A stretch of DNA of 64,000 nucleotides. Source: Elusimicrobiota bacterium. GTDB taxonomy: Bacteria > Elusimicrobiota > Elusimicrobia > UBA1565 > UBA9628. The notes below the pieces were generated by a model, which was given only the letters and a program-made list of their open reading frames with translations, did no database searches and was not told the origin of the DNA. The translations under genes and the position numbers were made by a program. The stretch lies in NCBI GenBank assembly GCA_016207605.1, contig JACQPJ010000016.1:2452-66451 (forward strand). Reading direction: 5' to 3'. Each line of letters begins with the position of its first letter. Position 1 is the stretch's first letter. Below, piece by piece: positions 1 to 64,000 of this stretch.

Positions 1-72
1 ACGCGTTCTGGAGCATCCCAAGATAGACCCCTTTTGGGCGGCCTTCGGCCGCTGGCGCGGCCGCCGGCGGCG

Positions 73-1071
73 TTAAAAATCGTCGGTAAAGCCGACGGCG
101 CCGGTGACGCCAACCTGGTAGGCGGAGACGCGGCGCTCGAAGAAGTTGGCCAGCTCCTGCACGTCCTGGAGCTCCATGAAGTTGAAGGGGTTCCTGGAGT
201 GGAAGACGGGCTTGAGGCCCAGGTTGACCAGGCGCTGGTCGCCGATGTACTGCAGATACTGGCGCATGCCGTTGGCGGAGAGGCCGGCCACGCCCAGGCC
301 GAGGAGGTCCTCGGCGAAGGCCAGCTCGCACTCGATGGCGTCCTTGACCATGTCGACGACGTCGGCCTCCATCTTGGGCGTGAAGAGCGTGGGGTCTTCG
401 GCGCGCGCGGTCTTGATGATCTCGATGGCCGCGGCGATGTGCATGCTCTCGTCGCGGAAGACCCAGTTGGTGCCGCCGGCCAGGCCGTTGAGCAGGCCCT
501 TGGAGCGCAGGAAGTAGACGTAGGCGAAGGCCGCGAAGAAAAAGAGCCCCTCCACGCAGGCGGCAAAGCAGATCAGGTTCATCAGGAAGCGGCGCTTCTT
601 GTCGGGCGAGTCCAGGACGTCGAGCTCTTGGATCGAGTTCATCCACTTGAACATGAAGTCGGCTTTGCGCTTGATGGAAGGGATGTTCTCGATGGCGGCG
701 AAGGCCTTGACGCGCTCGTCGGGCTCGGGGATGTAGGTGTCGAGCAAAGTCAGGTAGAACTCGACGTGAAGCGCCTCCTCGTAGAGCTGGCGCGACAGGT
801 AGAGCCGCGCCTCCGGGGAGTTGACGTGCTTGTAGAGGTTGAGCACGAGATTGTTGCCCACGATGGAGTCGCCCGTGGCGAAGAAGGCGACCAGGCGGTG
901 GATGAGGTGGCGCTCCGCGGGGGAGAGCTTGGCCTTCAGGTCGCCGACGTCGTGCGAGAAGTCCACCTCCTCGACGGTCCAGGTGTTCTTGATGCCGGCC
1001 TTGTACATCTCGAAGAACACGGGGTACTTCATGGGCCGAAGCGTGAGGTTGAAGCCGGGGTCGAGGATCAT
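73..1071 (-). CDS. nrdB: Class I ribonucleoside-diphosphate reductase beta subunit (ferritin-like di-iron protein). The ORF-track N-terminal extension is rejected; start taken at MILDPG.
   Basis: Characteristic R2 sequence; ATG at 1069-1071; lies directly downstream of nrdA with a 13-nt gap. Confidence 0.85.
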   Translation of the reverse strand: MILDPGFNLTLRPMKYPVFFEMYKAGIKNTWTVEEVDFSHDVGDLKAKLSPAERHLIHRLVAFFATGDSIVGNNLVLNLYKHVNSPEARLYLSRQLYEEALHVEFYLTLLDTYIPEPDERVKAFAAIENIPSIKRKADFMFKWMNSIQELDVLDSPDKKRRFLMNLICFAACVEGLFFFAAFAYVYFLRSKGLLNGLAGGTNWVFRDESMHIAAAIEIIKTARAEDPTLFTPKMEADVVDMVKDAIECELAFAEDLLGLGVAGLSANGMRQYLQYIGDQRLVNLGLKPVFHSRNPFNFMELQDVQELANFFERRVSAYQVGVTGAVGFTDDF

Positions 1072-1084
1072 GGGGTCTTTCCGC

Positions 1085-3475
1085 CTACTGGCAGGCCTCG
1101 CAGGTCTCGGGATTGTCCAGCGAGCAGGCGACCTTGTCCCCGTCGGTCTTGGCCTCGGCGGCCGGGGCCGCCGACACGGTCGCCTTGGCGATGCGCGTGG
1201 CCGGGCGGGAGCGCAGGTAGTAGGTCGTCTTGAGGCCCTTCTTCCAGGCGTACATGTACATGGAGGAGAGCTTGCCGATGTTCGGGCTCTCCATGAACAG
1301 GTTGAGCGACTGGCTTTGGTCGATGAAGGCGCCGCGCTCGGCGGCCATGTCCACGATCGAGCGCATCGGGACCTCCCAGACCGTGCGGAAGACGGCGCGC
1401 ACGGCTTCCGGGATCTCGGCGATGTCCTGGATCGAGCCCTCGGCCATCTTGATGCGGTTGCGCATCTCTTCATTCCATAGACCCAGAGCCTTAAGCCGGA
1501 CGACCAAATGCCTATTGATCTGCAAAAACTCGCCGGATAATGTTTCCCGTTTAAACAGATTGGAGACCTGAGGCTCGATGGCCTCGTAGGCTCCGACGAT
1601 GGAGGCGATGGTGGCCGTGGGCGCGATCGCCAGCAGCAGCGAATTGCGCAGGCCCGCTCGCATCATCTCCGCGCGCAGCTTCTCCCAGCGCGCCGAGTCG
1701 GAGGGCGCCGCGCCCCACAGCTCGAACTGGAAGACGCCCTTGGCGGCCTTGGTTTCGGAGAAGGCCGGGTGGGGTCCCTTGAGCGCGGCCAGCTCCACGG
1801 AGGCCGAGAGGGCGTGGAAGTAGATCTCCTCGGCGATGCGGCGGGAGAGCTCGCGCGCCTCCGGCGCGTCGAAGGGCAGGCCGAGCTGGAAGTAGACGTC
1901 CTGCAGGCCCATCACGCCCAGGCCCACGGGCCGCCAGCGCTTGTTGGAGTCCGCGGCGGCCGGGGTGGGGTAGAAGTTGATGTCGATGACGCGGTCCAGG
2001 TACTTGACCGCCGCGCGGACGTTGGAGGCGAGCTTGGCGAAGTCGAAGCGCCCGTCCTCGACGTGCTTGCTCAGGTTGATCGAGCCGAGGTTGCAGACCG
2101 CGGTCTCGCCCTGAGAGGTCACCTCGATGATCTCCGTGCACAGGTTCGAGGAGTGCACGACGTTGGCGGGGGAGCCGGTCTGATTGGCCTTGAGGTTGCT
2201 GGCGTCCTTGAAGTTCATCCAGCCGTTGCCGGTCTCGGCGAGCGTGCGCATCATGCGCGCGTAGAGGTCGCGCGCCTTGACCTGCCGGACGTAGAGCTTC
2301 TTGGCCTCGCCTTCCAGGTACGCCTCCTCGAAGGCCTTGCCGTAGAGGTCGGTGAGCTGGGGCATGACCTTGGGGTCGAAGAGGGACCACGCGCCGTCCT
2401 CCTCGACGCGGCGCATGAAGAGGTCCGGGATCCAGTGCGCCAGGTGCAGGTTGTGCGCGCGGCGCGCGGCGTCACCGGTGTTGTCGCGCAGCTCCAGGAA
2501 CTCCTCGATGTCCGCGTGCCAGGTTTCCAGGTAGACGCAGCAGGCGCCCTTGCGCTTGCCGCCCTGGTTGACCGCCACGACCGAGCTGTCCAGGGTCTTG
2601 AGCCACGGGATGATGCCGTTGGACTGGCCGTTGGTGGAGCGGATCAGCGAGCCGCGCGAGCGGATGCGCGAGTAGGACACGCCGATTCCGCCCGAGAACT
2701 TGGAGAGGAGCGCGATGTCGGTGTAGCGCTTGTAGATCGCCTCGAGATCGTCGACGGGCGAGTCGAGCAGGTAGCAGGAGGACATCTGCGGGTGCTTGGT
2801 GCCCGCGTTGAAGAGAGTGGGGGAGCTGGGCATATGCTCGAAGCGCGAGATCAAGTTGTAGAACTCCACCGCCTCCTGGACGGTCTCGGCCAAGCCGCAG
2901 GCCACGCGCAGGAAGAAGTACTGCGGGGTCTCCAGCACCTCGCGCGTCTCGGGGTTCTTAAGGAGGTAGCGGTCGTAAACGGTGCGCAGGCCGAAGTATT
3001 CGAAGAGATCGTTGCGCGAGATTTCAACGGAGTCGTTGAGCTTGCGCGCGTTGGCCGCGACGAACTGGGCGACGCGCTCGGCGATGAGCCCGTGCCGCGC
3101 GCCGGCCGCGATGGACTGGGAGAAGGAGTGAATGTCCTGGTTCTCGACCTCCTTGTGGATGTAGGTCGCCAGCAGGCGCGCCGCCAGGCGCGAGTATTCC
3201 GGCTCCTCGGCGATCAGCAGGGCCGAGGTCTGGATGGAGAGCGAGTCGAGCTCCCGCGTGGTCGCGCCGTCGTAGAGGCCGCCGATCGTCTTGGTGGCGA
3301 TCTTGAGCACGTCCACGTTGTCGAGGCCCTGGCCGCAGCGCGCGACCGCGCGCACGATCTTGTTGACGTCCACCGGCTCCAGCGAGCCGTTGCGCTTGCG
3401 CACGCGCATCGTGGTGGCGGGGGTCTCCTCGCCCGCGCCGGGCGTCATGGGGGTGGTGCGGCTGGCCGTATTCAT
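1085..3475 (-). CDS. nrdA: Class I ribonucleoside-diphosphate reductase alpha subunit with N-terminal ATP-cone.
   Basis: ATP-cone (VRKRNGSLEPVDVNKI), long R1 body and C-terminal CxxC tail; ATG at 3473-3475 preceded by GGAGG. Confidence 0.85.
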   Translation of the reverse strand: MNTASRTTPMTPGAGEETPATTMRVRKRNGSLEPVDVNKIVRAVARCGQGLDNVDVLKIATKTIGGLYDGATTRELDSLSIQTSALLIAEEPEYSRLAARLLATYIHKEVENQDIHSFSQSIAAGARHGLIAERVAQFVAANARKLNDSVEISRNDLFEYFGLRTVYDRYLLKNPETREVLETPQYFFLRVACGLAETVQEAVEFYNLISRFEHMPSSPTLFNAGTKHPQMSSCYLLDSPVDDLEAIYKRYTDIALLSKFSGGIGVSYSRIRSRGSLIRSTNGQSNGIIPWLKTLDSSVVAVNQGGKRKGACCVYLETWHADIEEFLELRDNTGDAARRAHNLHLAHWIPDLFMRRVEEDGAWSLFDPKVMPQLTDLYGKAFEEAYLEGEAKKLYVRQVKARDLYARMMRTLAETGNGWMNFKDASNLKANQTGSPANVVHSSNLCTEIIEVTSQGETAVCNLGSINLSKHVEDGRFDFAKLASNVRAAVKYLDRVIDINFYPTPAAADSNKRWRPVGLGVMGLQDVYFQLGLPFDAPEARELSRRIAEEIYFHALSASVELAALKGPHPAFSETKAAKGVFQFELWGAAPSDSARWEKLRAEMMRAGLRNSLLLAIAPTATIASIVGAYEAIEPQVSNLFKRETLSGEFLQINRHLVVRLKALGLWNEEMRNRIKMAEGSIQDIAEIPEAVRAVFRTVWEVPMRSIVDMAAERGAFIDQSQSLNLFMESPNIGKLSSMYMYAWKKGLKTTYYLRSRPATRIAKATVSAAPAAEAKTDGDKVACSLDNPETCEACQ

Positions 3476-3568
3476 TCGCTCCTCCGCAAATTCGCTGCGC
3501 TTGTTTCCGTCCGGACCCGCGCGCCTTGAGCGCGCGATTTCGGGCGAGGCACTAGGATAACCGAACAT

Positions 3569-4237
3569 TTGGACTTTGTAAAGCGCTTTGTGCGACAATC
3601 GGCTGACGAGGAGTTTCGAGTGCTTTTGAGTGTCATTTTCTTCATCGTCTTGTCCTTCGCCGGAGGCTGCGGCCGCGACCCTTCGGGCGCGGCACAGACG
3701 CGGCTGCGGAAAGCTTTTCAGCGTCTAGGCGGCGCTCCCTCCGCCGGTCCCCGGCTGCCTGATTTCCAGCTCACCGCCGTCGCCGGCGAAAAGACCGCGC
3801 CGCTCTCCCGCGCCGTGCTTCTCGGCCGCCCCTGGGCCGCGAATTTCATCTACACGCGCTGCGCCGGGCCTTGCCCGATGCTGAGCGCGCGCATGGCTTC
3901 GCTTCAGGCGCGCTTGCCCAAATCCGTCGCGCTGATCTCCTTCACCGTGGATCCCGACCACGACTCCCCTGAAATTTTAGCTGGCTACGCTCGACGCTTC
4001 CGTGCCGATCCCAAGCGCTGGCGCTTCGTCACCGGCAAAAAATCAGCGCTCTTAAATCTTTTCCGCGACGGCTTCCACATCGCCGTCGCGGAGAGCGCGA
4101 GCGCGCCGATCGGCGACAACATCGCCCACAGCACGAAGTTCGTCCTTGTCGACGCGGAGGGCCGCCTGCGCGGCTACTACGACGGCGACGATCCTGCGTC
4201 CCTCGACCGCCTCGTCTCCGACGCGTCGTCGCTCTGA
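3569..4237 (+). CDS. SCO1/SenC family thioredoxin-fold copper chaperone, probable lipoprotein. A GTG start at 3620 is an alternative.
   Basis: CAGPC (CxxxC) motif, PDFxLT start of the mature domain, hydrophobic N-terminus with an FAGGC lipobox-like motif. A copy of the CTAG repeat lies in-frame at 3667-3728. Confidence 0.7.
   Translation: MDFVKRFVRQSADEEFRVLLSVIFFIVLSFAGGCGRDPSGAAQTRLRKAFQRLGGAPSAGPRLPDFQLTAVAGEKTAPLSRAVLLGRPWAANFIYTRCAGPCPMLSARMASLQARLPKSVALISFTVDPDHDSPEILAGYARRFRADPKRWRFVTGKKSALLNLFRDGFHIAVAESASAPIGDNIAHSTKFVLVDAEGRLRGYYDGDDPASLDRLVSDASSL
3667..3728 (+). repeat. Copy A of the ~60-bp CTAG-bounded repeat family, in-frame inside the sco1-like CDS; left terminus degenerate (CTGC instead of CTAG).
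   Basis: Aligned by eye to copies at 8840, 8896, 25241 and 52012. Shared core GCGACCCTTCGGGCGCGGCACAGAYGCG...GGAAAGC..TAGCGTCTAG. Confidence 0.7.
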
Positions 4238-4253
4238 CGCACTAACGGATGGT

Positions 4254-4757
4254 TCAGCGCGAGGCCGTCAGGCGCTCGATGACGTCTTTGGCTTGGGGGA
4301 ATTGTCCGAGCAACTCCTGGCGGTCTCCTAGTTCGAAGTCGGCGAAATCGAAGCCAGGAGCGACGGTGCAGCCGACGAAGGAGTAGGCGCTCCCGGCGCC
4401 GGGATAGGCGCCGAACCAACAGCCGGCGGGGACGACGTGCTGCAATTTCTGGCCGGCCTTGAAATCGGGGCCCATCATCACGGTTTTGATGCGTCCCGAG
4501 GGGAATAACTGGATGAGAGTCAGCGGACCGCCTTGGTAGAAATGCCAGACCTCATCCGACTTGATGCGATGCAGGCGGGGCTTGGAGCCTTGCGGAAGGA
4601 GAAAATAGATCGCCGTGGAGTAGCTTCGAGTTCCCTGGAAGTCCTTGGGCAAGGACTCGGCGGAGATAGTTCCCTTGGAGCGGTAGGACTCCTTGAAGTA
4701 GCCCCCCTCGGGATGGGATTGAAGGCCGTAGGCCTTCACTAATTCGGGGACGGTCAT
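4254..4757 (-). CDS. Cupin-fold protein, DUF985-like.
   Basis: 167-aa ORF with a cupin-like beta-rich sequence; ATG at 4755-4757. Confidence 0.55.
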   Translation of the reverse strand: MTVPELVKAYGLQSHPEGGYFKESYRSKGTISAESLPKDFQGTRSYSTAIYFLLPQGSKPRLHRIKSDEVWHFYQGGPLTLIQLFPSGRIKTVMMGPDFKAGQKLQHVVPAGCWFGAYPGAGSAYSFVGCTVAPGFDFADFELGDRQELLGQFPQAKDVIERLTASR

Positions 4758-4764
4758 GGATATT

Positions 4765-5949
4765 TTATACCAGGGCGGTCAGGAATTTATCCGCGCTGAT
4801 GACGCGCACGTCGTCCTTTATATAATCCTCTCCGGGCGCGCGGACCACTTGGTAGGACAGCGGCAGGCCCAGCTTTGCCTTGAAGTGGAGCAGGGGTCTG
4901 GAGAGGTCGCGCGCAGAGAGCTTCGCCTCGACGCAGAACCAGGGCTTGTCGTCCACCGCGACCAAGAAATCGACCTCGCGGCCCTCGACGTCCCGGAGGA
5001 AGCGAAGCTCCGCGCGGATTCCCTCGGCGTCATGGAGGTAGTGGCAGAACTTCAGCAGGTGCGACGCGATGAGATTTTCGAACCGCGGCCCCGTCTCCGC
5101 CACCTCGGACCAGTCCCAGAGATACAGCTTGGGCTCCTTGCGCAGGGCCTTGATTCGCGTGCTTTGCTGAGGGCGGATGCGGAAGTGGTAGTAGAACCGC
5201 TCCAGCACATCGACCCAGGCGGCGGCGGTCTCGTGCGCGACGGCGAGGTCTTCTCGAAGAGAGTTGACGGAAAGCAGGCCGCCGATCTTTTCCGGAAGCA
5301 GATGGACCAGCGTCTCGACGCCGGAGAGGTCTCTGAGATTTTCGATGTCGCGGATGTCTTCCCGCACGAGCGCGTCCAAACGCTGGTTGTGCCAGCGTCG
5401 GAGGGCCTTTTCCGTTCCCTTCAAGAAAATCTCGGGGAAGCCTCCGAATTTCATCAGGCGGTCGAGAGCGTCGCGGGTTTGGCTCGTCGAGTCGTCAAAA
5501 TCCAGGGCGCGGCCGACGAGCGGGCTTGGCGGCGCGTTTTTAGCCGCAATTTCGCGCAAGGATAGCGGGTGAAGGCGGTAGTGATGGTATCGGCCCAGCA
5601 GGGAATCGCCGCCCTTGCGGTAGACATCCAGCCTGGAACTGCCGGTGACGACAATCTTGTGCCGCGCCCGGTGCTTGTCGAAGAAGCCCTTGATGAAGGT
5701 TTTCCACCGCCGGTATTTGTGGAGCTCGTCGAAGATCAGGAGCGTCTCGTCCGCTGCGAAAGTTCCCGTGAGAATCCGTTTCGCGTCTTCCCGGTCATCC
5801 CAATTGAGATATCGAAAGCGGTTCTTGAAGCTGTCTTGGCCGATCGTTCTTGCCAGCGTCGTTTTGCCGACCTGACGGGGTCCCCCGATGAAGGTCATTT
5901 TCTCCGCCAAATCGCTAAGAATAGACTTTTCTATGTAACGAGTGAGCAT
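4765..5949 (-). CDS. AAA+ ATPase with a C-terminal DUF4143-like region.
   Basis: Walker A GGPRQVGKTT, Walker B LLIFDELH; size and architecture typical of the AAA_14/DUF4143 family. Confidence 0.7.
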   Translation of the reverse strand: MLTRYIEKSILSDLAEKMTFIGGPRQVGKTTLARTIGQDSFKNRFRYLNWDDREDAKRILTGTFAADETLLIFDELHKYRRWKTFIKGFFDKHRARHKIVVTGSSRLDVYRKGGDSLLGRYHHYRLHPLSLREIAAKNAPPSPLVGRALDFDDSTSQTRDALDRLMKFGGFPEIFLKGTEKALRRWHNQRLDALVREDIRDIENLRDLSGVETLVHLLPEKIGGLLSVNSLREDLAVAHETAAAWVDVLERFYYHFRIRPQQSTRIKALRKEPKLYLWDWSEVAETGPRFENLIASHLLKFCHYLHDAEGIRAELRFLRDVEGREVDFLVAVDDKPWFCVEAKLSARDLSRPLLHFKAKLGLPLSYQVVRAPGEDYIKDDVRVISADKFLTALV

Positions 5950-6030
5950 TCTTTCTCCAACAATTTAGACCATAGTATAAAATTATTGCCAATTTATTCT
6001 ACTATGGCAGAATAAATTTAAGGTCGACGG
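5950..6030. promoter_or_regulatory. Strongly AT-rich 80-bp intergenic island containing the inverted repeat CCATAGTA-n22-TACTATGG.
   Basis: Roughly 30% GC against a roughly 70% GC background; sits directly upstream of the AAA ATPase start on the minus strand. Confidence 0.3.
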
Positions 6031-6813
6031 CTAAAGCTTGACGCCAAGGCGCGGGTCGGCGATGATCTCGTCGAAGGCGGCGGGGGGGTAGGCGCCGCGC
6101 AGCGGGACGCCGTTGACGAGGAAGCCGGGGGTGCCGGCGAAGCCAAACTGGCGGCCTTCCTCTATATCAGCGTCGATCTTGGACTGGACGGCCTTGCTCT
6201 TGGCGTCCTGGGCGGCCTTGGCGGGATCTAAGCCCAGGTCCTTGACGGTCTTGCGGTAGAAATCCTCGCCGAGCTTGTCTTGGTTCGAGAACATCTTATC
6301 GTGGAAGAGCCAGGCCTTTTCGGGAGATTGGAGGGTGACGGCCTCCATCCACTGGGCGGCGGGCCGGGCTTGCGGATGGAGTTCGCTCAGCGGCATGTGC
6401 TTGAAGACGAAGCGCATCTTGGCGCCGTATTTCCGACGCACTTGCTCGACATTTGGGTAGCTGCGGCCGCAGGGGGGGCACTGGAAATCGGCATACTCCA
6501 CGACGGTGATGGGCGCTTCTCTTGAGCCGCGGACGCGGGTTTTGGCGTCGATGGCGGGTTTGTAGGGGGTCTTGAACGCCGCGTCGCGCTCCCTCTTCTC
6601 GCGCTCCTGCTCCTGCTGGGCCTGCTGAATCTGGTATTCGCGCTGGGAGTCGATGACGAGCTGGAAGAACTCGGCCTTCTTCGACTTCTTGAGGGCGGAG
6701 AGCACTAGGTCGGGGTTGTCGTCGAGCGCCTTCTGGAGTTCCTCCCGGCTGACGGCCGCCAGGGAGGGGGAGGCGAGCGCGGCGCACAGCGCGGCGGCGG
6801 CGAAGCGGTTCAT
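6031..6813 (-). CDS. DsbA-family thiol:disulfide oxidoreductase, secreted.
   Basis: Signal peptide, CPPC active-site motif, thioredoxin-fold length. Confidence 0.7.
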   Translation of the reverse strand: MNRFAAAALCAALASPSLAAVSREELQKALDDNPDLVLSALKKSKKAEFFQLVIDSQREYQIQQAQQEQEREKRERDAAFKTPYKPAIDAKTRVRGSREAPITVVEYADFQCPPCGRSYPNVEQVRRKYGAKMRFVFKHMPLSELHPQARPAAQWMEAVTLQSPEKAWLFHDKMFSNQDKLGEDFYRKTVKDLGLDPAKAAQDAKSKAVQSKIDADIEEGRQFGFAGTPGFLVNGVPLRGAYPPAAFDEIIADPRLGVKL

Positions 6814-6868
6814 GATGATCTCCTTTGCGACGCGGCAAAGCCGCCCGAGGATATCATTTTTACGGTGT

Positions 6869-6904
6869 GTCCCCGCCCGCTCCCGCGCGGGAGCGGGCGG
6901 GGAC
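6869..6904. terminator. Perfect 36-bp GC palindrome (GTCCCCGCCCGCTCCCGCG/CGCGGGAGCGGGCGGGGAC) just past the 3' end of the TetR gene; terminator-like hairpin without a canonical U-tract.
   Basis: Read directly from the sequence; a T-run precedes it on the + strand. Confidence 0.4.
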
Positions 6905-6935
6905 GATTGCGGCGGGTCAGCACCCGCAGGGGGTC

Positions 6936-7562
6936 TTAGGTCCCATGTCGTTGTCTCCTCCTATTCGCGGCTTTATGCGTCTCCAGAATCGAGCGGGCGA
7001 CGGCGCCCACCCGCCGGAAGATCGTGGGGTCGCGCTGCGTCCGGGCGAGCATGATCGCGCCCTCGTAGAGGGAGGCGATCGCCTCCGCGGCGGCGCGCGC
7101 GTCCAAATCGGCGTCGAAATAGCCCGCAGCCTTGCGGCGCTCCAGGCAGGCGGTCATGCCCGCGGTCCACTCCGCGAAGAAGCGGCCCACGCGGTTTCGA
7201 AACGCCTCGCTCTGGTCGCTCATCTCCAGGGCGATGTTGCCCATGAAGCAGCCCGCCTTGCAGCCGTTGCCGCCGAAAAGCTTCGCGGCGTCCTGGAACA
7301 TCTGGGCCACGGCCTGCTCTGGCGCGTCCTGCGTGCACAGCGGCGCGACCCGGCGCGAGCGGAACTCCTCGATCTTGTAGTCGAGCACGGCCAGCGCCAG
7401 CTCCGCCTTGGAACCGTAGTGGTGGAAGACGTTGGCCTTGGTCGTCTTGCAGGCCTCGGCGATCTCCTCCATGCATGCGGCGCCGTAGCCCTTGAGGTGG
7501 AGCACGTGCTCCGCCTCCTTCAGGATGCGTTCCCGCGCGGCGACGTTTGGTTTTCGTCCCAT
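6936..7562 (-). CDS. TetR/AcrR family transcriptional regulator; start trimmed to MGRKPNV.
   Basis: N-terminal HTH (TTKANVFHHYGSKAEL) typical of TetR; ATG at 7560-7562. Confidence 0.75.
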   Translation of the reverse strand: MGRKPNVAARERILKEAEHVLHLKGYGAACMEEIAEACKTTKANVFHHYGSKAELALAVLDYKIEEFRSRRVAPLCTQDAPEQAVAQMFQDAAKLFGGNGCKAGCFMGNIALEMSDQSEAFRNRVGRFFAEWTAGMTACLERRKAAGYFDADLDARAAAEAIASLYEGAIMLARTQRDPTIFRRVGAVARSILETHKAANRRRQRHGT

Positions 7563-7564
7563 AG

Positions 7565-7590
7565 ATTGACTGACCGTCCGGTCAATCAAA
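7565..7590. promoter_or_regulatory. Candidate TetR operator: near-perfect palindrome ATTGAYTGACCG-tc-CGGTCAATCAAT abutting the tetR start codon.
   Basis: 11 of 12 bases match in the inverted arms, immediately 5' of the TetR start; an autoregulatory operator arrangement is typical for TetR regulators. Confidence 0.4.
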
Positions 7591-7626
7591 TAATGGCACA
7601 ACAGTCCGGTTCCTGTCAAGGCCCGT

Positions 7627-8736
7627 TCAGCGGGAAGGCCAGGGCGTCGGCTCGGAGCCGATGCCGGCGCGCACGCGGGAGAGGTCGTAGACGCCGCCGC
7701 GGCCGAGGCGGACGCCGCGCGCCGGGTCCTTCTTGAGCCAGAGGGGGGTGTCGAGGTCGATGAAGCGAAAACCGCCCAGGCCGGCGGCGAAGTGCGCGGC
7801 GCAAGACATCGCCAGCGACGTCTCGATCATGCCGCTGATCATGAGGCCCAGCCCCTGGGCGCGCGCGATCAAGGCGACGTCCCAGGCCTCCAAGATCCCC
7901 ATCTTCATGAACTTGACCACGAGGACGGAGGCCGCCTTGCGTCGGGCGAGCCCCAGGGCGTCGGCGCGCCCGCGCAGGGACTCGTCGGCGGCCACGGGCA
8001 CGCCCCCGCGCCGCGCCACGGCGGCCAGGCCGTCCCAGTCGTCGGCGGCCGCGGGCTGCTCGAAGAGGGAGGGGCGCAGGTTCGCGGCCTTGAGCGCGCG
8101 CAGGAGGGCGAGCGACTCGCGCGGGCCGTAGCCCTGGTTGGCATCGAGCGTGAAACGCGCGGCCGGGTGCGCGGCGCAGGCCGCGGCGACGCGCGCGGCG
8201 TCTTCCTGGATGTCGCGTCCCACCTTGATCTTCATGGTCCGCACGCCCAAGGCGCGGATGCGCCGCGCCGCGGCGGCCGCGGCCTCGGGGGAGCCGAGAG
8301 TCACGGTCACGTCGCTGAACACTTCCGTCTCGGCCCCGCCGAAGAGGATGCGCAAAGGAATCCTCGCGCGCTTGGTCCAGGCGTCGAGCAAGGCCATGCC
8401 GAGAGCGGCGCGCGCCGCGCCTGCGCCCTGGGGCAGGGCCTCCTCCAGCTCCTCAAGCCGCGCGCGCCACGCCGAGGCGTCTTGTCCCAGCCAGCGCTTG
8501 CCTGCCCTGTGCGCGGCGGCCAAGGCGCCCGCGGCCGTCTCGCCGTTGAAGGCCGGCAGAGGGGAAGCCTCCCCGTAGCCCGTCGTCCCGTCGCGCAGGC
8601 GCAGGCGCACGAACGCGCCCTCGTGAACGGCCGTCGCGCCGCCGGCGATCTCGAAGGGTTCGTTGAGCTCGGCGCGGAAAGGCCGCGCGTCCAGCGCCAC
8701 GATCTCGGCGGCGAGGGCTTGTCTCACGCGGGCCAT
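7627..8736 (-). CDS. Enolase-superfamily enzyme (mandelate racemase / muconate lactonizing / dipeptide epimerase type).
   Basis: KxK motif (KIKVG), barrel-domain acid residues, length around 370 aa. Confidence 0.6.
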   Translation of the reverse strand: MARVRQALAAEIVALDARPFRAELNEPFEIAGGATAVHEGAFVRLRLRDGTTGYGEASPLPAFNGETAAGALAAAHRAGKRWLGQDASAWRARLEELEEALPQGAGAARAALGMALLDAWTKRARIPLRILFGGAETEVFSDVTVTLGSPEAAAAAARRIRALGVRTMKIKVGRDIQEDAARVAAACAAHPAARFTLDANQGYGPRESLALLRALKAANLRPSLFEQPAAADDWDGLAAVARRGGVPVAADESLRGRADALGLARRKAASVLVVKFMKMGILEAWDVALIARAQGLGLMISGMIETSLAMSCAAHFAAGLGGFRFIDLDTPLWLKKDPARGVRLGRGGVYDLSRVRAGIGSEPTPWPSR

Positions 8737-8839
8737 TGTAGCCTTCCTACGGGCATCGAATCCGTCGCGGTCCAGGGTCAAAAGGCCTAGCCAGACCTAG
8801 GTCTTTTGACCCTTCTTTCCAGATGCATTTGGCCGCACC

Positions 8840-8956
8840 CTAGATGCTATGAGCCTTTCCTCAACGCATCTGTGCCGAGCCCGAAGGGTCGAGGCCTAGA
8901 TGCTAAAAGGCATTCCTCTCCTACATCTGTGCCGAGCCCGAAGGGTCGAGGCCTAG
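8840..8956. repeat. Two tandem copies (8840-8899 and 8896-8956, sharing a CTAG) of the ~60-bp CTAG-bounded repeat, in the divergent intergenic region.
   Basis: Direct tandem duplication visible in the sequence; reverse-complement orientation relative to copies A, C and D. Confidence 0.75.
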
Positions 8957-8963
8957 GGAACCC

Positions 8964-9665
8964 ATGCGCGCGCTTCTCGCCGCCTCGCTCGTGTCCCTGG
9001 GACTGTCCGCCTACGGGGAGGAGTTTCCGGCGGCCGTCGGCCGCGCCTCGGCGGGATTTGGAGACTCGCTGCGCCGAGCCCGCGACGAGGAGCTTAAACG
9101 GCACGAGAAGAATCTTATATTGGAACAAATGCGGGGCGATTCCTCCCGGGATGCGACCTTGTGGGCGTTCAGCTACAGGTCGGGAGACCCGGACGAGGAC
9201 ATGTTCTCCGATCGCGTGAACACGGCGTTTTGGGACAGCGCCTTGCCCAACAAAATTTTGGTCTTTGCCGAGAATGCCGCCGGACTCGACGAGCAGATTC
9301 GCGGGACGTACGATGGGGGGCGCCGGTTGCGCAGGCTGGTGATCCTCTCCCAGGGGGCTTCGACTCTCGTCGAGAGCCTGCGCGCGGCCAATCCTCGCGC
9401 TCCCGGGCCGCGGGGCCTGGACCGAGCCTTCGCCCCAGGAGCCGAGATTTTTCTCCAGGCTCCTTGCGTCGGATCCGACGGCGCGCAAGCCAGGTTCATG
9501 GTCCGCGTCGGCAGAAAGTATCTCTCGCGAAACGGCGGCTGGGTCGCGGCGCCGCGCGGGGCCTGTGATTGGAAGACGGGGATCTTGGGCTCGGGCAAAG
9601 GTTATCTCCGGTGCCTCGTTCGACCGGGAGGGACGGTCGAGTTCGCCGAGAACGTGGACTTGTGA
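8964..9665 (+). CDS. Hypothetical secreted protein.
   Basis: Signal-peptide-like N-terminus (MRALLAASLVSLGLSAYG); no recognised domain. Confidence 0.4.
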   Translation: MRALLAASLVSLGLSAYGEEFPAAVGRASAGFGDSLRRARDEELKRHEKNLILEQMRGDSSRDATLWAFSYRSGDPDEDMFSDRVNTAFWDSALPNKILVFAENAAGLDEQIRGTYDGGRRLRRLVILSQGASTLVESLRAANPRAPGPRGLDRAFAPGAEIFLQAPCVGSDGAQARFMVRVGRKYLSRNGGWVAAPRGACDWKTGILGSGKGYLRCLVRPGGTVEFAENVDL

Positions 9666-10958
9666 TCAGGCCGCGATGAGCGCGCGGGCTTCGTCCAGGG
9701 AGACGGCCCGCTCCTCGCCGGTCCTGAGGTTCTTGAGCTGGAGGACGCCGCGCGCGGCCTCGTCGGGGCCGATGGCGACCGCCCAGGACGCCTTCTTTTG
9801 ATCGGCGTATTTGAATTGGGCCTTGAGCTTGGCCATGCCCGGGAACACGTCGGCGACCAGGCCTTGGGCGCGCAGGGCCGCGCCGATCTCGATGGAGCGG
9901 GGGCGCAGAGAGTCGTCGAAGACGGTGACCACGACGTCCGGGGAGCCGGGGTCCTCGGCGTCGTTTTTTTCTTCCAATAAAAGCAGCAGGCGCTCGAAGC
10001 CGATGGAGGCGCCGCAGGCCGGTACGGGCGGGCCGCCGAAGACCGCCGTGAGGCGGTCGTAGCGTCCGCCGCCGCCCAGCGAGCCGGAGAGCGAGGGATG
10101 GCGGAACTCAAAGACCGGGCCGGTGTAGTAGCCCAGGCCGCGCATGAGGTGGGGCGACAGGCGTAGCCGCGCGTCGGGCGCGACGGCTTGGACCGCGCTC
10201 TCGATGCGGCGCAGGGCCGAGACTTCCGCCGGGCCCAGGGCCTCGTAGGCCGCGCCGGCCTCTTCGCTCATCAAGGTCTTCTCGACCGCGGCGGCGGGAC
10301 CGGCGCCCAGCTCGGCGGAAAGTTCCGTCAGGATTTGAGAGCGCTCCAGCTTGTCGAGCTTGTCGAGGATCACGCAGGCCGCGTCGCGCTTCTCCGGAGG
10401 GACCTGCGCGGTCTCCAGCGCGCGCTCGACGAGGCGGCGATCGTTCAAATGGACCTCGATGCCGGAGAGCCCGAACTCGCTGAAGACCGCCAGGATCGCT
10501 AGGATGATCTCGACCTCCGCGCCCCAGGAGTCCGCGCCGACGATGTCGGCGTCGCACTGCCAGAACTCGCGGTAGCGGCCTTTCTGCGCGCGCTCGGCGC
10601 GCCACACGGGGCCCAGGTGGTAGGCCTTGAACGGATGCGGAAGCTGGGAGCCGTGCCGCGCGTAATAGCGCGCCAGCGGCAAGGTGAGGTCGAAGCGCAG
10701 ACCCAGGTCGGCGAGCTCGCCGTTCTCGGCCCGGGCGCGCTCCAGCGCCTCGCCTCGCCGCATCACCTTGAAGATGAGCTTTTCGTTCTCGCCGCCGCCC
10801 TGGCTCGTGAGCGCCGCCAGGTCCTCGAGCGCGGAGGTCGCGATGGGCTGGTAGCCGAAGGAGCGATAGACGCGCGCGATCGTCTCGGCGGCGCGCTGGC
10901 GCAGGGCGGCCTGGCCGGGCAGGAAATCGCGAAAGCCCGACGGCGGCGTCGAGTTCAT
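9666..10958 (-). CDS. hisS: Histidine--tRNA ligase; start trimmed to MNSTPP.
   Basis: Class II aaRS motifs (FRDFLP, GGGRYD, GFERL) and a C-terminal anticodon-binding domain. Confidence 0.85.
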   Translation of the reverse strand: MNSTPPSGFRDFLPGQAALRQRAAETIARVYRSFGYQPIATSALEDLAALTSQGGGENEKLIFKVMRRGEALERARAENGELADLGLRFDLTLPLARYYARHGSQLPHPFKAYHLGPVWRAERAQKGRYREFWQCDADIVGADSWGAEVEIILAILAVFSEFGLSGIEVHLNDRRLVERALETAQVPPEKRDAACVILDKLDKLERSQILTELSAELGAGPAAAVEKTLMSEEAGAAYEALGPAEVSALRRIESAVQAVAPDARLRLSPHLMRGLGYYTGPVFEFRHPSLSGSLGGGGRYDRLTAVFGGPPVPACGASIGFERLLLLLEEKNDAEDPGSPDVVVTVFDDSLRPRSIEIGAALRAQGLVADVFPGMAKLKAQFKYADQKKASWAVAIGPDEAARGVLQLKNLRTGEERAVSLDEARALIAA

Positions 10959-10992
10959 GCTGGGTAGGGTAGCAAAATCGTAAACTCGCCGA

Positions 10993-13900
10993 ATGGACGG
11001 CGCTTTGACGGTTTTTCGCGGGCCGTTCGAGGCGCTCGAGGAGGCCTTCGCCGCGCGCGCCGCGGAGCTGCGTCCCGGGCCGGGCGAGGCGCCCCTGCTC
11101 GTGGTCGCGCCCTCGCGCGTCCTGGCCGACCGCCTGGAGCGCCTGCTCGCCGTCGAGAAGGGCCTGCCCCTGCTGGGCGCGCACTTCCACACCTTTCGCT
11201 CCCTGGCCGCCTGGCTTTTAGAAGAGGGGGGGCCGTTCGACGGCACGGTCGTCTCCGATCCGCTTTTTCACGACGCGGTCGTCGAGCAGGTCTTGGACGC
11301 GGCGCCGGGCCTGGACCCCGCGGGCGGCGACCGGCCCCGCGGGTTCGCGTCCGCCGTGCGCGCAAGCCTGCGCGACTTGGCCGACGCGGGCGTGGAGCCC
11401 GCCGCGCTCGAGGAGCACTTCGGCGGCGAGCTGCTGCGCGACCCCGCGGAGCGCGCCCGGCTCAAGACCATGCTCGCCCTGCTCTCGGCCTACGAGGCGC
11501 GCCTGGCGGCGTTGGGCGTTCGGACGCCCTCGGCGCTCGTGCGGCGCGCGGCGGAGCTGGCGGCGGGCTCGGAGAGGCTCTCGGCTTTCCGCGAGATATT
11601 TTATTACGGCTTCTACGATCTCACCGGCCTTCAGCTGGAGTTTTTCGAGGCCGTGACGGCGGGCCGCGCGTCCCGCCTCTATTTTCCTTATCGCAAGGAT
11701 CATCCCGCCTTCCGCTTCGCCGACGATTTCTTCGCGCAGAAGCTCGCGGCCCATAGCGTCGCCGATCTTGACCGCCCCGGCGGCGCCGCAACGGCGCTGG
11801 GCGCCGCGCTCGACGCGCTCTTCGACCCGGCCGCGCCGCCGGCGTCGCCGGCGCCGGGCCGCGTCGCGCTCGTCTCCGCCTCGGGGGCTCGCGGCGAGGC
11901 CTGGGCCGCGGCCAAGGAGGCCGTGCGGCTGGCCGAGGAGGGCATCCCCTATGCCGAGATCGCGGTCGTGGCTCGCGTGCTGGAGCCCTACCGCGCGCCG
12001 CTCGCCGAGGCCTTCGCGGCCGAGGGCGTCCCTCTCGATCTCGGCGGCGAGCCGGTCCTGCGCCGGCCGCTGGCCCGGGCCGCGCTCGACCTGCTGACCT
12101 TGCGCCGCGCGGATTTTCCGGCCGCGACCATCGCGGACCTGGCCGCCTCGCCGTATTTCGCCGGCGCGGCGTCCGGCCGCGCCGCGCTGTGGCGCCGGCT
12201 GATCTCGGGCGTGGGAATCCGCGCGGGCTGGCTGCAGTGGCGCGGCAAGCTCGAGCCGCGCCTGGGCGGCCCGGTCGAGCTTCTGCCCCATCGCGTGCGC
12301 GAGGGCCTGCCCGGTTTCGCGGTCCCGGCCGAGGACGCGGCGGCGCTTTGGACGTTCGTTTCGGACTTGCGCGAGCTCCTGGTAGGCCCGCCCGCCGCCT
12401 GGTCGGCGCGCGCGGCCCAAGCGCGTGCGATCGTCGAGGCGAACCTGCGCCTGCCGTTCGACGCGGACGCCGCCGAGCGCGGCGCCTGGGACGCGGTCCT
12501 AGGCGCCCTGGACGAACTCTCGCTCTTCGACCGGCTCGGCGCGCCCTGCGCGTGGCCGGACTTCCTCGACGCCTTCGAGCTCAAGCTCTCCCGCGCCGTC
12601 TTGAAGGGCGGCGCGCCGGCCTTGGGCGTGCGCGCCCTCGACGCGATGGACGCCCGCGGCCAGCGCTTCCGCGCCGTGGTCCTCCTCGGCCTCAAGGAAA
12701 AGCTCTTTCCCCGCGTCGTCCAGGAGGACCCGCTCCTGCGCGACGTCGCGCGCGCGGCCCTGCGCCACCCGGCCGGCTACTGGATCGGGCGCAAGGCCTC
12801 CGGCCACGAGGAGGAGCGCCTGCTCTTCTACCTCGCCGCGGCGTCGGCGCGCGAGCGGCTGACGCTGATCTACCCGCGCTCCGACGAGGAGGGCCGCGCC
12901 GAGGTCCCCTCGACCTACCTGCGCGAGCTTTGCCGCGCCGCCGGCCTGCCGCCGCCCGGCGAGGCCGGCGGCCTGCGCGTGCCCCGCCCGCCCGCGGGAC
13001 GCCTGCGCTCGGTCGCGCCGGAGCTGCGCACGCCGCGGGAGGCGGTCCTGCTGGCCGCGCTCGACGGCGGCGCGCCCGATCCCGCGCTGGAGGCGGCCGG
13101 CGTGCCCGCGGCGCGCCTGGCGGAGGGCTTCCGTCTCGCGGCCGCGCTCAACGCGCGCGGAGCCCCGGGGCCCTACGACGGGATGGTCCGCCCGCCCGCG
13201 GCCGAGCTGGCCGCCTGGCGCGCCTCCGGCCTCTCGCCGACCGCCCTCGACCAGTACGAGCGCTGCCCCTTCCAGTTCTTCGCCGAGCGCGTCCTGGGCC
13301 TGGGCAAGCGCGAGGAGGGCTCCGAGCGCGGCGAACTGGCCTCGCGCGAGCGCGGCCGGGTCTATCACGCCGCGCTCGAGAGGTTTTACGCGTCTTTGAA
13401 CGAAGCGGTTTGGGACGGCCGCGAGCCGTGGCCGCCGCGGCTGGAGGCGGCGCTTGCGGCTGTCTTCGCGGAGAACGACTGGCGCGCCCTCGGCCTCTAT
13501 CCCCTGCTCTGGGAGGCGGCGCGCGACGCCATGTCGGACCATCTGCGCGCCTTCGTGGTCTGGGACTTTGAGCGCCTAAAGGGCGGGAGCCTGAGGCCGC
13601 GGCTCTTCGAGAAGGAGCTGCGGGGACGGCTGGAGGAAGCCCCGCTCGGCGTGCCTTGGAAGGGCGTGGCCGACCGTCTCGACCTCGACGAGGCGGGGAA
13701 GCGCTTCCGCGTGTCCGACTACAAGACGCGTGCCTCGGTCCGCTGGGGCAAGGACCTGATCCAGGCCGGCGTCGAGGGCCGCGTCCACCAGCTTCCCATG
13801 TACGTCCTGCTCGCCGGAGAGGAATTGGGCGCCGACTGGAGTTTTGCGGAGGGGGAGCTCCTGTTCCTGGAGGCGGACGACGACGCCAAGCGCCGCCTCG

Positions 13901-14112
13901 CCTTCTCGGCCGAAGCTTGGATGCCGCAAAAGGAGGCGTTCCTGAAGGCGCTGGCCGTCCGCCTGGAGGCCGCCGCGGACGGACGCTTCCCCATCCGTCC
14001 CGACGAGCGCGAAGGCGGCCACTGCTCCTGGTGCGACTTCACGACCGTGTGCCGCAAATCCCACGGGCCCTCCCGCGCCCGCGCGGCGCGTTTGGCGCCG
14101 GAGGAGGCTTGA
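10993..14112 (+). CDS. addB: AddB-like helicase-nuclease subunit (inactive helicase-like fold with a C-terminal PD-(D/E)XK nuclease and Cys cluster).
   Basis: About 1040 aa; C-terminal DYKT nuclease motif and a C..CxxC cluster (CSWCDFTTVC); stop overlaps the addA start (ATGA). Confidence 0.65.
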   Translation: MDGALTVFRGPFEALEEAFAARAAELRPGPGEAPLLVVAPSRVLADRLERLLAVEKGLPLLGAHFHTFRSLAAWLLEEGGPFDGTVVSDPLFHDAVVEQVLDAAPGLDPAGGDRPRGFASAVRASLRDLADAGVEPAALEEHFGGELLRDPAERARLKTMLALLSAYEARLAALGVRTPSALVRRAAELAAGSERLSAFREIFYYGFYDLTGLQLEFFEAVTAGRASRLYFPYRKDHPAFRFADDFFAQKLAAHSVADLDRPGGAATALGAALDALFDPAAPPASPAPGRVALVSASGARGEAWAAAKEAVRLAEEGIPYAEIAVVARVLEPYRAPLAEAFAAEGVPLDLGGEPVLRRPLARAALDLLTLRRADFPAATIADLAASPYFAGAASGRAALWRRLISGVGIRAGWLQWRGKLEPRLGGPVELLPHRVREGLPGFAVPAEDAAALWTFVSDLRELLVGPPAAWSARAAQARAIVEANLRLPFDADAAERGAWDAVLGALDELSLFDRLGAPCAWPDFLDAFELKLSRAVLKGGAPALGVRALDAMDARGQRFRAVVLLGLKEKLFPRVVQEDPLLRDVARAALRHPAGYWIGRKASGHEEERLLFYLAAASARERLTLIYPRSDEEGRAEVPSTYLRELCRAAGLPPPGEAGGLRVPRPPAGRLRSVAPELRTPREAVLLAALDGGAPDPALEAAGVPAARLAEGFRLAAALNARGAPGPYDGMVRPPAAELAAWRASGLSPTALDQYERCPFQFFAERVLGLGKREEGSERGELASRERGRVYHAALERFYASLNEAVWDGREPWPPRLEAALAAVFAENDWRALGLYPLLWEAARDAMSDHLRAFVVWDFERLKGGSLRPRLFEKELRGRLEEAPLGVPWKGVADRLDLDEAGKRFRVSDYKTRASVRWGKDLIQAGVEGRVHQLPMYVLLAGEELGADWSFAEGELLFLEADDDAKRRLAFSAEAWMPQKEAFLKALAVRLEAAADGRFPIRPDEREGGHCSWCDFTTVCRKSHGPSRARAARLAPEEA

Positions 14113-17100
14113 TGGAGCCGCGCTCCCCGGCCGCCGCCTCGGATCAAGACGAGCGCGACCGCGCGCGCCTGCGCCTCGACGCCTGCGTCGTGGTCGAGGC
14201 CGGGGCCGGCACGGGCAAGACCACGCTGCTCGCCGACCGCATCCTGTTTCGCGTCCTGGCCTGGGACCGTCCGCGCCCCGCACGCATCGAGGAAGTCGTG
14301 GCCCTGACCTTCACGGAGAAGGCCGCGGGCGAGATCCGCCTGCGCCTCTCCGACCGCCTCGCGGAGCTGGCCGCGCGGCTTGCCGGCGCGCCGCTGTCCG
14401 AGGCGGCGGCCGGCCGCGCGGACCTCCTGCTGGGGGAGCTGCGTGGTCCTTTCGGCAAGGGCGACGCCGAGCTTCTGGCCCGCGCCCGCGCCGCGCTCGA
14501 GGACCTGGACAAGGCGCCCATCGGCACCATCCACTCCTTCTGCGCCCAGCTCCTGCGCCTGCATCCCGTCGAGGCGGGCATGGACCCGGGCTTCCGGGTG
14601 GACGAGGGCGACGCCTTCGACGAGCTCTTCGCCGCGGAGTGGGCCGCCTGGCTCGACGATGAGCTGGGGGAACGCCCGCCGCGGCGGTCGGCGTGGCTGG
14701 AGCTGCTTGCCTTGGCGAAACTCGACGAGATCGAGGCTCTGGCGCGCGCGCTTTGCTCCGAGCGCCTCGATCCCGCCGAGCTGGGGCGCCCCGACCCGGA
14801 GGCCGCGGCGGCTCTGCGCGCGCTCGGCCGCGCGGCGGCGGCCCTGCCGGAAGGCCGTCCCCAGCCGCATGGTTCCTCCCGGATCGTTCCCGTCTTGGGA
14901 GCCTGCCGCGCCCGCCTGGAGGCCGCGGCGGACGCCGCGGCGGCCGAGGACCCGGCGCTTGACGCGTCCGAGCCGCCCGTGCCGGGCAAGTCGGCGTGGC
15001 CCAAGGCCTGGGGCGAGGATGCGGCGGGCACGGCCCTGCACGAGCGCGCGCTCGCCGCGGCGGCCGCGGCCTCACCGCGGGGGGAGGCCGCCGCGCGCCG
15101 CGCCGCGCGCCTGCTGCGGCCCTTCGCGGAGCGCTTCCGCCGGGAGTACGCGCGGCGGGGCTGGATCTCCTTCGATGGCCTCCTGCGCCGCGCTCGCGAC
15201 TTGATGCGCGACCATCCCGCCGCCCGCGCCGACCTGCAGGCCCGCTGCGCCGCGATCCTGGTCGACGAGTTCCAGGACACCGATCCCTTGCAGGGCGAGC
15301 TCCTTCTCTTTTTATCCGAGCGTCCGGGCGCCGGCGCGCGGGATTGGCGCAAGCTCGAGCCCGAGCCGGGACGCCTCTTCGTCGTCGGCGACCCCAAGCA
15401 GTCCATCTACCGCTTCCGCGGCGCCGACATCGCCGCCTACGAGGGCTTCACCGCCCGCCTGCGCGAGCGCGGCGCACTGTCCTGCGGCCTGAGCGCCAAC
15501 TTCCGCTCGGTCCCGGGCGTGGTCGAGGCGGTCAACGCGGCCTTCGCGAGCGCCATGCGCCCGGAGCCCGAGGTCCAGCCCGCCTACCGCCCCATCCGCG
15601 CCGCGCGGCCCGCCGCGTCCGGCCCGGCCGTCGAGCTCGTCGCCGTCGAGAACTCAGAGGCCTCCGCGGCCGAGGTGCAGCGGACCGAGGCGGCGTGGCT
15701 GGCGCGCTGGATCCTGGACCATGGCCGCGTGCCGGGCGCGCCGCCCGACGGGAGGCGTCCGCTCAAGGAGATGGCCCTGCTCCTGCGCTCCTCCTCGGCC
15801 CTGCGCCCCTTCCTGGACGCCTTCAAGCGCGCCGGCATCCCCTACGCCGTGGAGATCGAGCGCTTCTTCTACGAGGCGCCCGAGATCGCGGACTTCCTCA
15901 ATCTCCTGCGCGTTCTCGACGAGCCCGGCGACCGCGCGGCGCTGGCCGGGCTCCTGCGCTCGCCCGCGGCCCTCTTGACCGATGACGCGCTGCTCAGTTT
16001 GGCGCGCGCCGACGCCTTCGACTACCGCCGGTCCCTGCCGCCGCGCCTGCTGGCGGCCGCCGAGCGGGGCCGGGCCGAGGCGCTCTATGCGGCCCTGCGG
16101 GACTTGCGCGCGCGCGTGGGGCGCGAGCCGCTCGGCGACTTGGTCGGCGCGGCGCTGGAGCGCACGAACCTCGTCGAGCTCGCCGCGCGCGCCTACCACG
16201 GCCAGCAGACCGTCTCCAATCTTCTCAAGCTTGGCCGTTTAGCCGCGGAAGCTTCGGACGGGCGCGGAACCTCGCTCGCGGAATTTGCCGCGCGCGTGCG
16301 CCAGGCCGCGGCTGACCAGCGCCGCGAGGGCGAGAGCCCGCTGGCCGACGAGAGCCTGGAGGCCGTACGCGTCTTGAGCATCCACAAGGCCAAGGGCCTG
16401 GAGTTTCCCGTGGTCTTCGCGGCCAACCTGTCGGGCCGGCCCGGCGGCGCGTCCGACAAGCCCGCCGTCCGGTTCGCCGGCCTCGGCGGCCGGCCCGCCC
16501 TGCGCCTGGGCGGCCGCGCCTCGGCCGCGGCCGCGCTCGCGGACGTTTTGGAGCGCGGGAAGGAGCGCGCCGAGGCCGTGCGCCTGCTCTACGTCGCGAT
16601 GACCCGCGCCCGCGAGAAATTATTCCTGCTCGGCGGCGCCGAGCCCGCAGCCCATTCGCTGGCCTCTCACCTGGAGGAGGCGGGATTCTGGCCGCTGAGC
16701 GGCCCCGGCATCGCCGCGACGCGCGTCGCGCCGGGCGGCGTCCCCGAGCCGGAGACGTCCGCGGCGCCCGCCGCCGTCCCATCCAAAGCGGAGACCACCG
16801 CCCTGCTGACCGCCTGGGAGCGCCGCAAGGCCCGTCGCGAGCGGGCCACGGTTCCACGCACTCGCGCCGCGACCGGCTATTTGAAGGAAGCTCCGAAGGC
16901 TGCGCCGGTCCCCGAGGAGGAACCCGCTTCTCCGGCTGGCGCCGAGGTCGGCCAGCTCTGCCATCGCGTCCTCCAGGATTGGGATTTCAAGCAAGGCGGC
17001 GATGTTGCGTCCACTGCGTCCCGCGTCCGCGCGGCGCTGGAGCGCCGCGCCCCCGGGCCGCGCTGGGCCGAGGCGGAAATCGAAGCGGCGCGCGTGCTGG

Positions 17101-17402
17101 CGGGCTTTCTCGCCTCGCCGGCCGCCAAGGAGCTCGCCGCCGCCGAGATCCTGGGCCGCGAGGTCCCCTTCGCCTACGCCGACGGCCCCACCGTCGTGCG
17201 CGGCGCCATGGATCTGATCGCCCGCGTCGCCGGGCGCCTCGTCGTCGTGGATTTCAAGAGCGGCCGCGTCGAGGAGGCCTCCGCTGCCTCCGCGCGTGAG
17301 CGCTACGCCGAGCAGGGCCGCCTCTACGCCGAGGCCGTCCGCCGCGCCTGGGGAGAAACCCCGGAGTTCCGCCTGCTCTTCCTGCGCCGTCCCGAACTTT
17401 AG
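14112..17402 (+). CDS. addA: AddA/PcrA-like UvrD-family helicase with C-terminal PD-(D/E)XK nuclease.
   Basis: Walker A GAGTGKTT, UvrD motifs, C-terminal VVDFKSGR nuclease motif; RBS GAGGAGG upstream. Confidence 0.8.
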   Translation: MEPRSPAAASDQDERDRARLRLDACVVVEAGAGTGKTTLLADRILFRVLAWDRPRPARIEEVVALTFTEKAAGEIRLRLSDRLAELAARLAGAPLSEAAAGRADLLLGELRGPFGKGDAELLARARAALEDLDKAPIGTIHSFCAQLLRLHPVEAGMDPGFRVDEGDAFDELFAAEWAAWLDDELGERPPRRSAWLELLALAKLDEIEALARALCSERLDPAELGRPDPEAAAALRALGRAAAALPEGRPQPHGSSRIVPVLGACRARLEAAADAAAAEDPALDASEPPVPGKSAWPKAWGEDAAGTALHERALAAAAAASPRGEAAARRAARLLRPFAERFRREYARRGWISFDGLLRRARDLMRDHPAARADLQARCAAILVDEFQDTDPLQGELLLFLSERPGAGARDWRKLEPEPGRLFVVGDPKQSIYRFRGADIAAYEGFTARLRERGALSCGLSANFRSVPGVVEAVNAAFASAMRPEPEVQPAYRPIRAARPAASGPAVELVAVENSEASAAEVQRTEAAWLARWILDHGRVPGAPPDGRRPLKEMALLLRSSSALRPFLDAFKRAGIPYAVEIERFFYEAPEIADFLNLLRVLDEPGDRAALAGLLRSPAALLTDDALLSLARADAFDYRRSLPPRLLAAAERGRAEALYAALRDLRARVGREPLGDLVGAALERTNLVELAARAYHGQQTVSNLLKLGRLAAEASDGRGTSLAEFAARVRQAAADQRREGESPLADESLEAVRVLSIHKAKGLEFPVVFAANLSGRPGGASDKPAVRFAGLGGRPALRLGGRASAAAALADVLERGKERAEAVRLLYVAMTRAREKLFLLGGAEPAAHSLASHLEEAGFWPLSGPGIAATRVAPGGVPEPETSAAPAAVPSKAETTALLTAWERRKARRERATVPRTRAATGYLKEAPKAAPVPEEEPASPAGAEVGQLCHRVLQDWDFKQGGDVASTASRVRAALERRAPGPRWAEAEIEAARVLAGFLASPAAKELAAAEILGREVPFAYADGPTVVRGAMDLIARVAGRLVVVDFKSGRVEEASAASARERYAEQGRLYAEAVRRAWGETPEFRLLFLRRPEL

Positions 17403-17404
17403 AA

Positions 17405-18010
17405 ATGAGCTTTTTCCTGCGCGGCGTCGTGATCGGCTTCTCGATCGCCGCTCCGGTCGGACCGATCGGGTTGCTCTGCATACACCGGACTTTAGCCCAT
17501 GGCCGAGCCAGCGGATTCATGTCGGGGCTTGGCGCCGCCACGGCCGACGCGCTCTATGGAGCGGTCGCCGCTTTCGGCTTGACCATCGTCGCGCAAGCTT
17601 TGGCCGCGCATCAATTTTGGCTTCGAGCTGCCGGAGGCGTTTTTTTGTGCGGCCTTGGCGTCAAAACATTCATGTCCCGGCTGGCGGAGGGGCCGACTCG
17701 CGCGAATGGGAACGGATTGGCTGCGGCTTATGCTTCGACGCTTTTCTTGACCCTTACGAATCCCGCGACCATCTTGTCCTTCGCCGCGGTGTTCGCTGGC
17801 TTCGGATTAGGAACCGGCGGGGAAAGTCCTTCGTCGGCCGCGGCCATGGTGTCGGGGGTGTTTCTTGGTTCCGCTTTGTGGTGGCTGCTCTTGAGCGGCG
17901 TGGTCGCTCTCTTTCGTGAAAGGCTCGGTTCACGGCTGATATGGGTCAATCGCGCATCCGGAGCGATTCTTCTCGGATTCGGAATTGCGGCCGTCTGGTC
18001 GGTTAAGTAG
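17405..18010 (+). CDS. LysE/RhtB family amino-acid exporter.
   Basis: Six-TM, 200-aa protein with LysE-type N-terminal motifs. Confidence 0.7.
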   Translation: MSFFLRGVVIGFSIAAPVGPIGLLCIHRTLAHGRASGFMSGLGAATADALYGAVAAFGLTIVAQALAAHQFWLRAAGGVFLCGLGVKTFMSRLAEGPTRANGNGLAAAYASTLFLTLTNPATILSFAAVFAGFGLGTGGESPSSAAAMVSGVFLGSALWWLLLSGVVALFRERLGSRLIWVNRASGAILLGFGIAAVWSVK

Positions 18011-18050
18011 TGCAGCGTCCTAAAAACAACTCTTGCTGAATCCGCGTTTT

Positions 18051-18081
18051 TGACGTATACTTCATATTGTCATATACGTCA
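18051..18081. promoter_or_regulatory. Palindrome TGACGTATA-n13-TATACGTCA upstream of the vapB antitoxin gene; candidate toxin-antitoxin operator.
   Basis: Read from the sequence; 9-bp perfect arms immediately 5' of the antitoxin ATG at 18094. Confidence 0.35.
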
Positions 18082-18093
18082 TATGATTGAATC

Positions 18094-18336
18094 ATGCAAA
18101 CGAAATTGACCTTGCGGCTCGAGAAAAACCTCATCTCTCAGGCGAAGTCCTATGCCAAGAAGCGGGGGAAATCCATCTCGCGGATCGTGGCCGACTATTT
18201 CAAGGCGTTGGGAGGGCCGTCAGCCAAATCGCGCGCGGCACTGACGCCGATCGTTTGTTCCTTGAAGGGCAGCCTTCGCGGGGCCAACGTCGTCGCCGAC
18301 GATATGCACCGTCGCTGGGAAGAAAAGCATCTTTGA
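18094..18336 (+). CDS. vapB: Type II antitoxin (ribbon-helix-helix / VapB-like).
   Basis: 80-aa basic protein; stop overlaps the start of the PIN toxin (TTGA). Confidence 0.55.
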   Translation: MQTKLTLRLEKNLISQAKSYAKKRGKSISRIVADYFKALGGPSAKSRAALTPIVCSLKGSLRGANVVADDMHRRWEEKHL

Positions 18337-18755
18337 AGGTCCTCGTCGACACCAACGTCGTGCTGGATCTTCTGCTGGACCGGGAGCCATTTTCCGACTC
18401 CGCCGCCAGGTTGTTTTCCCTGATCGAGGAAGGGCGCGTGACGGGATATCTATGCGCCACGACTCTGACGACGATCCACTATTTGGCGGGGAAAGTCCTG
18501 GGACGCTCCAAAGCTCGCGACGAAGTGCGCAAATGTTTGTCTTTTCTGGAAGTCGCCGCCGTGACCCGGCCGGTCCTGGAAAACGCTCTCAACTCCAATC
18601 TGCAGGATTTTGAGGATGCGGTTCTTTGCGAGGCCGCGCGCGAGATCGGCGCCGAGGCGATCGTGACCAGGAATAAGGTTGATTTCAAAAAAGCCCCTTT
18701 GCCGACGCATACGCCGCAGGAATTTCTTTTGCTGCTGGACCCGCATTTCTCGTGA
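18333..18755 (+). CDS. vapC: PIN-domain toxin (VapC-like), TTG start.
   Basis: PIN acidic residues (VLVDTNVVLD ... DFEDA ... TRN); 4-nt overlap with the antitoxin. Confidence 0.7.
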   Translation: MKVLVDTNVVLDLLLDREPFSDSAARLFSLIEEGRVTGYLCATTLTTIHYLAGKVLGRSKARDEVRKCLSFLEVAAVTRPVLENALNSNLQDFEDAVLCEAAREIGAEAIVTRNKVDFKKAPLPTHTPQEFLLLLDPHFS

Positions 18756-18765
18756 GACCGGCCGC

Positions 18766-19548
18766 TTAGACGCGGCGGAAGATCGGGCGCACCCAGCGTT
18801 CGTAGCTGGCCTCGGACAGCCCATAGAGCGCGTAGCCGACGAGGTAGGCGGCGAGCACGTCCACGGTGTAGTGGTTGCGCGAGAGGAGCACGCAGGCGCC
18901 CATCAGCACCGAGCCCCCGAGCATGAGGCTCTTGAGGCCGCGCGAGTGAAAGAATAAATAGAACAGGAACGGGATCGTGGTGTGGCCGGAGAAGATGAAC
19001 TCGTTGGTGAAGGTCCAGGTCCCGAGCAGGCGGGAGAAGATGAGGTCGTGGAGGCGCATGTCCACCATGTCGGCGGGATGGCCGATGGGCGAAAGGAAGA
19101 CGAAGGCCGCGCGCACGGCGGTGTAGACGGTCAGGACGTAGAGCAGAAAGGGCACGCGCTTGGGGTAGTAGGCCACGGCCGCACCCACGGCGTAGAGGTG
19201 CAGGCCGAACCAGCCCCAGGACAGGACCGGCACGGTGTTGACGACGGGCAGGCGGCGCAGGAGCCAATCACTGCCCACGGGCAGCGCGCGCTGGTCGGCC
19301 ACCCAGCCCAACTTGGTGTAGAGCGCGTAGGAAAGCGTGAAGAGCGCCAGCAGGCCCGCGAGCGTGCCCACCCACCACTTGTAGTGGACGTCGTGCCACT
19401 CGTCGGCGATCTCGGCCAGCTCGCGCCGCGCGATGGGGGGGAGGCGGCGGCGCAGGTCGCCCAACTCGCGCGCGGAGTCGGTCATGCGCTCCTCCAGCGC
19501 GCGGAGACGCTCGTCGAGCTGTTCCCGATCGGCTGGAGCCATGGTCAT
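18766..19548 (-). CDS. PAP2_C / sphingomyelin-synthase-like membrane phosphotransferase.
   Basis: Multi-TM protein with SGHT and HYTxDV motifs diagnostic of the SMS/PAP2_C family. Confidence 0.55.
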   Translation of the reverse strand: MTMAPADREQLDERLRALEERMTDSARELGDLRRRLPPIARRELAEIADEWHDVHYKWWVGTLAGLLALFTLSYALYTKLGWVADQRALPVGSDWLLRRLPVVNTVPVLSWGWFGLHLYAVGAAVAYYPKRVPFLLYVLTVYTAVRAAFVFLSPIGHPADMVDMRLHDLIFSRLLGTWTFTNEFIFSGHTTIPFLFYLFFHSRGLKSLMLGGSVLMGACVLLSRNHYTVDVLAAYLVGYALYGLSEASYERWVRPIFRRV

Positions 19549-19838
19549 TCCGTGAGCTTTTTAAGCAGCGCGAGCGCGTTCGCGGGCGTCACGCCCGAAA
19601 ACCATTCGTTGTCGGGGTGAAGAAAGACGTTGGGGCCCTGCTCGCAGAGGTCGAGGCAGCCGGAGCGGGCCACGCGCACGCGGCCCTGGAGGCCGGCGGC
19701 CTTGACGCCGTCCTTGAGCGCGGCGAGCACCTCCGGGCCGCCGCGCCCCGGGTTGCCGCAGGCGACGCGGCCGTCCGCCCGCGCGTGCACGCACACAAAC
19801 GCCGTCTTGCGATACGGGATGGGGGCGCAGTCCATCAT
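19545..19838 (-). CDS. Thioredoxin-like [2Fe-2S] ferredoxin.
   Basis: Cys pattern C..C...C..C in about 97 aa, typical of the thioredoxin-like ferredoxin family; ATGA overlap with the downstream gene. Confidence 0.6.
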   Translation of the reverse strand: MMDCAPIPYRKTAFVCVHARADGRVACGNPGRGGPEVLAALKDGVKAAGLQGRVRVARSGCLDLCEQGPNVFLHPDNEWFSGVTPANALALLKKLTE

Positions 19839-19852
19839 CTTCCTTGGGGACC

Positions 19853-19898
19853 GCCGGTTGGTTTGACCTTTGCCTTGGCAAAGGTCAAACCAACCGGC
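19853..19898. repeat. 46-bp perfect palindrome (23-bp arms, 2-nt loop): CGCCGGTTGGTTTGACCTTTGCC-TT-GGCAAAGGTCAAACCAACCGGCG.
   Basis: Read from the sequence; intergenic between the ferredoxin start and the ppiC-like stop; no U-tract. Confidence 0.6.
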
Positions 19899-20049
19899 GA
19901 TGCCGCGAAGGCGAGTGCGGACCGCGCGCCCGCGCGGCGAGCGTTCACAGCTGCGCCGTCACTCCGAGCGCGGCTCAACGCCGCGCGTCCCCGACAAAGG
20001 AAGGATCGAACGGCGGTCCCCATGACATTGCTCTCCATCAGGGTGCGCG

Positions 20050-20931
20050 TTAGGGCGCGGGCGGCGCAGCGCCGGGGGTCTTGATCTCGGCCTGGCGGCG
20101 CAGCTCGCGCAGGTAGTCGGGCGCGGCCTTGCGGATCTTCTCGGTCAGGAGAAGCTCCCGCAGGTCGTCCTTGACCTCGGCCAAGCGCACGGGCTTGGCC
20201 GGCCGGGCCTCCAGGACCTGGAGGACGTGCTGGCCGCGCGGCCCGGGGACGATGCGGGTCTCGCCGGGCTTCATCGCGAAGGCGATCTGGTCGATCTCGG
20301 AGGGGAGCATGCCCCGCGCCACGAAGCCGTAGTCGCCGCCCACCGCCTTGCCGCTGGCGGCCAGGGAGCGCTCGCGCGCCAGCGCCTTGAAGTCCGCGCC
20401 GGACTTGAGCTTGACGACGACGTCCTTGGCCTCGTCGGCCGTCTCGACCAGGATGTGGCGCAGATGCACGGCCTCGGGCCGGCCGAGCTTGTCCTTGTTC
20501 TTTTGGAAGGCCTCCTCCAGCTCCGCGGCCGCCACGAGCAGGCCCTTGGCCTGGGCGATAAGCCGCTCGCGCAGGATCTCGTCGGCGAGGTCCGCGCGGA
20601 CCTTGGCCAGCGAGGAGTCCGCCTGCTCCAGCTGGGCCAGCAGGAGCGCCCGGCTGCCGAACTGGTCCTCCAGCTTGGCGACGCGCTTGTCCACGTCGGC
20701 CGAGTCGACCTTGAGGCCTCTCTTGGCCGCGGCCTGGCGCAGCAGCAGCTCGTCGATCATCTCATCGAGGGTCTGCGGCCCGTGGCGCTTCCACAGGCGC
20801 TCCATCACCTCCGACTGGAGGATGGGGGTGCCGTTGACGGTCACGACCGCCTGTCCCGCCGGCAGGCCGGCGGCCGCGCCACGCGAGCCGGCGAAAAAAA
20901 GCGCGAAAAGGCTGGAAAAAAGAGGACTCAT
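20050..20931 (-). CDS. PpiC-type peptidyl-prolyl isomerase (SurA/PrsA-like), secreted.
   Basis: Signal peptide, SurA-like N-terminal region, parvulin domain. Confidence 0.65.
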   Translation of the reverse strand: MSPLFSSLFALFFAGSRGAAAGLPAGQAVVTVNGTPILQSEVMERLWKRHGPQTLDEMIDELLLRQAAAKRGLKVDSADVDKRVAKLEDQFGSRALLLAQLEQADSSLAKVRADLADEILRERLIAQAKGLLVAAAELEEAFQKNKDKLGRPEAVHLRHILVETADEAKDVVVKLKSGADFKALARERSLAASGKAVGGDYGFVARGMLPSEIDQIAFAMKPGETRIVPGPRGQHVLQVLEARPAKPVRLAEVKDDLRELLLTEKIRKAAPDYLRELRRQAEIKTPGAAPPAP

Positions 20932-20980
20932 CTGGTATATCCTTGGAGGAATTTAGGGAAATGATAGAATAAAAAATCGC

Positions 20981-21316
20981 ATGCTGAACTGCACGCCGCG
21001 CGCGATCGAAAAGATCGAGGACGCCCAGCTTCGCATCCTGTGGGAGGACGACCACGAGACGGTGCTCTCCTTCGCCCAGCTGCGCCGCCACTGCCCCTGC
21101 GCGGCGTGCCGGGACGAGTGGAGCGGCGAGGCGCTTCTGGATCCCGCCGCGGTGCCCGACGGCCTGGGCGCGGCGCGCGCCGACGTGGTGGGCAACTACG
21201 CCCTGTCCTTTGCTTTCTCGGACGGGCACGGCGCCGGCGTCTATCCCTTCGAACTCCTGCGCAAGCTCTGCCGCTGCGCGGAGTGCGCCTACCACCCCGG
21301 CTCGGAGACGAATTGA
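20981..21316 (+). CDS. DUF971 domain protein.
   Basis: CPCAAC motif and a length of about 110 aa typical of DUF971. Confidence 0.55.
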   Translation: MLNCTPRAIEKIEDAQLRILWEDDHETVLSFAQLRRHCPCAACRDEWSGEALLDPAAVPDGLGAARADVVGNYALSFAFSDGHGAGVYPFELLRKLCRCAECAYHPGSETN

Positions 21317-23244
21317 CCGCGCCTGCTCCGGGCCGCGTCCTCCTGGTCGGCATCGAGGGGGCCGCGGAGCGCGAGCTGTCCGCTTTTCTGTCCGGGTTCG
21401 AGCGCGAGCTCGCGTCCGACGCGAGGCGGGCCGCCCTTCGGATCCGCGCGGCGGAATTCGCGGCCGCGGTCTTCGACGCGTCCCGTCTGCCCGCGGCGGA
21501 CCGCGAGGCCCTGGCCGTCCTCCAGCGCGAACGCGGCTTCGTCTTGCTCGGCCTGGAGCCGGACGTCCCTCTGTCTCCCGCCGCGCAGGCGCCCCTGCGC
21601 CGCCTGCCCTGGCCCCTGCCGCTGGGCTTTCTCGACCAGGTCCGGGCCGCCAAGGTCCCGGTCGTCTTCCTGGTCGCGCCGACGCTGTTTTTGACCCACG
21701 GGATCCAGAACGCCCTCCGCCAGGCGGGAGTCCAGTTCTTCCAGACGGACGGGTCGTTGGGGCTCATCGAGATGCTGAGGGAGCAGGTGCGCCTGGCCGA
21801 GGAGGCCGCGGCGTCTCCCGGCCTGCTGGCGCGCCTGACCGGGCGCGCCGGGAGCGGCGACCCCGGCCTGGGCCGCGTCGCGGTGGTCAAGTTTGCCGAG
21901 GGACCGGAGGAGGCCGTGAACTTCGACGCCCGCCTCCGCCAGGCCCTGCCTGGGACCGCGGTCTACCTGGCGACCGCGGTCGATCCCGTCGCGGCCGCGG
22001 CCGCGGCTGCGGCGGCCGGCCGGCCCGCGCTGCTGCCCCGCGAGTGCGTCCCGCGGCTGGCCGAGATCCTCCTCGGGGCCCGCGGCGGCGTCTGCGCGTC
22101 TCCAGGGGGAGAGCGCATCCTCCTGGTGGACAACGACATGCCCACGCTCTCGCGGCTCTCCGAGGCCCTGCTGGCGCTGGGCTACGAGGTGGAAACGGCC
22201 CTGCGCGGCGAGGAGGCCCTGCGCCTGGCCGAGAGCCGTCCCTTCGCCCTCGCCGCCATCGGCGGCTCCGCGCTGGAGACGACCAAGCTCTCCGGGGCCC
22301 ACCTTGCCGTGAGGCTGCGCGAGCGCGACAAGGACCTGCGCATCGTGCTCCTCGTCGATCAGTTTCCGGTCCAGGACGCGCTCAAGGGCGTCAGCCGAGC
22401 CGTGGAGTTGGGCCTCGACGACGCGCTCCTCAAGCCCGTGGACGTCTCGCGTCTGGCCCTGTCCATCCGGCGCGCCTTGGAGCGCCGCTTCCTCCTGCTC
22501 GAGAACGCCCGGCTCCTGCGCGAGGTCCAGGAGTCGGCGCGCCAGCTCGCCCAGGTCAACGGCTTCCAGGCCAAGTTTTTCGCCACCGTCGCCCACGACG
22601 TCAAGAATCCGCTCACCGCCATCTTGGGCTACGCGGAGCTGCTCGGCGCGCGCCTCAAGGACCGCCCCGACCTGCTCGCCTTCGCCTCCTACATCCACAA
22701 GGCCGCCCAGGCCCTCAACCTCCTGGTCTCCGACCTCGTGGACCTGGCCGCCATCGAGTCGGGCAAGCTGCGCGTCGAGCTGGGCCCCCTCGACTTGGCG
22801 CAAGTCGTCTCGGACGTGGCCTCGCGCGTCGCCGTGGCCGCCCAGGCCAAGAAGCTGACGTTCGAGGTCCGCGGGGCGTCCGGGCTGCCGGCCCTGCGCG
22901 GCGACCCCCACCGCATCGGCCAGGTCCTCCAGAACCTCTGCACCAACGCGGTGCAGTACACGCCCGAGGGGGGGGCGGTGTCGATCGAGGCGGGCGTCGC
23001 GGGCGGCCGCGTCCGCGTGGGCGTGCGCGACACCGGCATCGGCATCGCCCCCGAGGACCTGCCGCGCGTCTGGGAGCGCTTCTTTCAGGCCAGGCAGGCC
23101 CAGGACCTGCGCAAGGCGGGCTTCGGCCTGGGACTCAAGATCGCGCGCGAGATCGTGCAGAGGCACGGGGGGGAGATGGAGGTCGAGTCCAATCCTGGGA
23201 AAGGCTCCTTCTTCTACTTCACCCTCCCCGTTCCTCCGGCCTGA
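21313..23244 (+). CDS. Cytoplasmic signal-transduction histidine kinase with N-terminal receiver-like domains (TTG start inferred).
   Basis: H-box FFATVAHDVKNPLTAI and HATPase_c N/G boxes; receiver-like segment lacks the conserved phospho-Asp; TTGA overlap with DUF971. Confidence 0.6.
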   Translation: MTAPAPGRVLLVGIEGAAERELSAFLSGFERELASDARRAALRIRAAEFAAAVFDASRLPAADREALAVLQRERGFVLLGLEPDVPLSPAAQAPLRRLPWPLPLGFLDQVRAAKVPVVFLVAPTLFLTHGIQNALRQAGVQFFQTDGSLGLIEMLREQVRLAEEAAASPGLLARLTGRAGSGDPGLGRVAVVKFAEGPEEAVNFDARLRQALPGTAVYLATAVDPVAAAAAAAAAGRPALLPRECVPRLAEILLGARGGVCASPGGERILLVDNDMPTLSRLSEALLALGYEVETALRGEEALRLAESRPFALAAIGGSALETTKLSGAHLAVRLRERDKDLRIVLLVDQFPVQDALKGVSRAVELGLDDALLKPVDVSRLALSIRRALERRFLLLENARLLREVQESARQLAQVNGFQAKFFATVAHDVKNPLTAILGYAELLGARLKDRPDLLAFASYIHKAAQALNLLVSDLVDLAAIESGKLRVELGPLDLAQVVSDVASRVAVAAQAKKLTFEVRGASGLPALRGDPHRIGQVLQNLCTNAVQYTPEGGAVSIEAGVAGGRVRVGVRDTGIGIAPEDLPRVWERFFQARQAQDLRKAGFGLGLKIAREIVQRHGGEMEVESNPGKGSFFYFTLPVPPA

Positions 23245-25244
23245 TGGCCGCGCCTTTCTCGGAGCTGGAGCGCCGGGTCGCCTCCGGCTCCCTGCTCACC
23301 TCCGCGGCCGACTTGGCCGTCTACTCCTACGACGGCGCGCTCGACCGCGGCCGGCCCGAGGCCGTCCTGATCGCGCGCTCGACTGAAGACGTCGGCGCCG
23401 CGATCTCCTGGTGCGCGGCCCGCCGCGTCCCTTTCACGGCGCGCGGCGCCGGCACCAACCTGTCCGGCGGCTGCGTCCCGCTCCGGGGAGGCCTGGTGAT
23501 CTCCCTGGCCCGGCTTCGCCGCATCCTCTCCATCGACCGGGACGCCCGCGTCGCCTGCGTCGAGCCCGGTGTCGTCAACCTGGAGCTGCAGAAGGCCGCC
23601 GAGCCCCTCGGCCTCTTCTACGCGCCCGACCCCGCGAGCTTCCGGGTTTCGACGATCGGCGGCAACGCCGCCGAGAACGCCGGCGGGCCGCGCTGCCTCA
23701 AATACGGCGTCACCACCAATCACGTCCTGGCCGCCGAGGCCGTGCTTCCGGACGGCAGCCTGGCGCGCTTCTCCCTCGAAGACGACGGCCCCGAGCTTTT
23801 GAGCCTCCTGATCGGCGCGGAGGGCACGCTTGGCCTGCTGACCAAGCTCTGGGTGCGCCTGACGCCGCTGCCCGAGGACGTCCGGACCCTGCTGGCGGGG
23901 TTTCCGGTCCTCGACGCCGCCGTGGAGGCGGTCTCGGCCGTGATCGCGGCCGGCGTCCTGCCCCGCTGCCTGGAGGCCATGGACGCCGCCACCGTCGCCT
24001 CGGTGGAGGCGGGCGGCGGCTTGGGCTATCTCAAGGACCCCGCCGTCCTGCTCATCGAGCTCGACGGCCCCCGCGCCGACGTGGAGCGCGAGGCCGGGAT
24101 CGTCGAGAGCCTCTGCCGCGGGAAGGGCGCCTCCGCCGTGCGCGCGGCGCGCGACCCCGCCGAGCGCGAGCGCCTCTGGGAGGGACGCCGCGGCGCCTAC
24201 GCCGCCCTCGCCCGCCTGGCCCCCAACGTCCTGGTCGAGGACGGCGTGGTGCCGCGCGACAAGCTCCCCGAGGTGGTGCGGCGGATTCAACGCATCGCCG
24301 CGGAGCACGACGTCAAGGCCTATTTATTGTTTCATGCCGGCGACGGCAACATCCACCCCAACATCGCCTTCGACGAGCGCGACCCCGAGGAAACCGCCCG
24401 CGTCAAGGCCGCCGGCCGCGCCATGCTCCAGGCCTGCGTGGAGCTGGGCGGCTCGCTCTCCGGCGAGCACGGCATCGGCATGGACAAGCGCGACGCCATG
24501 GCCTGGCTCTTCACGCCCGAGACCCTGTCCCTCTTCCGCCGCGTCAAGGACGCCCTCGACCCCGACCATCTCGCCAACCCCGGCAAGATCTTCCCCGCGC
24601 CCGGCGGGGCGCGCCCCGGCCCGGAGTTCCGCCGTCCCGCGCCTGCGCCGCCGAGCGCGGCGGCGCAATACCTGGTCGCGGCGGTCCGCTCCGCGCCTCC
24701 GGGCGTCCGCTTTCGCATCCGCGGCGCCTCGACCCGCTGGCCCGACGCGGCCCCCGACGGCGCCGTCGAGCTGCTCACCCACGGGATGGACCGCATCCTG
24801 GACCTGGACCGCGGCAACCTCACCCTCACCGTCGAGGCGGGCATTCCGCTCCGGGTCCTCCACGACCAGCTCCGGGGCGAGAAGCTCCACGTTCGGCTGC
24901 CCGACGCCCCCGGCACCCTCGGCGGCCTCCTCGCCGCCCGTCCCTGGCCCGGCGCCCGCGAGGATCTGCTCGGGATGCGCCTTCTGCTGTCCAACGGCGA
25001 CGTGGTCGAGCTGGGCGGCAAGGTCGTCAAGAACGTGGCCGGCTACGACCTGTCCCGCCTCGTCCTCGGCTCCTGGGGGACCCTCGGCCTCATCCTGGAC
25101 GCGACCTACAAGCTTTACGCCGCTCCCGTCGCGGTCCCGTCCTCCGTGCCCGCCGTCCGGCCGCCCGCCGTCTGGTCCCCGTGGGCCCGCCGCGTCCGCC
25201 GAGCCTTCGACCCCGACGGCCGCCTGAATCCGCAGCTGTCCTAG
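23244..25244 (+). CDS. glcD: FAD-linked oxidase, fused GlcD-GlcE type (two FAD-binding PCMH domains).
   Basis: Two tandem FAD_binding_4-like regions in 666 aa; ATGA overlap with the kinase; stop codon supplied by repeat copy C. Confidence 0.65.
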   Translation: MAAPFSELERRVASGSLLTSAADLAVYSYDGALDRGRPEAVLIARSTEDVGAAISWCAARRVPFTARGAGTNLSGGCVPLRGGLVISLARLRRILSIDRDARVACVEPGVVNLELQKAAEPLGLFYAPDPASFRVSTIGGNAAENAGGPRCLKYGVTTNHVLAAEAVLPDGSLARFSLEDDGPELLSLLIGAEGTLGLLTKLWVRLTPLPEDVRTLLAGFPVLDAAVEAVSAVIAAGVLPRCLEAMDAATVASVEAGGGLGYLKDPAVLLIELDGPRADVEREAGIVESLCRGKGASAVRAARDPAERERLWEGRRGAYAALARLAPNVLVEDGVVPRDKLPEVVRRIQRIAAEHDVKAYLLFHAGDGNIHPNIAFDERDPEETARVKAAGRAMLQACVELGGSLSGEHGIGMDKRDAMAWLFTPETLSLFRRVKDALDPDHLANPGKIFPAPGGARPGPEFRRPAPAPPSAAAQYLVAAVRSAPPGVRFRIRGASTRWPDAAPDGAVELLTHGMDRILDLDRGNLTLTVEAGIPLRVLHDQLRGEKLHVRLPDAPGTLGGLLAARPWPGAREDLLGMRLLLSNGDVVELGGKVVKNVAGYDLSRLVLGSWGTLGLILDATYKLYAAPVAVPSSVPAVRPPAVWSPWARRVRRAFDPDGRLNPQLS

Positions 25245-25300
25245 GAGCGTGTCCTGCGGACGCGGCACAGATGCGCTGAGGAAATCCCCATAGCGTCTAG
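25241..25300 (+). repeat. Copy C of the CTAG-bounded repeat; its terminal CTAGs supply the stop codons of glcDE (+) and the XRE regulator (-).
   Basis: TAG at 25242-25244 and CTA at 25297-25299 both lie within the element termini. Confidence 0.7.
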
Positions 25301-25641
25301 TCGTCCCGGACGAGGGACTTGAGCACGCGCAGGACCTTCGAGCGCTGCCGGGGCGACATCTCCTTGACCATCGCGCCCATCTTGCCGGCCCAGCCGTAAT
25401 CAGGGAGTTGGCGCGTCGGGATGTCCGCAAAAATACTGGCGACCGGGACTCCCAGCGCGTCGGCCAATCTCTTGACCATATTGATGCTGGGCGCGGTTTT
25501 CCCGTTCTCGATCCGGCTCAAATGCGCGGTGTCCACGGCCGCCGCCTCCGCCAACTCCTGCTGGGTAAAATGGCGCGCTTCCCTCTCCGTCTTGACGCGC
25601 CGTCCGATCAAGGCGTAGAGCTCGGTCGTGGAGAAGCTCAT
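25297..25641 (-). CDS. XRE-family HTH transcriptional regulator.
   Basis: HTH_3 region (FTQQELAEAAAVDTAHLSRIENGK). Confidence 0.7.
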   Translation of the reverse strand: MSFSTTELYALIGRRVKTEREARHFTQQELAEAAAVDTAHLSRIENGKTAPSINMVKRLADALGVPVASIFADIPTRQLPDYGWAGKMGAMVKEMSPRQRSKVLRVLKSLVRDD

Positions 25642-25807
25642 GCCTGGTCATTCTACGCGCCTCCGCGAGCCTTTATAATGCTTTATAAGACAATATATTA
25701 ATTTGTTATAGACGCATTGTCTGGCGCGGCTCTGAATGAGCGAACGAACCGAAACTTACAATGTTTTGTTTTGCAGTTGGGTGCAAACTGCGCATTTCCG
25801 AATAGCG

Positions 25808-25813
25808 GTATAA
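25808..25813 (+). promoter_or_regulatory. TATAAT hexamer 7 nt upstream of the GTG start of glcF; possible -10 element of a leaderless transcript.
   Basis: Sequence ggTATAATgaagcGTG; surrounded by AT-rich palindromes (AGACAAT-n20-ATTGTCT at 25689-25722) in the divergent regulatory region. Confidence 0.25.
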
Positions 25814-25819
25814 TGAAGC

Positions 25820-27112
25820 GTGGCGGAGACGCTGGGACGGCTGAGGACGGCTCTGGGCGACCGCGGGGACTACGACGCGGCGGCGCAGTGCTCGCGCTGC
25901 GGCTACTGCGAGCAGGCCTGCCCGACCTACGTCGCGACGGGGCGGGAAGCGCAGTCGCCGCGGGGGCGGGCGCAGATCGTGCGCTTGATGCTGGAGGGAA
26001 AGCTCGACGATCCCGCGGCGGCCGAGGAGGCGCTCTCGACCTGCCTGCTCTGCGGGGCCTGCCAGACCGTCTGCTACGCCAAGGTGCCGGTGCCCGACCT
26101 CGCGCTGGAGGGGCGGCGGATGCTGCGGGGAAAGCCGCATTGGCTGGTGAGGCGGGCCTCGCGGCTTTTAATCGAGGATCCGCGGCGGCTGGCGGCTTTT
26201 CTGAAGATCGGCTATTTCTTCAAGCGCCTGGGGCTGTCCTGGCTTTCGGCGCCGTTGCTTCGGCTCGCCGGCCTGCCCGTTTTGGCCTCGATGGACGAGC
26301 ATGTCCGGGAGGCGCCGCGGCGGCTTCTCGACGACGAGCTGCCGGCCCTGCGCGCGGCGGGAGAGGGGGATGCCTGGCTGTACTTCGCTCCGTGCGGGCC
26401 GCGCTCTTTGTTTCCGCGCGTGGGCGCTGCGACGTGGCGCGCGCTGACGGCGCTGCGCGGCCCCGGGCGCTTTCTCGACAACGCGTGCTGCGGTCTGCTG
26501 GCGCACAATTACGGGGAACTGGAGGACGCGCGGACCTTGGCGCGGCGCAACATCGAGCGTGCGGAGGCGGCGGGCGAGGCGGAGGCGGTGGGGGATTGCT
26601 CGTCGTGCGTCGCGTTCCTGAAGACATATCCGCAGATGTTCCTGGGCGACGCCGACGCGGCCTGGCGGGAGCGGGCGGAGCGCTTCGCCGCGCGCGTGAA
26701 GGACGTCGTGGAGGTTTACGGCTCCTGCGCCGCGGGCTTGCCCGCGGCCGCGTCGGCGGGGACCGTCTCCTACCACGACTCCTGCCGGGCGCTCAACGGG
26801 CAGGGACTTCGGGACGAGCCGCGGCGGGCGGCGCGGGCGGCGGCGGGCGGGACGTTCGTCGAGATGCCGGACGCCGACGTTTGCTGCGGGGGGGCGGGGG
26901 CGTTCGCGTTCACGCATGAGGAGCTCTCGGACGAGATCCTTCGGCGCAAAGCGGGCGGCGCGGTCTCCATCGGGGCGAGGACGGTGCTCACCAGCTCCAC
27001 GTCGTGCCTGATCCAGCTTGCCCGCGGTTTTCGGAAATACTATCCTGACGCCACGGTGCTTCATCTCTCCGAATACGTCGCGCGGGCTCTGGACGGACGG
27101 CGTGGGGCGTAG
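25820..27112 (+). CDS. glcF: Glycolate-oxidase-type iron-sulfur subunit (GlcF-like, two 4Fe-4S motifs plus CCG domains); GTG start.
   Basis: CxxCxxCxxxCP ferredoxin motifs followed by cysteine-rich CCG-type repeats. Confidence 0.65.
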   Translation: MAETLGRLRTALGDRGDYDAAAQCSRCGYCEQACPTYVATGREAQSPRGRAQIVRLMLEGKLDDPAAAEEALSTCLLCGACQTVCYAKVPVPDLALEGRRMLRGKPHWLVRRASRLLIEDPRRLAAFLKIGYFFKRLGLSWLSAPLLRLAGLPVLASMDEHVREAPRRLLDDELPALRAAGEGDAWLYFAPCGPRSLFPRVGAATWRALTALRGPGRFLDNACCGLLAHNYGELEDARTLARRNIERAEAAGEAEAVGDCSSCVAFLKTYPQMFLGDADAAWRERAERFAARVKDVVEVYGSCAAGLPAAASAGTVSYHDSCRALNGQGLRDEPRRAARAAAGGTFVEMPDADVCCGGAGAFAFTHEELSDEILRRKAGGAVSIGARTVLTSSTSCLIQLARGFRKYYPDATVLHLSEYVARALDGRRGA

Positions 27113-27158
27113 GCAGGAGCTCGAGAAGAGACAGTCCCTCCTGGCGCGTTTCGGCCGC

Positions 27159-28259
27159 ATGGTCGCGGCCGAGACCCATCTCGACCGCCTTCTGACCATT
27201 ATCGCCGAGGAGGTGCGCAACATCCTCCTGGCCGACCGCTGCTCGGTCTTCCTCGTCGACGCCGCCAAGGGCGAGCTGTGGACCCGGGCGGCGGTGGGCG
27301 TGGAGGAGAAGGTCCTGCGCGTTCCCATCGGCCAGGGCGTGGCGGGCTTCGTGGCCAAGACCGGCTCTGCCGTCAACATCCGCGACGCCTACAAGGACAC
27401 GCGCTTCGCCCAGGACCTTGACCGCATCATCGGCTACCAGACGCGCACCGTGCTCGCCGTGCCCCTGCGCGGCCGCGACGGCAAGGCCCTGGGCGTCTTC
27501 GAGGTGCTCAACAAGGCCAAGGGGAACTTCACCGAGGAGGACGAGGGGCTCCTGCGCATCCTGGCCACGATGGCGGCCAGCTTCATCGAGAACGCGACCC
27601 TCTACGAAGACCTGCGCCGCTCCCACCTCGAGACCATCTACCGCATGGCGCTCGTCGCCGAGTTCCGCGACCAGGAGGACACCGGCCGCCACCTGCGCCG
27701 CATGAGCCGCTTCTCCGGCCTGCTCGCGCTCGGCGTCGGGCTTTCCGAGCGGGAGGCCGAGGAGATCCGCTACGCCGCCCCGCTCCACGACGTGGGCAAG
27801 GTCGCCATCCCCGACTCCATCCTGCGCAAGCCGGGCAAGCTCACGCCCGAGGAGTACGAGGAGATGAAGAAGCACACGGTCTACGGGGAGCGCATGCTCG
27901 CGCGCGCCGAGAGTCGCCTGCTGCGCCTGGCCGCCGCCATCGCGGTGGGCCACCACGAGTGCTGGGACGGCACGGGCTATCCTTACGGGCTCAAGGGCGA
28001 GAAGATCCCGCTGGAGGCGCGCATCGTGACCGTGGCCGACGTCTTCGACGCGCTCTCCTCCAAGCGCGTGTACAAGGGCGAGTGGAAGCCCGAGGACGCC
28101 CTGCGCTACATCGAGGAGCGCTCCGGCACCCTCTACGACCCCCAGGTGGTCGCGGCCCTGAGCCGGCGCTTTGCCGAGATCCTGCAGGCCCGCGACGAGG
28201 AGAACCGCCGCATGCTCGCCGACGAGGCCGCCGCGGCGCTTCTCCCCAAGTCCGCTTGA
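27159..28259 (+). CDS. GAF-domain HD-GYP phosphohydrolase (cyclic-di-GMP phosphodiesterase type).
   Basis: GAF region followed by HD...HHECWDGTGYP motifs. Confidence 0.75.
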   Translation: MVAAETHLDRLLTIIAEEVRNILLADRCSVFLVDAAKGELWTRAAVGVEEKVLRVPIGQGVAGFVAKTGSAVNIRDAYKDTRFAQDLDRIIGYQTRTVLAVPLRGRDGKALGVFEVLNKAKGNFTEEDEGLLRILATMAASFIENATLYEDLRRSHLETIYRMALVAEFRDQEDTGRHLRRMSRFSGLLALGVGLSEREAEEIRYAAPLHDVGKVAIPDSILRKPGKLTPEEYEEMKKHTVYGERMLARAESRLLRLAAAIAVGHHECWDGTGYPYGLKGEKIPLEARIVTVADVFDALSSKRVYKGEWKPEDALRYIEERSGTLYDPQVVAALSRRFAEILQARDEENRRMLADEAAAALLPKSA

Positions 28260-28284
28260 TTCGTGCTAAAATCGCCGCCGAACC

Positions 28285-28358
28285 GCGGGCGTGGTTCATT
28301 GGTAGAACGGGTCCTTGCCAAGGATCAGACGGCGGTTCGATTCCGCTCGCCCGCTCCA
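28285..28358 (+). tRNA. tRNA-Gly (anticodon GCC), CCA encoded.
   Basis: Acceptor stem GCGGGCG/CGCCCGC, anticodon loop cuUGCCAag, T-loop GGTTCGATTCC; cloverleaf folded by eye. Confidence 0.9.
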
Positions 28359-28372
28359 GATTTAATTCCCCG

Positions 28373-28834
28373 ATGCTGACCATCTCTCGCCGTCTGCTCG
28401 TCAGCGCGCCCGCCGGCGTCGTCCGGCGCTACCTGGGGGACTTGCGCGAGATCGCGCGCTACGACCCCAAGGTGGACGCGGTGGAGCTCGCCGCCGCCGA
28501 CGAAGAGCCCGCGCGGGCCGTCCTTTCGGGGCGGTTCCTCGGCCTGCCTTGGCGCGGAGTCTTCCGTTTCGAGTTCGGCTCGGACGGCGGCTATCGCGGC
28601 GCGATGCTGGAGGGTCCCCTGCGCCGCATGGAGTTCCGCCTGAGTCTGCGCCCGGTCTCCGGGGGAACCATGCTTGAGCACAGCGAGAGCTATAAGCTGT
28701 CCGCCCTCCTGGGCCCGTTTCAGCCCTTCCTGCGGCGCCGGATCGCCTTCCTGCTGGAGACGAAGCTGGACGCCGTCAAGGAAGGCGCCGAGGCCCTCAA
28801 CCGCCGCCTCCACCTCCAAAGCCTGGAGGCCTGA
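28373..28834 (+). CDS. SRPBCC (START/polyketide-cyclase-like) family protein.
   Basis: 153-aa ORF with SRPBCC-like hydrophobic-pocket sequence character. Confidence 0.5.
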   Translation: MLTISRRLLVSAPAGVVRRYLGDLREIARYDPKVDAVELAAADEEPARAVLSGRFLGLPWRGVFRFEFGSDGGYRGAMLEGPLRRMEFRLSLRPVSGGTMLEHSESYKLSALLGPFQPFLRRRIAFLLETKLDAVKEGAEALNRRLHLQSLEA

Positions 28835-28849
28835 CCGGGCCGCGCCGCG

Positions 28850-29260
28850 TCAGCGGCCGTGGCACTTCTTGAACTTCTTGCCCGAGCCGCAATGGCAGGG
28901 CTCGTTGCGCCCGACCTCGGGCGTTGTCTTTACGTAGGTCTCGCCCGGCTTGGCCGGCTCCTCGGCGAAGGCGCCGCTCTCGATGCGCTCCTTGTTCGTC
29001 TCCATCCAGCCCTTGACCGCGGCGAAGTCCTTGACGTCGACGCCGTCGCGCCGCATGTGCAGGGCCAGCGTCCGCATCTGCTTGAGAAAGGCGGGGTCCT
29101 TCCACTTGCGCAGCAGCGTTCCCATCATCCCCTTGGCCGCGGGATCGCCGGCCAGCTCCGGCGGCAGCCGGGGCAGTCCCGGGATGGCGGGCATCTCCGC
29201 CGCGGGGGCCGTCGGCGCCTCGGGCTTCTTGAACGGATTGAGCTTCTGGAGCCAGGACAT
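28850..29260 (-). CDS. SEC-C motif domain protein.
   Basis: C-terminal [18 protein letters not shown] metal-binding motif. Confidence 0.6.
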
Positions 29261-29282
29261 GGAGACCTCGCTGGAAAACCGG

Positions 29283-29369
29283 CGGAAGGGGTGGGATTCG
29301 AACCCACGAGGGGCTTGCGCCCCTGGCAGTTTTCGAGACTGCTACCTTCAACCGCTCGGTCACCCTTCC
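29283..29369 (-). tRNA. tRNA-Ser (anticodon CGA), long variable arm, CCA not encoded.
   Basis: Reverse complement folds with acceptor GGAAGGG/CCCTTCC, anticodon loop cuCGAaa, variable arm, T-loop GGTTCGAATCC. Confidence 0.85.
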
Positions 29370-29459
29370 GTGAACGACGGAGCATTATAGCAGAAGCGCC
29401 GTTTGCTCCATAAAATTTGGATAATAGGGCTCCGCCCGACGGTCCATGAGGTTGAAACG

Positions 29460-31325
29460 ATGACCCCCGAGGAAGCCCTGCGCCGCCGGTGGGGCTACGG
29501 TTCCTTCCGGCCTCTTCAAAAAGAAGCGGTCGAGGCCGCGCTCTCCGGGCGCGACGCGCTGGTCGTCCTGCCCACGGGCGGGGGCAAAAGCCTTTGCTAT
29601 CAACTGCCGGCGGCCATGGGGCGGGGGCTGGTTCTGGTCGTTTCGCCGCTCATCGCGCTGATGGACGACCAGGTGGCGGCGGCGCGCGAGGCGGGGCTGG
29701 CCGCGGATGCATTGCATTCCAACCTGGAAGCCGACGGCCGCGGCGAGGCTTATCGGCGCTTGGCCGCGGGAACGACCGAGCTTCTGTACGTGAGCCCGGA
29801 GCGGCTTCTGGTGGGGGATCTTTTGGAGGACGTTGCCGCGCGGCTTATTTTGATTGCGGTCGACGAGGCGCACTGCGTCTCCCATTGGGGCCACGAGTTC
29901 CGGCCCGAGTACCGCCGCCTGGCCGAGGTCCTGGAGCGCTTCCCCAAGGCGGCGCGCATGGCGCTGACCGCCACGGCCACGCCCGTCGTCCAAGACGACA
30001 TCCGCGCCCAGCTCGCCCTGCGCGAGCCTCTGCGCCTGGTCGGTCATCCCGACCGCGCCAACCTGATCTACCGCGCCTTCCCGCGCCGGGACCAGTCGGG
30101 ACAGGTTTTAGATGTCGTGCGCCGCCATCCCGGCGAGGGCGGAATCGTGTACGCGCAGACGCGCAAGGACGTCGACCGCCTGGCCGCGGGATTAAGAAAG
30201 GCCGGGGTTTCCTGCGCGGCCTACCACGCCGGCCTGCCCGCCGAGCAGAGGCGGCGCGCCCAGGACGACTTCGTCAACGAGCGGCTCGACGTGGTCGCGG
30301 CGACGATCGCCTTCGGCATGGGCATCGACCGCTCCAACGTCCGCTACGTGGTGCACGCCAACACGCCGCGCTCGGTCGAGCACTACCAGCAGGAGTCGGG
30401 CCGCGCGGGCCGCGACGGCCTGCCGGCGGAGTGCGTGCTGCTTTTCTCGGCGTCCGACCTCGTCCTGCACCGATGGCTGGCGCAGAAGGACGGGGCGCTG
30501 GCGCCCGAGCGCCGGCGCGCGCTTGAGCGCCAGCTCCGGGAGATCGGCCGCTACGCCGCGGCCCCGGTCTGCCGGCATCGCCTGCTCGTCGAGCACTTCG
30601 GCGCGGCGTACGCGGCGGGCGGCGAGGGCTGCGCCGCCTGCGACGTCTGCCTGGGCGAGACGAAGAGCCTCTCCGACGACGAGGCCCTGCTCGCGGCCAA
30701 AAAAGTCCTCAGCGCGGCCTGGCGGACGGAGGGCCGCTTCGGCGCGGGCTACGTCGTCGATCTTCTCGTGGGCCGCGCCGACGAGCGCATGCGCCGCAAC
30801 GACCACGACGCGCTCAAGGTCTTCGGGATCCTCAAGGACGCCGGCCAGGCGACGGCGCGCTCCTGGATCGACCAGCTCATCGTGCAGGGTTTTTTAGAGA
30901 CGGCCGAGAGCGGGGACTATCCTCTCCTGCGCATCACCCAGGCCGGCAAGGAGCTCTGCGGCGGTCAAGGGACGGTGCGGCTGGGAGTGCCGGCCGTGCC
31001 GCGCGACCGCGCGCGCGCGAAGACGAAATCCCGTTCCGCCGCCGGCCGGGGGCCGTCCGGCGCGCCGGCCGACGAGGAGCTCTTCGAGCGTCTGCGCCGC
31101 CTGCGGCGGCTGATCGCCCAGAAGCAGGGCGTGCCGCCCTACGTGGTCTTCCACGACAGCGCCCTGCTCGAGATGGCCGCGCTCAAGCCGGGCACGCTCG
31201 ACGCCCTGGGAGGCGTCAAGGGCGTGGGCGAGCGCAAGCTCGCGCGCTACGGCGCGGCTTTCCTCAAGGCGATCGCGGGCGGGAGCCCGGAGGCCGCCGC
31301 GGCGTCCCCGGCCGCTCCATCATAG
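29460..31325 (+). CDS. recQ: ATP-dependent DNA helicase RecQ.
   Basis: Helicase motifs (PTGGGKS, DEAH), RecQ zinc-binding region, C-terminal HRDC. Confidence 0.85.
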   Translation: MTPEEALRRRWGYGSFRPLQKEAVEAALSGRDALVVLPTGGGKSLCYQLPAAMGRGLVLVVSPLIALMDDQVAAAREAGLAADALHSNLEADGRGEAYRRLAAGTTELLYVSPERLLVGDLLEDVAARLILIAVDEAHCVSHWGHEFRPEYRRLAEVLERFPKAARMALTATATPVVQDDIRAQLALREPLRLVGHPDRANLIYRAFPRRDQSGQVLDVVRRHPGEGGIVYAQTRKDVDRLAAGLRKAGVSCAAYHAGLPAEQRRRAQDDFVNERLDVVAATIAFGMGIDRSNVRYVVHANTPRSVEHYQQESGRAGRDGLPAECVLLFSASDLVLHRWLAQKDGALAPERRRALERQLREIGRYAAAPVCRHRLLVEHFGAAYAAGGEGCAACDVCLGETKSLSDDEALLAAKKVLSAAWRTEGRFGAGYVVDLLVGRADERMRRNDHDALKVFGILKDAGQATARSWIDQLIVQGFLETAESGDYPLLRITQAGKELCGGQGTVRLGVPAVPRDRARAKTKSRSAAGRGPSGAPADEELFERLRRLRRLIAQKQGVPPYVVFHDSALLEMAALKPGTLDALGGVKGVGERKLARYGAAFLKAIAGGSPEAAAASPAAPS

Positions 31326-31952
31326 CGGCGGCCTCGGCCGGAAGCGGGCGCCCAGGGACGCGGCGAGGCGCTCCACGGCCTCCAGGTCCACGCCGGGCTG
31401 GTCCACGGCCGTCACCGTCGTCTCCAGGCCGTGGAGGACGCAGGCGGCGGTGAAGTCCAGGACGGCCCGGAACCCAGCCGCGGCGTAGCGGCGCCGAGGC
31501 GCGTGCAGGCGGATCCACTGCGCCGGGTCGGCCGTGTTGAGGCTGACGGAGACCGCGTCAAGCGCGTCCGCCAGCTCGGGGACGATGTCCCTCTCCCAGA
31601 GGAGGCTGCCCAGCCCGATGGTGTTGAGGCGCAGGCGCAGGTCCGGCGCGCAGCGCCGGGCGCGCCGGCTGACGCCCAGGACGGCGTCCAGGCGGTACGT
31701 GCATTCTCCATAGCCGCAGAACACGAGCTCGCGCGAGGCCGTCTCCTCCAGCCGGCCTCGCGCGGCGTCCCAGGCTTCGGCGGCGGAGGGCTCCTCGCGG
31801 CCCAGCTTCAGATCGCGGCCGCGAAAGTCCCACCGCCACGCGCGCTTGACGCAGAAGCGGCAGGCGACCGGACAGCGGTTGGTGAGGTTGAGGTAGACCG
31901 CCCCGGCGTGAACGTAGGCGATCGCTCCCTGATCCCGCATGAACCGGAACAT
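31320..31952 (-). CDS. Radical SAM domain protein.
   Basis: CPVACRFC (CxxxCxxC) motif near the N-terminus; start chosen at MFRFM. Confidence 0.5.
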   Translation of the reverse strand: MFRFMRDQGAIAYVHAGAVYLNLTNRCPVACRFCVKRAWRWDFRGRDLKLGREEPSAAEAWDAARGRLEETASRELVFCGYGECTYRLDAVLGVSRRARRCAPDLRLRLNTIGLGSLLWERDIVPELADALDAVSVSLNTADPAQWIRLHAPRRRYAAAGFRAVLDFTAACVLHGLETTVTAVDQPGVDLEAVERLAASLGARFRPRPPL

Positions 31953-32304
31953 GGCGCAACGATCCGGCCCGTCGTTGGCAGATTCGTTGCCGTACCTGGG
32001 GGCCATCGAGCGGCGAGGCCGCGCGGCGCGCTTGCTCGGCGTCGCGCGCTGGGACCGCGCCGACGGCGAGGACCGGGCGCGGCTGGCGGTCACGGTCCGC
32101 GACGGATGGCACGGCCGCGGGATCGGCTCATTTCTGATCCGGATGCTGGCGCGTCATGCGCGGCGGCAGGGGCTGGCGGGCCTGCGCGCGGAGTACGGCG
32201 CGGGCAACTCCGGAATGGAGGCCGCGGCTCGCGCGGCCGGCGGCCGCACGCGCCCCATCGGCCGCGGGTGGCGCGAGGCGGCTTGGGAGCTGTCCCGGGG
32301 CTAA
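31939..32304 (+). pseudogene. GNAT acetyltransferase C-terminal half, probably truncated.
   Basis: Motif A (HGRGIGSFLIRML) present but too little N-terminal sequence; 5' end abuts or overlaps the radical SAM gene on the opposite strand. Confidence 0.35.
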
Positions 32305-32313
32305 GGAGCCGCG

Positions 32314-33531
32314 TCAGCGCTTCCGGCGGGGCTTGCGGGCGGGGGCCGGCGAGACGCCGGCGGCGATCTCGGGCGGCAGGTCGCCGGCCTCGATCTGCGG
32401 TCCGGCGGCCATGATGAGGGCGCGCTCGACGGCGTGCTCGAGCTCGCGCACGTTGCCGGGCCAGGCGTAGGCGCCGAGGGCCCTGACCGCGTCCGGGGAG
32501 AACTGGGAGCCCGGCGAGCCCGTCCGCACGCGGGCCTTCTTGAGGAAGGACTCGGCCAGCGGAAGCACGTCCTCGATCCGCTCGCGCAGGGGGGGGATCT
32601 CGATGGGGAACACCTTGAGGCGGTAGTAGAGGTCCTCCCGGAACTTGCCCTCGGCCACGAGCTTGCGCAGGTCCCGGTTGGAGGCGGCGACCACGCGCGC
32701 CGAGACCTTGATGGGGTGGTTGTCGCCGACGCGGCGGATCTCTCCCTCCTGCAGCGCGCGCAGGAGCTTGACCTGCAGGCCCGGCGTCGTCTCGGTCACC
32801 TCGTCGAGGAAGAGGGTGCCGCCGGAGGCCTCCTCGAAGAGGCCGCGCTTGTTGCGGTCGGCGCCCGTGAAGGAGCCCTTGACGTGTCCGAAGAGTTCGC
32901 TTTCCAGCAGGCCCTCGGGCAGGGCGCCGCAGTTGAGGGCGACGAAGGAGCCGTCGCGCCGGGGGGAGTTCTCGTGGATGGCGCGGGCGACGAGCTCCTT
33001 GCCCGTGCCGGACTCGCCGGTCACGAGCACGGTGGCGTCCGTCGCCGCGACCTTGGCCACCAGCGCGAGGACGCGGCGCATGGCCGCGCTGGCCGAGACG
33101 ATGCGGGAGAACCCCAGCCCTTCCTTCAGCTCGGCGCGCAGGCGCCGGACCTCGCCCAGCAAGTCCCGGTGCTCGATGGACTTGCGCAGGGCCAGGGCCA
33201 GCTCCTCGGGCTCCACCGGCTTGGTCAGGTAGTCGAAGGCGCCGGCCTTCATCGCGGCGACCGCGGTGTCGATGGAGCCGTGCCCGGTGATGACGATCAC
33301 CCCGGTCTCGGGCTGGCTGGCGCGCGCCGCGGCCAGCACCTGCAGGCCGTCGCCGGCGCCCAGGCGCAGGTCGGTGACGACCGCGTCGAAGATCTCCTTT
33401 TCCACGCGCGCGGCCGCGGCCGCGGCCCGCGTCTCCGACTCGACCAGGAAGCCGCGCCGCTTCAGCTCGAGGGAGAACAGCGCCGCCTGCGCGGGGTCGT
33501 CTTCGACCAGCAGGATCCGCTTTTCATCCAT
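32314..33531 (-). CDS. Sigma-54-dependent response regulator (receiver plus AAA+ sigma-54 activation domain), apparently lacking the C-terminal DNA-binding HTH.
   Basis: Receiver Asp pocket, GESGTGKE Walker A, GAFTGA-like (GSFTGA) motif, ESELFGH; ORF ends about 30 aa after the AAA domain. Confidence 0.8.
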   Translation of the reverse strand: MDEKRILLVEDDPAQAALFSLELKRRGFLVESETRAAAAAARVEKEIFDAVVTDLRLGAGDGLQVLAAARASQPETGVIVITGHGSIDTAVAAMKAGAFDYLTKPVEPEELALALRKSIEHRDLLGEVRRLRAELKEGLGFSRIVSASAAMRRVLALVAKVAATDATVLVTGESGTGKELVARAIHENSPRRDGSFVALNCGALPEGLLESELFGHVKGSFTGADRNKRGLFEEASGGTLFLDEVTETTPGLQVKLLRALQEGEIRRVGDNHPIKVSARVVAASNRDLRKLVAEGKFREDLYYRLKVFPIEIPPLRERIEDVLPLAESFLKKARVRTGSPGSQFSPDAVRALGAYAWPGNVRELEHAVERALIMAAGPQIEAGDLPPEIAAGVSPAPARKPRRKR

Positions 33532-33537
33532 GAAGGC

Positions 33538-34629
33538 TCACCCGGGGGCCGTCGGCAGCAGCAGGGTGAAGGCGGCGCCGCGGCCCGGCTCGCTCTCCAG
33601 TTCGATGCGCCCGCCGTGCGCGCGCGCGATGCGCTCGGCGATGGCCAGGCCCAGGCCGGTGCCGTGCGACTTGGTCGTCTTGAAGGGCTGGAAGATCTCC
33701 TCGCGCGCGGCGGCCGGCACGCCCGGCCCGTCATCCTGGACGCGAAGGAACGCGAAGCCCTCCCGGCGCCCGGTTGCGATGCGCACCAGGCCGCGTCCCT
33801 CGACGGCCTGCGCCGCGTTGAGGGCGATGTTCCAGGCGACCTGGCGAATCTGGTCCGGGTCGAAGCGGAAGGGCTCCAGCTCCGCGTCGAAGGCGGTCTC
33901 CAGCCGGGGCCGCGCGCCGCTGCCGGCGGCCAGGATGCGCGCGATCTCCCCCGCCAGGGCGTTGAGGTCGGCGCGCTCGAGCTTGAGGGGGCGCGGCCTG
34001 GCGTAGGCCAGGAAGTTGGTCAGGGTCTCGTTGAGGCGCGAGCTCTCGTCGCGGAGGATCTTGAGGACCAGGGCGCGGTCTTCCTCCGTCAGGGTTTCTC
34101 CGGCGAGCTGGCGCGCGGCCATGACGATGGAGCCGAGCGGGTTGCGGATTTCGTGCGCGACCACGGCCGCCATCTGGCCGAGTTGGGCCAGCGCCTCGGA
34201 CTGCGCGACGCGCTCCTGGAGCCGGCGCAGCTCGCCGACGTCGACCGCGTTGGAGATGTAGCCGACGATCTCGCCGCGTTCGTCGCGCACGGCCGTGATC
34301 GTGAGGACGATCGGGATTTCCCGCCCGTCCTTGGCGCGGTTGACCAGCTCGCCGCGCCAGAAGCCGACGGCGGGGTCGAGAATCCGCCGCCACATCCCCG
34401 CGTAGATCTCGGGGGTGGTGTGGCGCGAGCGCAGGATGCGCGGGTTGCGTCCCACGGCCTCGGCGCGGGTCCAGCCGTAGTGGCGCGTGAACGCCTCGTT
34501 GACGTCCAGGATCGTTCCCTCGCGATCGCAAAAAAACATGACGTCGTTGGAGTTCTTGAAGGCCTGGTAAAGCGTGAGAGCCAGCTTGTGCTCGCCGCTG
34601 CCGGGGCCGGGTTCTCGCGTTCTGGTCAT
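33538..34629 (-). CDS. PAS-domain sensor histidine kinase (NtrB-like), cytoplasmic.
   Basis: PAS region, H-box VAHEIRNPL, HATPase_c; 6-nt gap to the downstream response regulator. Confidence 0.75.
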   Translation of the reverse strand: MTRTREPGPGSGEHKLALTLYQAFKNSNDVMFFCDREGTILDVNEAFTRHYGWTRAEAVGRNPRILRSRHTTPEIYAGMWRRILDPAVGFWRGELVNRAKDGREIPIVLTITAVRDERGEIVGYISNAVDVGELRRLQERVAQSEALAQLGQMAAVVAHEIRNPLGSIVMAARQLAGETLTEEDRALVLKILRDESSRLNETLTNFLAYARPRPLKLERADLNALAGEIARILAAGSGARPRLETAFDAELEPFRFDPDQIRQVAWNIALNAAQAVEGRGLVRIATGRREGFAFLRVQDDGPGVPAAAREEIFQPFKTTKSHGTGLGLAIAERIARAHGGRIELESEPGRGAAFTLLLPTAPG

Positions 34630-34710
34630 ATTGTTGCTATAGTATCTTGGGTAAAGGCTTGGAAGCGCCGAGAGGATACTAGCGTTTCCGGAGGCCTCCG
34701 GCCACATCCC

Positions 34711-35790
34711 ATGGAACAGAAGCTTGGCTTGCGCGTGGAGCAGAGGCTGGCGATCCTGGGCCGCCTGCGCATGGCGGACTGGATCGAGATGCCCGAGAGC
34801 GAGTTCGCCCGGCAGGTCCGGCGCGTGGAGAAGGACCCGCTTTTTCGCAAGCTCTATTTCGGCGCGCCGGACCTGCCGCCCGCCATACGCCGCCAGCGCT
34901 GGCCGGGGGGCCGCCTGGCCTCGAGCTTCTACGCGGTGGACGAGGGCCGCGTCTCCGCCGGCGAGCGGGTGGACGTCGAGGGGACGCTGGACGCCCGCAG
35001 GGAGCTGCTCGCGGTCATCCGCCGCATGGGCCGTCCCGCTTTCGAACGGTACTTCCTCAACGCCGAGGAGGCCGTCTCTCTGCCCGAGATCGCCCGGCGC
35101 ACCGGCCTGAGCGATGAGGAGGCGCGCGGCGTCAACGACCTTCTGCTGGAGATCGGAGCCCAAGCCGAGTTCGCCGGCGCCCCCAAGACCGCCCCGGCCG
35201 TTCCCGGCGTGGCCTGCCTGGCGCGCCTGGTCCGCGAGGGGGACAAGATCGCCTTTGAGTTCGAGGCGCCCTACTGGGCGCGCGGGCGCTATCAACTGCG
35301 CTACGACGACCTGGAGACATGGAAGGCGTCGGGCCGGCTTACCGGGGGAGAACGCCGCCGCCTGCGCCACCTGCTCAAGCGCCTGGAGACCTTGAACCTG
35401 CGCCAAAGCGCGATCTTCCGCATCCTGGAGTCCTTTGGGACGATCCAGGCGGACTATCTGCGCACGCGCCGTCCGCAGGACCTGCGCCCGGTCAGCCTGC
35501 GCCTGCTGGCGCGGCGCCTCCAACTGTCCCCGAGCACCGTCAGCCGCGCCTTGTCGCACCGCGCCGTGGCCCTGCCCTGGGGAACGCGGGTCCCGATGAT
35601 CGCCCTCGTCCCCGGCCAGCGCCGCGTGCTCAAGGAGGTCCTCTCCCGCTGGCTTCGGGCGGCTCCCTCCGCCACCGACGCCGAGTTCACTCGGCGCTTC
35701 AAGACGGAGCGCGGCATCAGCGTGTCCCGACGCACCGTCAACGCGGTGCGCCACGCCCTGCTCGATCAGCCGGGGTCCGACGATGAATGA
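34711..35790 (+). CDS. rpoN: RNA polymerase sigma-54 factor, unusually short (359 aa).
   Basis: Region I (LGLRVEQRLAILGRL...), C-terminal HTH (LSPSTVSRAL) and RpoN-box-like GISVSRRTVNAVRHAL. Confidence 0.65.
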   Translation: MEQKLGLRVEQRLAILGRLRMADWIEMPESEFARQVRRVEKDPLFRKLYFGAPDLPPAIRRQRWPGGRLASSFYAVDEGRVSAGERVDVEGTLDARRELLAVIRRMGRPAFERYFLNAEEAVSLPEIARRTGLSDEEARGVNDLLLEIGAQAEFAGAPKTAPAVPGVACLARLVREGDKIAFEFEAPYWARGRYQLRYDDLETWKASGRLTGGERRRLRHLLKRLETLNLRQSAIFRILESFGTIQADYLRTRRPQDLRPVSLRLLARRLQLSPSTVSRALSHRAVALPWGTRVPMIALVPGQRRVLKEVLSRWLRAAPSATDAEFTRRFKTERGISVSRRTVNAVRHALLDQPGSDDE

Positions 35791-36223
35791 GCCGCGGGGC
35801 GCGGGGATCCGCACGGCGGCGGACTTGATGCGCCCCCTGGCCGTCGTTTTGCGGGAGGACGAGGACGCCTGGGGCGCGGCGCGGCGCCTCTTCGAGGCGG
35901 GCCAGACCGGAGCCCCGGTGCTGGGCGCCGACGGTCGCCTGGCCGGCGTCCTTTCCCAGTCCGACGTCGCCGCCTACCTGCGCGACTGCACGCGCCGCGC
36001 CCAGGACTTCTACGCCGAGCCCGAGCACGATCCCATCGCCGCGCGCCCTTGCGCGACCGTCGGCCAGCTCATGTCCCGCGTCCTCGTCCAGGTGGAGGAG
36101 GACCTCCCGCTCGACGAGGTCGAGCGCCACATGCTCCGCCGCCGCGTCCAGCGCGTCCTGGTGGTGCGCGACGGCCAAGCCCTCGGCGCCATCGCCGCCA
36201 TCGACCTCCTGCGCGTGCGGTAG
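35783..36223 (+). CDS. CBS-domain pair protein.
   Basis: Two CBS-like repeats; start overlaps the rpoN stop. Confidence 0.6.
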   Translation: MNEPRGAGIRTAADLMRPLAVVLREDEDAWGAARRLFEAGQTGAPVLGADGRLAGVLSQSDVAAYLRDCTRRAQDFYAEPEHDPIAARPCATVGQLMSRVLVQVEEDLPLDEVERHMLRRRVQRVLVVRDGQALGAIAAIDLLRVR

Positions 36224-36243
36224 AGGCGCCCCCGCGCGGGCGC

Positions 36244-36362
36244 GCCGCCGTCGGCCTTCCCCCGTCGAGGACGCGGCGGATCGACCGCCGCTCGGGTTCC
36301 GGCGCGGCCGCGGGCCATCGCCGCGCCTCCACACGCCTCGCCGGGGGAAGGCCGACGGCGGC
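36244..36362. other. Structured element: a 21-bp perfect long-range inverted repeat (36244-36264 pairing with 36342-36362) enclosing 77 nt that hold two further hairpins (36273-36291 and 36301-36327).
   Basis: Read from the sequence; located between the convergent CBS gene (+) and nrdJ (-). Confidence 0.45.
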
Positions 36363-36391
36363 CTACCAGGACGCAGGCGGGCACCGCCCCC

Positions 36392-38911
36392 TTAAGCGCA
36401 GTTCGAGTAGCCGCAGTCGTGGCAGGTCGGCCCCGAGCAGCCCGATTCGAAGGAGACGTTGGAGGAATAGCACGCGGGACAGTGCTCCAGCGTCGGGCGC
36501 GGAGCCGCCGCCGCCGCGGGGAGGGCGCCGCCGGACCCCTCCGGGGTCCAGCCGGTTTTTTTCAGGTGCGCGCGCAGGGCGATGGCGATGGCATGCGGGA
36601 TGGAATCCACGCGCGAGGCGCCCAGGCCGATGGGGCGGTCGCCCTTGATGGAGTTGAGGTGCTTGAGCAGCGCGAGCGGGCTGCCGCCTTGGGCCAGGTA
36701 TTTCGAGATGAGGATGCCGACCAGCGAGGCCAGCCCCGAGATCTCGGTGCCCAGCGGAGGGATGTTGGCGAAGAGCTGGAGAGGCCCGAGCTCGTCATAG
36801 TTGACGTGGAGGTGCAGGGGGCCGTAGCCGGTGCGGATGAGATAGTACTCCGAGGCCAGGCCGAAAGCGCTCTCCGGGACGCGGCGCCGGGCCTTGGACG
36901 GGGTCGGCGCCAGGCTCAAGACCTGCTGGGCCTTGGAGCCGTCGCGGTAGATCGTGATCCCCTTGCAGCCGAGCTCGTAGGCCATCTGGTAGGCGCGGCG
37001 CACGTCCTCGACGGAGGCGCCGGCGGGCATGTTGACGGTCTTGGAGACTCCGTTGTCGGTGTGGCGCTGGAACGCGGCCTGCATGCCCACGTGGGCCTCG
37101 GGGGAGACGTCGTGGGCGGTCGCGAAGACGCGCTGGATCTGCTCCGGGATCGCGCCGAGGCCGCGCACGGAGCCGTGGTTGTCGGCGACGCGCCGCCAGA
37201 GCGTCTTTTCCCCGAGCCCGAACCAGTCCTGACGCTCCGCGGCCTGGCGCAGGAGCGGGTTGACCTCGAAGAAGACGTCCTGCTCAGCGGCCTCCCGGCC
37301 CTGCTTGGCGGCCTCGAGCGCCTTGGCGTTGCGGCGGACGTAGGCGGCCGCGAAGAAGGGCTCGATGCCTCCGCCCTGGAGGCCGGCCGCGATGGCGATC
37401 GTCCCGGTCGGGGCGATGGTGGTGCGGGCGCAGTGGCGCGGGTGGCGCTCCTCGCCGCGGAAATGCGTCGAGGCGGGGTCGTAGATCGAGTCCGTCCAGT
37501 TGGGGAACACCCCGCGCTCCTTGGCCAGGGTCTCGGAGGCCTCCAGCGCCGCCCCATTGACGGCCGACATCACCTGGTCGGCCGCGGCCAGCGCCTCGGG
37601 AGAGTCGTAGGGCAGGCCCAGCTTGACCAGGGCCTCGGCCCAGCCCATCACGCCCAGCCCGATGCGCCGGTTGCCCTTGGCCAGGGCCTCGATCTCCGGC
37701 AGGGGGTAGTTGTTGACCTCGATGACGTCGTCGAGGAAGCGCACGGCGAGGGTCACGGCTTCCTTGAGGCGCGGGAAGTCGAAGCGGCCGGCCAAGGGCT
37801 CGCCGGCGACGAAATGGGACAGGTTCAGGGAGCCCAGGTTGCAGGCCTCCCAGGGCAGCAGCGGCTGCTCCCCGCAGGGGTTGGTGCTCTCGATGCGCCC
37901 CAGCGCCGGGGTGGGGTTGGACCCGGACTCGTTGATGCGGTCGAGGACCACGTAGCCCGGATCGCCGGTCCTCCAGGCGGACTCGCACATCGCGTCGAAG
38001 ACTTCCTTGGCGCGGGCCTTGCCCGCGGGCTCGCCGGTGCGGGGATTGACCAGGTCGTACTCGGCGTCGGCCAAGGCCGCCTTCATGAACGCGGCGTCCA
38101 CGCCCACGGAGATGTTGAAGTTCTCCAGGACGCCGGGCTTCTGCTTCATGCGGATGAAGTCCATGATCTCGGGATGATCGCAGCGCAGGATGGCCATGTT
38201 GGCGCCCCGCCGCGTGCCGCCCTGCTTGACCACGTCCGTCATCGTGTCGAAAAGGCGCATGAAGGAGAGCGCGCCCGAGGCGAGCCCCTGGGTCTGCATC
38301 ACCGCGTCGCCCGCGGGCCGCAGGCGGGAGAAGGAGAAGCCGGTCCCGCCCCCCGATTTCTGGATCAAGGACTGGGCGGCCAGGGCCGCCACGATGCCCT
38401 CCATCGAGTCGGGGACCGGAAGGACGTAGCAGGCCGAAAGTTGCTGGAGGTCGCGGCCGGCGTTCATCAGGGTGGGGGAATTGGGCAGGAAATCCCAGCG
38501 CCCCATCAGCGCCTGGAAGCGCTCGGCCCATTCCTCGCGCCGCCGCCGGGCCTCCGGGATCGCGGCGCAGACTCCCTCCAGATTGGCCATGAGCCGCCGG
38601 AAGTTTGCTTGGCGCGCTTCCAGGCTCCGGCCGCCGGCGTGATAGAGGAGGACGCGGGAGGACGGCGCGGGGCCCGCCGCGGGCACGGGAGCGACGCGGC
38701 GCTCCACGCCCTCGAAGACGCCCCAAGACTCGGCTTCTGGCGCGACAAGGACCTCGGCCAGCGCGATATTGTCGGCCACGCCCTTGAGCCAGGACTCCAC
38801 GGAGGGGGCGTCCCGGAGGTACTTGTCCTTGATGACTTTTCGTTGATTCTCGGAAAGACGGATTTCCGAGGCGGCCGCCGCGCGGGTTCCCGACGTCTTG
38901 TGATGGGTCAT
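36392..38911 (-). CDS. nrdJ: Class II (adenosylcobalamin-dependent) ribonucleotide reductase.
   Basis: N-terminal LSENQRKVIKDKYL, 839 aa, C-terminal Cys-rich zinc-ribbon tail typical of NrdJ. Confidence 0.85.
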   Translation of the reverse strand: MTHHKTSGTRAAAASEIRLSENQRKVIKDKYLRDAPSVESWLKGVADNIALAEVLVAPEAESWGVFEGVERRVAPVPAAGPAPSSRVLLYHAGGRSLEARQANFRRLMANLEGVCAAIPEARRRREEWAERFQALMGRWDFLPNSPTLMNAGRDLQQLSACYVLPVPDSMEGIVAALAAQSLIQKSGGGTGFSFSRLRPAGDAVMQTQGLASGALSFMRLFDTMTDVVKQGGTRRGANMAILRCDHPEIMDFIRMKQKPGVLENFNISVGVDAAFMKAALADAEYDLVNPRTGEPAGKARAKEVFDAMCESAWRTGDPGYVVLDRINESGSNPTPALGRIESTNPCGEQPLLPWEACNLGSLNLSHFVAGEPLAGRFDFPRLKEAVTLAVRFLDDVIEVNNYPLPEIEALAKGNRRIGLGVMGWAEALVKLGLPYDSPEALAAADQVMSAVNGAALEASETLAKERGVFPNWTDSIYDPASTHFRGEERHPRHCARTTIAPTGTIAIAAGLQGGGIEPFFAAAYVRRNAKALEAAKQGREAAEQDVFFEVNPLLRQAAERQDWFGLGEKTLWRRVADNHGSVRGLGAIPEQIQRVFATAHDVSPEAHVGMQAAFQRHTDNGVSKTVNMPAGASVEDVRRAYQMAYELGCKGITIYRDGSKAQQVLSLAPTPSKARRRVPESAFGLASEYYLIRTGYGPLHLHVNYDELGPLQLFANIPPLGTEISGLASLVGILISKYLAQGGSPLALLKHLNSIKGDRPIGLGASRVDSIPHAIAIALRAHLKKTGWTPEGSGGALPAAAAAPRPTLEHCPACYSSNVSFESGCSGPTCHDCGYSNCA

Positions 38912-39045
38912 AGTATCCCCTAGAACGAGGGCAGGGCGGCCGCCGTGACCGCCCTGCTTTCCTCCCTCCCCGGGAGGGTCCTGCGCTCAAGATCATCGCA
39001 ACGGAACGGCCGCGCGAAAGGCCAGGCCGTCCCGGGCGGCGTTGG

Positions 39046-39492
39046 TCAGGTCGCGCGCCGGCTGCCGCGGACCTGCGTGAGCGCCGCGAGGAACCGGTCG
39101 GGGGTCAGTCCCAGTCGCGCCAGCAGCTTGGCCGCCCCGTCGCCGTTGTCCAGGAGGCCGAGCAGGAGGTGCTCGACGGAGACGAACTCGTCCCGCATCG
39201 CCTTCATGCGGTCCTCGGCCTTGGCCAGGGCCTTTTCCAAGTCGGGCGAGGCGTGCGGCTGCGCGCCGGAGGACTGCGGCTTCTTGGCCAGCGCGCGCTC
39301 GACCTCCCGCGCCGCGTCCGCGGGGTCCAGACCGGCTTTGCGCAGGGTCTCCGGGACGACGCCGTCTTTCTGGGCGAGGAGGGCGGCCAGCGCGTGCTCC
39401 TCGGAGAGCTCCTGATGCCCCCGCTCGCGGGCGAGCGCCTGGGCGTCCGCCAGAGCCTGCTGGTTTTTCACGGTCCAACATTCGGGATTCAT
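39046..39492 (-). CDS. Stand-alone Clp_N domain protein (ClpB N-domain homolog); ORF stops where the ClpB AAA modules would begin.
   Basis: MNPE start and two Clp_N repeats with the conserved EHLLLGLL motif. Confidence 0.5.
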   Translation of the reverse strand: MNPECWTVKNQQALADAQALARERGHQELSEEHALAALLAQKDGVVPETLRKAGLDPADAAREVERALAKKPQSSGAQPHASPDLEKALAKAEDRMKAMRDEFVSVEHLLLGLLDNGDGAAKLLARLGLTPDRFLAALTQVRGSRRAT

Positions 39493-39629
39493 TCCGTTCA
39501 TTTCATTATGGCGCTGCCCGCCGTCCCCCTCGCAACGATCATGCCCTGGCACGACGCTCGGAGCGGACCCGCGGTCCATTCGTTGCGGCCATGCTATGAT
39601 AGATACGCGAGGGGAACTGCGGGGGGCTT

Positions 39630-40073
39630 ATGGGCGACAAGGCGACGATCGGGATCCATCGGCGCATCCGGGATCGCTTGGCGCGGGTGGCGACGTCCTT
39701 GGGACAGGGGGAGGGGGTCGGGTGGGACGATCAGGCGAGCGTGGACCTGCCCCGGTTGGAGGCGCGGGAGCTGCGCCTGGAGGAAGCCGTGCGCAAGCAG
39801 GTGGAGGCGGACCGCGCTTGGGCCGAGGCTCTGGCCGCCGATGGGCGGGAGGAGGAGGCTGCGGCCTTGCGCGAAAGGGACGAGGAGGTCGAGCGGGAGC
39901 TCAAGCTCCTGCGCGCGGTGACTTGCTCCTGCGACGGTCGTCACGTCTATCCGATCCGCTGCGTTCTCGCGCGCCTGTCCGACACCGTCAAGCGCGTTCT
40001 GTCGTATCATGAGGGACACGCATGCCGATGCTCCGGCGCGGGCGGCACAAAGCCGCCCCGTGCGGAGCCCTAA
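39630..40073 (+). CDS. Hypothetical protein with a C-terminal Cys/His cluster.
   Basis: CSCDGRHV...C...HEGHACRC motif; no family recognised. Confidence 0.3.
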   Translation: MGDKATIGIHRRIRDRLARVATSLGQGEGVGWDDQASVDLPRLEARELRLEEAVRKQVEADRAWAEALAADGREEEAAALRERDEEVERELKLLRAVTCSCDGRHVYPIRCVLARLSDTVKRVLSYHEGHACRCSGAGGTKPPRAEP

Positions 40074-40085
40074 GGAGGTGGATGC

Positions 40086-40622
40086 ATGAAGCCGATCGCT
40101 TGCGCCGTCCTCGCGGCCAGCCTGCTGGCCGTTCCGTTTGCCGTCTCGGCGGCGCGTCACGAGGGCCCCCCGTCTGAAGACGGAATGGGGAAGCGCCTTG
40201 AGGAAGAGCTCGGGCTCAATGACGCCCAGGCCGCGCAGGTAAAGACCGCGTTCAAGTCGCACCGGGAAGCGGCCAAGTCCCTGCGCGAGCGGCTCAAGAC
40301 CGCCCTGCGGCGTCTGCGCGCTCAGATGGACCTGGAAGCGGGGGACGCCAAGATCGCGGCCGCCCTCGAGGAGGTCGAGGCAGCCCGCGCGGCCGTTCGC
40401 GACGAGGGCGAGAGACTGGCGGTGCGTCTGAAGTCCTTGCTGACCCCGGCCCAACGCGCCAAGCTCATGCTCAAGCGGGAACATGGGCCCCGGCGCGGCA
40501 TGGAATCCCGGCGCGAGGACCCCGGCCGCGGCCGTTGGAAGCAGCGGTCCGACGATGACGCGCCGCGGGGCCGTCCCGCGCCGCCGGACGCCGACGAGGG
40601 CGACGGCGAACAGATGGATTAG
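40086..40622 (+). CDS. Periplasmic Spy/CpxP-family (LTXXQ motif) protein.
   Basis: Signal peptide; two LxxxQ motifs (LNDAQ, LTPAQ). Confidence 0.55.
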   Translation: MKPIACAVLAASLLAVPFAVSAARHEGPPSEDGMGKRLEEELGLNDAQAAQVKTAFKSHREAAKSLRERLKTALRRLRAQMDLEAGDAKIAAALEEVEAARAAVRDEGERLAVRLKSLLTPAQRAKLMLKREHGPRRGMESRREDPGRGRWKQRSDDDAPRGRPAPPDADEGDGEQMD

Positions 40623-41314
40623 GTCCCCGGTCTTTCCCGCAGGCGTTGCCGGAGTTCTTCGATCTGCTGGACCGCCCGGGGGTGCTCCGCCTCGTCCCGC
40701 GGGTTGGCGCGGATTTTTTCCCAGAGTTCGAGCGCGCGGGCAAGGTCGCTGCGGGCCTTGTAGAGGTTGGCCAGGACCACGCGCATCCGGGTAGGCGCGC
40801 GCGGGTCGTCGAAGCTGGCGTCGAGCAGGGCGAGCATGCGCGCGTTGTCGCCCTTGCGCTTGTAGGCCATCGCCGCCAGGTAGGTCCGGCAGAGAGGCTC
40901 CGCGGGATCGCGCCGCAGGCACTCCCGCAGGATGTCGACGGCCTCGTCCACGCGCTCGACGCCGCGCAGCCAGCCCAGCACCCCGGCGCCGTAGAGATAG
41001 GCCCGGTGGAAGGCGGGGTCCAGGCGCGCCGCGCGCAGGCTGAGATCTTGGAGATGGTGGTAGGGCCGTCTCGGGGGGTCCGTCAGTTCCGGGATGCCGC
41101 CGCCCGCGTACTGGAGCATCTGGACCCAGGCTAGGTCGGCCGCGACCGCGCGCAGGCCCGCGCTCGCCAGCGCCGCGTCCTCTTGAACGAAGGGCGTGCG
41201 GGGCAGCTCGGCCAGCGAGGGGAGGCTCGGACTCTCGCGCTCGAGAGCAGACCCCGCCGCCAGCGCGAGCGCCGCGCCCAGCCCGAAGACGGCGAGGGCC
41301 CGCGGCGCCCGCAT
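40619..41314 (-). CDS. Hypothetical secreted helical-repeat protein, last gene of the ABC operon.
   Basis: Signal peptide MRAPRALAVFGLGAALALA; 1-nt overlap (TAATG) with the permease gene. Confidence 0.4.
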   Translation of the reverse strand: MRAPRALAVFGLGAALALAAGSALERESPSLPSLAELPRTPFVQEDAALASAGLRAVAADLAWVQMLQYAGGGIPELTDPPRRPYHHLQDLSLRAARLDPAFHRAYLYGAGVLGWLRGVERVDEAVDILRECLRRDPAEPLCRTYLAAMAYKRKGDNARMLALLDASFDDPRAPTRMRVVLANLYKARSDLARALELWEKIRANPRDEAEHPRAVQQIEELRQRLRERPGT

Positions 41315-42078
41315 TAGAACTCCTTCTGCTCGAAGAGCTGCGCGGACAGGGCCAGGCAGGCGGCGCTGTAGCCCAGGACGTAGATCAGGGCCGCGCCCAT
41401 CCAAGCCGGGGTGGGCAGCCCCGCGTGCCAGACGTCGCGATAGTTGAGGCGGGCGAAGTCCGGGGCCGCGCGCGAGACGATCTCGATCATGGTCCGCAGG
41501 AAGGCGCTCCCGGACTTCTCGGCGAGGAAGTGCATCTCGGCGGTGAAATGGCCCAGGACCCACAGGGAGAGGGAGAAGGACATGGCCGCGGCCTCCGAGG
41601 TGAGCGCCAGCGACAACAGGAGGGCGAGCGAGCCCATCACGACGGTCTTGCCCAGGGAGCAGAGCCAGGCCAGCAGGTAGGAGCCGCCCCCGCCCCAGCC
41701 CAGCAGGCGCAGCAGCCCCCAGTGCAGGAGGCCCAGGGCCGCCATCCCCAGCCCCACGGCGGCAAGCGTGCCGAGGAAGCGCCCCAGAAGATAGTGGGGG
41801 CGCCGCACGGGATGCGTCAGGATGAGGAAGATGGCGCGCGACTCGATCTCGCGCAGGACCAAGTGCACGGTGAGAAAGACCACGGAGACCAGGGCGATCA
41901 TCTCATTGGCGGCCAGGCCCAGGTCCAGCATCATGCGGGCGCGCTCCTCCTGGGCGAGCGCGGAGGCCACGAGCCCGCCGCCGCCCAGCGCCAGCCCGAA
42001 CAGCGCCAGGGACAGCCACGCGCGGTGGCGCACGTGCTCCTTGAACGTGTAGGAAAAGACGGCTCGGATCGCGCTCAT
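41314..42078 (-). CDS. ABC-2 family transporter permease.
   Basis: Six-TM hydrophobic profile; ATGA overlap with the ATPase gene. Confidence 0.65.
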   Translation of the reverse strand: MSAIRAVFSYTFKEHVRHRAWLSLALFGLALGGGGLVASALAQEERARMMLDLGLAANEMIALVSVVFLTVHLVLREIESRAIFLILTHPVRRPHYLLGRFLGTLAAVGLGMAALGLLHWGLLRLLGWGGGGSYLLAWLCSLGKTVVMGSLALLLSLALTSEAAAMSFSLSLWVLGHFTAEMHFLAEKSGSAFLRTMIEIVSRAAPDFARLNYRDVWHAGLPTPAWMGAALIYVLGYSAACLALSAQLFEQKEF

Positions 42079-42842
42079 GCGAGATGAATCGGCCCGACCC
42101 CGTCGGTGCGCGTCACGGTCTGGGCGAAGATGGATTCGATCGCATTGGGCGCGCCCTCCCAGTCCCTGCGCTCCAGCACTCGGGCCAGGCGCCCTCCGTT
42201 GAGGATGCCGATGCGGTCGCAGACCCTCTCCACCTCCGACATGTCGTGCGAGGACAGGAGCACGGTCTTGCCGCGGCCGCGCAGCCAGAGGACGACCGCC
42301 CGCATCTCCTGGATCGCCAGCGGGTCGAGTCCGGTCATGGGCTCGTCGAGGACCACCAGCTCCGGGTCGTGAAGGAGGGCCTGGGCCAGGCTCGCGCGCT
42401 GGAGCATCCCCTTGGAGTAGGAGGACAGCCGCGTGTCGCCGGCGCGGGACAGGCCGACCTGGTCGAGCATGCGCGCGACGCGCTCCTCGCGCCCCCGCGC
42501 CGGACGGCGCGCGAGCGCGTCGAAGAGCCGCAGGGTTTCGCGGCCCGTGAGGGCGGCGTTGAGGTAGGCGGCTTCCGGGGCGTAACCGACGCGGGCCAGG
42601 GTGTCGACGTCCCCCGCGCGCCGACCCAGGACCTCGACTTCCCCGGTGGTGGGCAGGTGCAGTCCCATGAGGAGCTTGATGGCCGTGGTCTTGCCCGAGC
42701 CGTTGAGTCCCAGGAGGCCGAACACCTCGCCGCGGCGAATCTTCAGATCGAGGCGCAAGAGGCCGATGGTCTCGGTCACGCGGCCCAGATGCGAGCGGCG
42801 GTAGACCTTGCCCGCCCCGCGGAAGGCGGCGGCTTCGCTCAT
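42075..42842 (-). CDS. ABC transporter ATP-binding protein.
   Basis: Walker A GLNGSGKTT, signature SYSKGMLQR, Walker B VVLDEP. Confidence 0.8.
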   Translation of the reverse strand: MSEAAAFRGAGKVYRRSHLGRVTETIGLLRLDLKIRRGEVFGLLGLNGSGKTTAIKLLMGLHLPTTGEVEVLGRRAGDVDTLARVGYAPEAAYLNAALTGRETLRLFDALARRPARGREERVARMLDQVGLSRAGDTRLSSYSKGMLQRASLAQALLHDPELVVLDEPMTGLDPLAIQEMRAVVLWLRGRGKTVLLSSHDMSEVERVCDRIGILNGGRLARVLERRDWEGAPNAIESIFAQTVTRTDGVGPIHLA

Positions 42843-43185
42843 GGGGCTTGGAGCGCGCCGCAGGCGCCGGCGATCAGCAGCGCGGTCGCGGCCAGGCGTC
42901 GTCGTCGCGCGAAGAGCTCCTCCGCGCGCGACTCGGAAACCGAGAGCAGGCGCCGCCGCTCGGCCGCCGCCGCGGCCGAGACCAAGGCCAGCGCCGCGGC
43001 CGCCGCGGCCGCGGAGCCGGTCGCGGCCGCGGCGCGCAAAGCGGCCGAGGGGGCCGCCGACGGCAGCAGGGGAGCGGCCGCGGTCCCCCACGTCCAGCCC
43101 AGCCCGGCCCAGGCAGCCGCCGCCAGCAAGGAGGAGGCCGCCGCGCCCGCCCAGCCTCCCGCCGCGGCCGCGGCCGCGGCGCCGC

Positions 43186-43890
43186 TCAGCCAAGGCGCCG
43201 CCTCCGGCGCGGGGCGGCCGGCGGCCAGCGCCGCGCCCGCGACGGCCGCGAGCGCGGCCGTGAGGGCCGCGGACCGCCGGGCCGGGCCCAGAGCCAAGCC
43301 CAGGGCCAGCAGGGCGGGCCAGGCCGCGGCCGCCCCCAGAACGGCGGCCGCGCCTCGTCGGCGCGCAGGGAGAAGGAGACCGAGCCGGGGCGCAGGGCAA
43401 AGCGCCGTCCCGCGCCGCGGACGCGCACGACCGTCGCGAACTCCTGGTTTTTGGGGAACGGCTTCCCTTTTAGGTGCTCCAGCATCTCCTGCCGGTACTC
43501 CTCGTAGAAGTCCGCCTCCCCCGCGAGCGCCGCGCCCGGGGGCGGGGGCGGGTAGGCCAGGCGCAGGCGGACCTCGCCCTGCTCGTTGATCTGCCAGGGA
43601 CGCTGGACGTAGGACGCCGCGACCAAGCGTCCCGTCAGCGGCGCGCCGTCGGCCCGCAGGCGCAGACGCGCGTTGACGTACGCCTCGGCTCGGGCCCGCG
43701 TTTCGCCGCTCCAGCCTGAGAGAGGCAGGGGGTGGATCTGCAGGACTTCCTCGATCCAGTAGATGGAGTCCGCGCGCACGTCCGCGACCAGGCGCTCGGG
43801 CTCCAGGCTCAGCGTCACGCGCGCCGGGGCGATGGGGTAGAGATGGGCGGCCGCGGGAAGCGCCGCGAGCAGGAGAGCGGCGATGAGCAT
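43186..43890 (-). CDS. Hypothetical secreted protein; 3' end uncertain because of overlapping GC-rich frames.
   Basis: Signal peptide MLIAALLLAALPAAAHL. The ORF-track C-terminus is a low-complexity Pro/Arg tail that may be spurious. Confidence 0.35.
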   Translation of the reverse strand: MLIAALLLAALPAAAHLYPIAPARVTLSLEPERLVADVRADSIYWIEEVLQIHPLPLSGWSGETRARAEAYVNARLRLRADGAPLTGRLVAASYVQRPWQINEQGEVRLRLAYPPPPPGAALAGEADFYEEYRQEMLEHLKGKPFPKNQEFATVVRVRGAGRRFALRPGSVSFSLRADEARPPFWGRPRPGPPCWPWAWLWARPGGPRPSRPRSRPSRARRWPPAAPRRRRRLG

Positions 43891-43936
43891 AGCGCGGGAG
43901 GATACTACAACATTCTTAATGCTAGCATCCCGCACA

Positions 43937-44488
43937 ATGGGCCCCTGGGACGCCCTCGCCGCGCTCGACGCCTGGCTGCTCCTCAAGATCAACCGCGCCT
44001 GGACGAGCCCCTTCCTCGACGCGGCCATGCCCGCGCTCACGGACCTGCACAAGCTCGCCTGGTTTTGGTTCGCGGCGCCCGCCGCGCTCGGCCTCTGGCT
44101 GTGGCGGGGGCGCCGCCGCGCCCTGCAGGTCCTTGTGGTCCTGGGCCTGGCCTGCGGTTCGGCCGACCTCCTTTCCTACCGCGTCCTCAAGCCGGCCGTC
44201 CGCCGCCTGCGGCCGTCCGTCGCGGGCCAGCCCGTCGTCCTGCGCGCGCCCGTGTCGGGCAAGCCCGGCTTTCCCTCCAACCACGCCGTGAACATGGGGG
44301 CGGGCGCCGCCGTGCTCTCGAGCGCCTATCCCCTGGGCGCTCCCCTCTTTTGGGCCGCCGCGGCCGCCGTCGCCTACAGCCGCGTCTACTGCGGCGCGCA
44401 TTACCCCGCCGACGTCCTGGCGGGGCTGGCGCTGGGCGCCCTGGTCGGCTGGCTCTGGGCGGCGCTGCTCAAGCGCTGGCTGCGCTGA
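43937..44488 (+). CDS. PAP2-family phosphatase (undecaprenyl-diphosphatase-like).
   Basis: KxxxxxxRP, PSNH and SRVYCGAHYPADV motifs. Confidence 0.65.
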   Translation: MGPWDALAALDAWLLLKINRAWTSPFLDAAMPALTDLHKLAWFWFAAPAALGLWLWRGRRRALQVLVVLGLACGSADLLSYRVLKPAVRRLRPSVAGQPVVLRAPVSGKPGFPSNHAVNMGAGAAVLSSAYPLGAPLFWAAAAAVAYSRVYCGAHYPADVLAGLALGALVGWLWAALLKRWLR

Positions 44489-44515
44489 GAGGACGACGCC
44501 CGCCGGGCCGCTCCC

Positions 44516-47738
<3,223 letters not shown>

Positions 47739-47746
<8 letters not shown>

Positions 47747-48851
47747 GCAGGGCCTCCCGGCGGTTGATCATCAGCGCCCGGAAGCGCTCGAAGAGGTAGC
47801 GGCTGTCGTGCGGCCCGGCCGAGGCCTCCGGGTGGTACTGCACCGAGAAGACGGGCAATTCCATGTGCGCCATGCCCTCGGAGGTGCCGTCGTTGAGATT
47901 CACATGCGTCGTCTTTACTTGCTTGGGCAGGGATTTCAGGTCCACGCAGAATCCGTGGTTCTGCGACGTGATCTCGATCTTGCCCGTCGCGAGGTCCTTG
48001 ACCGGATGGTTCAACCCGTGGTGCCCGAACTTGAGCTTGAAGGTCCTGCCGCCCAGCGCCAGGCCCAGGAGCTGGTGGCCGAGGCAGATGCCGAAGATCG
48101 GCAGGCGCGCGTCGAGCAGGCCCTTGATCGCGTCGACGCCGCGGGTCACGGGCTCGGGGTCGCCGGGGCCGTTGGAGAGCAGGACGCCGTCGGGCTTGAG
48201 GCGCAGGATCTCCGCGGCGCCGGTCGCGGCGGGAACGACCGTGGCGCGCGCGCCCATGGCCGCCAGTCCGCGCAGGATGCCGTACTTGACGCCGAAGTCC
48301 ATCACCGCGACGTGGAGCGCGGGCTTGGCCGGGGCGTTCTCCTCCCACTCGTAGGGCTTCTCGCAGGTCACGACCTCGGCCAAATTTTGTCCCGTCATGG
48401 AGGGCAGGGCGCGGGCCTTGGCGACGAGGCGCCTGGGATCGGCGTCCAGCGTCGAGATCACGCCGCGCAGCGCGCCTTTCTCGCGCAGGCGCAGGGTAAG
48501 CGCGCGGGTGTCGACGCCCTCGATGGCGACCACGCCGTGCTTGCGCAGGAAGTCGCCCGCGGACTCGACCGACTCGTGGTTGGAGGGGCGGCGGCAGAGC
48601 TCCCGCACGACGAAGCCCGACAGCCGCGGCCGCGCCGACTCGTGATCGCGCGCCGTGATGCCGTAGTTGCCGATGAGGGGATAGGTCATCACGACGCACT
48701 GCCCGGCGTAGGAGGGGTCGGTCAGCACCTCCTGGTAGCCGGTCATCGCGGTGTTGAACACGAATTCCCCGCCCGCCTCGCCCGAGGCGCCGCAGGCCTC
48801 GCCCACGAGCACCGTCCCGTCCTCCAGCGCCAGCCACGCCTTATTGTTCAT
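47739..48851 (-). CDS. carA: Carbamoyl-phosphate synthase small (glutaminase) subunit.
   Basis: CPSase small-chain N-domain plus class I glutamine amidotransferase (GICLGHQLL). Confidence 0.9.
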
Positions 48852-48852
48852 T

Positions 48853-51033
48853 TTAGTGCCTGAAGTGCCTCATGCCGGTGAAAACCATGGCGAGCTTGTG
48901 CTCGTCGGCGGCGGCGATGACCTCCGCGTCCTTGACCGAGCCGCCGGGCTGGACCAGGGCGGTGATGCCCAGCGTCGCGGCGGCGTCGATGCCGTCGCGG
49001 AAGGGGAAGAAGGCGTCGGAGGCCAGCACCAGCGCCCTGGGCGCGGGGTTGTCGCGGCCCCAGAGCCTGTACTTGACGCCGGCCATGTGCACCGAGTCCA
49101 CGCGCGACATCTGCCCGGCGCCCAGGCCCACGGTCTGCTCGGGGCCGGCCAGCACGATGGCGTTGGACTTGACGTGCTTGGCGCAGGCCCAGGCGAAGCG
49201 CAGCGCGACGTCCTCGTCCGGCGTCGGGGCGCGCTTGGTGACGACCTTCCAGTCCGGCCCCGCGACGGCGCGGTCGGGCTCCGTGACCAGGACCTCGTCG
49301 CCGATGGAGCGCAGCTGCAGGGCCTTGGTCGGCGGTCGACTGCGCTCGAGCAGGCGCACGTTGGGTTTTTTCTTTAATGACTCCAGGGCGGCGGGCTCAT
49401 AGCCTGGGGCGACGAGGACCTCCACGAAGCGTTTGGAGAGAAGCTCGGCGATGGCGAGGGTGACGGGACGGTTGAAGGCCAGCGCGCCGCCGAAGGCGGA
49501 GAGCGGGTCGCAGGCCCAGGCCCGCTCGAAAGCCTCCTCGATCGTTTTGCCGATGCCGATGCCCGCCGGCGTGACGTGCTTGAACACGACGGCCGCGGGT
49601 TGATCGAAGTCGCTGACCGCGTCCCAGGTCCCCGCGGCGTCCAGCAGGTTGTTGTAGGAGAGCTCCTTGCCGTGAAGCTGCTTGAACGACATTCCGCTTT
49701 CGTTGGCGTAGAGCGCGGCTTTCTGGTGGGGGTTCTCGCCGTAGCGCAGGTCCTGGACCTTGGAGAGGCGGGGGCTCAAGTCCGCGGGGAAGGCGGCGCC
49801 GGTGGGCGCGGCCTGGGCGGACCAGGCGCTCGAGATCATGCCGTCGTAGCCGGCCGTGTGCCGGAAGGCCGCCAGCGCCAGGCGGCGGCGCGTCGGCTCT
49901 GAGAGCCGTCCCTGAGAGGAGGCAAGCTCCGCGAGCGTGCCGGCATAGTCTGCGGGCGAGGTGAGCACGGCCACGTCCTCGAAGTTCTTGGCCGCGGCGC
50001 GGATCAGCGCGACGCCGCCGATGTCGATCTGCTCGATCACCGCGGGATCGTACGCCGAGGGCGCGGCGGCGGCGGTCTTGGCGAAGGGGTAGAGATTAAC
50101 AACGACTAGATCGATGGGTTCCAGGCCGAAGAGCTCCGCCTCACGGATCTGGTTGGGGTCCTTGCGCCGCAGCAGGATGGCGCCGTGCACGCTTGGATGC
50201 AGGGTTTTCACGCGTCCGTTCAGGATCTCCGGGAAGCCCGTCAGGGATTCAAGAGGGCGGATGGGCACGCCCGCCGCGAGCAGGGCCTTGGCCGTGCCGG
50301 AGGTCGAGACGATCTCCACGCCCAGCTCGCGCAGGCCGCGCGCCAGCTCCACGACGCCGCTCTTGTCCGAGACCGAGATCAGCGCGCGCCGCGCCCGAGG
50401 CGAGGGGTCGGGCGGCGGAGGCAGGATCTCGGCGCGGCCGCCGGCGAGCTTGACCCGGCCCGCGCAGAGGAGCGCGACGGCCTGGGGGTAGAGGCGATGC
50501 TCCTGGACGAGCACGCGCGCGGCCAAGGTCTCCGGCGTGTCGCCGGCGACCACCGGCACGGCCGACTGCAGGAGGATGGGGCCGTGGTCGTACTCCTCGT
50601 CCACGACGTGGACCGTGGCGCCGCTGACCTTGGCGCCGGAGGCCAGGACGGCCTCGTGCACGCGGCGGCCGTACATGCCCGGTCCGCCGAAGGCGGGCAG
50701 GAGGGCGGGGTGGATGTTGAGGATGCGGCCGGGGAAGGCCTTGAGCAGGGGGGGGCGCAGCTTGAGCAGGAAGCCCGCCAGGCAGATCAGCTCCGCGCCG
50801 CGCCGGGAGCACTCGTGCGCGAGGAAGGCGTTGTACTCGTCCGGAGTCGGATGGTCGGCCGGGGCCGAGACCAGCGTCTCGACGCCCGCGGCCCGCGCGC
50901 GGCGCAGGGCGCCCGCATCGGCTTTGTTCGAGACGACCAGGACGACCTCGCCGCGCGCGCGCCCGTCGCCGCAGGCGTCGAGCAGGGCCTGGAGGTTGGT
51001 GCCCTCTCCGGAGGCGAAGACCGCGAGGTGCAT
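48853..51033 (-). CDS. purH: Fused PurN (GAR formyltransferase) :: PurH (AICAR formyltransferase / IMP cyclohydrolase).
   Basis: N-terminal roughly 200 aa are PurN-like (LVVSN...NIHPALLP); the remainder is PurH (MGS-like ISVSDKSG... then the AICARFT region), in one continuous 726-aa ORF. Confidence 0.75.
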   Translation of the reverse strand: MHLAVFASGEGTNLQALLDACGDGRARGEVVLVVSNKADAGALRRARAAGVETLVSAPADHPTPDEYNAFLAHECSRRGAELICLAGFLLKLRPPLLKAFPGRILNIHPALLPAFGGPGMYGRRVHEAVLASGAKVSGATVHVVDEEYDHGPILLQSAVPVVAGDTPETLAARVLVQEHRLYPQAVALLCAGRVKLAGGRAEILPPPPDPSPRARRALISVSDKSGVVELARGLRELGVEIVSTSGTAKALLAAGVPIRPLESLTGFPEILNGRVKTLHPSVHGAILLRRKDPNQIREAELFGLEPIDLVVVNLYPFAKTAAAAPSAYDPAVIEQIDIGGVALIRAAAKNFEDVAVLTSPADYAGTLAELASSQGRLSEPTRRRLALAAFRHTAGYDGMISSAWSAQAAPTGAAFPADLSPRLSKVQDLRYGENPHQKAALYANESGMSFKQLHGKELSYNNLLDAAGTWDAVSDFDQPAAVVFKHVTPAGIGIGKTIEEAFERAWACDPLSAFGGALAFNRPVTLAIAELLSKRFVEVLVAPGYEPAALESLKKKPNVRLLERSRPPTKALQLRSIGDEVLVTEPDRAVAGPDWKVVTKRAPTPDEDVALRFAWACAKHVKSNAIVLAGPEQTVGLGAGQMSRVDSVHMAGVKYRLWGRDNPAPRALVLASDAFFPFRDGIDAAATLGITALVQPGGSVKDAEVIAAADEHKLAMVFTGMRHFRH

Positions 51034-52076
51034 CAGGAAATCACGGCCTCGCTCTTGCCGGCGACGATCTCGCCGACCAGCCGCGCCTGCGGCAGGATTC
51101 GGCGGGCCAGCTCCAGGCTGTCAGGGCGGATCACGATCACGAGCCCCAGCCCCATGTTGAAGGTGCGCCACATCTCCCGGTCGGGCACGCGCCCGCGGCG
51201 CTGAATCTCGGCGAAGACGGGAGGCGGAGTCCAGGCTTGGCGATGGAAGACCGCCCGGCGCCCGCGGGGCAGGACGCGGGGCACGTTCTCGACCAGGCCG
51301 CCGCCCGTGATGTGCGAGAGGCCCAGGATGATCTTGCCCTCCGCGCGGAAGGCCCTCTGGAGCGACTGCACCGCGTCGACGTAGATGCGCGTCGGCGCCA
51401 GCAAAGTCCTGCCCCAGCGGCGCAGGTCCTTCTCCGGAAAGACGCGCCGCGCCAGCGAGTAGCCGTTGGAGTGCAGGCCCGAGGAGGGCAGGCCCAGGAT
51501 CAGATCGCCGGGGAAGATCTTGGAGCCGTCGATGACGTCGGCGCGCTTGACCAGGCCGACCGCGAAGCCGGCCAGGTCGTACTCGCCGGCCGGGTAGAAG
51601 CCCGGCATCTCCGCGGTTTCGCCGCCCAGCAGCACGCAGCGCCCCTGGCGGCAGCCCTCCATGATCCCGGCGATGATCTTCTTGGAGCGCTTGAGGTCCA
51701 GCTTGCCCGTCGCGTAGTAGTCGAGGAAGATCAGCGGCTTGGCGCCGCAGGTGATGAGGTCGTTGACCGACATGGCGACCAGGTCGACGCCGATGGTGTC
51801 GTGGCGGTCGAGGGCGAAGGCCAGCTTGAGCTTGGTGCCCACGCCGTCGGTGCAGGCGACCAGTTCCCAGGGCCCGTCGCCCTCAAGCTCCAGCGGGAAG
51901 AGGCCCGCGAAGCCGCCGATGGCCGGGGCCCGGCGCCGGATGTGCTCCACCAGCTTGTCGGCGAGGTCTATGTTGACGCCGGATTTTCGGTAGGTGAGGG
52001 CGCTATGGCGCCTAGGCCGCGACCCTTCGGGCGCGGCACAGACGCGGCCGCGGAAAGCCTTATAGCGTCTAGGCAT
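51033..52076 (-). CDS. purM: Phosphoribosylformylglycinamidine cyclo-ligase (AIR synthetase) with an N-terminal extension encoded by repeat copy D.
   Basis: The conserved N-terminus begins near LTYRKSGVNID; the only in-frame start is the ATG at 52076, inside the repeat. Confidence 0.8.
   Translation of the reverse strand: MPRRYKAFRGRVCAAPEGSRPRRHSALTYRKSGVNIDLADKLVEHIRRRAPAIGGFAGLFPLELEGDGPWELVACTDGVGTKLKLAFALDRHDTIGVDLVAMSVNDLITCGAKPLIFLDYYATGKLDLKRSKKIIAGIMEGCRQGRCVLLGGETAEMPGFYPAGEYDLAGFAVGLVKRADVIDGSKIFPGDLILGLPSSGLHSNGYSLARRVFPEKDLRRWGRTLLAPTRIYVDAVQSLQRAFRAEGKIILGLSHITGGGLVENVPRVLPRGRRAVFHRQAWTPPPVFAEIQRRGRVPDREMWRTFNMGLGLVIVIRPDSLELARRILPQARLVGEIVAGKSEAVIS
52012..52072 (+). repeat. 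Copy D of the CTAG-bounded repeat; supplies the pyrE stop codon and the purM start/N-terminal extension.
   Basis: pyrE stop CTA (TAG on the minus strand) at 52069-52071, within the terminal CTAG. Confidence 0.7.
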
Positions 52077-52641
52077 GCTTGAGCTCCTTTCGGCTGCCCG
52101 GCTTGACCACGGGCACGCCCGCGCGGCAGGGCGGACAGTCGGCCGCGGGCCAGGCCGGCACGGCCACGGCCCAGAGCGCGGCGTAGGGCACGCCCAGGGC
52201 GGAGCGGCCGTCGGAGCGGTCCACGATCGAGAGCGCGCCCACGACCTCGGCGCCCGCGGCCCGCGCGACCTCGAAGACCTCCTTGGTGGACTTGCCCGTG
52301 GTGACCACGTCCTCGACGACGAGCACGCGCTCCCCGGGCTTGAGCGAGAACCCCCGGCGCAGGCCCATGACCCCGTCCGTGCGCTCGGTGAAGTAGTGGC
52401 GCACGCCGAGCGAGCGCGCGACCTCCTGGCCGATGATGAGGCCGCCCATCGCGGGCGAGAGCACCAGGTCGGGCTTGGCCGTGGCCTTGGCCGCCAGGGC
52501 GCGGCCCAGCTCCTCGGCGGCGGCGGGCTGGGCGAGCACCAGGGCGCACTGCAGGTAGCGGTCGCTGTGCAGGCCCGAGGAGAGCAGGAAGTGCCCCTTG
52601 AGAAAAGCGCCGTGGTCCAGGAAGAGCTTTTCGACGTTCAT
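52069..52641 (-). CDS. pyrE: Orotate phosphoribosyltransferase.
   Basis: PRPP-binding motif VLVVEDVVTTG. Confidence 0.85.
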   Translation of the reverse strand: MNVEKLFLDHGAFLKGHFLLSSGLHSDRYLQCALVLAQPAAAEELGRALAAKATAKPDLVLSPAMGGLIIGQEVARSLGVRHYFTERTDGVMGLRRGFSLKPGERVLVVEDVVTTGKSTKEVFEVARAAGAEVVGALSIVDRSDGRSALGVPYAALWAVAVPAWPAADCPPCRAGVPVVKPGSRKELKHA

Positions 52642-53345
52642 TTGGCCTCCGTGGCTTTTGCCGTCGCCGCGCGCATCTCGGCCAGTATGTCTTGGGCCGC
52701 TTGGCGCGGGTCCTTGGCGTGAGTGATGGGTCGCCCGATCACGACGTAGTCGATGCCCAGCGCCGCGGCCTGGCCCGGCGTGGTCACGCGGTTCTGGTCG
52801 TTGAGGTTGGCGCCCGCGGGGCGGATGCCGGGCGTGACGAACTTCAAGCTCAAGCCCGGCAGGCGTCGGCGCAGCTCGGCCACGTCCTGGGGCGAGCAGA
52901 TGGTCGCGTCGGCGCCGTTCCCGCGCCCGAGCGCGGCCAGGGACTCGATCATGTCCGGCACGCGCGCCGAGGGATGCAGAACCTGGACGTCCTTGGGACC
53001 CAGGCTGGTCAGCACGGTCACGCCCCAAAGCTGGGGCCGCGGCGAGACCGCGGCGGCCGCGGCCACCATGTCCGCGCCGCCCAGCAGGTGCAGGGACACG
53101 GAGTCCGCGCCCAATTTATGGGCCTCCTGGACCGCGTGCTGGACGGTCTGGGGGATGTCGTGAAGCTTGAGGTCCAGGAAGAGCTTGCCGCCGTGCCGGC
53201 GCACCAGGTCCGCGGCGGCGCGGCCGTGCGCGGTGAAGAGCTGCAGTCCCACCTTGTACCAGCAGACGACGCCCTTGAGCGCCTTGAGCAGCCCCTCGGC
53301 GCGCTCCAAAGTGTCCACGTCCAAAGCGACGATGATTTCGGTCAA
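52638..53345 (-). CDS. pyrF: Orotidine-5'-phosphate decarboxylase.
   Basis: ALDVD...KVG...DLKLHDIP motifs. Confidence 0.85.
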   Translation of the reverse strand: MTEIIVALDVDTLERAEGLLKALKGVVCWYKVGLQLFTAHGRAAADLVRRHGGKLFLDLKLHDIPQTVQHAVQEAHKLGADSVSLHLLGGADMVAAAAAVSPRPQLWGVTVLTSLGPKDVQVLHPSARVPDMIESLAALGRGNGADATICSPQDVAELRRRLPGLSLKFVTPGIRPAGANLNDQNRVTTPGQAAALGIDYVVIGRPITHAKDPRQAAQDILAEMRAATAKATEAK

Positions 53346-54340
53346 GGGAGTCCCCCCAGGATGCGCCGGACCGTCCCCGGCCCGCCGTAGACCAGGCCGG
53401 TGTAGAGCTGGACCAGGTCCGCTCCGGCGGCCAGGCGCTCGCGGGCGTCCTCGGCGTTTTCAATCCCTCCAACGCCGATGATGGGCAGTTTCGTCTTAGC
53501 GCGCGCCTTGCGCGCGAGCTCCGTCGCCCGGGCCTTGAGCGGCGCGCCCGAAAGACCGCCGGCCTCGACCGACCACTTCGCGTCCACATCCTCGCGCCCG
53601 ATCGTCGTGTTGGCGACCACCAGTCCCTGCGCGAGCCTTTCCGCCGTCTCGATCGCGGCGGCGAAATCCTCGTCGGCGAGATCGGGCGCCAACTTGACCA
53701 AGACGGGCTTTTTCATCCCGTTGGCTTCTTGGACGGCCTCCAGGATCGCGGCCAGGTTCTTGACGCTCTGCAGGGCGCGCAGTCCCGGGGTGTTCGGAGA
53801 CGACACATTGACCACGAAGTAGTCGCCGTGCGCCGCGAGAATCCGGAAAGTTCCCGCGTAGGCCTGCGGCGCCTCCTCCGGCGCCGTGCCCTTGTTGAGG
53901 CCCAGGTTGATGCCCAGGGGAATCGGCGGCCGGGGACGGGAGGCCAGGCGCCGCGCGACCGCGGCTGCGCCCTCGCTGTTGAAGCCGAGGCGATTGATGA
54001 GCGCGCGCGACTCGGGGACGCGGAAGAGCCGCGGGCGCGGATTGCCGGGCTGGGGCTCCAGTGTTACCGAGCCGATCTCCAAAAAACCGAAGCCGAGCGC
54101 GGGCAGGATCGGGACCAGGCGCCCGTCCTTGTCGAAGCCGGCGGCCAGCCCGACGGGGTTGGGAAAGCGCAGCCCGAAGACGACGCGCTCCAGGCTCGGC
54201 CGCGATGGGCCGGCCATTCTCGCCGCGACCGCCGCGGCGCCGGGGAGCTCGGCGAGCAAGGCCATCAGGCCCGAGACCTCCTCGTGCGCGCGTTCCGCGT
54301 CGAGGCGGAACAGCCACGGCCGCGCCAGCTCATAGAGCAT
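53342..54340 (-). CDS. pyrD: Dihydroorotate dehydrogenase, class 2 (quinone).
   Basis: Class-2 N-terminal extension and the conserved GFLEIGSVT... motifs. Confidence 0.85.
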   Translation of the reverse strand: MLYELARPWLFRLDAERAHEEVSGLMALLAELPGAAAVAARMAGPSRPSLERVVFGLRFPNPVGLAAGFDKDGRLVPILPALGFGFLEIGSVTLEPQPGNPRPRLFRVPESRALINRLGFNSEGAAAVARRLASRPRPPIPLGINLGLNKGTAPEEAPQAYAGTFRILAAHGDYFVVNVSSPNTPGLRALQSVKNLAAILEAVQEANGMKKPVLVKLAPDLADEDFAAAIETAERLAQGLVVANTTIGREDVDAKWSVEAGGLSGAPLKARATELARKARAKTKLPIIGVGGIENAEDARERLAAGADLVQLYTGLVYGGPGTVRRILGGLP

Positions 54341-55622
54341 GGACCACGCGTCCGGCGACGAGGGTCTTGACCGCGCGGCCCTTGAGCGGGCGTCCCGCGA
54401 AGGGCGTGTTGCGGCTCTTGGAGCGGAAGGGCGGCGCGGGCGTCCAGGAGGCGCCCGGGTCTACCAGGACCAGATCGGCGTCCGCGCCCGGCGCCAGCGT
54501 GCCCTTGCCCTTGAGCCCGAGCAAGGCGGCCGGCGCCGAGGACATGCGCTCGACGAGCGCGCGCCGCGAGAGGACCTTGCCGCGGACCAATTCGGTCAGC
54601 GCGACGGCCAGGGAGGTCTCCAGGCCGATCACGCCGAAGGGCGCCAGGTCCAGGCCCTGCGCCTTGGCCCCGCAGCCGTGGGGCGCGTGATCGGTGGCGA
54701 TCGCGTCGATCGTCCCGTCGGCCAAGCCCTCGCGCAGGGCCGCGCGGTCTTCTCCGCCGCGCAGGGGCGGGTTCATTTTCCAATTCGCGTCCAAGTCAGG
54801 GATCATCCCGTCGGTCAGCGCGAAGTGGTGGGGGCAGGCCTCGGCGCTGACCGGCACGCCGCGGCGCTTGGCCCGGCGCACGGCCTCCACCGAGGCCGCC
54901 GCGGAGAGGTGCGCGAGGTGGACGCGGCCTCCCGTGAGCTCGGCCAGCGCGACGTCGCGCAGGACCTGCACGGTCTCCGCGGCGCCGGGAGCTCCTTTAA
55001 GGCCCTTGCGCAGAGCCGGCGCGCCCTCGTGGACGCAGGCGCCGGCCGAGAGGGTGAGGTCCTCGCAGTGGTCTATGACGAGCAGGCCCAGGTCCTTGGC
55101 GTACTCCAGCGCGCGGCGCATCAGCCCCGCGCTCATCACCGGCCGCCCGTCGTCGGAGAGCGCGGCGGCGCCGGCGGCCTTGAGCCGCGCGAACTCGGTC
55201 AGGCGCTCGCCCCTCTGTCCGGCGGTGACGGCGGCCGCGAAGAGGACGTTCACCTGGGCGTCCCGCGCGGCCTTGGCGCGCAGAAAGGCGAGCTGGGAGG
55301 GGGAGTCCGTGACCGGCTCGGTGTTGGCCATGGCGAGCACGGTGGTGACACCCCCGGCCGCGGCCGCGGCCGTCCCGGTCGCGATCGTCTCGTCGCCCTC
55401 GCGCCCTGGCTCGCGCAGGTGGACGTGCATGTCCACCAGGCCGGGGATCACCCACAACCCCTTCGCGTCGAGCGTCGGCGTTCCCTTCAAGCCGGCTTTT
55501 TTGGCCAAGCCCGCGGCCGCGTCCTTGATTTTTCCGTTCTCGATCAGGACGTCGCGCACCGCCTCCAGCTTGCGGCGCGGGTCGATCACGAGCCCGCCGG
55601 CGACGAGCAGGCGCTCAGCCAC
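54330..55622 (-). CDS. pyrC: Dihydroorotase (GTG start).
   Basis: Amidohydrolase HxH (DMHVHLREPG) and downstream metal ligands. Confidence 0.8.
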   Translation of the reverse strand: MAERLLVAGGLVIDPRRKLEAVRDVLIENGKIKDAAAGLAKKAGLKGTPTLDAKGLWVIPGLVDMHVHLREPGREGDETIATGTAAAAAGGVTTVLAMANTEPVTDSPSQLAFLRAKAARDAQVNVLFAAAVTAGQRGERLTEFARLKAAGAAALSDDGRPVMSAGLMRRALEYAKDLGLLVIDHCEDLTLSAGACVHEGAPALRKGLKGAPGAAETVQVLRDVALAELTGGRVHLAHLSAAASVEAVRRAKRRGVPVSAEACPHHFALTDGMIPDLDANWKMNPPLRGGEDRAALREGLADGTIDAIATDHAPHGCGAKAQGLDLAPFGVIGLETSLAVALTELVRGKVLSRRALVERMSSAPAALLGLKGKGTLAPGADADLVLVDPGASWTPAPPFRSKSRNTPFAGRPLKGRAVKTLVAGRVVHAL

Positions 55623-56535
55623 GGGCTCGTTCCTGCTCGCAGAGCGCGAGCACGGCCATGCGGATCAAGACGCCGTTGGCGACTTGGTCGAGGATCACGG
55701 AGCGCGGCCCGTCGGCGACCTCGGAGGAGATCTCCACGCCGCGGTTGATGGGCCCCGGATGCAGCACCAGGCCGTCGGGCTTGAGCAGGGCGAGCCTCTC
55801 GGGCGTGAGCTGGTAGGCGGCGGCGTAGTCGGCCAGGGAGGGCACGAAGCCCTGCTCCATGCGCTCGAGCTGGAGGCGCAGGACGTTGACCGCGTTGGCG
55901 CCGCGCAGGGCCTTCTCGACGTCGTGCTCGATACGCGCGCCCAGGGCCGCGAATTCCCGCGGGACCAGCGGCGTGGGCCCGCAGAACACGACAGAGGCCC
56001 CCAGCGTCTTGAGCGCGAAGAGGTTGGAGCGCGCCACGCGGCTGTGGCGTATGTCGCCCAGGATCACCACGCGTTTGCCTTTCAGCGAGCCCCAGCGCTC
56101 GCGCAGGGTCATGACATCGAGAAGCGCTTGGGTGGGATGCTCGTGCCAGCCGTCGCCGGCGTTGACTACGCAGGCCTTCAGCCGCGGCGCCAAATCCTCC
56201 AGCACGCCCGAGCGGTCGTAGCGGAGGATGAAGTGCGTCACCCCGATGGCCTGCAGGTTGAGCGCCGTGTCGAGCAAGGTCTCGCCCTTCGCGAGCGACG
56301 AGCCCGCCGCCGAGAAGCTCAAAACCTCCGCGCCCAGTCGCCGCGCGGCCATCTCGAAGGACGAACGGGTGCGCGTGGACGGCTCGGAGAAGAGGAAGGC
56401 CGCGGTGCGCCCGGCAAGGAGCGGCTTGGGGGGAGAGTCCTTGAAAGCCGCCGCCGCATCGAGAAGGCTCTCGATCTCGTCTGCCTCCAGCCCTTCCAGG
56501 CCGAGCAGGTCCTTGCGGCCCCAGTCTTTCGTCAC
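55615..56535 (-). CDS. pyrB: Aspartate carbamoyltransferase catalytic subunit (GTG start).
   Basis: STRTR and HPTQ motifs of the ATCase/OTCase family. Confidence 0.85.
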   Translation of the reverse strand: MTKDWGRKDLLGLEGLEADEIESLLDAAAAFKDSPPKPLLAGRTAAFLFSEPSTRTRSSFEMAARRLGAEVLSFSAAGSSLAKGETLLDTALNLQAIGVTHFILRYDRSGVLEDLAPRLKACVVNAGDGWHEHPTQALLDVMTLRERWGSLKGKRVVILGDIRHSRVARSNLFALKTLGASVVFCGPTPLVPREFAALGARIEHDVEKALRGANAVNVLRLQLERMEQGFVPSLADYAAAYQLTPERLALLKPDGLVLHPGPINRGVEISSEVADGPRSVILDQVANGVLIRMAVLALCEQERARG

Positions 56536-56616
56536 TCGCGGTTCGGTTCGGCGGAAGGAACCCCGCCTTACGGATTAAACTATTTTTGCCGCCCGCCCGT
56601 CAAAACGAACCGGCCG

Positions 56617-57018
56617 TCACCATTCCTCCACCCGCAAGCCGGGGACGCGCTTGAATTCGCGCACGTTGCGCGTGATGAGCGCGTGCCCCAGCGCCACGCA
56701 AGAGGCCGCCAGCCATAGGTCGTGGGCCCCGATGGGCGAGCCTTTGGCCTCCAACTCCGCCCAGAGCTGGGCGTGCGTCCTCGCCACGGCCAGCTCGATC
56801 GGCAAAACGGGGAAACGCTCCAAGATTCCTTCCACGAAGGCGGCCCGTTGCGCGCGCATCTTGGCGTCCTTGGCCCGCCAAACGCCGTGCAGAAGCTCGC
56901 TGGCGGTGACGACGGAGATGAAGAACTCATCATCCTTTCGCCCCTCGACCTTGGCGGCGACATTCAGAAGGCCGCGTTCCGCGGCGATCAGGGCGTTCGA
57001 GTCGATCAGGACCCCCAA
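56617..57018 (-). CDS. vapC: PIN-domain toxin (VapC).
   Basis: MGVLIDSNALIAAERG PIN N-terminus and acidic residues; 13-nt overlap with the antitoxin gene. Confidence 0.7.
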   Translation of the reverse strand: MGVLIDSNALIAAERGLLNVAAKVEGRKDDEFFISVVTASELLHGVWRAKDAKMRAQRAAFVEGILERFPVLPIELAVARTHAQLWAELEAKGSPIGAHDLWLAASCVALGHALITRNVREFKRVPGLRVEEW

Positions 57019-57278
57019 GGATCCCTCGCGGGGCGGCGATTCAAGGATTTTTTCGCCGCCGTCACGTCGCGCTCGAAATCACGCGCATCCCCCGGCTCCA
57101 TGCGCGGCAGCGTCTTGAGGAGCGCGGGCAACTCCCCCAGCCGCCGCCCCCGCGGCGCGGGATGGAGTTCCGCGAGGACTTTCTTCCCCCGAACGAGCAG
57201 GAAGCTTTCCCCCGCGTAGGAGACGCGGTTCAGATAATCCGAAAAATGCCTGGCCATTTCCGTCACCGTCACGTTCAT
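57006..57278 (-). CDS. Phd/YefM-family antitoxin.
   Basis: MNVTVTEMARHFSDYLNRV YefM-like N-terminus. Confidence 0.6.
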   Translation of the reverse strand: MNVTVTEMARHFSDYLNRVSYAGESFLLVRGKKVLAELHPAPRGRRLGELPALLKTLPRMEPGDARDFERDVTAAKKSLNRRPARDPWGS

Positions 57279-57566
57279 AATGCCTCCTGCCCAAACGTTT
57301 AACTGTTTATCAGTTTATCAGATAATATGATAAAAATCAATGACACAAGTAAGGAGTAAGGAATCCTGCTTGATAAATTTGTCGCGTTAGAATACCATCG
57401 GGTGAAGCCAAAAGTTGGAGCCGCACTCCATAGCCGGGGTGGTTGCAAGCGTCAAGATAGCAGGGAGAGATTCGTGTTTGAACTATTGGGCGGCATTCGG
57501 AAAGCGCACTGGAATCGCCAATGCTCTGCTGCCGTACAACGCGGGCAGGAAAATTATCTTGAATAC

Positions 57567-58133
57567 ATGAACAAATGGGCCCGAGAGAAGAATGCCGTGC
57601 CTCCTCGATCAGGCCCGGTAACGATGGATCAGTTTGTCGCCCTTGCTTCCATTTATTCTGCAAGTATCGGCTGGTTTGAGGCATTCAAAACTCCAGAGTT
57701 CGATGGGGTCTTTATTCATGTTCCTCCTGATGCCGCGTTTCGAAAGAGAGCGCTAGAATTCAGCATGTACCATCACTTTTTGCATTCGCTCATCTGGACC
57801 TCATTTGGTATCTCAGAGAAAGCGCTTTCACAGGTTGCCGAGAACTTTGGAATCGCGATGATGCTCGCAGGCTTCATCAAGGAGAAGTCTGAGTTCGATG
57901 GATTCCAAAAGCTGTTTGCCAACCGCATGTCCCAATATGGGGAGTGCCTGAAGAACCAGAAGGCGGCGGTCACACCGGCTTTATTGATGGCTGAAATTCT
58001 TGCCGGCCAACTGTTTGATGACGGAGACTCCCTTAGAAAATCCAGATTCAAAATAGCCCTGTCTTCAAACCTTGCCGCCTCGGTGGCCGACCTAAAAACA
58101 ATGTATTCGCGTTTCCAACTGAAAGCAGCATAG
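57567..58133 (+). CDS. Orphan hypothetical protein, low GC; the ORF may instead start at 57402.
   Basis: GC around 48% against about 70% background; no recognisable motif. Confidence 0.3.
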   Translation: MNKWAREKNAVPPRSGPVTMDQFVALASIYSASIGWFEAFKTPEFDGVFIHVPPDAAFRKRALEFSMYHHFLHSLIWTSFGISEKALSQVAENFGIAMMLAGFIKEKSEFDGFQKLFANRMSQYGECLKNQKAAVTPALLMAEILAGQLFDDGDSLRKSRFKIALSSNLAASVADLKTMYSRFQLKAA

Positions 58134-58196
58134 CCCCGGGCAAGAAAATCTACGGGGGAAGGGTTTGGCGTGATCTCGCGTGCTGGATGTCGAGAC

Positions 58197-60122
58197 CTAC
58201 GTATGAGCGGACGCCAGGGCGCGGGCCAACGCTGAGACGAAAGACGTCGCGTTGGGCCAGCGCGCCGAAGGCTCCGGCTCCAGCGCGCGGCCGATCACGG
58301 CGTCCACCTGGGGGTTGAGCCCCGGCACCTGCTCCGAGAGGGGCCGGTACAGCTTCTGCGCCTTCATCATCATTCCGCCGCCGCTGACCGGGAAGGGTGG
58401 GCGGCCGCAGAGCATTTCGTAGACGCAGCAGCCCAGCGCATAGATGTCGGTCGCGGGGCGCGCCAACTGGCCCGCCTCCTGCTCCGGCGCCATATAGGCG
58501 GGCGTGCCGGAAATCTCGAGCTTGGACATGGTCGAGAGCGTCTCCGCCACGCGACGAGCGATGCCGAAGTCCATTACCTTGGAGTTGTTGTTTTTATCCA
58601 GCATGATGTTGGCCGGCTTCAAGTCCTGGTGCACGATCCCTTTCAAATGCGCGTAATCCAAGGCCAGCGCCACCTGACGTGAAATCGCCACCGTTTCCTC
58701 CGGCGTCAGGGGGCTCCGGCCCAGCCTCTCGTGCAGGGTCTCCCCATCGACGCGCTCGAACACCAGGAACAGTCCCCCGTCCTCGTGGACCGAGTGGATC
58801 TCCACGATGTTGGGATGATGAAGCGAGGCCACCATGCGCGCCTCCTTCAGGAACCGCTGGCGCTCCCGTGGGTTGTTGGCCACCTCGTCCCTCAGCTTCT
58901 TGATGGCCACCGTCCGCTCCAGGGCCAGGTCCCTGGCCTCGTAGACCACGCCCATGCCGCCCGTCCCCAGCGTGCGCACGAGCTGGAAGCCGCCGGGCAT
59001 GGCGTCGGGCCGCGGCGCGGGCTGCAGCTCGTCGAGACGCACCATCCGCCGCGAGATGGACGTAAACCCCGTTTTTTTAAGCGCCGCGAACGAGAAGAAC
59101 AGCAGGGCCGTGCCCACCGCCGCCAGCCACACGAGGCTCGGCCGCGGCTTGGACTTGGGCCGCAGGGGCGAGGACTCGGCGAGCTGCTTTTGGTGATAAA
59201 GCTCCGCAAACCTGGGGTTGAATTCGGCCGCTTTCTTAAGGGCAGCCAGGGCCTCGCCGCGGCGCTTCTCGGGCACGTTCTCCCGGCTGTAGAGCCACAG
59301 GTACTTGCTGCCCTTGAGGGTCTCGTCGCCTGACTCCAGCAGCTCGCGGTGTTCCTGCCTGCGCACCGTGTCTACCGCCTTGCCGAGGTGGCCCATGACG
59401 TGGAAGCGGTCGAAGACGATCTTCTCGACGGCGTCCGGCACGCGCGCCAGTGTCGCCTGGATGGAGGGCTCCCACATATCCATCGCCACCGCCTCGATTC
59501 CCGCCAACTGCTCCTTGCTCAGCCCGGCGTAGTAGCCGTCGAGACTCTCCTGCTTGCGGTCCTCGCTGATGTGCTCGACCGTGCCCTCCTCCAAATCGCA
59601 GACCAGCGTCAGGTACCGGTGCCCTTTGGCTGCCGCCTTCTCATCAACGCCGATGTGGCGCACCACTTTGCGCGCCTTGCGGTCTCGCCCGCGCCGGACC
59701 GCCCGCTGCATCAAGCCCCACGCCTCGTCCCAGCTGATCCGCAGGATTCTCGTCGCCCCGCTTACGTCGCACCGGCTGAGCACGCCGATGGCCAGCCGCT
59801 CGAACAGCAGCGTGAACCGTGACCGTGGCTCCGCCCACGGTACCTTGACCTGCACGACGCCGTGCTCGTCGCACTCCACGCGTGGGATGCGTGCGTGCAG
59901 GTAGGTCTGGAACTGGCAGCTATCCAAGTGCCGCCACGTGCGCTCCTCGGCGTGGTCGTAGAGCGCCAGCTTCGCGGCGCACTGCGGGCATGTCCACCCG
60001 GCGTCTTGCGGCTGCTCGGCCCACACGTCCACGCGCTGTGTCTTCACGTCCAGGTTCACGCGAGCCACCGCCCACGGCGACTGCAATCCGAGCAGGTACT
60101 GGTAGAGCGCGGTGTCTTGCAT
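58197..60122 (-). pseudogene. In-frame chimera: a 3'-truncated ISL3-family transposase (about aa 1-318) fused to a TM helix plus a complete Ser/Thr protein kinase catalytic domain (about aa 325-641).
   Basis: ISL3 transposase motifs (MQDTALYQYLLGL...WRHLD...HIGVDEKA...FDRFHV...) followed by a TM segment and Hanks kinase motifs (GxGxxG, VAIK, HQDLKPAN, DFG, APE). Confidence 0.6.
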
Positions 60123-60200
60123 GGCGGCCTCCTTGCGAGGCCACCATTTTATCCTACCCGACGGTCACCCACGCCAAACCCGGAAGCGCTAGTTTCTTTT
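59170..60200 (-). mobile_element. ISL3-family insertion sequence remnant (transposase 5' portion plus upstream end region); ends not defined.
   Basis: Transposase homology; the flanking AT-rich sequence at 60180-60310 marks a compositional boundary. Confidence 0.45.
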
Positions 60201-60319
60201 TAGACAGTTCTTCTCAAATCTACTAGACGGGATAGAAATGAAAAGTTTTCTGCATATAAAATACTCTCTTATGAAAATTAACACTTTACATTAAAGAAAC
60301 AATATGTCAGCATCCAGCC

Positions 60320-60466
60320 ATGGCGGCGCAGTTCTCCGTCCTGGTCGTTGAAGACGACGCCCTCGCCCAGAAGATCATGACGGCGCATCTGGCGCCGCAC
60401 CAGGCGGATTTCGCCGATGACGCCGCGGCCGCGCGCCGCAAGCTCGCCTCGGGCCGCTACGACTGA
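60320..60466 (+). pseudogene. Response-regulator receiver domain N-terminal fragment (48 aa).
   Basis: The translation has the VLVVEDD acidic-pocket start of a receiver domain and then stops. Confidence 0.3.
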
Positions 60467-60780
60467 TGGGCCCTAATAACCCGAGTGGGTCAAGAGCTTT
60501 TCAAGGAACACTTCCTGCGCGCCGGGGACGGCTCCGACCAGTAGTGGGCGCATCTCTGCGGGATTTTAACCGCCGCTCGCGGCCTTCATGCCCAGCGCGG
60601 AGGCGGTGGCGCGGGACATCCTTCACGGCGCCGCCGCCGCCCAGCCGGCGCTCTCCGATGACGGGCCTCCACCTGGAAATGCAGCGCGTCCATAGCATCA
60701 GGCTCTCCCGCCGGTCCATCGCCCAATACAGGAAGGACATGACGCGAGACAAGAACACCATGACGATCGGAGATGCAAAG

Positions 60781-61566
60781 ATGAAGACAATCCATGCCGG
60801 GAACGCGGCCAGGAGCCTCGCGGAGCAAGCAGGCTACAGCGGCACCGTCGAGTACATATACACCGCGGACCATCCGGAGGTCCTGCGCTGGACCAGCCAC
60901 TTTGAGGGGCTGGCGGCGCGGGAGGGGGTGTTCGAGGCTTTCGAGGCGGCCTGCCCCAGGTCTTGGCGCCGCGCCACGGTCGTCAGCGCGCTCTGGCACC
61001 GATTTTCCTCATTCATGCCATGGTTCCTCTGCCAGGCTGCAGCGATGGTCTCCACGAACGAGAAGCGCCACTACGTGATCCAGACGGCCTTCGAGGAGCT
61101 TGGCATGCGCGACGCGCGCGAGATCCACTGCGACATGTTTTGGAACGCCGCCGCACAGGCAGGCGTAAGTGAGAAGGATCGGGCCGAGGTCCTGGCGGAC
61201 GTCCCGGCCGCTACGGCCCTGGCCTCCCTTCGGGGGGCGCTTCTTTCCTACGGCACGGACGAGGAGGTGCTCGGCATCCTGCTCGGCCTCGAGATCCCGG
61301 CGCGGGAGAACATCGAGACGGTGTTCCGGTCGCTGGCCCACGACGACGGGACGGCGGTTGCGCTCGACGCTCACCGCTTCTTCATCTTCCACCGCCAGAT
61401 CGAGATCGAGCACGTGCGGCTGACGGTGGCTAACTTCGTGAGGTACTGCCGGACCGAGGAACAGAGGCGCCGCTTCCAGCGGGGCTTCTCCAATGGGCTC
61501 GGGTTCTGGAGCCGCTTCTGGAACACCGCCTCCGACCTGGTGGGAGTCCCCGCCCGCGCCTCATGA
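60781..61566 (+). CDS. Putative heme-oxygenase-like (CADD/PqqC/TenA-fold) iron-dependent redox enzyme; alternative starts at 60739 and 60760.
   Basis: Helical roughly 260-aa protein with Glu/His-containing motifs (AFEELGMRDAREIH, HRFFIFHRQIEIEH) suggestive of di-iron ligand sets; GGAGA RBS before 60781. Confidence 0.4.
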   Translation: MKTIHAGNAARSLAEQAGYSGTVEYIYTADHPEVLRWTSHFEGLAAREGVFEAFEAACPRSWRRATVVSALWHRFSSFMPWFLCQAAAMVSTNEKRHYVIQTAFEELGMRDAREIHCDMFWNAAAQAGVSEKDRAEVLADVPAATALASLRGALLSYGTDEEVLGILLGLEIPARENIETVFRSLAHDDGTAVALDAHRFFIFHRQIEIEHVRLTVANFVRYCRTEEQRRRFQRGFSNGLGFWSRFWNTASDLVGVPARAS

Positions 61567-62777
61567 ACGACGCCGCCGAGTTCCGCAAGCTCATCGCGGC
61601 CTCCTTCGTCTCGCAGACGGGGAGCCATTTCCTGACCCTGGCTCTCGCTGCCTTCGTGTTGCTGAGTACCGGATCAGCCGTTCAATCAGCGCTGGTCTTC
61701 GTGCTCTCCTACCTCCCGTCCATCCTGGCGGCGCCCAGGCTGGGCCACTGGGTGGATTGCCACGTCTCCAAGCGCCTGATCGCGACCAACGAGCTGATCT
61801 CAATTGCATCCACGGTGCTGTGCGGTCTGTGCATCGAGTTCCGGCTCCCTATGGCTGCCCTGTGCGCCGTGCTCGCTCTCCGTTCCATCCTGCTTTTTGT
61901 TGGCCGCGCCGCCGGAACCAAATGGCTCAAGCTGATCACGTCCCCGGCCCTGCAGACGGGGCGGATCAAGCTCTTCTATCTGGCTTTCTTCCTGTCTACC
62001 GCCGTCTCCGGCCTGCTGGCGGCCCTCGTGCTCAAGCATGCCTCCATCCGCATGGTCGTGGGCATCGACGTGGCGAGCTATCTGCTCGGGATCGCGCTGT
62101 ACATGACGCTCGCCGCGCCGCCCACCGAGCCGGCCGGCCAGGCTCCAGCGCCCGAAGGCGAGGCCCTGCAATCGCTGCGCGAGACCCTGGACGCGATCTT
62201 CGCGATACCCGTGGTTCGGACTTCCTTCCTGGCGGTCTGCCTGTCGCAGGCGGTCTTCCAAGGGGCGTACTCAGCTTTTGTCTCCTACCTGCCGATCTCG
62301 GTCTTCAAGGTGGGCGTGGGCGGGGTGGGCTCCTTCCAGCTCGCGGCCTCGATCGGCATCATTGGAGGCTTTCTCATCAACTGGCTGGCGGCCGGCATCC
62401 TCGCGGAGATTGACCCACAGGTCCCGAGAAAGGCTCTCTGGATCTCCGGCCTGGCGGCGGCGTTCCTCATCTGCGCCGTGTCCATCCCCGCGGTGAGGGT
62501 GAGCCTCGGCTCGTTCCTTCTCTTGAACCTGGCGTACGAATGCGTGTGGCTTCACCATAACTCCGAGTTCTTCCGCGCAAGCCCCAAGCGCCACGCGGCA
62601 CGCTACCAGTTCATACTTTCGTCGTGTGCCGCCTTCCTGATGTCGGCCATGACTCTGGCCTACTCCGCCGCGGTGCAATGGCTGGGTCCCTCCTCTGGGA
62701 CCCTTTCGGTCCTCATGGGTGGAGTGCTGGTCACAGCGTACGCGGGGATGGCGCCATCCTGGAGGCAGGGCTCATGA
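61563..62777 (+). CDS. MFS transporter (12 TM).
   Basis: Hydrophobic profile with 12 predicted helices; ATGA overlaps at both ends. Confidence 0.7.
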   Translation: MNDAAEFRKLIAASFVSQTGSHFLTLALAAFVLLSTGSAVQSALVFVLSYLPSILAAPRLGHWVDCHVSKRLIATNELISIASTVLCGLCIEFRLPMAALCAVLALRSILLFVGRAAGTKWLKLITSPALQTGRIKLFYLAFFLSTAVSGLLAALVLKHASIRMVVGIDVASYLLGIALYMTLAAPPTEPAGQAPAPEGEALQSLRETLDAIFAIPVVRTSFLAVCLSQAVFQGAYSAFVSYLPISVFKVGVGGVGSFQLAASIGIIGGFLINWLAAGILAEIDPQVPRKALWISGLAAAFLICAVSIPAVRVSLGSFLLLNLAYECVWLHHNSEFFRASPKRHAARYQFILSSCAAFLMSAMTLAYSAAVQWLGPSSGTLSVLMGGVLVTAYAGMAPSWRQGS

Positions 62778-64000
62778 CGAGATCCGTGGTGTTCCTGGAA
62801 CCGAAGGGCACGATCCTCGAAGTCGTGCGCGCCGCCAAGCGCCGGGGCTTCCATGTCGCCGCGCTCCGCTCGGACCCGGCGCTCCTGGACGGCGCGCCGG
62901 AGCCGTACGCCTCGGCCGTTCCCCTGATCGACGAGATCATTCCCATCCAGGGCTGGGACGCCGAGTCCGCCGTCCTCGCCGCGTGCGAGGCGGTCCACGC
63001 CCGCGCGCCCATCACCGGCCTCTACGCGGGGATGGACCCATGCGCGTCCATCCTGGCGCGTCTGCGCCGCAGGTTCAGCCTGCCGGCCCCAGACCCAGAG
63101 GCCATCGCGCTGGTGCTCAACAAGTTCGCGCTGAGGCGGCGTCTCGTGGAGCTGGGCCTGAGCCGCCTCAAGAACGCCCACAGCTCCGAGGCGGAAGGCT
63201 GGACCTCATGGCCCTTTCGGGGTGCCGCCTATTTCAAGCCGGTCCACGGCTTCTTCAGCGCCTATGTGAGCCGTTGCGAGAACTTGGCCGACTTCCGCGC
63301 AGCGCGGGATCGCTGGCGGACCGGCAACGGCACCGATCCGGCTTGGCTCAAGGACTATCTACACTCGCTCAACGAATACCACCTCGAGGAGGCCTTCGAC
63401 GGGGAGCTTCTGTCCGTGGAGGCCATAGCGAGCGGAGGCCGCTACGAGCCGTTGGGCCTGCTCTCGCGCATCCTCTACTCGCGGGACCCCGTGGTCGAGA
63501 TGGGCTCCTGCTTCCCCTATCCCCATCCGCTCAGCGGCAAGATCATCGACCTGGCGCGGCGCGCCCACGCGGCGCTCGGCCTCCACGACGGGCCGACCCA
63601 TACGGAAATGATCGTCAGTCCTGCCGGGGAGGTCGAGATCATAGACCTCAACCCCAGGTTCGTTGGCGCTGACGTCCTCCAGTCGATCAACAATGCCTTC
63701 GGCGTCCGGGTGGAGGAAGCACTGCTCGACTATGCCATCGGGAAGCCGGCCCGGGTCGCGCCGGAGGATCGTCGCTTCTCGTGCCTGCAATACTTCCTGC
63801 CTCCCCGGGTACCGGTCCTGGAGACGGTGGACTTCCCCGAGGTCCCCGAGGTCAAGTTCCGCGCCACCTTTATCAAGCCGGGTACCCCAATATCGAGCAA
63901 CGACCGCCAGATCGACTATCTTGGCTGCTACCTGACCGTAATGCCGGAGTTCGAGGCCGCCCTTAGCCGCTCGCGCGAGCTGCGCGCGGCGGTCATGATC
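62774..64000 (+). CDS. ATP-grasp domain protein (amino-acid ligase type), 3' end beyond the window.
   Basis: Translated by hand from 62774 with no stop to the end of the window; HTEMI and IIDLNPRF motifs of the ATP-grasp fold. Confidence 0.6.
   Translation, partial: MTRSVVFLEPKGTILEVVRAAKRRGFHVAALRSDPALLDGAPEPYASAVPLIDEIIPIQGWDAESAVLAACEAVHARAPITGLYAGMDPCASILARLRRRFSLPAPDPEAIALVLNKFALRRRLVELGLSRLKNAHSSEAEGWTSWPFRGAAYFKPVHGFFSAYVSRCENLADFRAARDRWRTGNGTDPAWLKDYLHSLNEYHLEEAFDGELLSVEAIASGGRYEPLGLLSRILYSRDPVVEMGSCFPYPHPLSGKIIDLARRAHAALGLHDGPTHTEMIVSPAGEVEIIDLNPRFVGADVLQSINNAFGVRVEEALLDYAIGKPARVAPEDRRFSCLQYFLPPRVPVLETVDFPEVPEVKFRATFIKPGTPISSNDRQIDYLGCYLTVMPEFEAALSRSRELRAAVMI

Follow-up and report, generated by a model that had tools for sequence, protein, structure and literature searches.

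A probable REP-like mobile repeat of Elusimicrobiota, found at stop codons and in frame within genes

Several described systems bear comparison with the short structured repeat that we analysed in a 64-kb window, by which we mean the whole 64,000-nt stretch of Elusimicrobiota DNA under study. The REP of Escherichia coli has the form GTAG followed by GCCGGAT...ATCCGGC. IS200/IS605 elements insert directly 3' of a specific four- or five-nucleotide sequence and have different subterminal hairpins at their two ends, with neither inverted termini nor target duplication; elements of the IS91/ISCR/Helitron type insert beside a tetranucleotide, again without duplication, and have subterminal hairpins; the end sequence of Helitrons is CTRR. 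MIRUs are units of 50-100 nt between the genes of operons, and their ends overlap the flanking stop and start codons. GTAG- and CGTC-tagged palindromic repeats were surveyed by Di Nocera et al. 2013, where REP termini are found often to supply a TAG stop and some copies lie wholly within ORFs (PMC3733652); neither CTAG nor Elusimicrobia occurs in that paper. The RPEs of Rickettsia (Ogata et al. 2000) are selfish structured repeats that insert in frame into unrelated housekeeping genes and are translated as added stretches of peptide (PMC10969869).

With the REP/REPIN repeats, the Elusimicrobiota element shares a short GC-rich imperfect palindrome at an xTAG sequence (here CTAG followed by GCCGGG...CCCGGC), a high copy number, and a location mostly 3' of ORFs between convergent or co-directional genes. 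Its first hairpin answers to the description of a dispersed, GC-rich palindrome of 20-40 nt lying mostly 3' of ORFs, whereas the tag at the palindrome foot is CTAG, and neither of the REP tags, GTAG or CGTC, is found there. REP/REPINs are moreover a single palindrome or an inverted pair of REPs, while our element is 57 nt with two unlike hairpins, takes its left tetranucleotide from the target, and owns only its 3' CTAG. In common with RPEs it inserts in frame into unrelated genes (here PurM, Sco1, GlcD/E twice, and a gene remnant), and in this it works like an RPE, without identity with RPEs being implied; the latter are set apart by description, being about 100-150 bp long, in another phylum, and with no reported stop coincidence or CTAG end. 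Ends that overlap flanking stop and start codons, as at pyrE-purM, recall the MIRUs, but these are variable-number tandem repeats that lack the two-hairpin build, and we know of no demonstration of precise single-unit insertion into unrelated ORFs for them.

A structured repeat family and its copies in the window

All five copies that an earlier note on this DNA had reported are present where it placed them (Table 1). Scanning the window, filters off, with a covariance model derived from 66 members of the family recovered them at E values of 2e-18 (D), 8e-16 (A and B1), 1e-11 (C) and 2e-5 (B2), the match to the last being partial owing to its overlap with B1. No sixth copy was found by this model in the 64 kb, and the exact core GGCACAGAYG occurs in the window at the five copy sites only. 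As limits of the element we took the G that follows the left tetranucleotide and the last G of CTAG. B1 and B2 stand head to tail with one CTAG common to both; the nearest relative of B1, at 95% identity, is in another assembly (L054). Copy C is the most diverged of the five, with compensatory changes in hairpin 1.

Table 1. Repeat copies, adjoining tetranucleotides, and host and flanking genes in the window
Feature	Position	Strand	Remarks
Sco1/SenC-family lipoprotein gene	3569-4237	+	Carries copy A; PF02630
Copy A left flank TGCG	3668-3671	+	Native sequence
Copy A	3672-3728	+	57 nt; in frame in Sco1 lipoprotein, right after the lipobox Cys
Copy B1	8840-8895	-	56 nt; downstream partner of tandem pair
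Copy B2	8896-8952	-	57 nt; upstream partner of head-to-tail pair, divergent intergenic region
Copy B2 terminal CTAG	8896-8899		Also serves as B1 target tetranucleotide
Copy B2 left-flank CTAG	8953-8956
Copy C left-flank CTAG	25241-25244		Holds glcD/E stop
glcD/glcE fusion gene stop TAG	25242-25244	+	Within left-flank (probable target) CTAG of copy C
Copy C	25245-25300	+	56 nt; between convergent glcD/E and XRE genes
Copy C own terminal CTAG	25297-25300		Holds XRE stop
XRE-type regulator	25297-25641	-	Stop 25297-25299 in copy C terminal CTAG
purM	51033-52076	-	347 aa, copy D in frame; ATG 52074-52076
Copy D old stop/target CTAG	52012-52015
Copy D	52016-52072	+	57 nt; between pyrE and purM (genes on opposite strand)
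Copy D terminal CTAG	52069-52072		Now holds pyrE stop
pyrE	52069-52641	-	About 190 aa, start placed from 190-aa orthologues; stop TAG 52069-52071 within copy D terminal CTAG

The family is present in at least 21 other Elusimicrobiota assemblies, and 66 distinct copies were collected from 22 assemblies. When 185,579 species genomes were searched, 60 of the 79 pattern matches belonged to Elusimicrobiota, and those from other phyla lacked hairpin 1. Copies number 5 in 64 kb here and about one per 8 kb in other loci. One assembly contains a near-identical burst (93% identity); in most genomes the copies are old and diverse and do not form recent bursts.

The unit measures 57 nt, or 19 codons (in 50 to 59 of 69 copies, depending on the register of the left boundary), and can usually be read through in three of its six frames. 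It comprises a GC-rich hairpin of 22-25 nt (5'-GCCGGG...CCCGGC, with variable inner stem and loop), the sequence ACAGA, and a second hairpin, AYGC...GGAAA...GCRU, followed by CUAG-3'; folding yields both the GC hairpin that the earlier note had drawn and the second stem. Covariation is found in four helices, and the unpaired ACAGA and GGAAA are invariant across the 22 assemblies, although the conservation of core and CTAG is overstated by a retrieval pattern that demanded the core and the right CTAG of every copy. Over the 66 copies, 86.8% of cells were paired, compared with 25-50% when the partners were slid, and the strands barely differ in this respect (86.8% against 85.2%). The Y:R pair, for which the search pattern permitted all four combinations, is U-A in 34 copies, C-G in 30, and otherwise in 2. 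No Rfam family matched the window at gathering thresholds, two stretches containing the element gave no credible match at E <= 10, and no terminator or promoter features were found in the element.

Filled and empty sites

The earlier note had proposed a mobile, REP-like repeat that is tolerated in coding sequence, and precise presence and absence at orthologous sites bear out this proposal. At the sco1, purM and pyrE junctions, the 57 nt are missing from about 120 Sco1 homologues, from about 120 PurM homologues, and from the DNA of relatives. Copy A, rightly described as in frame, adds 19 aa (the DPSGAAQTRLRKAFQRLGG region) to Sco1, which NCBI calls from a GTG at 3620 as 205 aa; the homologues are typically 186 aa, 7 that were aligned show a 19-column gap, and a relative's DNA reads GGCTGCG/CGAAG (the slash marks the insertion point), an intact target with TGCG once. 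The CTGC at its left, previously interpreted as a mutated CTAG, is the native lipobox Cys codon, and the four flanking bases are TGCG, the end of that codon plus a G. What has changed in copy A is an internal AUAG, now UCAG, and with this change a frame that 59 of 66 copies keep closed has become open. Copy D is also in frame, in PurM, and when translated it contributes 19 extra residues close to the N-terminus, much as had been claimed; the purM start codon, which it was likewise said to supply, is two bases outside the element. Relatives L084 and L086 read ATG(C/G)CTAGCGC at this site, with no insert.

Beyond the window, the glcD/E orthologue in L020 carries two 19-aa inserts, both missing from the window's glcD/E, and syntenic genomes differ in whether the hisS stop and a carB-side junction hold the element. 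Remnants of an ISCR-like gene occur in the same genomes as the 57-nt element. For one such remnant L080 and L083 have the empty site GGCTTCG/TCTTCGG, and L082 has the filled one, in which 57 nt separate GGCTTCG from TCTTCGG and the reading frame picks up again after them; most homologues of this gene are empty. It is clear from these sites that insertion is of a precise 57-nt block directly 3' of a tetranucleotide. The filled and empty junctions (TTCG...CTAG in the remnant, TGCG...CTAG in Sco1, and the two GlcD/E inserts) show no target duplication.

In the flanks, only positions -4 to -1 (Y, T, A, G) carry information, which is about zero elsewhere. The preferred left tetranucleotide is YTAG, in the order CTAG, TTAG, TCAG, and others such as TGCG and TTCG are tolerated. 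A constant CTAG stands at the foot of hairpin 2, while the one beside hairpin 1 is target-derived and variable; the left CTAG is the target tetranucleotide and lies outside the element. The element's own 3' end is always CTAG, so that a second copy can insert behind the first, which yields head-to-tail pairs with a single CTAG between them. Comparison of the 12-nt termini revealed no terminal inverted repeats, the first 12 nt agreeing with the reverse complement of the last 12 at a mean of 2.7 positions, which is the random level. Having neither inverted termini nor target duplication, the repeat is not the MITE, in the strict sense, that the earlier note had suggested.

One could still read it as a classical MITE of a DDE transposon, with a 53-nt element and a 4-bp CTAG duplication. 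IS5, for example, targets YTAR and makes a 4-bp duplication, CTAG stands both left and right of 22-27 of the 69 copies, with TTAG next commonest on the left, and decay of about 15% per site could blur a once-perfect duplication into this pattern. We hold such an origin to be highly improbable, given independent filled and empty sites without duplication (the remnant, Sco1, and GlcD/E twice), termini that match no better than 2.7/12, flank information on the 5' side only, and tandem copies with one common CTAG.

The ISCR-like gene suggests another reading, in which the element is a terminal structure (oriIS/terIS-like) or a miniature of an ISCR/IS91-like rolling-circle element. In L014, L016, L058, L075, L031 and L082 the element adjoins the 3' part of an opposite-strand gene that matches NCBIfam ISCR_clade_Ia (E 6e-14), and, like members of the IS91/ISCR/Helitron group, it inserts beside a tetranucleotide with no duplication, has a subterminal hairpin on its 3' side and a 3' terminus of the CTRR type. 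It sits, however, within the coding tail of the remnant and not at a terminus: beyond the 57 nt the homologous coding sequence continues, most homologues of the gene are without the element, and the homology of the remnant runs at least 200 nt past its stop. No full-length transposase is found, all 101 matches being of 216 aa or fewer, and 57 nt is, to our knowledge, far below the size of any described IS91/ISCR/Helitron derivative. We therefore regard this reading as decidedly unlikely.

Coincidence with stop codons

As the earlier note had supposed, the repeat is linked to the 3' ends of genes. The CTAG at the right end of the element is the stop of an opposite-strand gene in 37 of 69 copies, most of these assignments coming from a crude ORF/GC3 caller and just four (pyrE, XRE, hisS in L073, and the neighbour gene in L052) from homology or annotation, whereas 14% of non-element CTAGs serve as stops (Fisher 7e-10). 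The old stop is kept on the far side in 30 of the 37, as TAG in 16, TAA in 8 and TGA in 6 (expected 3.7, 8.4 and 17.9). Within the window, the glcD/E, XRE and pyrE stops are at the positions reported before. That the CTAG termini provide them holds for XRE and pyrE, whose stops are now in the element's own CTAG, but probably not for glcD/E, whose stop is in the flanking, probably target-derived, CTAG. The pyrE stop pre-existed in the left CTAG of copy D, since the DNA of relatives reads ATGCCTAGCGC; the glcD/E stop CTAG at copy C would likewise be a pre-existing target.

The sequence YTAG is the reverse complement of C followed by TAG or TAA, and the preference for it brings many of the surviving insertions exactly onto opposite-strand stops. 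The element's CTAG restores an in-frame TAG, the old stop shifts about 57 nt downstream, and the protein stays the same. Where the stop is a palindromic CTAG, copies antisense to the gene outnumber sense copies about fourfold (14 cases at the right end only, 3 at the left only), an excess that tetranucleotide targeting alone fails to explain. Orientation relative to the upstream gene is strongly biased as well (37 against 8-11).

Both biases could be taken, together with the covariation in four helices, the invariant ACAGA and GGAAA in 22 assemblies, and the old, diverse copies in most genomes, as signs of a structured RNA or DNA signal that serves the host, for example as a 3'-UTR stabiliser or a processing or protein-binding site, with mobility secondary or absent. 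We think this unlikely: copies are found in either orientation relative to genes, and they lie in 5' regions, in the gaps of convergent gene pairs, and in ORFs in three different frames; orthologous sites do not keep the element; Rfam offers no match even at E <= 10, and terminator or promoter features are lacking; and the pairing has only a slight strand preference. An element recognised by a transposase would, moreover, show the same conservation, which the search pattern inflates. Structured imperfect palindromes of about 60 nt directly after ORF stops also recall integron attC sites at the ends of gene cassettes. The core sites of attC are GTTRRRY/RYYYAAC, for which the consensus has no counterpart, and the copies, found in both orientations, are dispersed at about one per 8-13 kb beside housekeeping genes and in ORFs with no cassette arrays, so that an attC-like identity is scarcely credible.

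Probable nature and mobilisation of the element

We believe that the repeat is probably a small, non-autonomous mobile element, REP-like in kind and specific to Elusimicrobiota. Because the unit is 19 codons long with three of six frames usually open, intragenic insertions can survive as 19-aa inserts, of which we have examples in Sco1 and PurM in the window, twice in GlcD/E in L020, and in the ISCR-like gene remnant.

Four features together suggest mobilisation in trans by an HUH-type single-strand transposase, either RAYT/IS200-IS605-like or IS91-like: target information is on the 5' side only, the target is not duplicated, the subterminal hairpins differ from each other, and the tetranucleotide at the 3' end mimics the target. 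Structural features of IS200/IS605 elements and their miniature derivatives (PATEs) are found here: no inverted termini or duplication, different subterminal hairpins, and insertion 3' of a short target sequence. In contrast to IS608, the hairpins abut the ends and leave no room for a guide segment. The RAYT/IS200-like gene that the earlier note had suggested looking for did not appear: with approximate query sequences, neither a Y1 (RAYT/IS200) homologue, including TnpA, nor an HUH..Y motif was found in about 0.56 Mb of 8-kb pieces. No neighbour gene family recurred in these pieces except the ISCR-like remnant, and no orphan half-elements flanking a gene were found. The lagging-strand replication polarity expected of IS200/IS605-type elements was likewise not seen, the element strand being G-rich in 30 of 61 copies by GC skew on 8-kb MAG pieces, a noisy proxy.

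The repeat represents a new family of a well-known bacterial kind. GTAG-tagged REPs are already known to supply stops and to have intragenic copies, and the RPEs of Rickettsia to insert in frame.

Copies in the window and across the phylum

An earlier note had placed five copies (A, B1, B2, C and D) of a CTAG-bounded repeat in the window, and both the placements and the gene contexts given for them are borne out by the sequence and the ORF listings (see table). Exact matches to the 10-mer GGCACAGAYG occur in the window at these five sites only, repeat detection also pairs the five, and their alignment in a single orientation has 33 invariant columns. Each copy folds into two hairpins, the first GCCGCGaCCC-UUC-GGGCGCGGC and the second AGAYGC...GCRUCU with a small inner helix. 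A covariance model trained on 66 family members recovered D (E = 2e-18), A (8e-16), B1 (8e-16), C (1e-11) and B2 (2e-5, a partial match caused by the overlap with B1), and with filters off it detected nothing further in the 64 kb. Copies A and D are mutual nearest relatives at 93% identity, a kinship that fits the absence of both from relatives. A scan around B1/B2 gave no terminator or promoter features; the palindromic stretch to their left may hold targets, be a footprint or be an operator with no link to the element.

Element copies and other features of the window and of loci from other assemblies (L-numbers)
Feature	Sequence	Position (strand)	Context
Copy A	window		within Sco1-like ORF, right behind lipoprotein signal ending FAGGC
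Copies B1 and B2	window		divergent intergenic region, head to tail
Copy C	window	stops 25242-25244 (glcD/E fusion), 25297-25299 (XRE gene)	whole gap between glcD/E fusion and convergent XRE gene
Copy D	window	stop 52069-52071 (pyrE)	between pyrE stop and purM ORF; both genes on opposite strand
Palindromic stretch	window	8785-8812	just left of B1; two further CTAGs in GGCCTAGCC, next to 12-nt palindrome AGACCTAGGTCT with flanks AAAAG/CTTTT
purN-purH fusion	window	48853-51033 (-)	single 726-aa ORF; fusion common to L084 and L086 (Formyl_trans_N + MGS + AICARFT domains)
glcD-glcE fusion	window	~23.2-25.2 kb (+)	single ORF; fused in L020 too
Lower-GC3 ORF	window	4765-5949 (-)	looks like P-loop ATPase; GC3 0.77
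tRNA genes	window	28285-28355 (+), 29283-29369 (-)	Rfam 64 and 55 bits; no element copy associated
Window ends	window	1-8000, 56000-64000	GC ~0.64, against 0.70-0.73 mid-window
ISCR-like remnant	L080	6001-6570
ISCR-like remnant	L083	3351-3956
ISCR-like remnant	L082	219-800 (also 1898-2080, 2706-2987)
ISCR-like remnant	L031	1704-2231
ISCR-like remnant	L075	3097-3654
Short ORF	L083	3115-3390	weak IS110-type DEDD transposase match, directly upstream of remnant
Aberrant junction	L072	~927-950	left flank of full copy: AGCGTCTAG-GCC-AGCGTCTAG-GCCGGG...
Aberrant junction	L004	beside copy at 6011-6079 (-)	lone ...AGCATCTAG ahead of full copy

A collection with a single genome for each of 185,579 species (596 Gb) was searched for the pattern GGCACAGAYG-N14-22-AGCRTCTAG, which matched at least 79 loci. 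Elusimicrobiota MAGs, recovered from groundwater, glacier-fed streams, soils and termite guts, account for about 60 of those listed. The approximately 19 matches listed from other phyla all lack hairpin 1, and their number is what chance predicts for a collection of 596 Gb; viral contigs gave only three chance-level pattern matches of about 19 bits, again all without hairpin 1. At least 66 distinct copies from at least 22 assemblies can be aligned over the whole unit. Copies in the CAYLZQ01 assembly are near-identical (93%), which suggests a recent burst there, and outside this assembly the diversity within genomes (66-79%) is similar to that between genomes (73%).

The fold is conserved across these copies. 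For a hand-specified structure of four helices and 19 pairs, standard pairs occupy 86.8% of cells, as against 25-50% after a shift of the 3' partners by 1-3 columns, and a covariation score as high as that observed was reached in 0 of 500 shuffles. The Y:R pair of hairpin 2 is U-A in 34 copies, C-G in 30 and something else in 2, the search pattern having permitted all four combinations, and the inner stem and loop of hairpin 1 are swapped wholesale with pairing kept (CCC-UUC-GGG, CCU-GGGA-AGG, GCG-CGAGA, CCG-CGAG-CGG). Pairing is nearly as frequent on the complement (85.2%) as on the written strand (86.8%), so the fold favours neither strand and does not tell DNA from RNA as the form that matters; as a test of strand function, the comparison of G-U with C-A pairs is too weak to mark either strand as clearly the functional one. 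Rfam gave no match to the element across the whole window at gathering thresholds, and none at E <= 10 on two stretches.

A precise 57-nt insertion

Comparison of orthologous sites with the element (filled) and without it (empty) showed it to be a precise 57-nt insertion whose presence is lineage-specific. At several loci the element adjoins the 3' portion of a multi-copy ISCR-like gene on the opposite strand, which in NCBIfam corresponds to ISCR/IS91-type transposases over their C-terminal third (E 6e-14). Homologues without the element read ...FPKT^KPSR(A/S)PP... (the caret marks the site), and those with it read ...FPKT[RRYxDFxSxVCAGPEGSRP], after which the homologous tail is back in frame. 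In the DNA, the empty site GGCTTCG^TCTTCGG corresponds to the filled site GGCTTCG[GCCGGG...GCGTCTAG]TCTTCGG, a gain of exactly 57 nt with zero duplication. A duplicated CTAG target, weighed seriously given the IS5-like YTAR preference, was rejected on the evidence of the empty sites.

The same holds for housekeeping genes. The glcD/E orthologue in L020 carries two in-frame, element-encoded inserts of 19 aa (LDAMRTSSAASVPGLPRPG) and the window gene has neither, as at the junction ...ARPWPG^AREDLLGM... in the window versus ...TKAWPG[19 aa]LREDLLGM... in L020. The window Sco1 is annotated with 205 aa, against typically 186 aa in about 120 homologues, and alignment opens a single 19-column gap immediately behind the lipobox Cys; the sco1 of L087 reads ...GGCTGCG^CGAAG... 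and that of the window, minus 57 nt, GGCTGCG^GCGGCG. PurM has 347 aa in the window as against 321-331 aa in 119 homologues (72-85% identity), the extra residues following codon 2 and preceding the conserved LTYRKSGV. Syntenic relatives retain the untouched target between pyrE and purM (...AAAATGCCTAGCGCG... in L086 and ...ATGGCTAGCGCC... in L084), and the window minus 57 nt reads ...AAGCATGCCTAGGCGCC... there. A tandem pair lies at the hisS stop in L073 and none in the window, and in the carB region, where the proteins of L052 and the window are about 80% identical, L052 alone of the two carries a copy, at a convergent junction.

These comparisons revise several of the earlier claims. The left CTAG, taken earlier as part of the element, is the insertion target, and the left CTGC of copy A, read as a mutated CTAG, is really the lipobox Cys codon TGC plus G, which relatives have as well. 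The XRE and pyrE genes, on the opposite strand, do now stop at the element's own CTAG, as had been proposed; the pyrE stop existed before, in the target CTAG, as the relatives' DNA shows. By likeness to pyrE, we infer that the glcD/E stop also pre-existed in the target rather than being supplied by the element. Nor does copy D provide the purM start codon, the ATG lying outside the element.

We also asked whether the element could be the oriIS end of an ISCR/IS91-like element, and rejected this because the coding tail resumes past the insert and most homologues have no element; the ISCR-like remnant hosts the element and is not its parent. The remnant itself is repeated as a unit of 0.65 kb or more whose sole product is a protein of about 190 aa; the unit has a common left boundary (GTAAGTGRAC...) in three unrelated loci and a right boundary beyond the contig end. 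No full-length transposase was found, all 101 database protein homologues being at most 216 aa and mostly on contigs of about 1 kb. The remnant could be a decayed IS, an abortive product of rolling-circle transposition or an independent small gene. The spot in L083 where it lies behind a short transposase-like ORF seems to be a collection of several mobile-element fragments.

Target and mobilisation

The unit is 57 nt long in 50-59 of 69 non-redundant copies, the count varying with the registration of the left boundary. Only the four positions directly 5' of the insert carry flank information (C34/T24, T45, A46 and G58 of 64); from -5 outward, and everywhere on the 3' side, it is at background. 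Terminal inverted repeats are absent (the termini agree at 2.7 of 12 positions), and the last four bases of the element are CTAG. Because of this terminus a second copy can insert behind a first, and landing there accounts for the tandem pairs that share one CTAG (B2/B1 in the window, and those of L073 and L009). Together these data show integration directly 3' of a YTAG-like tetranucleotide, with no duplication and no inverted ends, in head-to-tail arrays. The odd junction of L072 amounts to a 12-nt mini-unit made of the element's first 3 and last 9 bases; this and the L004 junction may be traces of abortive insertion or of internal deletion.

CTAG is rare outside the elements, at 0.41/kb versus 3.19/kb expected from base composition, an eight-fold deficit over the 449 kb of Elusimicrobiota loci plus window. 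In these element-selected loci, the element's own and flanking CTAGs number about 70-140, on top of 184 elsewhere.

One-sided target information, lack of duplication, unlike subterminal hairpins and a target-like 3' end form the signature of IS200/IS605, RAYT-REP and IS91/Helitron systems. As the element shares these features, it is probably mobilised in trans by an HUH single-strand transposase. Approximate tblastn queries and a motif search gave no Y1 (RAYT/IS200) homologue or motif in about 0.56 Mb. There were no half-elements flanking a gene, just tandem junctions that are truncated or aberrant (L004, L009 and L072); no recurrent neighbouring gene family besides the ISCR-like remnant; and no signal of replication polarity by GC skew.

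REP/RAYT systems have been summarised (PMC3733652). GTAG-tagged REP termini often give flanking ORFs their TAG stop (Di Nocera et al. 2013, PMC3733652), and REPs lie mainly downstream of ORFs, with some inside them (PMC3733652). Rickettsia RPEs are the classic case of in-frame insertion (PMC10969869). Stop supply and in-frame insertion are therefore behaviours already on record. Three things are new: a repeat family whose 57-nt unit has two hairpins, ends in CTAG on its 3' side and owes its left tetranucleotide to the target; the confinement of complete units to Elusimicrobiota among the matches listed; and the exact stop-swapping geometry documented by empty sites. We found no earlier description of the family in the searchable literature. 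Strictly defined, it is neither a GTAG/CGTC REP, having another tag and a different unit, nor a MITE, having no inverted repeats and no duplication; its ends and target fit the HUH-type pattern, with a putative enzyme.

Stop codons and survival within genes

In 37 of the 69 copies the terminal CTAG forms the TAG stop of a long opposite-strand ORF with coding-type GC3, and in 30 of these 37 the left tetranucleotide is the reverse complement of N plus a stop (CTAG, TTAG or TCAG). A stop at the left end was found for only 8-11 of the 69. These assignments come from stop-anchored tests, GC3 criteria and a CTAG control, in which 14% of 184 non-element CTAGs were a stop on either strand (Fisher 7e-10). 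The old stops kept beyond the stop-forming copies are TAG in 16 cases, TAA in 8 and TGA in 6, as against 3.7, 8.4 and 17.9 expected from C-preceded stops in the background (p ~3e-11), and this excess of TAG indicates a preference for the sequence YTAG, not for stop codons as such.

The stop-codon pattern follows from the geometry of insertion. Antisense insertion 3' of YYAG falls, read along the gene, within the last sense codon, after its second base and ahead of 'C+stop'; the element, beginning with C+TAG in gene orientation, restores the last codon and the stop and leaves the protein unchanged. Insertions elsewhere in genes would mostly be lost, with some kept as inserts. That some survive is attributable to the unit being 19 codons long and to three of its six frames being open in 48-61 of 66 copies. 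Copy A is read in the frame that an internal AUAG closes in 59 of 66 copies; it has UCAG there, which points to selection following the insertion, or else to no more than a variant copy having survived.

At palindromic CTAG stops, 14 of the 69 copies serve an antisense gene and 3 a sense gene, with 2 serving both, and this antisense excess of about 4:1 is not predicted by tetranucleotide targeting alone. It is conceivable, albeit rather improbable, that the element goes beyond a REP look-alike and is adapted for harmless insertion, its antisense YTAG target and CTAG terminus swapping a stop for an identical one and its 19-codon, three-open-frame design surviving in proteins, and that the enzyme moving it is of a class with no link so far to repeats like these in the phylum. 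Were this so, the 4:1 bias would mean longer-range recognition of gene ends or a 3' UTR role at the RNA level.

The element breaks assemblies, lengthens annotated proteins (by 19 residues in PurM and in Sco1 here, and by 38 in the GlcD/E of another genome) and shifts stop codons, and annotators and comparative analyses should therefore mask or allow for it. Should the mobilising enzyme be found, so short and well-defined a substrate would be convenient for work on single-strand transposition, and the several dated in-frame insertions in housekeeping enzymes are material for studying how proteins tolerate inserts. The family offers a clean natural case in which tetranucleotide targeting and selection put selfish DNA exactly on stop codons. 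For Elusimicrobiota, a phylum known almost only through metagenome bins, it is the first characterised small mobile repeat, now described by a covariance model and by exact rules of insertion.

Follow-up and report, generated by a model that had tools for sequence, protein, structure and literature searches.

The gene at positions 34711-35790 of the window (the whole 64-kb stretch of DNA analysed, whose numbering is used throughout) probably encodes a genuine, strongly reduced σ54-type factor, which belongs to a lineage-specific family, found mostly in Elusimicrobia, and is embedded in a self-contained cassette. The best reading of this cassette is that of an autoregulated, activator-gated system of the σ54 type. 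More than 200 homologues with 51-79% identity, all of about 355-365 aa, and no fewer than 256 clusters formed at 50% identity (E<1e-30; full length, 345-390 aa, almost all about 360 aa) share this steady length, and the open reading frame is thus not a chance one. Named members come from Elusimicrobia, the sole exception being one Omnitrophota-labelled cluster, and some genomes carry two copies of the gene. Family members are annotated as “hypothetical”, or else as “AraC-like”, “XRE” or “transposase”, and the window gene is one member of a large and so far unannotated σ54-like family. The protein and its parts are arranged as follows.

34711-35790, plus strand: ATG open reading frame for the 359-aa reduced σ54-family protein
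34711-34854, plus strand: Region I-like N-terminus (residues 1-48; helices 3-26, 29-41 and 43-50; conserved E-x-D-P-L-F)
34858-34971, plus strand: family-specific segment (residues 50-87; invariant IRRQRWPGGR motif with R61 and W64)
34972-35166, plus strand: five-helix small domain (residues 88-152; pLDDT >90)
35206-35301, plus strand: beta element (residues 166-197, corresponding to E. coli 270-302; YVIPDVLVRKHNGHWTVELN...)
35344-35445, plus strand: extra-long helix, ELH (residues 212-245; R231 and Q246 align with E. coli R336 and Q351)
35485-35556, plus strand: helix-turn-helix, HTH (residues 259-282, ...LSPSTVSRAL; LRLLARRLQLSPSTVSRAL)
35617-35763, plus strand: RpoN domain (residues 303-351)

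An earlier, sequence-only reading of this DNA had described the short σ54-like frame and called it rpoN. The frame is present and matches the Pfam Sigma54_DBD model (PF04552; residues 226-292, 46.6 bits, cutoff 22.8), as do all 43 family members tested (43/43) and also L081, with 86 bits over positions 15-158 of 160. The name is unsuitable, since the protein scores 51.1 bits on the NCBIfam equivalog model TIGR02395 (cutoff 277.35) and fails the Pfam AID and CBD models: none of the 43 members matches PF04963 (CBD), even at E<=10, nor do distant members, and PF00309 (AID) finds no match in the 359-aa protein or in other family members. When the family profile was aligned with that of canonical σ54 (hhalign), the probability was 99.7 (E 2e-26), with family residues 122-359 corresponding to E. 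coli RpoN 230-477, a stretch that comprises the CBD end, the beta element, the ELH, the HTH and the RpoN box. Searched against PDB sequences, the profile matched σ54 chains only, and the top Foldseek PDB matches of the AF2 model of the protein (pLDDT 80) were σ54 in 27/27 cases. Invariant or near-invariant residues pair with E. coli positions along this stretch (R231=R336, Q246=Q351, R279=R383, R340=R455, R341=R456 and R347=R462), the HTH residue R279 being invariant in an alignment of 95 sequences. The C-terminal HTH and RpoN box are therefore kept, as had been claimed, given the Sigma54_DBD match and the box variant SRRTVNAVRH at 35725-35754 (family consensus SRRTVNxYR). The best-conserved parts of the protein are its DNA-reading parts, and the conserved DNA-contact residues predict that the HTH reads the -12 and the RpoN box the -24 element.

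Region I, also said to be kept, appears to be real but is weak, with profile-profile support and no Pfam AID match: family residues 1-44 align colinearly with E. coli 1-46 (32% identity, E 6.7e-4) at a score of 23.3, which none of 200 column shuffles reached (8.35 +/- 1.6, maximum 15.5), and HMM-to-sequence domain scores lie near 0 bits. What separates Region I from the C-terminal part is reduced. In length, the protein falls short of E. coli RpoN (477 aa) by 118 aa and of Priestia RpoN (436 aa) by 77 aa, in keeping with the earlier estimate of about 100 aa, and the alignment locates the shortening. The canonical CBD spans E. coli 120-250 in two helical subdomains; in the family, only its last ~30 residues align, reaching back no further than E. 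coli 230, and the family-specific segment shows no hhalign match to canonical residues 47-229. Missing, then, are Region II and some 100 CBD residues (E. coli 120-229), which leaves the family 68-82 residues from Region I to the CBD end, where canonical proteins have 139-207 (CBD 103-115 plus Region II 28-82). A conserved basic/aromatic segment of 40 residues stands in their place, the family-specific segment sitting where Region II and the first CBD subdomain would be, and R61, W64, G107, F111 and F115 of this replacement region are invariant or nearly so. The last two helices of the five-helix domain correspond to the canonical CBD end (E. coli 230-260), while a fold search with this domain gave only weak σ70 region-4-like matches, and the N-terminal part modelled alone found nothing significant and no CBD among PDB structures (best E 0.29). 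On this comparison, the short protein keeps the elements on which the σ54 mechanism rests: the ELH, in which R336 and Q351 have counterparts, the HTH, the RpoN box and, as it appears, an N-terminus resembling Region I, which activators target.

The C-terminal two-thirds are thus shared with the canonical σ54 of E. coli/Klebsiella and Aquifex aeolicus (PDB 5NWT, 5UI5), along with the DNA-contact arginines, the R336 equivalent, apparently an N-terminal Region I-like helix pair, linkage to an AAA+ activator and GG-N10-GC promoter-type elements in the family's loci. Unlike canonical σ54, the family carries the 40-residue segment instead of Region II and ~100 CBD residues, and falls below the PF00309, PF04963 and TIGR02395 thresholds. 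Since the CBD has been rated in a review as the most conserved feature of σ54 (PMC5095919), the absence of most of it counts against a core-binding reading. A canonical rpoN in the same genomes could then be the real reader of the GG-N10-GC promoters, with the short protein an accessory paralogue without core binding that, rather than serving as a σ factor, tunes the cassette, either as a DNA-binding regulator on -24/-12 sites or by titrating the activator through Region I. Beyond the lost CBD residues and the loss of Region II in its entirety, an N-terminal model unlike any solved CBD, the preferential conservation of DNA-reading parts and the two copies per genome, as expected of specialised regulators, speak for this alternative, which we nevertheless consider unlikely. 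Conservation extends to the Region I-like stretch, to the counterpart of R336 and to the beta element preceding the ELH, none of which has an obvious role outside a holoenzyme, and the replacement segment is strongly constrained. Moreover, no canonical rpoN was seen in the 864 kb of family loci examined, a small sample, and a published survey found neither σ54 nor σ54 activators in E. minutum (PMC3162934), so that members of the phylum cannot be presumed to carry a canonical copy.

Next to the gene lie those for a kinase, an activator and a CBS-pair protein.

33538-34629, minus strand: cytoplasmic PAS histidine kinase, 363 aa (Pfam PAS_4, HisKA and HATPase_c); ATG start, read as its complement CAT at 34627-34629
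32314-33531, minus strand: response-regulator activator (bEBP), 405 aa, with REC, AAA+ and lid and no DNA-binding domain
33187-33516, minus strand: REC domain of the bEBP (residues 6-115)
32599-33102, minus strand: AAA+ domain of the bEBP (Sigma54_activat, residues 144-311)
32344-32586, minus strand: lid of the bEBP (AAA_lid_14, residues 316-396)
32998-33018, minus strand: Walker A motif of the bEBP (GESGTGKE)
32860-32877, minus strand: GSFTGA loop of the bEBP (L1 loop of GAFTGA type)
35783-36223, plus strand: CBS-pair protein, 146 aa (two copies of Pfam CBS), with an 8-nt overlap with the σ gene stop

The divergent kinase and activator, and the CBS-pair gene behind the σ gene, are where they had been placed by the sequence-only reading. 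The divergent pair recurs in nearly every related locus with enough flank, including L081 and the ~27%-identical Omnitrophota-labelled member, and the CBS-pair gene follows the σ gene directly in all clade-A loci and is probably co-transcribed with it. The bEBP matches Sigma54_activat (PF00158) over all of its positions (1-168 of 168; 237.6 bits) and ends 9 residues past AAA_lid_14. HTH_8 (PF02954) gave no match in it at E<=1, and no HTH was visible by eye in the three forward frames of its strand, read across and downstream of the stop, which bears out the earlier claim that the activator lacks one. All clade-A orthologues have a likewise short tail (0-14 aa). HTH_8 is kept in orthologous activators of sister clades and lost in some clades only, and the loss is thus independent and recurrent and, in the clade of the window, recent.

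FlgR of Helicobacter pylori and CtcC of Chlamydia are bEBPs without a DNA-binding domain, each paired with a cognate kinase. The likeness to them that had been noticed stands as an analogy (REC and AAA+, an end after the lid, presumed enhancer-free activation) and falls as kinship, since the sister-clade orthologues keep HTH_8; the window protein is not orthologous to FlgR, reaching 297 bits on its model (NF049963) against a cutoff of 750 and ranking it under AtoC, NtrC and ZraR. Among NCBIfam models it scores best with AtoC and NtrC, every score lying under its cutoff. In combining a PAS-HisKA-HATPase kinase gene and, behind it, that of a REC-AAA+ regulator within a single operon, the pair resembles NtrB/NtrC-type systems (AtoS/AtoC, ZraS/ZraR), from which it differs in a kinase without membrane or nitrogen-sensing features, in a regulator without the Fis-type HTH, and in being dedicated to an adjacent, private σ gene. 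In the proposed mechanism, the PAS kinase would phosphorylate the REC domain of the bEBP, whose hexamer would, via its GSFTGA loops, remodel RNA polymerase carrying the small σ factor at GG-N10-GC promoters, with the residual helical domain and the IRRxRWP segment replacing the missing core-binding surface. Having lost its HTH, the activator of the window's clade may, like FlgR and CtcC, act in solution and need no enhancer, which would be tolerable if the promoter set is small and dedicated. With one σ factor, one kinase and one bEBP per cassette, a σ54-type site at the σ gene, and repeated loss of the DNA-binding domain within one orthologous group, the cassette offers a tractable system for the evolution of enhancer independence.

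Candidate sites for such a holoenzyme are found in the same loci.

34622-34642, plus strand: -24/-12 (GG-N10-GC) promoter-like element CTGGTCATATTGTTGCTATAG (GG at 34624-34625, GC at 34636-34637)
31975-31994, plus strand: second GG-N10-GC site TTGGCAGATTCGTTGCC (matrix 17.2 bits; the canonical pattern also matches)
34674-34703, no strand assigned: conserved box GGATACTAGCG (ATT[CG]TAGCG in relatives) followed by a palindrome CCGGAGGCCTCCGG, in the 5' leader of the σ gene

The suggested search for TGGCAC-N5-TTGCW was uninformative in the window (16 matches, with 18.8 expected), and a matrix was derived from the family itself. A conserved element TTGGCCGGAATATTGCTAC (GG-N8-TTGC) precedes the σ gene by 40-110 nt in 53/68 loci, with the consensus TTGGCCGgaaTaTTGCTAcaat over 54 unique sites, and GG..CAT....GTTGCTA is invariant in 11/11 clade-A loci. 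The element at 34622-34642, whose GC lies 74 nt before the σ gene ATG, is the best matrix match of the window (25.0 bits); that the window holds only two good sites speaks against the reading proposed here. Across 864 kb, 127 matches reach at least 16 bits, where Markov controls give 1-3; 71 of the 127 are not upstream of the σ gene and lie near neighbouring genes. Outside the σ-kinase intergenic region, 48 unique sites give the consensus TGGCCGtTtcGTTGC; a further 22 unique ones, TGTTCC partners on the minus strand, lie immediately before the σ gene start. Some sites stand just ahead of ORFs, read by eye, for a stand-alone REC protein, a YceI-like protein and others. This enrichment, together with the conserved DNA-contact residues, predicts recognition of GG-N10-GC by the short σ factor. 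One such promoter would drive the σ-CBS operon, resulting in positive feedback, and because the kinase gene begins, on the opposite strand, at the CAT within the element, a closed complex would also obstruct transcription of the kinase and bEBP genes.

A σ gene wholly dependent on its own product needs a source of basal expression, and negative autoregulation of rpoN is reported in some Proteobacteria. At the σ gene, the -12 region is followed by TAcaAT, giving TGCTACAAT or TGCTATAGT, whereas sites away from it show no conservation past TTGC; because this -12 part (TTGCTAnnAT) resembles an extended -10, the autoregulatory site could mean repression rather than activation. The housekeeping holoenzyme would then transcribe the σ gene from the extended -10-like TGCTAnnAT until the σ54-type protein, alone or together with polymerase, occupies the overlapping GG-N10-GC and silences the gene. 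This would solve the bootstrapping problem, and the look-alike is specific to σ-gene sites; even so, we regard it as rather improbable. A simple scan found no σ70-type -35/-10 pair in 31800-36500, a -35 partner at σ70 spacing is lacking, TTGGCC lies only 10 nt from the TAnnAT hexamer, and GG-N10-GC also stands before other genes, for which a purely repressive role would be senseless. That the frame is a decaying rpoN remnant, a pseudogene or a mis-called ORF in a lineage losing σ54, is hardly credible: although it is shorter than every canonical protein compared and annotated as hypothetical, this is contradicted by the existence of hundreds of complete homologues, uniform in length, that share invariant functional residues, a confident AF2 fold, and conserved synteny and promoter element.

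A wider and more tentative proposal, which we entertain as possible, is that the family is the only σ54 of free-living Elusimicrobia and some neighbours: a natural minimal σ54 that, despite lacking Region II and the N-terminal CBD subdomain, would attach to core polymerase via a new, conserved IRRxRWP/helical module, and that would serve private, autoregulatory σ-kinase-bEBP cassettes, sometimes two per genome and sometimes with face-to-face -24/-12 promoters. In solved holoenzymes, Region II threads the polymerase cleft and the RNA exit path. The family, large and clearly under selection, keeping ELH-HTH, RpoN box and apparently Region I while dropping the CBD bulk and Region II, would be a natural deletion experiment that defines the minimum for enhancer-dependent transcription, or else reveals a new mode of attachment to core polymerase. 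Recent surveys of regulons define σ54 by PF00309, PF04963 and PF04552 jointly (PMC12316311), and since family members match PF04552 only and carry the annotations given above, their lineages are likely to be mis-scored as σ54-free, which would be an error of such surveys were the minimal-σ54 proposal true.

The setting, too, differs from that of E. coli rpoN (lptB-rpoN-hpf-ptsN), since the family gene adjoins its own kinase and bEBP, bears a σ54-type site on itself and occurs twice in some genomes. By analogy, it recalls autoregulated ECF σ cassettes, in which a σ gene with its own cognate promoter lies beside a signalling partner and several paralogous cassettes are possible per genome; the protein families are unrelated, however, and control is exerted here by an ATP-driven activator instead of an anti-σ factor. 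The second site of the window, at 31975-31994, either precedes or falls within an ORF for a GNAT fragment (31939-32304; weak GNAT Pfam matches). The box and palindrome at 34674-34703 are possibly a -10 element for the minus-strand kinase operon, a leader hairpin, or both.

The module comprises four adjacent genes, previously read from the sequence alone as a short RpoN divergent from an NtrB/NtrC-like pair whose activator ends without an HTH. ORF coordinates and domain searches confirm this layout, the short sigma-54 homologue and the HTH-less activator:

32314-33531, minus strand: REC-AAA+ sigma-54 activator (bEBP), 405 aa
33538-34629, minus strand: PAS/HisKA/HATPase kinase, 6 nt upstream of the activator gene and in the same operon
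34711-35790, plus strand: sigma-54-like ORF, 359 aa, divergent from the kinase-activator operon
35783-36223, plus strand: CBS-pair gene, overlapping the sigma ORF by 8 nt

An Elusimicrobia MAG entry at NCBI, "hypothetical protein HY552_01860", matches the 359-aa protein at 100% identity. Pfam recognizes in it a partial Sigma54_DBD alone (residues 226-292), and the NCBIfam model TIGR02395 scores 51 bits against a cutoff of 277. Sigma54_AID and Sigma54_CBD match none of 43 family members even at E<=10, and the most distant members likewise show the DBD only. Searched against PDB sequences, the family profile retrieves sigma-54 chains exclusively, over residues 204-353 only, and Foldseek of an AlphaFold2 model built on a 43-sequence alignment (pLDDT 80.3, pTM 0.77) returns sigma-54 chains as all of its best 27 PDB matches, with around 250 aligned columns.

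With the domain boundaries of E. coli sigma-54 taken from PMC5095919, the DBD is all that aligns in BLASTP, or when hhalign compares the family profile with E. coli as a lone sequence; reaching E. coli residue 230 and Region I required a canonical profile of seven sequences (E. coli, Priestia, Prevotella, Aquicella, Rhizobium, Ralstonia and Salipiger) and a family profile of 95 sequences, down to ~23% identity. Between these profiles, hhalign equates family residues 122-359 with E. coli 230-477 (probability 99.7, E 2e-26), a span that includes the last CBD helices, the beta element before the extra-long helix (ELH), the ELH itself, the HTH and the RpoN domain. When the N-terminal parts are compared alone, family residues 1-44 are colinear with Region I residues 1-46 (32% identity, E 6.7e-4), with a score of 23.3 against 8.35 +/- 1.6 (maximum 15.5) in 200 column shuffles; in hmmsearch of the canonical HMM on the family, Region I domain scores are non-significant. 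Family residues 45-121 have no hhalign match within E. coli 47-229, and a model of residues 1-165 alone (AlphaFold2, pLDDT 79) finds nothing significant in the PDB by Foldseek (best E 0.29, with faint sigma-70 region-4-like matches).

The interval from Region I to the equivalent of E. coli residue 230 measures 68-82 residues in the family, against 103-115 CBD residues plus 28-82 Region II residues in the seven canonical proteins. It is thus too short, by length alone, to hide a full CBD, and together with the hhalign limit at residue 230 it excludes a full-length core-binding domain. The alignment extent and the interval length identify the shortened part as Region II and about 100 residues at the start of the CBD, the most conserved feature of sigma-54 (PMC5095919). 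The missing parts are replaced by a family-specific segment with the motif IRRQRWPGGR, in which R61 and W64 are invariant, and by a compact helical domain with an invariant G107 and conserved F111 and F115. Residues central to the sigma-54 mechanism are kept: R231, Q246 and R279 are equivalent to E. coli R336, Q351 and R383, and R340/R341/R347 to E. coli R455/R456/R462. Judged by its conservation, the short sigma is a reduced sigma-54 homologue under selection that keeps a Region I-like part, the ELH-HTH and the RpoN box. The C-terminal elements named in the sequence-only reading are recovered by hhalign; its Region I is seen by profile-profile comparison only and not by the Pfam AID model. 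As for the name, homology to the sigma-54 family stands but identity with rpoN proper does not, given the TIGR02395 score and the lack of AID and CBD matches, and the protein should, on these alignments, be described as a reduced sigma-54-family factor instead.

Relatives of this protein number 207 at E<=0.001 in a 90%-cluster database. Among the best 120 of these, all are ~340-365 aa except one of 407 aa, those named at NCBI are Elusimicrobia "hypothetical proteins", and some are labelled "AraC-like", "XRE-family" or "transposase" by JGI. An exhaustive search with the family profile, covering 1.84 billion representatives, yielded 256 clusters at 50% identity (E<1e-30), and almost all of the best 150 have full profile coverage and 345-390 aa. 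Members that carry a name are Elusimicrobia, among them Candidatus Obscuribacterium magneticum, with one cluster labelled Candidatus Omnitrophota. When each GTDB species was represented by a single genome, scanning gave 76 loci, whose sources were without exception Elusimicrobia(ota) or unlabelled MAGs. Elusimicrobium minutum was recorded as having neither sigma-54 nor bEBPs (Francke et al. 2011, PMC3162934), and a 2025 regulon survey identified sigma-54 by three Pfam models (PMC12316311), a criterion that the present family would fail. The literature searched contained no paper on a short sigma-54 in Elusimicrobia or on this family, which represents a large, unannotated group forming private sigma/kinase/activator cassettes, a variant not previously described there.

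The short sigma gene is tightly linked to the kinase-bEBP pair: when the window's four proteins were searched against the six-frame ORFs of all related loci, a divergent kinase-bEBP operon adjoined the sigma gene in nearly all loci whose flanks were long enough. The window's bEBP has a full Sigma54_activat domain (237.6 bits) with Walker A GESGTGKE and L1 loop GSFTGA, and its AAA_lid_14 ends at residue 396 of 405. The absence of an HTH is borne out, with no HTH_8 match at E<=1 and, when its strand is read by eye in all three frames over and past the stop codon, no cryptic HTH. No second bEBP or second sigma-54 motif occurs in the 64-kb window. Past the AAA+ lid, the bEBP tail is 0-14 residues long in the window's clade (clade A, 69-77% sigma identity), where the CBS gene always directly follows the sigma gene; it reaches 50-64 residues in the 55-59% clade, with HTH_8 confirmed by Pfam in one locus (L002); L026 and several loci at 53% identity again have a short tail. 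Since short and long tails alternate among clades of one orthologous group, the DNA-binding domain has been lost more than once within it. The likeness to FlgR and CtcC holds for the HTH-less architecture but is convergent, not orthologous: the NCBIfam FlgR model scores the window's bEBP at 297 against a cutoff of 750, below AtoC and NtrC.

Other arrangements with a kinase and bEBP nearby are found in L025, L060, L068, L081 and the distant, Omnitrophota-labelled member (L088/L089, 8001-9086; family-profile match E 1.3e-62). The operon of the latter encodes a Peptidase_S24, an NTP_transf_5, PqqD, a radical SAM/SPASM enzyme, a HAMP kinase and an HTH_8 bEBP, with PqqD and the radical SAM/SPASM enzyme forming a peptide-maturation-like group.

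Of 68 loci, 53 have a -24/-12-type element, GG-N8-TTGC, between 40 and 110 nt ahead of the sigma gene (consensus of 54 unique sites, TTGGCCGgaaTaTTGCTAcaat). In clade A, GG..CAT....GTTGCTA is invariant in 11 of 11 loci while the surrounding sequence varies. The window carries it as follows:

34622-34642, plus strand: -24/-12-type element CTGGTCATATTGTTGCTATAG, with a CAT that serves, read on the opposite strand, as the kinase start codon

A matrix made from the sigma-gene sites scores this element at 25.0 bits, the best in the window. The textbook pattern proposed earlier for the search, TGGCAC-N5-TTGCW, shows no enrichment there (16 matches with up to 2 mismatches against 18.8 expected). Between 31800 and 36500, no sigma-70-type -35/-10 pair was detected and a terminator scan gave one weak terminator-like site.

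Elements of this type are strongly enriched in family loci, the sigma's own gene included: 127 matrix sites score at least 16 bits in 864 kb of related loci, against 1-3 in first-order Markov controls, and 71 of them are not upstream of a sigma gene. Those outside the sigma-kinase intergenic region, 48 unique sites, have the consensus TGGCCGtTtcGTTGC and turn up repeatedly just past the sigma stop codon and just past the bEBP gene. Among the ORFs that follow them are a Pfam-confirmed stand-alone REC protein and, by eye, ones resembling YceI, HemA, acetyl-CoA hydrolase, Usp, HSP20 and CBS genes. The stand-alone receiver gene (115-126 aa) sits directly 3' of the bEBP gene with a strong GG-N10-GC ahead of it (L039:3456, L044:2621, L028:3373, L064:2805, L056:2982, L022:722 and L026:3565, all minus strand). 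Its start codon mostly lies ~13-16 nt past the GC (up to ~27 nt in L056 and L026), so close that the mRNA would be almost leaderless. The second-best matrix site of the window, TTGGCAGATTCGTTGCC (31975-31994, 17.2 bits), falls in the 5' part of a further ORF, possibly a gene remnant whose sigma-54-type promoter is either live or fossil:

31939-32304, plus strand: GNAT-fragment ORF, 121 aa, weak Acetyltransf_1/3 matches, convergent with the bEBP 3' end

In the HTH-bearing clade, an inverted minus-strand partner, TTGGCCnnnnTGTTCC, faces the sigma promoter, with TGTTCC in place of TTGC (22 unique sites). Such face-to-face elements lie no more than 110 nt ahead of the sigma start in L022, L028, L029, L033, L036, L038-L047, L050, L055, L065, L069 and others. 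The spacing between the two varies (29-47 nt between coordinates), which argues for a second promoter-like element directed toward the kinase operon and not for one protein palindrome; as the face-to-face elements overlap, the pair would accommodate one holoenzyme at a time.

Taken together, these observations support the earlier interpretation as a compact sigma-54 module, with the sigma gene renamed a reduced sigma-54-family factor, and we consider the following mechanism, as a whole, reasonably probable. The PAS kinase would activate the bEBP, which would remodel polymerase carrying the short sigma at GG-N10-GC promoters; these would include that of the sigma-CBS operon, creating positive feedback. 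The HTH-less bEBP of the window's clade would need no enhancer, and the residual helical domain and the IRRxRWP segment would replace the missing core-binding surface. The main rival, which we regard as unlikely, has a coexisting canonical RpoN reading these promoters, with the short protein as a DNA- or bEBP-binding modulator. No canonical-length sigma-54 occurs in the window and 80 related loci, which are a tiny part of each genome, and in that same small genome fraction true lptB, hpf and ptsN are likewise absent, with generic ABC ATPases only. Negative autoregulation through the upstream element, a rival to promoter function at that site alone, is conceivable because the -12 half TTGCTAnnAT doubles as an extended -10 look-alike, and seems more improbable still.

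At 34674-34703, ~40 nt beyond the -12 element, the window has a conserved box, ATT[CG]TAGCG, followed by the palindrome CCGGAGGCCTCCGG, which contains GGAGG ahead of the sigma ATG; relatives keep a palindrome with different letters (GGACCTCCGGGTCC, CCGGAGCGTCCGG). Possible roles for this stretch are a leader hairpin that hides the ribosome-binding site, a site bound by a protein or, on the minus strand, a -10 (CGCTAGTAT) serving the kinase operon. Upstream in the 55-59% clade, the box GTGTTCCATTTTGTAGCAAAT was rejected by eye as a third -24/-12 site, its GG-to-GC spacing being 8 or 11, not 10. One ~53%-identity subclade with HTH-less bEBPs (L048, L049, L052, L053 and L061) has no GG-N8-TTGC upstream of the sigma gene and keeps instead the conserved boxes TTTTAGCAAATTAT ... 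AACATCTGCTA(A/C)AC.

Six species-representative assemblies hold two family copies (L025/L032, L051/L062, L058/L063, L050/L066, L064/L067 and L038/L043). Some copies (L059, L062, L063) keep the upstream GG-N10-GC although neither a kinase nor a bEBP lies within 6 kb. L068 has two tandem copies (21-1115 and 1141-2217), the second very divergent, and CP096137.1, a complete genome, has a copy that appears frameshifted; L054:6001-7509 is listed with these two-copy, tandem and frameshifted cases. In the window itself, G+C is ~70%, falling to ~0.60 at 4-6 kb and 56-58 kb. The ORFs at 27018-28259 (plus), 29403-31325 (plus), 31320-31952 (minus) and 36392-38911 (minus) include a Pfam-confirmed radical SAM protein and, by eye, a GAF plus HD-GYP-like protein, a RecQ helicase and a class II ribonucleotide reductase. 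Two tRNA genes lie in the same region:

28285-28358, plus strand: tRNA-Gly(gcc)
29281-29369, minus strand: tRNA-Ser(cga)

Follow-up and report, generated by a model that had tools for sequence, protein, structure and literature searches.

A probable mosaic of accessory and broken DNA at a synteny break-point directly upstream of the pyrB promoter in an Elusimicrobiota genome

VapBC-type type II toxin-antitoxin (TA) modules consist of two small overlapping genes, with the antitoxin gene first and a PIN-domain toxin carrying acidic residues, and are sited in accessory DNA. ISL3 elements of the type with a 408-aa transposase are common in Nitrospira and other environmental MAGs, and Elusimicrobia encode TPR-TM-Ser/Thr kinases of 569-603 aa (P0124-P0138). 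Integron cassettes, including solitary ones away from an integrase, are single short genes accompanied by an attC site. TA modules, kinases, and orphan genes also cluster in defence islands. In this current study, a window of 64,000 nt from an Elusimicrobiota MAG contig was analysed, in which DNA resembling each of these systems lies upstream of pyrB (Table 1). The initial annotation, whose gene identifications were essentially right, had interpreted this DNA as one decayed mobile or defence island inserted at the head of the pyr operon. We consider it probable that the interval is instead a mosaic of accessory and broken DNA, assembled through several independent events at a synteny break-point directly upstream of the pyrB promoter.

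Table 1. Features upstream of pyrB, with positions in the 64,000-nt window
Feature	Position	Strand	Basis or remarks
Conserved pyrB promoter/leader	56536..56603	-	TTGACG ... AAAATAGTTTAATC ... GC hairpin; alignable in the window, L002, L003, and L004
VapC-type PIN-domain toxin gene, 133 aa	56617..57018	-	Pfam PIN 7.4e-14; NCBIfam VapC 1.2e-23
Probable Phd/YefM-type antitoxin gene, 90 aa	57006..57278	-	13-nt overlap with vapC; position and size
AT-rich divergent control region (putative), 43% GC	57279..57473	.	Four TTTATCA heptamers overlapping sigma-70-like hexamers
GTTAGAA	57388..57394	+	Fits GTTRRRY (integron core site) with one mismatch; 80 nt ahead of the orphan GTG
Orphan gene, best model 219 aa	57474..58133	+	GTG start, AGGGAG ahead; 49% GC, GC3 0.54
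Spacer, 63 bp	58134..58196	.	Between convergent orphan and kinase stops; GC rises to host level; no attC
ISL3::kinase ORF, 641 aa, in frame	58197-60122	-	Domain searches; no internal stops or frameshifts
TPR-TM-Ser/Thr kinase gene, 3' part	58197..59252	-	Pfam Pkinase 2.2e-51; GC3 0.89
Fusion junction, codons ~285-296	59235..59270	-	Reads RRGEALAALKKAAEF; like transposase RRDE-FAALR and kinase-family GxxExxLADLKxAA; breakpoint only approximate
ISL3-family element, dead	59253..60189	-	Left inverted repeat 60189-60160 (GCGCTTCCGGGTTTGGCGTGGGTGACCGTC), 67-nt leader, transposase codons 1 to ~290 of 408
AT-rich DNA	60190..60319	.	Flanks the left end of the IS; precedes the receiver stub
Response-regulator receiver stub, 48 codons (..VLVVEDD..)	60320..60466	+	NCBIfam PmrA-type E = 0.023; Pfam Response_reg E = 0.11
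Haem-oxygenase-like diiron enzyme (HDO)	60739-61566	+	Right-hand context
MFS transporter	61563-62777	+	Right-hand context
ATP-grasp enzyme	62774 to window end (64000)	+	Right-hand context

The pyrB locus was compared with those of the three nearest genomes found (L002, L003, and L004), whose pyrB genes are 79, 77, and 67% identical, respectively, to that of the window. All three have kept pyrB-pyrC-pyrD-PRT-purM-purNH together with about 70 nt of pyrB promoter/leader. Conservation at this block ends 13 nt past the VapC stop codon, and the block marks the left edge of the variable DNA. Upstream of it, the DNA is different in each of the four genomes, the relatives also being unlike one another; the TA pair, orphan, ISL3 element, kinase, HDO gene, and MFS gene are absent from all three relatives, and the entire HDO-MFS-ATP-grasp block is likewise missing from them. 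These alignments support the view that accessory, variable DNA lies upstream of pyrB. The initial annotation was thus borne out as to an accessory region at the head of the pyr operon, but not as to a single island. The synteny comparison that it had proposed did reveal relatives that differ upstream of the pyrB promoter, but at 67-79% pyrB identity they are too distant for insertion boundaries or the order of events to be derived from them.

Base composition was examined along the same region, which had been described as a continuous low-GC island of about 3.2 kb with a sharp fall at 57279 and a recovery after about 60310. The fall was borne out: in 300-nt windows, GC steps from 0.66 to 0.48 at 57279, and positions 57279-58150 are 48.1% GC compared with 70.1% for positions 1-57278, which places them about 3.6 SD under the window mean (300-nt windows with GC below 52% make up 1.9% of the window total). 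The continuity and the late recovery were not, as GC is back to the host level at about 58150 and goes down again only at 60123-60320 (41.9% GC), a second patch that comprises the IS leader and the AT-rich DNA outside it and that ends at the receiver start codon. Between the two patches, 58151-60122 has 66.6% GC, a GC3 of 0.89, and host-like codon usage; along the chimeric ISL3::kinase ORF, GC3 stays at 0.80-0.98 over the whole length. When GC3 was compared with that of core genes (0.896 +/- 0.048), values of 0.54, 0.89, 0.86, 0.79, and 0.88 were obtained for the orphan, chimera, vapC, antitoxin gene, and receiver stub, respectively. Only the orphan is compositionally foreign; in the TA pair and in the IS, kinase, and receiver remnants, codon usage resembles that of the host. 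Moreover, the window contains four other low-GC patches (in the ranges 4.5-6.25 kb, 17.8-18.75 kb, and 25.45-25.95 kb), likewise at accessory-type genes, so dips of this sort are not confined to the DNA upstream of pyrB.

The TA pair lies 81 bp upstream of pyrB, in the same orientation. As in VapBC-type modules, two small overlapping genes with the antitoxin first are found in accessory DNA, the PIN-domain toxin has acidic residues (D6, E41, and D100), and the promoter is AT-rich with direct and inverted repeats, as autoregulation would predict. The vapC gene is apparently intact, and its NCBIfam match is of the tRNA-fMet endonuclease type, under the equivalog cut-off. The 90-aa gene, which has an AGGAGG Shine-Dalgarno sequence 4 nt ahead of its ATG, probably encodes a Phd/YefM-type antitoxin, judging from its position and from a sub-threshold match to Pfam PhdYeFM_antitox (E = 0.011; 15.9 bits against a cut-off of 29.8; residues 3-66 on profile positions 4-66 of 74). 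Sequence searches of NCBIfam, PADLOC, and PDB returned no match for it, and its single-sequence AF2 model (pLDDT 53) was too low for use. Unlike a typical VapBC module, then, the pair has an antitoxin below threshold for Phd/YefM and a VapC below the equivalog cut-offs, and its activity and operator binding are putative. The pair had been counted among the contents of the low-GC island abutting pyrB; it is indeed next to pyrB, but it lies to the left of 57279 and has a composition near the host's (65-66% GC; GC3 0.79-0.86). The AT-rich direct repeats reported upstream of the phd-like gene were confirmed as a tandem GTTTATCA x2 at 57305-57320, part of a cluster of TTTATCA heptamers, two direct (57306-57312 and 57314-57320, plus strand) and two inverted (57328-57334 and 57371-57377, minus strand). 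Positions 57306-57377 hold four of only six TTTATCA copies in 64 kb, a count reached in none of 20,000 local shuffles. Given that type II TA operons are known to be autoregulated, the heptamers may be operators, and 57279-57473 may serve as both phd-vapC operator/promoter and orphan promoter.

The orphan ORF, transcribed divergently from the TA operon, is open from 57402 to a stop at 58133 (49-50% GC), the 243-aa form being NCBI HY552_01975. Its stop-free run of 257 codons was matched by none of 5,000 shuffles, so the ORF is non-random. Within 1.84e9 representatives of about 15e9 proteins, the family has three members, the orphan and two homologues (P0002 and P0003), all of them singletons. 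One homologue, which begins at the equivalent of residue 28, is 43% identical over its full length (E = 6e-51) with synonymous sites saturated, and the gene is thus conserved as a protein; the other is 22% identical. All three genes are 49-50% GC against flanks of 67-70% GC. An AF2 model with seven helices (all-alpha; pLDDT 79.8, pTM 0.77) predicts that the product is a soluble all-alpha protein. The orphan had no match in Pfam, NCBIfam, PADLOC, PHROG, PDB, or BFVD and none at the level of the fold, the two homologues had none in PADLOC, no catalytic motif common to the three members was found, and neither a TA pair nor a kinase is present beside the homologues. We conclude that the orphan is a horizontally acquired single gene of an extremely rare family. 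An ORF of 188 to 243 aa and about 48% GC had been noted at this position; it is present and foreign, but positive evidence for the defence role suggested for it did not emerge.

The orphan shares with integron cassettes the form of one short low-GC ORF within a genome of high GC, and its two relatives carry the 5' half of an attC. Each homologue is a low-GC ORF in a high-GC contig with an attC-type site 3' of it; the 5' half of a GCCTAACCATTCG-type attC begins 21-26 nt past the stop codon, and both contigs end within attC. In L082, a GTTAGAC core site 24 nt ahead of the ATG and GCGACGTCTAAC 21 nt past the stop together form a 12-nt perfect inverted repeat. The motif common to both tails pulled out canonical attC hairpins and cassette arrays from metagenomes, with GTTAG downstream in 32 of 67 motif matches, compared with 3 of 67 in the upstream control. 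With eight of the metagenome sites as input, a covariance model recovered whole arrays (E 1e-17 to 1e-5) and gave E = 2.3e-5 for the truncated L083 tail and a marginal E = 0.066 for the 32-nt L082 tail. Therefore, the homologues are regarded as integron cassettes. When the same model was run on window positions 56.5-61.6 kb, nothing was obtained below E = 1.5, and a motif scan near the orphan found no attC; the 58134-58196 spacer corresponds to the attC position in the homologues. Unlike a cassette, the window orphan thus has no attC by either method, no integrase nearby, and a candidate promoter of its own, and it can be named only as a relative of cassette genes. It would be either a former cassette minus its recombination site or a gene that arrived by another route, a cassette origin being suggested by two relatives only, one of them with the marginal model match. 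The GTTAGAA upstream of the orphan could be the left edge of such a former cassette, but this is a weak lead, and a partner inverse core site for it was not found.

The truncated ISL3 transposase fused in frame to a kinase, as originally read, proved correct. The transposase part contains Pfam Zn_ribbon_ISL3, HTH_Tnp_ISL3, and DDE_Tnp_ISL3 (profile 1-153 of 240) and matches NCBIfam transpos_ISL3 at 9e-66; it is 80-87% identical in amino acids to the widespread 408-aa transposase over codons 1-296 only, and DNA homology to ISL3 copies spans window 60187-59272. From four independent insertions (L084-L087), the ends were set as IRL GGGGCTTCCGGGT... and IRR ...ACCCGGAAGCCCC, for an element of about 1311 bp; the remnant stops ~355 bp short of the IRR end, so that the right inverted repeat is lost and about 70% of the element is left. 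It has the left inverted repeat and leader of ISL3 elements and, like the four complete copies examined, adjoins AT-rich DNA, but unlike a mobile ISL3 it has no right inverted repeat, its DDE domain is cut, and its transposase is fused to a host gene; the element is dead. The AT-rich DNA outside its left end may have been the target of the IS and, formerly, the promoter region of the response-regulator gene.

The kinase fragment (~345 codons) retains the last TPR-like helix, a conserved TM segment (LVWLAAVGTALLFFSFAAL), and a complete Hanks-type domain with HQD, DFG, and APE. It is 60-65% identical over 99% of its length to the 569-603-aa Elusimicrobia TPR-kinases, whose invariant TM segment and HQD catalytic-loop variant it shares. 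The alignment to these homologues sets in at about their residue 253-276, and the window copy lacks the 5' ~255 codons; unlike its relatives, it has transposase sequence in place of the N-terminal TPR array, a part found nowhere in the window. Two family members adjoin guaB-hemB-hemL in other genomes, a context that is not that of the window kinase. Taken together, the 641-codon ORF is most likely a pseudogene fusion, from which an intact kinase domain could still be made. To the right, the 48-aa receiver fragment of the initial annotation exists as a 48-codon ORF resembling the start of a receiver, but with sub-threshold scores only; its Pfam alignment covers profile positions 1-44 of 111, and past its TGA no continuation was found in any frame. 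A 272-bp non-coding gap (60467-60738) then precedes the HDO gene.

That the TA pair, orphan, kinase, and receiver formed a single system within one decayed island is, in our judgement, unlikely. The TA pair, orphan, and kinase do adjoin one another, as in a defence locus, which counts against a mosaic, and they do so in DNA absent from all relatives; as in defence islands, a TA module, a kinase, and a gene of unassigned function share variable DNA, and the kinase domain scores strongly on the PADLOC PD-T4-6 and MADS MAD6 profiles. An identification as a defence kinase was rejected, the similarity being that of kinases in general (274 bits for PD-T4-6 versus 265 bits for a PknB-type model). These scores follow from the Hanks fold in general, and the gene itself is a paralogue, shortened at its 5' end, of a TPR-TM-kinase of ~600 aa that is typical of the lineage and adjoins guaB-hemB-hemL elsewhere. 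No other defence gene was detected: PADLOC models matched neither the orphan nor its two homologues nor the TA proteins, contrary to the defence neighbourhood first proposed. Foreign composition is confined to the orphan, whose homologues occur without TA pair or kinase, and no integrase, tRNA, Rfam match, flanking direct repeats, or attC was found around the interval. It is similarly improbable that the orphan represents a novel kind of anti-phage, abortive-infection, or immunity gene that functions alone or with the VapC module. Its protein-level conservation, its mobility on cassettes in relatives, and the control region common to it and the TA operon would fit such a role, as would the demonstration of phage defence systems among integron cassettes of unknown function (bioRxiv 10.1101/2024.07.02.601719). 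Against this, it resembles no entry in the databases searched, the three members share no conserved catalytic motif, and TA genes are not beside its homologues. In general, most cassette genes without an assigned function do not act in defence.

Two further explanations concern the junctions themselves. Some or all of them (the IS/kinase fusion, receiver truncation, and GC steps) might be metagenome assembly or binning artefacts, given that the sequence is a MAG contig with junctions near 59250, 60190, and 60466, that IS elements are classic mis-assembly sites, and that an independent Logan contig (L001) covers only window 55408-57313, ending there at a Nextera adapter. An identical pyrB region occurs in SRR12113385. 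We regard such artefacts as quite improbable: assemblers break or mis-join at IS ends, whereas the IS/kinase junction falls within the transposase gene and keeps the frame, and GC3 of the host type runs smoothly across it; the GC step at 57279 is within L001 at 100% identity; and the NCBI annotation of this 73-kb contig includes the orphan. The chance is very slight that the 641-aa protein is a selected functional fusion of a domesticated transposase DNA-binding module to a membrane kinase. No stop or frameshift interrupts the ORF, its Zn-ribbon, HTH, TM, and kinase motifs are intact, and its GC3 is uniform, but an in-frame join is expected one time in three, the DDE domain ends at profile position 153 of 240, the kinase's conserved TPR sensor part has been replaced, and transposase and kinase domains never occur together in the 240 best matches of the two half-searches.

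For the mosaic, we infer the following order and mechanism. A Phd-like/VapC module would have settled against the pyrB promoter, bringing its own AT-rich promoter with TTTATCA repeats as a presumptive operator, and may have helped to stabilise the region. The orphan would have been gained horizontally, as an ex-cassette without its recombination site or by another route. AT-rich DNA upstream of a response-regulator gene would have received an ISL3 element whose type is widespread among environmental bacteria, and a later deletion, from about codon 290 of 408 in the transposase to about codon 255 of ~600 in the kinase, would have removed the right IS end and the intervening DNA, joining two reading frames by chance into the 641-codon ORF. 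A second deletion would have removed the response-regulator gene beyond codon 48, bringing the remaining stub next to the DNA that precedes the HDO-MFS-ATP-grasp cluster. The pieces are best explained as products of at least three to four separate events, and the region upstream of pyrB is ordinary genome wear. Our best guess is that the orphan encodes a dispensable cassette-type accessory protein, for which defence, immunity, and stress roles would be the usual suspects.

The sharp drop in GC content that the initial annotation had placed at position 57279 proved to be real and large. Compared with 69.4% for the whole window, 57279-58150 has a GC content of 48.1%, about 3.6 SD under the mean of 300-nt windows, and 300-nt windows below 52% GC make up 1.9% of the total. 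The continuous low-GC island claimed for 57279-60470 was not borne out. Between 58151 and 60122 the GC content is 66.6%, and the third-codon-position GC (GC3) of the 641-codon ORF located there remains at 0.80-0.98 from end to end, which is host-like when set against pyrB (0.91) and the core-gene mean (0.896 +/- 0.048). A second GC dip (60123-60320, 41.9%) is 200 bp long, and atypical composition is confined to 0.87 kb plus 0.2 kb. By composition, the orphan ORF (GC 0.49, GC3 0.54) is the one clearly foreign gene; windowed GC and codon usage bore out the low-GC reading for this gene but not for the 641-codon ORF, which matches the core genes. The toxin-antitoxin (TA) pair assigned to the island is present upstream of pyrB, but it lies outside the claimed interval and its GC3 values (0.86 and 0.79) are near-native.

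Features of the pyrB upstream region (window coordinates unless a relative is named)
Feature	Coordinates	Strand
pyrC	54330-55622	-
pyrB	55615-56535	-
Conserved block upstream of pyrB	56536-56603	-
Same block in relative L002	3650-3720	
Same block in relative L003	5485-5554	
Same block in relative L004	4280-4352	
VapC gene	56617-57018	-
Phd-like gene, 90 aa	57006-57278	-
AT-rich gap	57279-57473	
Orphan ORF	ends 58133	+
ISL3::kinase ORF, 641 codons	58197-60122	-
AT-rich gap	60123-60319	
Receiver-like ORF, 48 codons	60320-60466	+
Haem-oxygenase-like diiron enzyme (HDO), MFS transporter and ATP-grasp enzyme genes	60739-64000 (window end)	+

Further low-GC patches in the window likewise carry accessory-type genes. 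The patch at 4254-5949 encodes a Cupin_5 protein together with an AAA_14/DUF4143 ATPase (GC3 0.78), that at 18087-18755 a PIN_3-domain protein extended by 83 aa at its N-terminus (GC3 0.61, which ranks it second among the atypical genes seen), and that at 25297-25641 an HTH_3 regulator. At the other side of the region, the HDO, MFS and ATP-grasp genes are co-oriented and overlapping, with a slightly low GC content (65.9%). The diiron enzyme matches PF14518 and gives a weak BesC-like match. These genes, absent from the three nearest genomes, resemble a small biosynthesis/export cluster.

Relatives were identified by a pyrB scan with one genome per species, and three of them were useful (L002, L003 and L004, with pyrB 79%, 77% and 67% identical to that of the window, respectively). 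On the minus strand past pyrB, the window encodes pyrC, pyrD, a phosphoribosyltransferase, purM and a purN/purH fusion, and the order pyrB, pyrC, pyrD, phosphoribosyltransferase, purM, purNH is common to all three relatives. When the upstream DNA was aligned, a conserved block of ~70 nt was found 5' of pyrB in all four genomes. It combines a TTGAC box, the motif AAAATAGTyTAATC and, after these, a GC-rich hairpin (in the window, GGCGGGGTTCCTTCCGCC), starts 13 nt past the vapC stop codon in the window, and matched no Rfam family; it probably represents the promoter of pyrB together with a leader structure. Beyond this block nothing is common among the four genomes, pairwise comparisons included. 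At this position L002 encodes an FtsH-like protease along with a small basic protein, L003 carries peptidase-like ORFs, and the TA pair, orphan, IS, kinase, HDO gene and MFS gene were found in none of the three relatives. Synteny thus breaks at this site, with the pyrB promoter as its left edge (~56605). With pyrB only 67-79% identical, the relatives are too distant to give the right edge or an empty site; the synteny comparison proposed for mapping insertion boundaries thus defined the left edge but not the right.

The VapC protein matched the Pfam PIN domain at E = 7.4e-14, over the cut-off, and the acidic residues D6, E41 and D100 can be read from its sequence; NCBIfam VapC equivalogs were matched at 1.2e-23, under their curated cut-offs. 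Upstream and in the same orientation, the 90-aa gene shares 13 nt with vapC, and a good Shine-Dalgarno sequence precedes it. Its product aligned end to end with PhdYeFM_antitox (E = 0.011; 15.9 bits, cut-off 29.8), had no match in a PDB sequence search, and gave a single-sequence AF2 model too poor to use (pLDDT 53). From its arrangement and profile alignment, it is a probable Phd/YefM-type antitoxin gene. The AT-rich direct repeat reported upstream of this gene (GTTTATCA, two copies) was confirmed, and was found to belong to a cluster of four TTTATCA heptamers, two direct and two inverted, within 72 nt. Only six copies of TTTATCA occur in the 64 kb, and none of 20000 local shuffles attained four in a cluster. 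On both strands, sigma-70-like hexamers overlap with the heptamers. The analogy with autoregulated type II TA operons suggests that the cluster is most likely the TA operator/promoter.

The orphan ORF is identical to NCBI protein MBI4371043.1 (HY552_01975), from a 73-kb contig of an Elusimicrobia bacterium MAG. A stop-free run of 257 codons in DNA of 48% GC was not reached in any of 5000 shuffles; the reading frame is not due to chance. A word-indexed search of 5.8 billion clusters recovered the orphan itself only, and an exhaustive HMMER search of 1.84 billion representatives yielded two further proteins, P0002 (215 aa, 43% identity, E = 6e-51) and P0003 (258 aa, 22% identity, E = 3.5e-4). 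All three are singletons in their own 90% clusters. No further members were found by pattern scans of JGI metagenomes and IMG/VR or by tblastn across the loci collected in this analysis, and no contig was recovered when the orphan, in its 243-aa and 188-aa forms, and the ISL3::kinase chimera were looked up by exact sequence. The start of P0002 aligns with residue 28 of the annotated 243-aa form, and a GTG at 57474, preceded by AGGGAG, would give a 219-aa protein whose length matches P0002. Because of the P0002 N-terminus, this Shine-Dalgarno sequence and a promoter-like site, the GTG at 57474 is favoured over the annotated start (GTG at 57402), which probably lies 24 codons upstream of the true one.

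Within the family, amino acids are conserved while synonymous sites are saturated, a pattern that shows the predicted orphan protein to be real and under selection. AlphaFold, run on the three-sequence alignment, produced a seven-helix all-alpha model (pLDDT 79.8, pTM 0.77). The family had no sequence or profile match in Pfam, NCBIfam, PADLOC, PHROG or PDB, and Foldseek comparison of the model with PDB and BFVD returned noise only (E > 0.3, TM < 0.3). A partial resemblance of one homologue to Ubiq_cyt_C_chap (E = 0.0049; 17.4 bits, cut-off 21.5), absent in the other two members, was rejected. The family is undescribed and very rare, with three members among ~15 billion proteins.

Like the window orphan, the P0002 and P0003 genes are ORFs of 49-50% GC amid flanks of 67-70% GC. 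Both are carried by short Logan contigs (L082 and L083, respectively) that end within attC-like structures; the read sets behind P0002 and P0003 are SRR22388344 and SRR22387825. An attC site has the form RYYYAAC ... palindrome ... GTTRRRY and spans 57-141 bp (PMC3053210), with GTTRRRY as the core site and RYYYAAC as the inverse core site (PMC3053210, PMC5027507). In L082, GTTAGAC lies 24 nt before the ORF and GCGACGTCTAAC 21 nt after it; these flanks form a 12-nt perfect inverted repeat (GTTAGAC/GTCTAAC) fitting GTTRRRY and RYYYAAC. In L083, CCCTAACCATTCG and a GC-rich palindrome come after the stop codon. The pattern common to the two tails, GRSSYCTAACCATTSGNNNGNGC, was used to scan JGI metagenome contigs and retrieved 107 stretches. 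Among matches with enough flank, GTTAG occurred 40-170 nt downstream in 32 of 67, compared with 3 of 67 in the mirror-image upstream control, and the exact reverse complement of the inverse core followed in 20 of those matches. When folded, the intervals form canonical attC hairpins 66-141 nt long (GCCTAACCATTCG..GAGC...GCTCAnCT..CGTTAGGC).

A covariance model (R1) was then built from eight of the shortest attC sites. R1 also recovered attC sites of other size classes, and it found extra sites lacking the search motif, spaced 0.5-1.3 kb apart, in metagenome stretches L097, L103 and L120. These are cassette arrays (E 1e-17 to 1e-5) and served as validation of the model. GCCTAACCATTCG itself marks the 5' half of a widespread environmental attC family with size classes of 66-72, 99-108 and 124-127 nt, whose arrays occur in soil and sediment metagenome contigs such as L097 (466-3463, minus strand), L103 (1253-14081, minus strand) and L120. 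When applied to the truncated L083 tail, R1 scored 25.6 bits (E = 2.3e-5); on the 32 nt available in L082 it scored 14.4 bits (E = 0.066). Prediction of the P0003 gene as an integron-type gene cassette is firm, and that of the P0002 gene, with the flanking core sites counted, is good; the cassette link rests on these two truncated contigs. At L082 406-667, the P0002 cassette adjoins a host-like PNP_UDP-family gene of 70% GC on the opposite strand, and neither attC nor integrase was detectable upstream of it on L082. P0002 may represent a solitary cassette at a secondary site, which would parallel the window.

At the window orphan itself, a regex scan for R''/R' pairs detected no attC, R1 with filters off gave nothing better than E = 1.5 across 56.5-61.6 kb, and DNA folding of 57290-57400 produced no attC hairpin. 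With both the covariance scan and the motif-pair scan negative, the window orphan is therefore not a cassette by definition. Every ORF from 56.6 to 64 kb was identified, and none encodes an integron integrase or tyrosine recombinase; an attC array was found nowhere in the 64 kb. The best R1 match in the window (12579-12627, plus strand; 17 bits, E = 0.021) is a GC-rich hairpin that has poor core sites, lies within a long ORF and was judged spurious. GC content returns to host level ~17 nt past the orphan stop codon, where the attC sites of its relatives begin, and a GTTAGAA (57388) is located 80 nt upstream of the orphan start. These two features would fit a former cassette whose attC has been lost but are no proof of one, and GTTAGAA is an unsupported lead.

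The truncated ISL3 transposase fused in frame to a kinase was present as described. Residues 1-296 of the 641-aa product share 80-87% identity with an ISL3 transposase of 408 aa that occurs on thousands of environmental contigs, many of them from Nitrospira, and the identity ends there. Zn ribbon, HTH and DDE Pfam domains were found, and NCBIfam transpos_ISL3 was matched at 222 bits (cut-off 180) over profile positions 5-289 of 370 only. Four independent complete insertions (L084-L087) define an element of ~1311 bp with AT-rich flanks, bounded by IRL GGGGCTTCCGGGT... and IRR ...ACCCGGAAGCCCC. In the window, the left repeat occupies 60189-60160 and DNA homology to the element extends from 60187 to 59272; the final ~355 bp have been lost, and with them the right inverted repeat. 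What remains in the window is a fragment and no longer an ISL3 element.

Residues 297-641 align over 99% of their length, at 60-65% identity, with Elusimicrobia proteins of 569-603 aa that consist of an N-terminal TPR array, one invariant TM segment (WLxAxGTALxFFSFA) and a C-terminal Hanks kinase. The homology starts at about residue 253-276 of these homologues, and their N-terminal part was found nowhere in the window. Because the junction (codons ~285-296, 59235-59270) resembles both parents, the exact breakpoint is not fixed within this interval. A single deletion running from the IS interior to the kinase gene interior, with the frames joined by chance, would produce the 641-codon ORF. The kinase domain retains the G-loop, HQD catalytic loop, DFG and APE. 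HQD in place of the usual HRD (58600-58640, minus strand) is seen across the whole family (P0124-P0138); these Elusimicrobia TPR-TM-kinases are therefore non-RD kinases. Two family members sit between a CT398-like gene and guaB-hemB-hemL, a housekeeping context. An origin of the kinase and receiver fragments from that context was considered and rejected: the window has none of the guaB, hemB, hemL and CT398 neighbours, and its receiver stub is unrelated to the receiver near the kinase on contig L088. Directly upstream of the closest full-length kinase homologue lies a 671-bp segment of 45% GC without a called gene (L089 5330-6000), on a contig of 64% GC.

The second AT-rich patch comprises the IS leader plus left repeat (60123-60189), followed by an AT-rich stretch with promoter-like hexamers (60190-60319) directly 5' of the 48-codon ORF. 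The receiver-domain fragment reported at this position was also found, with weak matches: the ORF opens like a receiver domain (VLVVEDD...; NCBIfam E = 0.023, Pfam E = 0.11), covering profile positions 1-44 of 111. Whereas a full receiver domain is a CheY-like fold of ~110 residues with a phospho-accepting Asp, this ORF ends short of the phospho-acceptor region, and none of the frames carries the domain further. What is left is a gene stub; a non-coding stretch of 272 bp separates it from the HDO-MFS-ATP-grasp genes. The patch 60123-60320 is best read as an AT-rich promoter region hit by an IS and is no part of a foreign island. At L084 767-1075, one of the four complete ISL3 copies lies inside a response-regulator receiver gene, which it cuts after ..LDLQMPGMDGFQVMENLMEI, and the window IS sits 130 bp upstream of the receiver stub; this likeness is probably a coincidence.

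The initial annotation had read the region as a single decayed mobile or defence island. Atypical composition covers 0.87 and 0.2 kb only, and neither integrase, tRNA, bounding repeat nor attC marks out such a unit: the nearest tRNAs lie at 28-29 kb of the window, Rfam gave no match near the region, and no direct repeats flank it. The defence reading fared no better. The search of PADLOC-DB v2 suggested for the orphan returned no match for it or either homologue at E <= 5, and none for Phd, VapC or HDO at E <= 1. The kinase matched the PD-T4-6, MAD6, MkoA and PglW models, in each case through the kinase domain only. A PknB-type NCBIfam model scored nearly as high (264.9 bits, compared with 273.7 bits for PD-T4-6), so the PD-T4-6/MAD6 matches would reflect the generic kinase fold. 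Nothing indicates a defence system in the region.

The combined data instead fit a mosaic arising from separate events. These would include the gain of a TA module beside the pyrB promoter, the acquisition of a single foreign gene whose family is cassette-borne, the insertion of an ISL3 element with a later deletion that fused transposase and kinase fragments, and a second deletion truncating a response-regulator gene. This structure was read from a MAG contig, to which the independent public contig L001 is 100% identical over 55408-57313 only; run SRR12113385 contains an identical pyrB-vapC-phd contig. Positions 1-19 of L001 are the Nextera adapter AGATGTGTATAAGAGACAG, untrimmed at the contig end. 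A much bolder proposal, to which we give little credence, is that the orphan represents a new family of cassette-borne all-alpha proteins, without a fold neighbour in PDB or BFVD, that moves between high-GC environmental bacteria by integron-type recombination, confers something selectable, for instance phage defence or toxin immunity, and became fixed here outside an integron, sharing the VapBC control region.

TA modules, IS remnants, gene fragments and orphan genes are familiar inhabitants of variable regions, and this one is a textbook pile-up of accessory DNA, IS remnants and pseudogene fragments at a permissive site beside a conserved operon. To count it as a defence island would be a mistake. 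It also calls for caution in composition-based island calling in MAGs, in that a 0.9-kb foreign gene and an AT-rich promoter patch together mimicked a 3-kb island, and generic kinase matches in defence databases may mislead. Among cassettes of unknown function, some have been shown to encode phage defence (bioRxiv 10.1101/2024.07.02.601719), and for this reason the orphan, with its three-sequence family, confident but unmatched predicted fold and relatives in cassettes, is a cheap and reasonable candidate for a functional screen.
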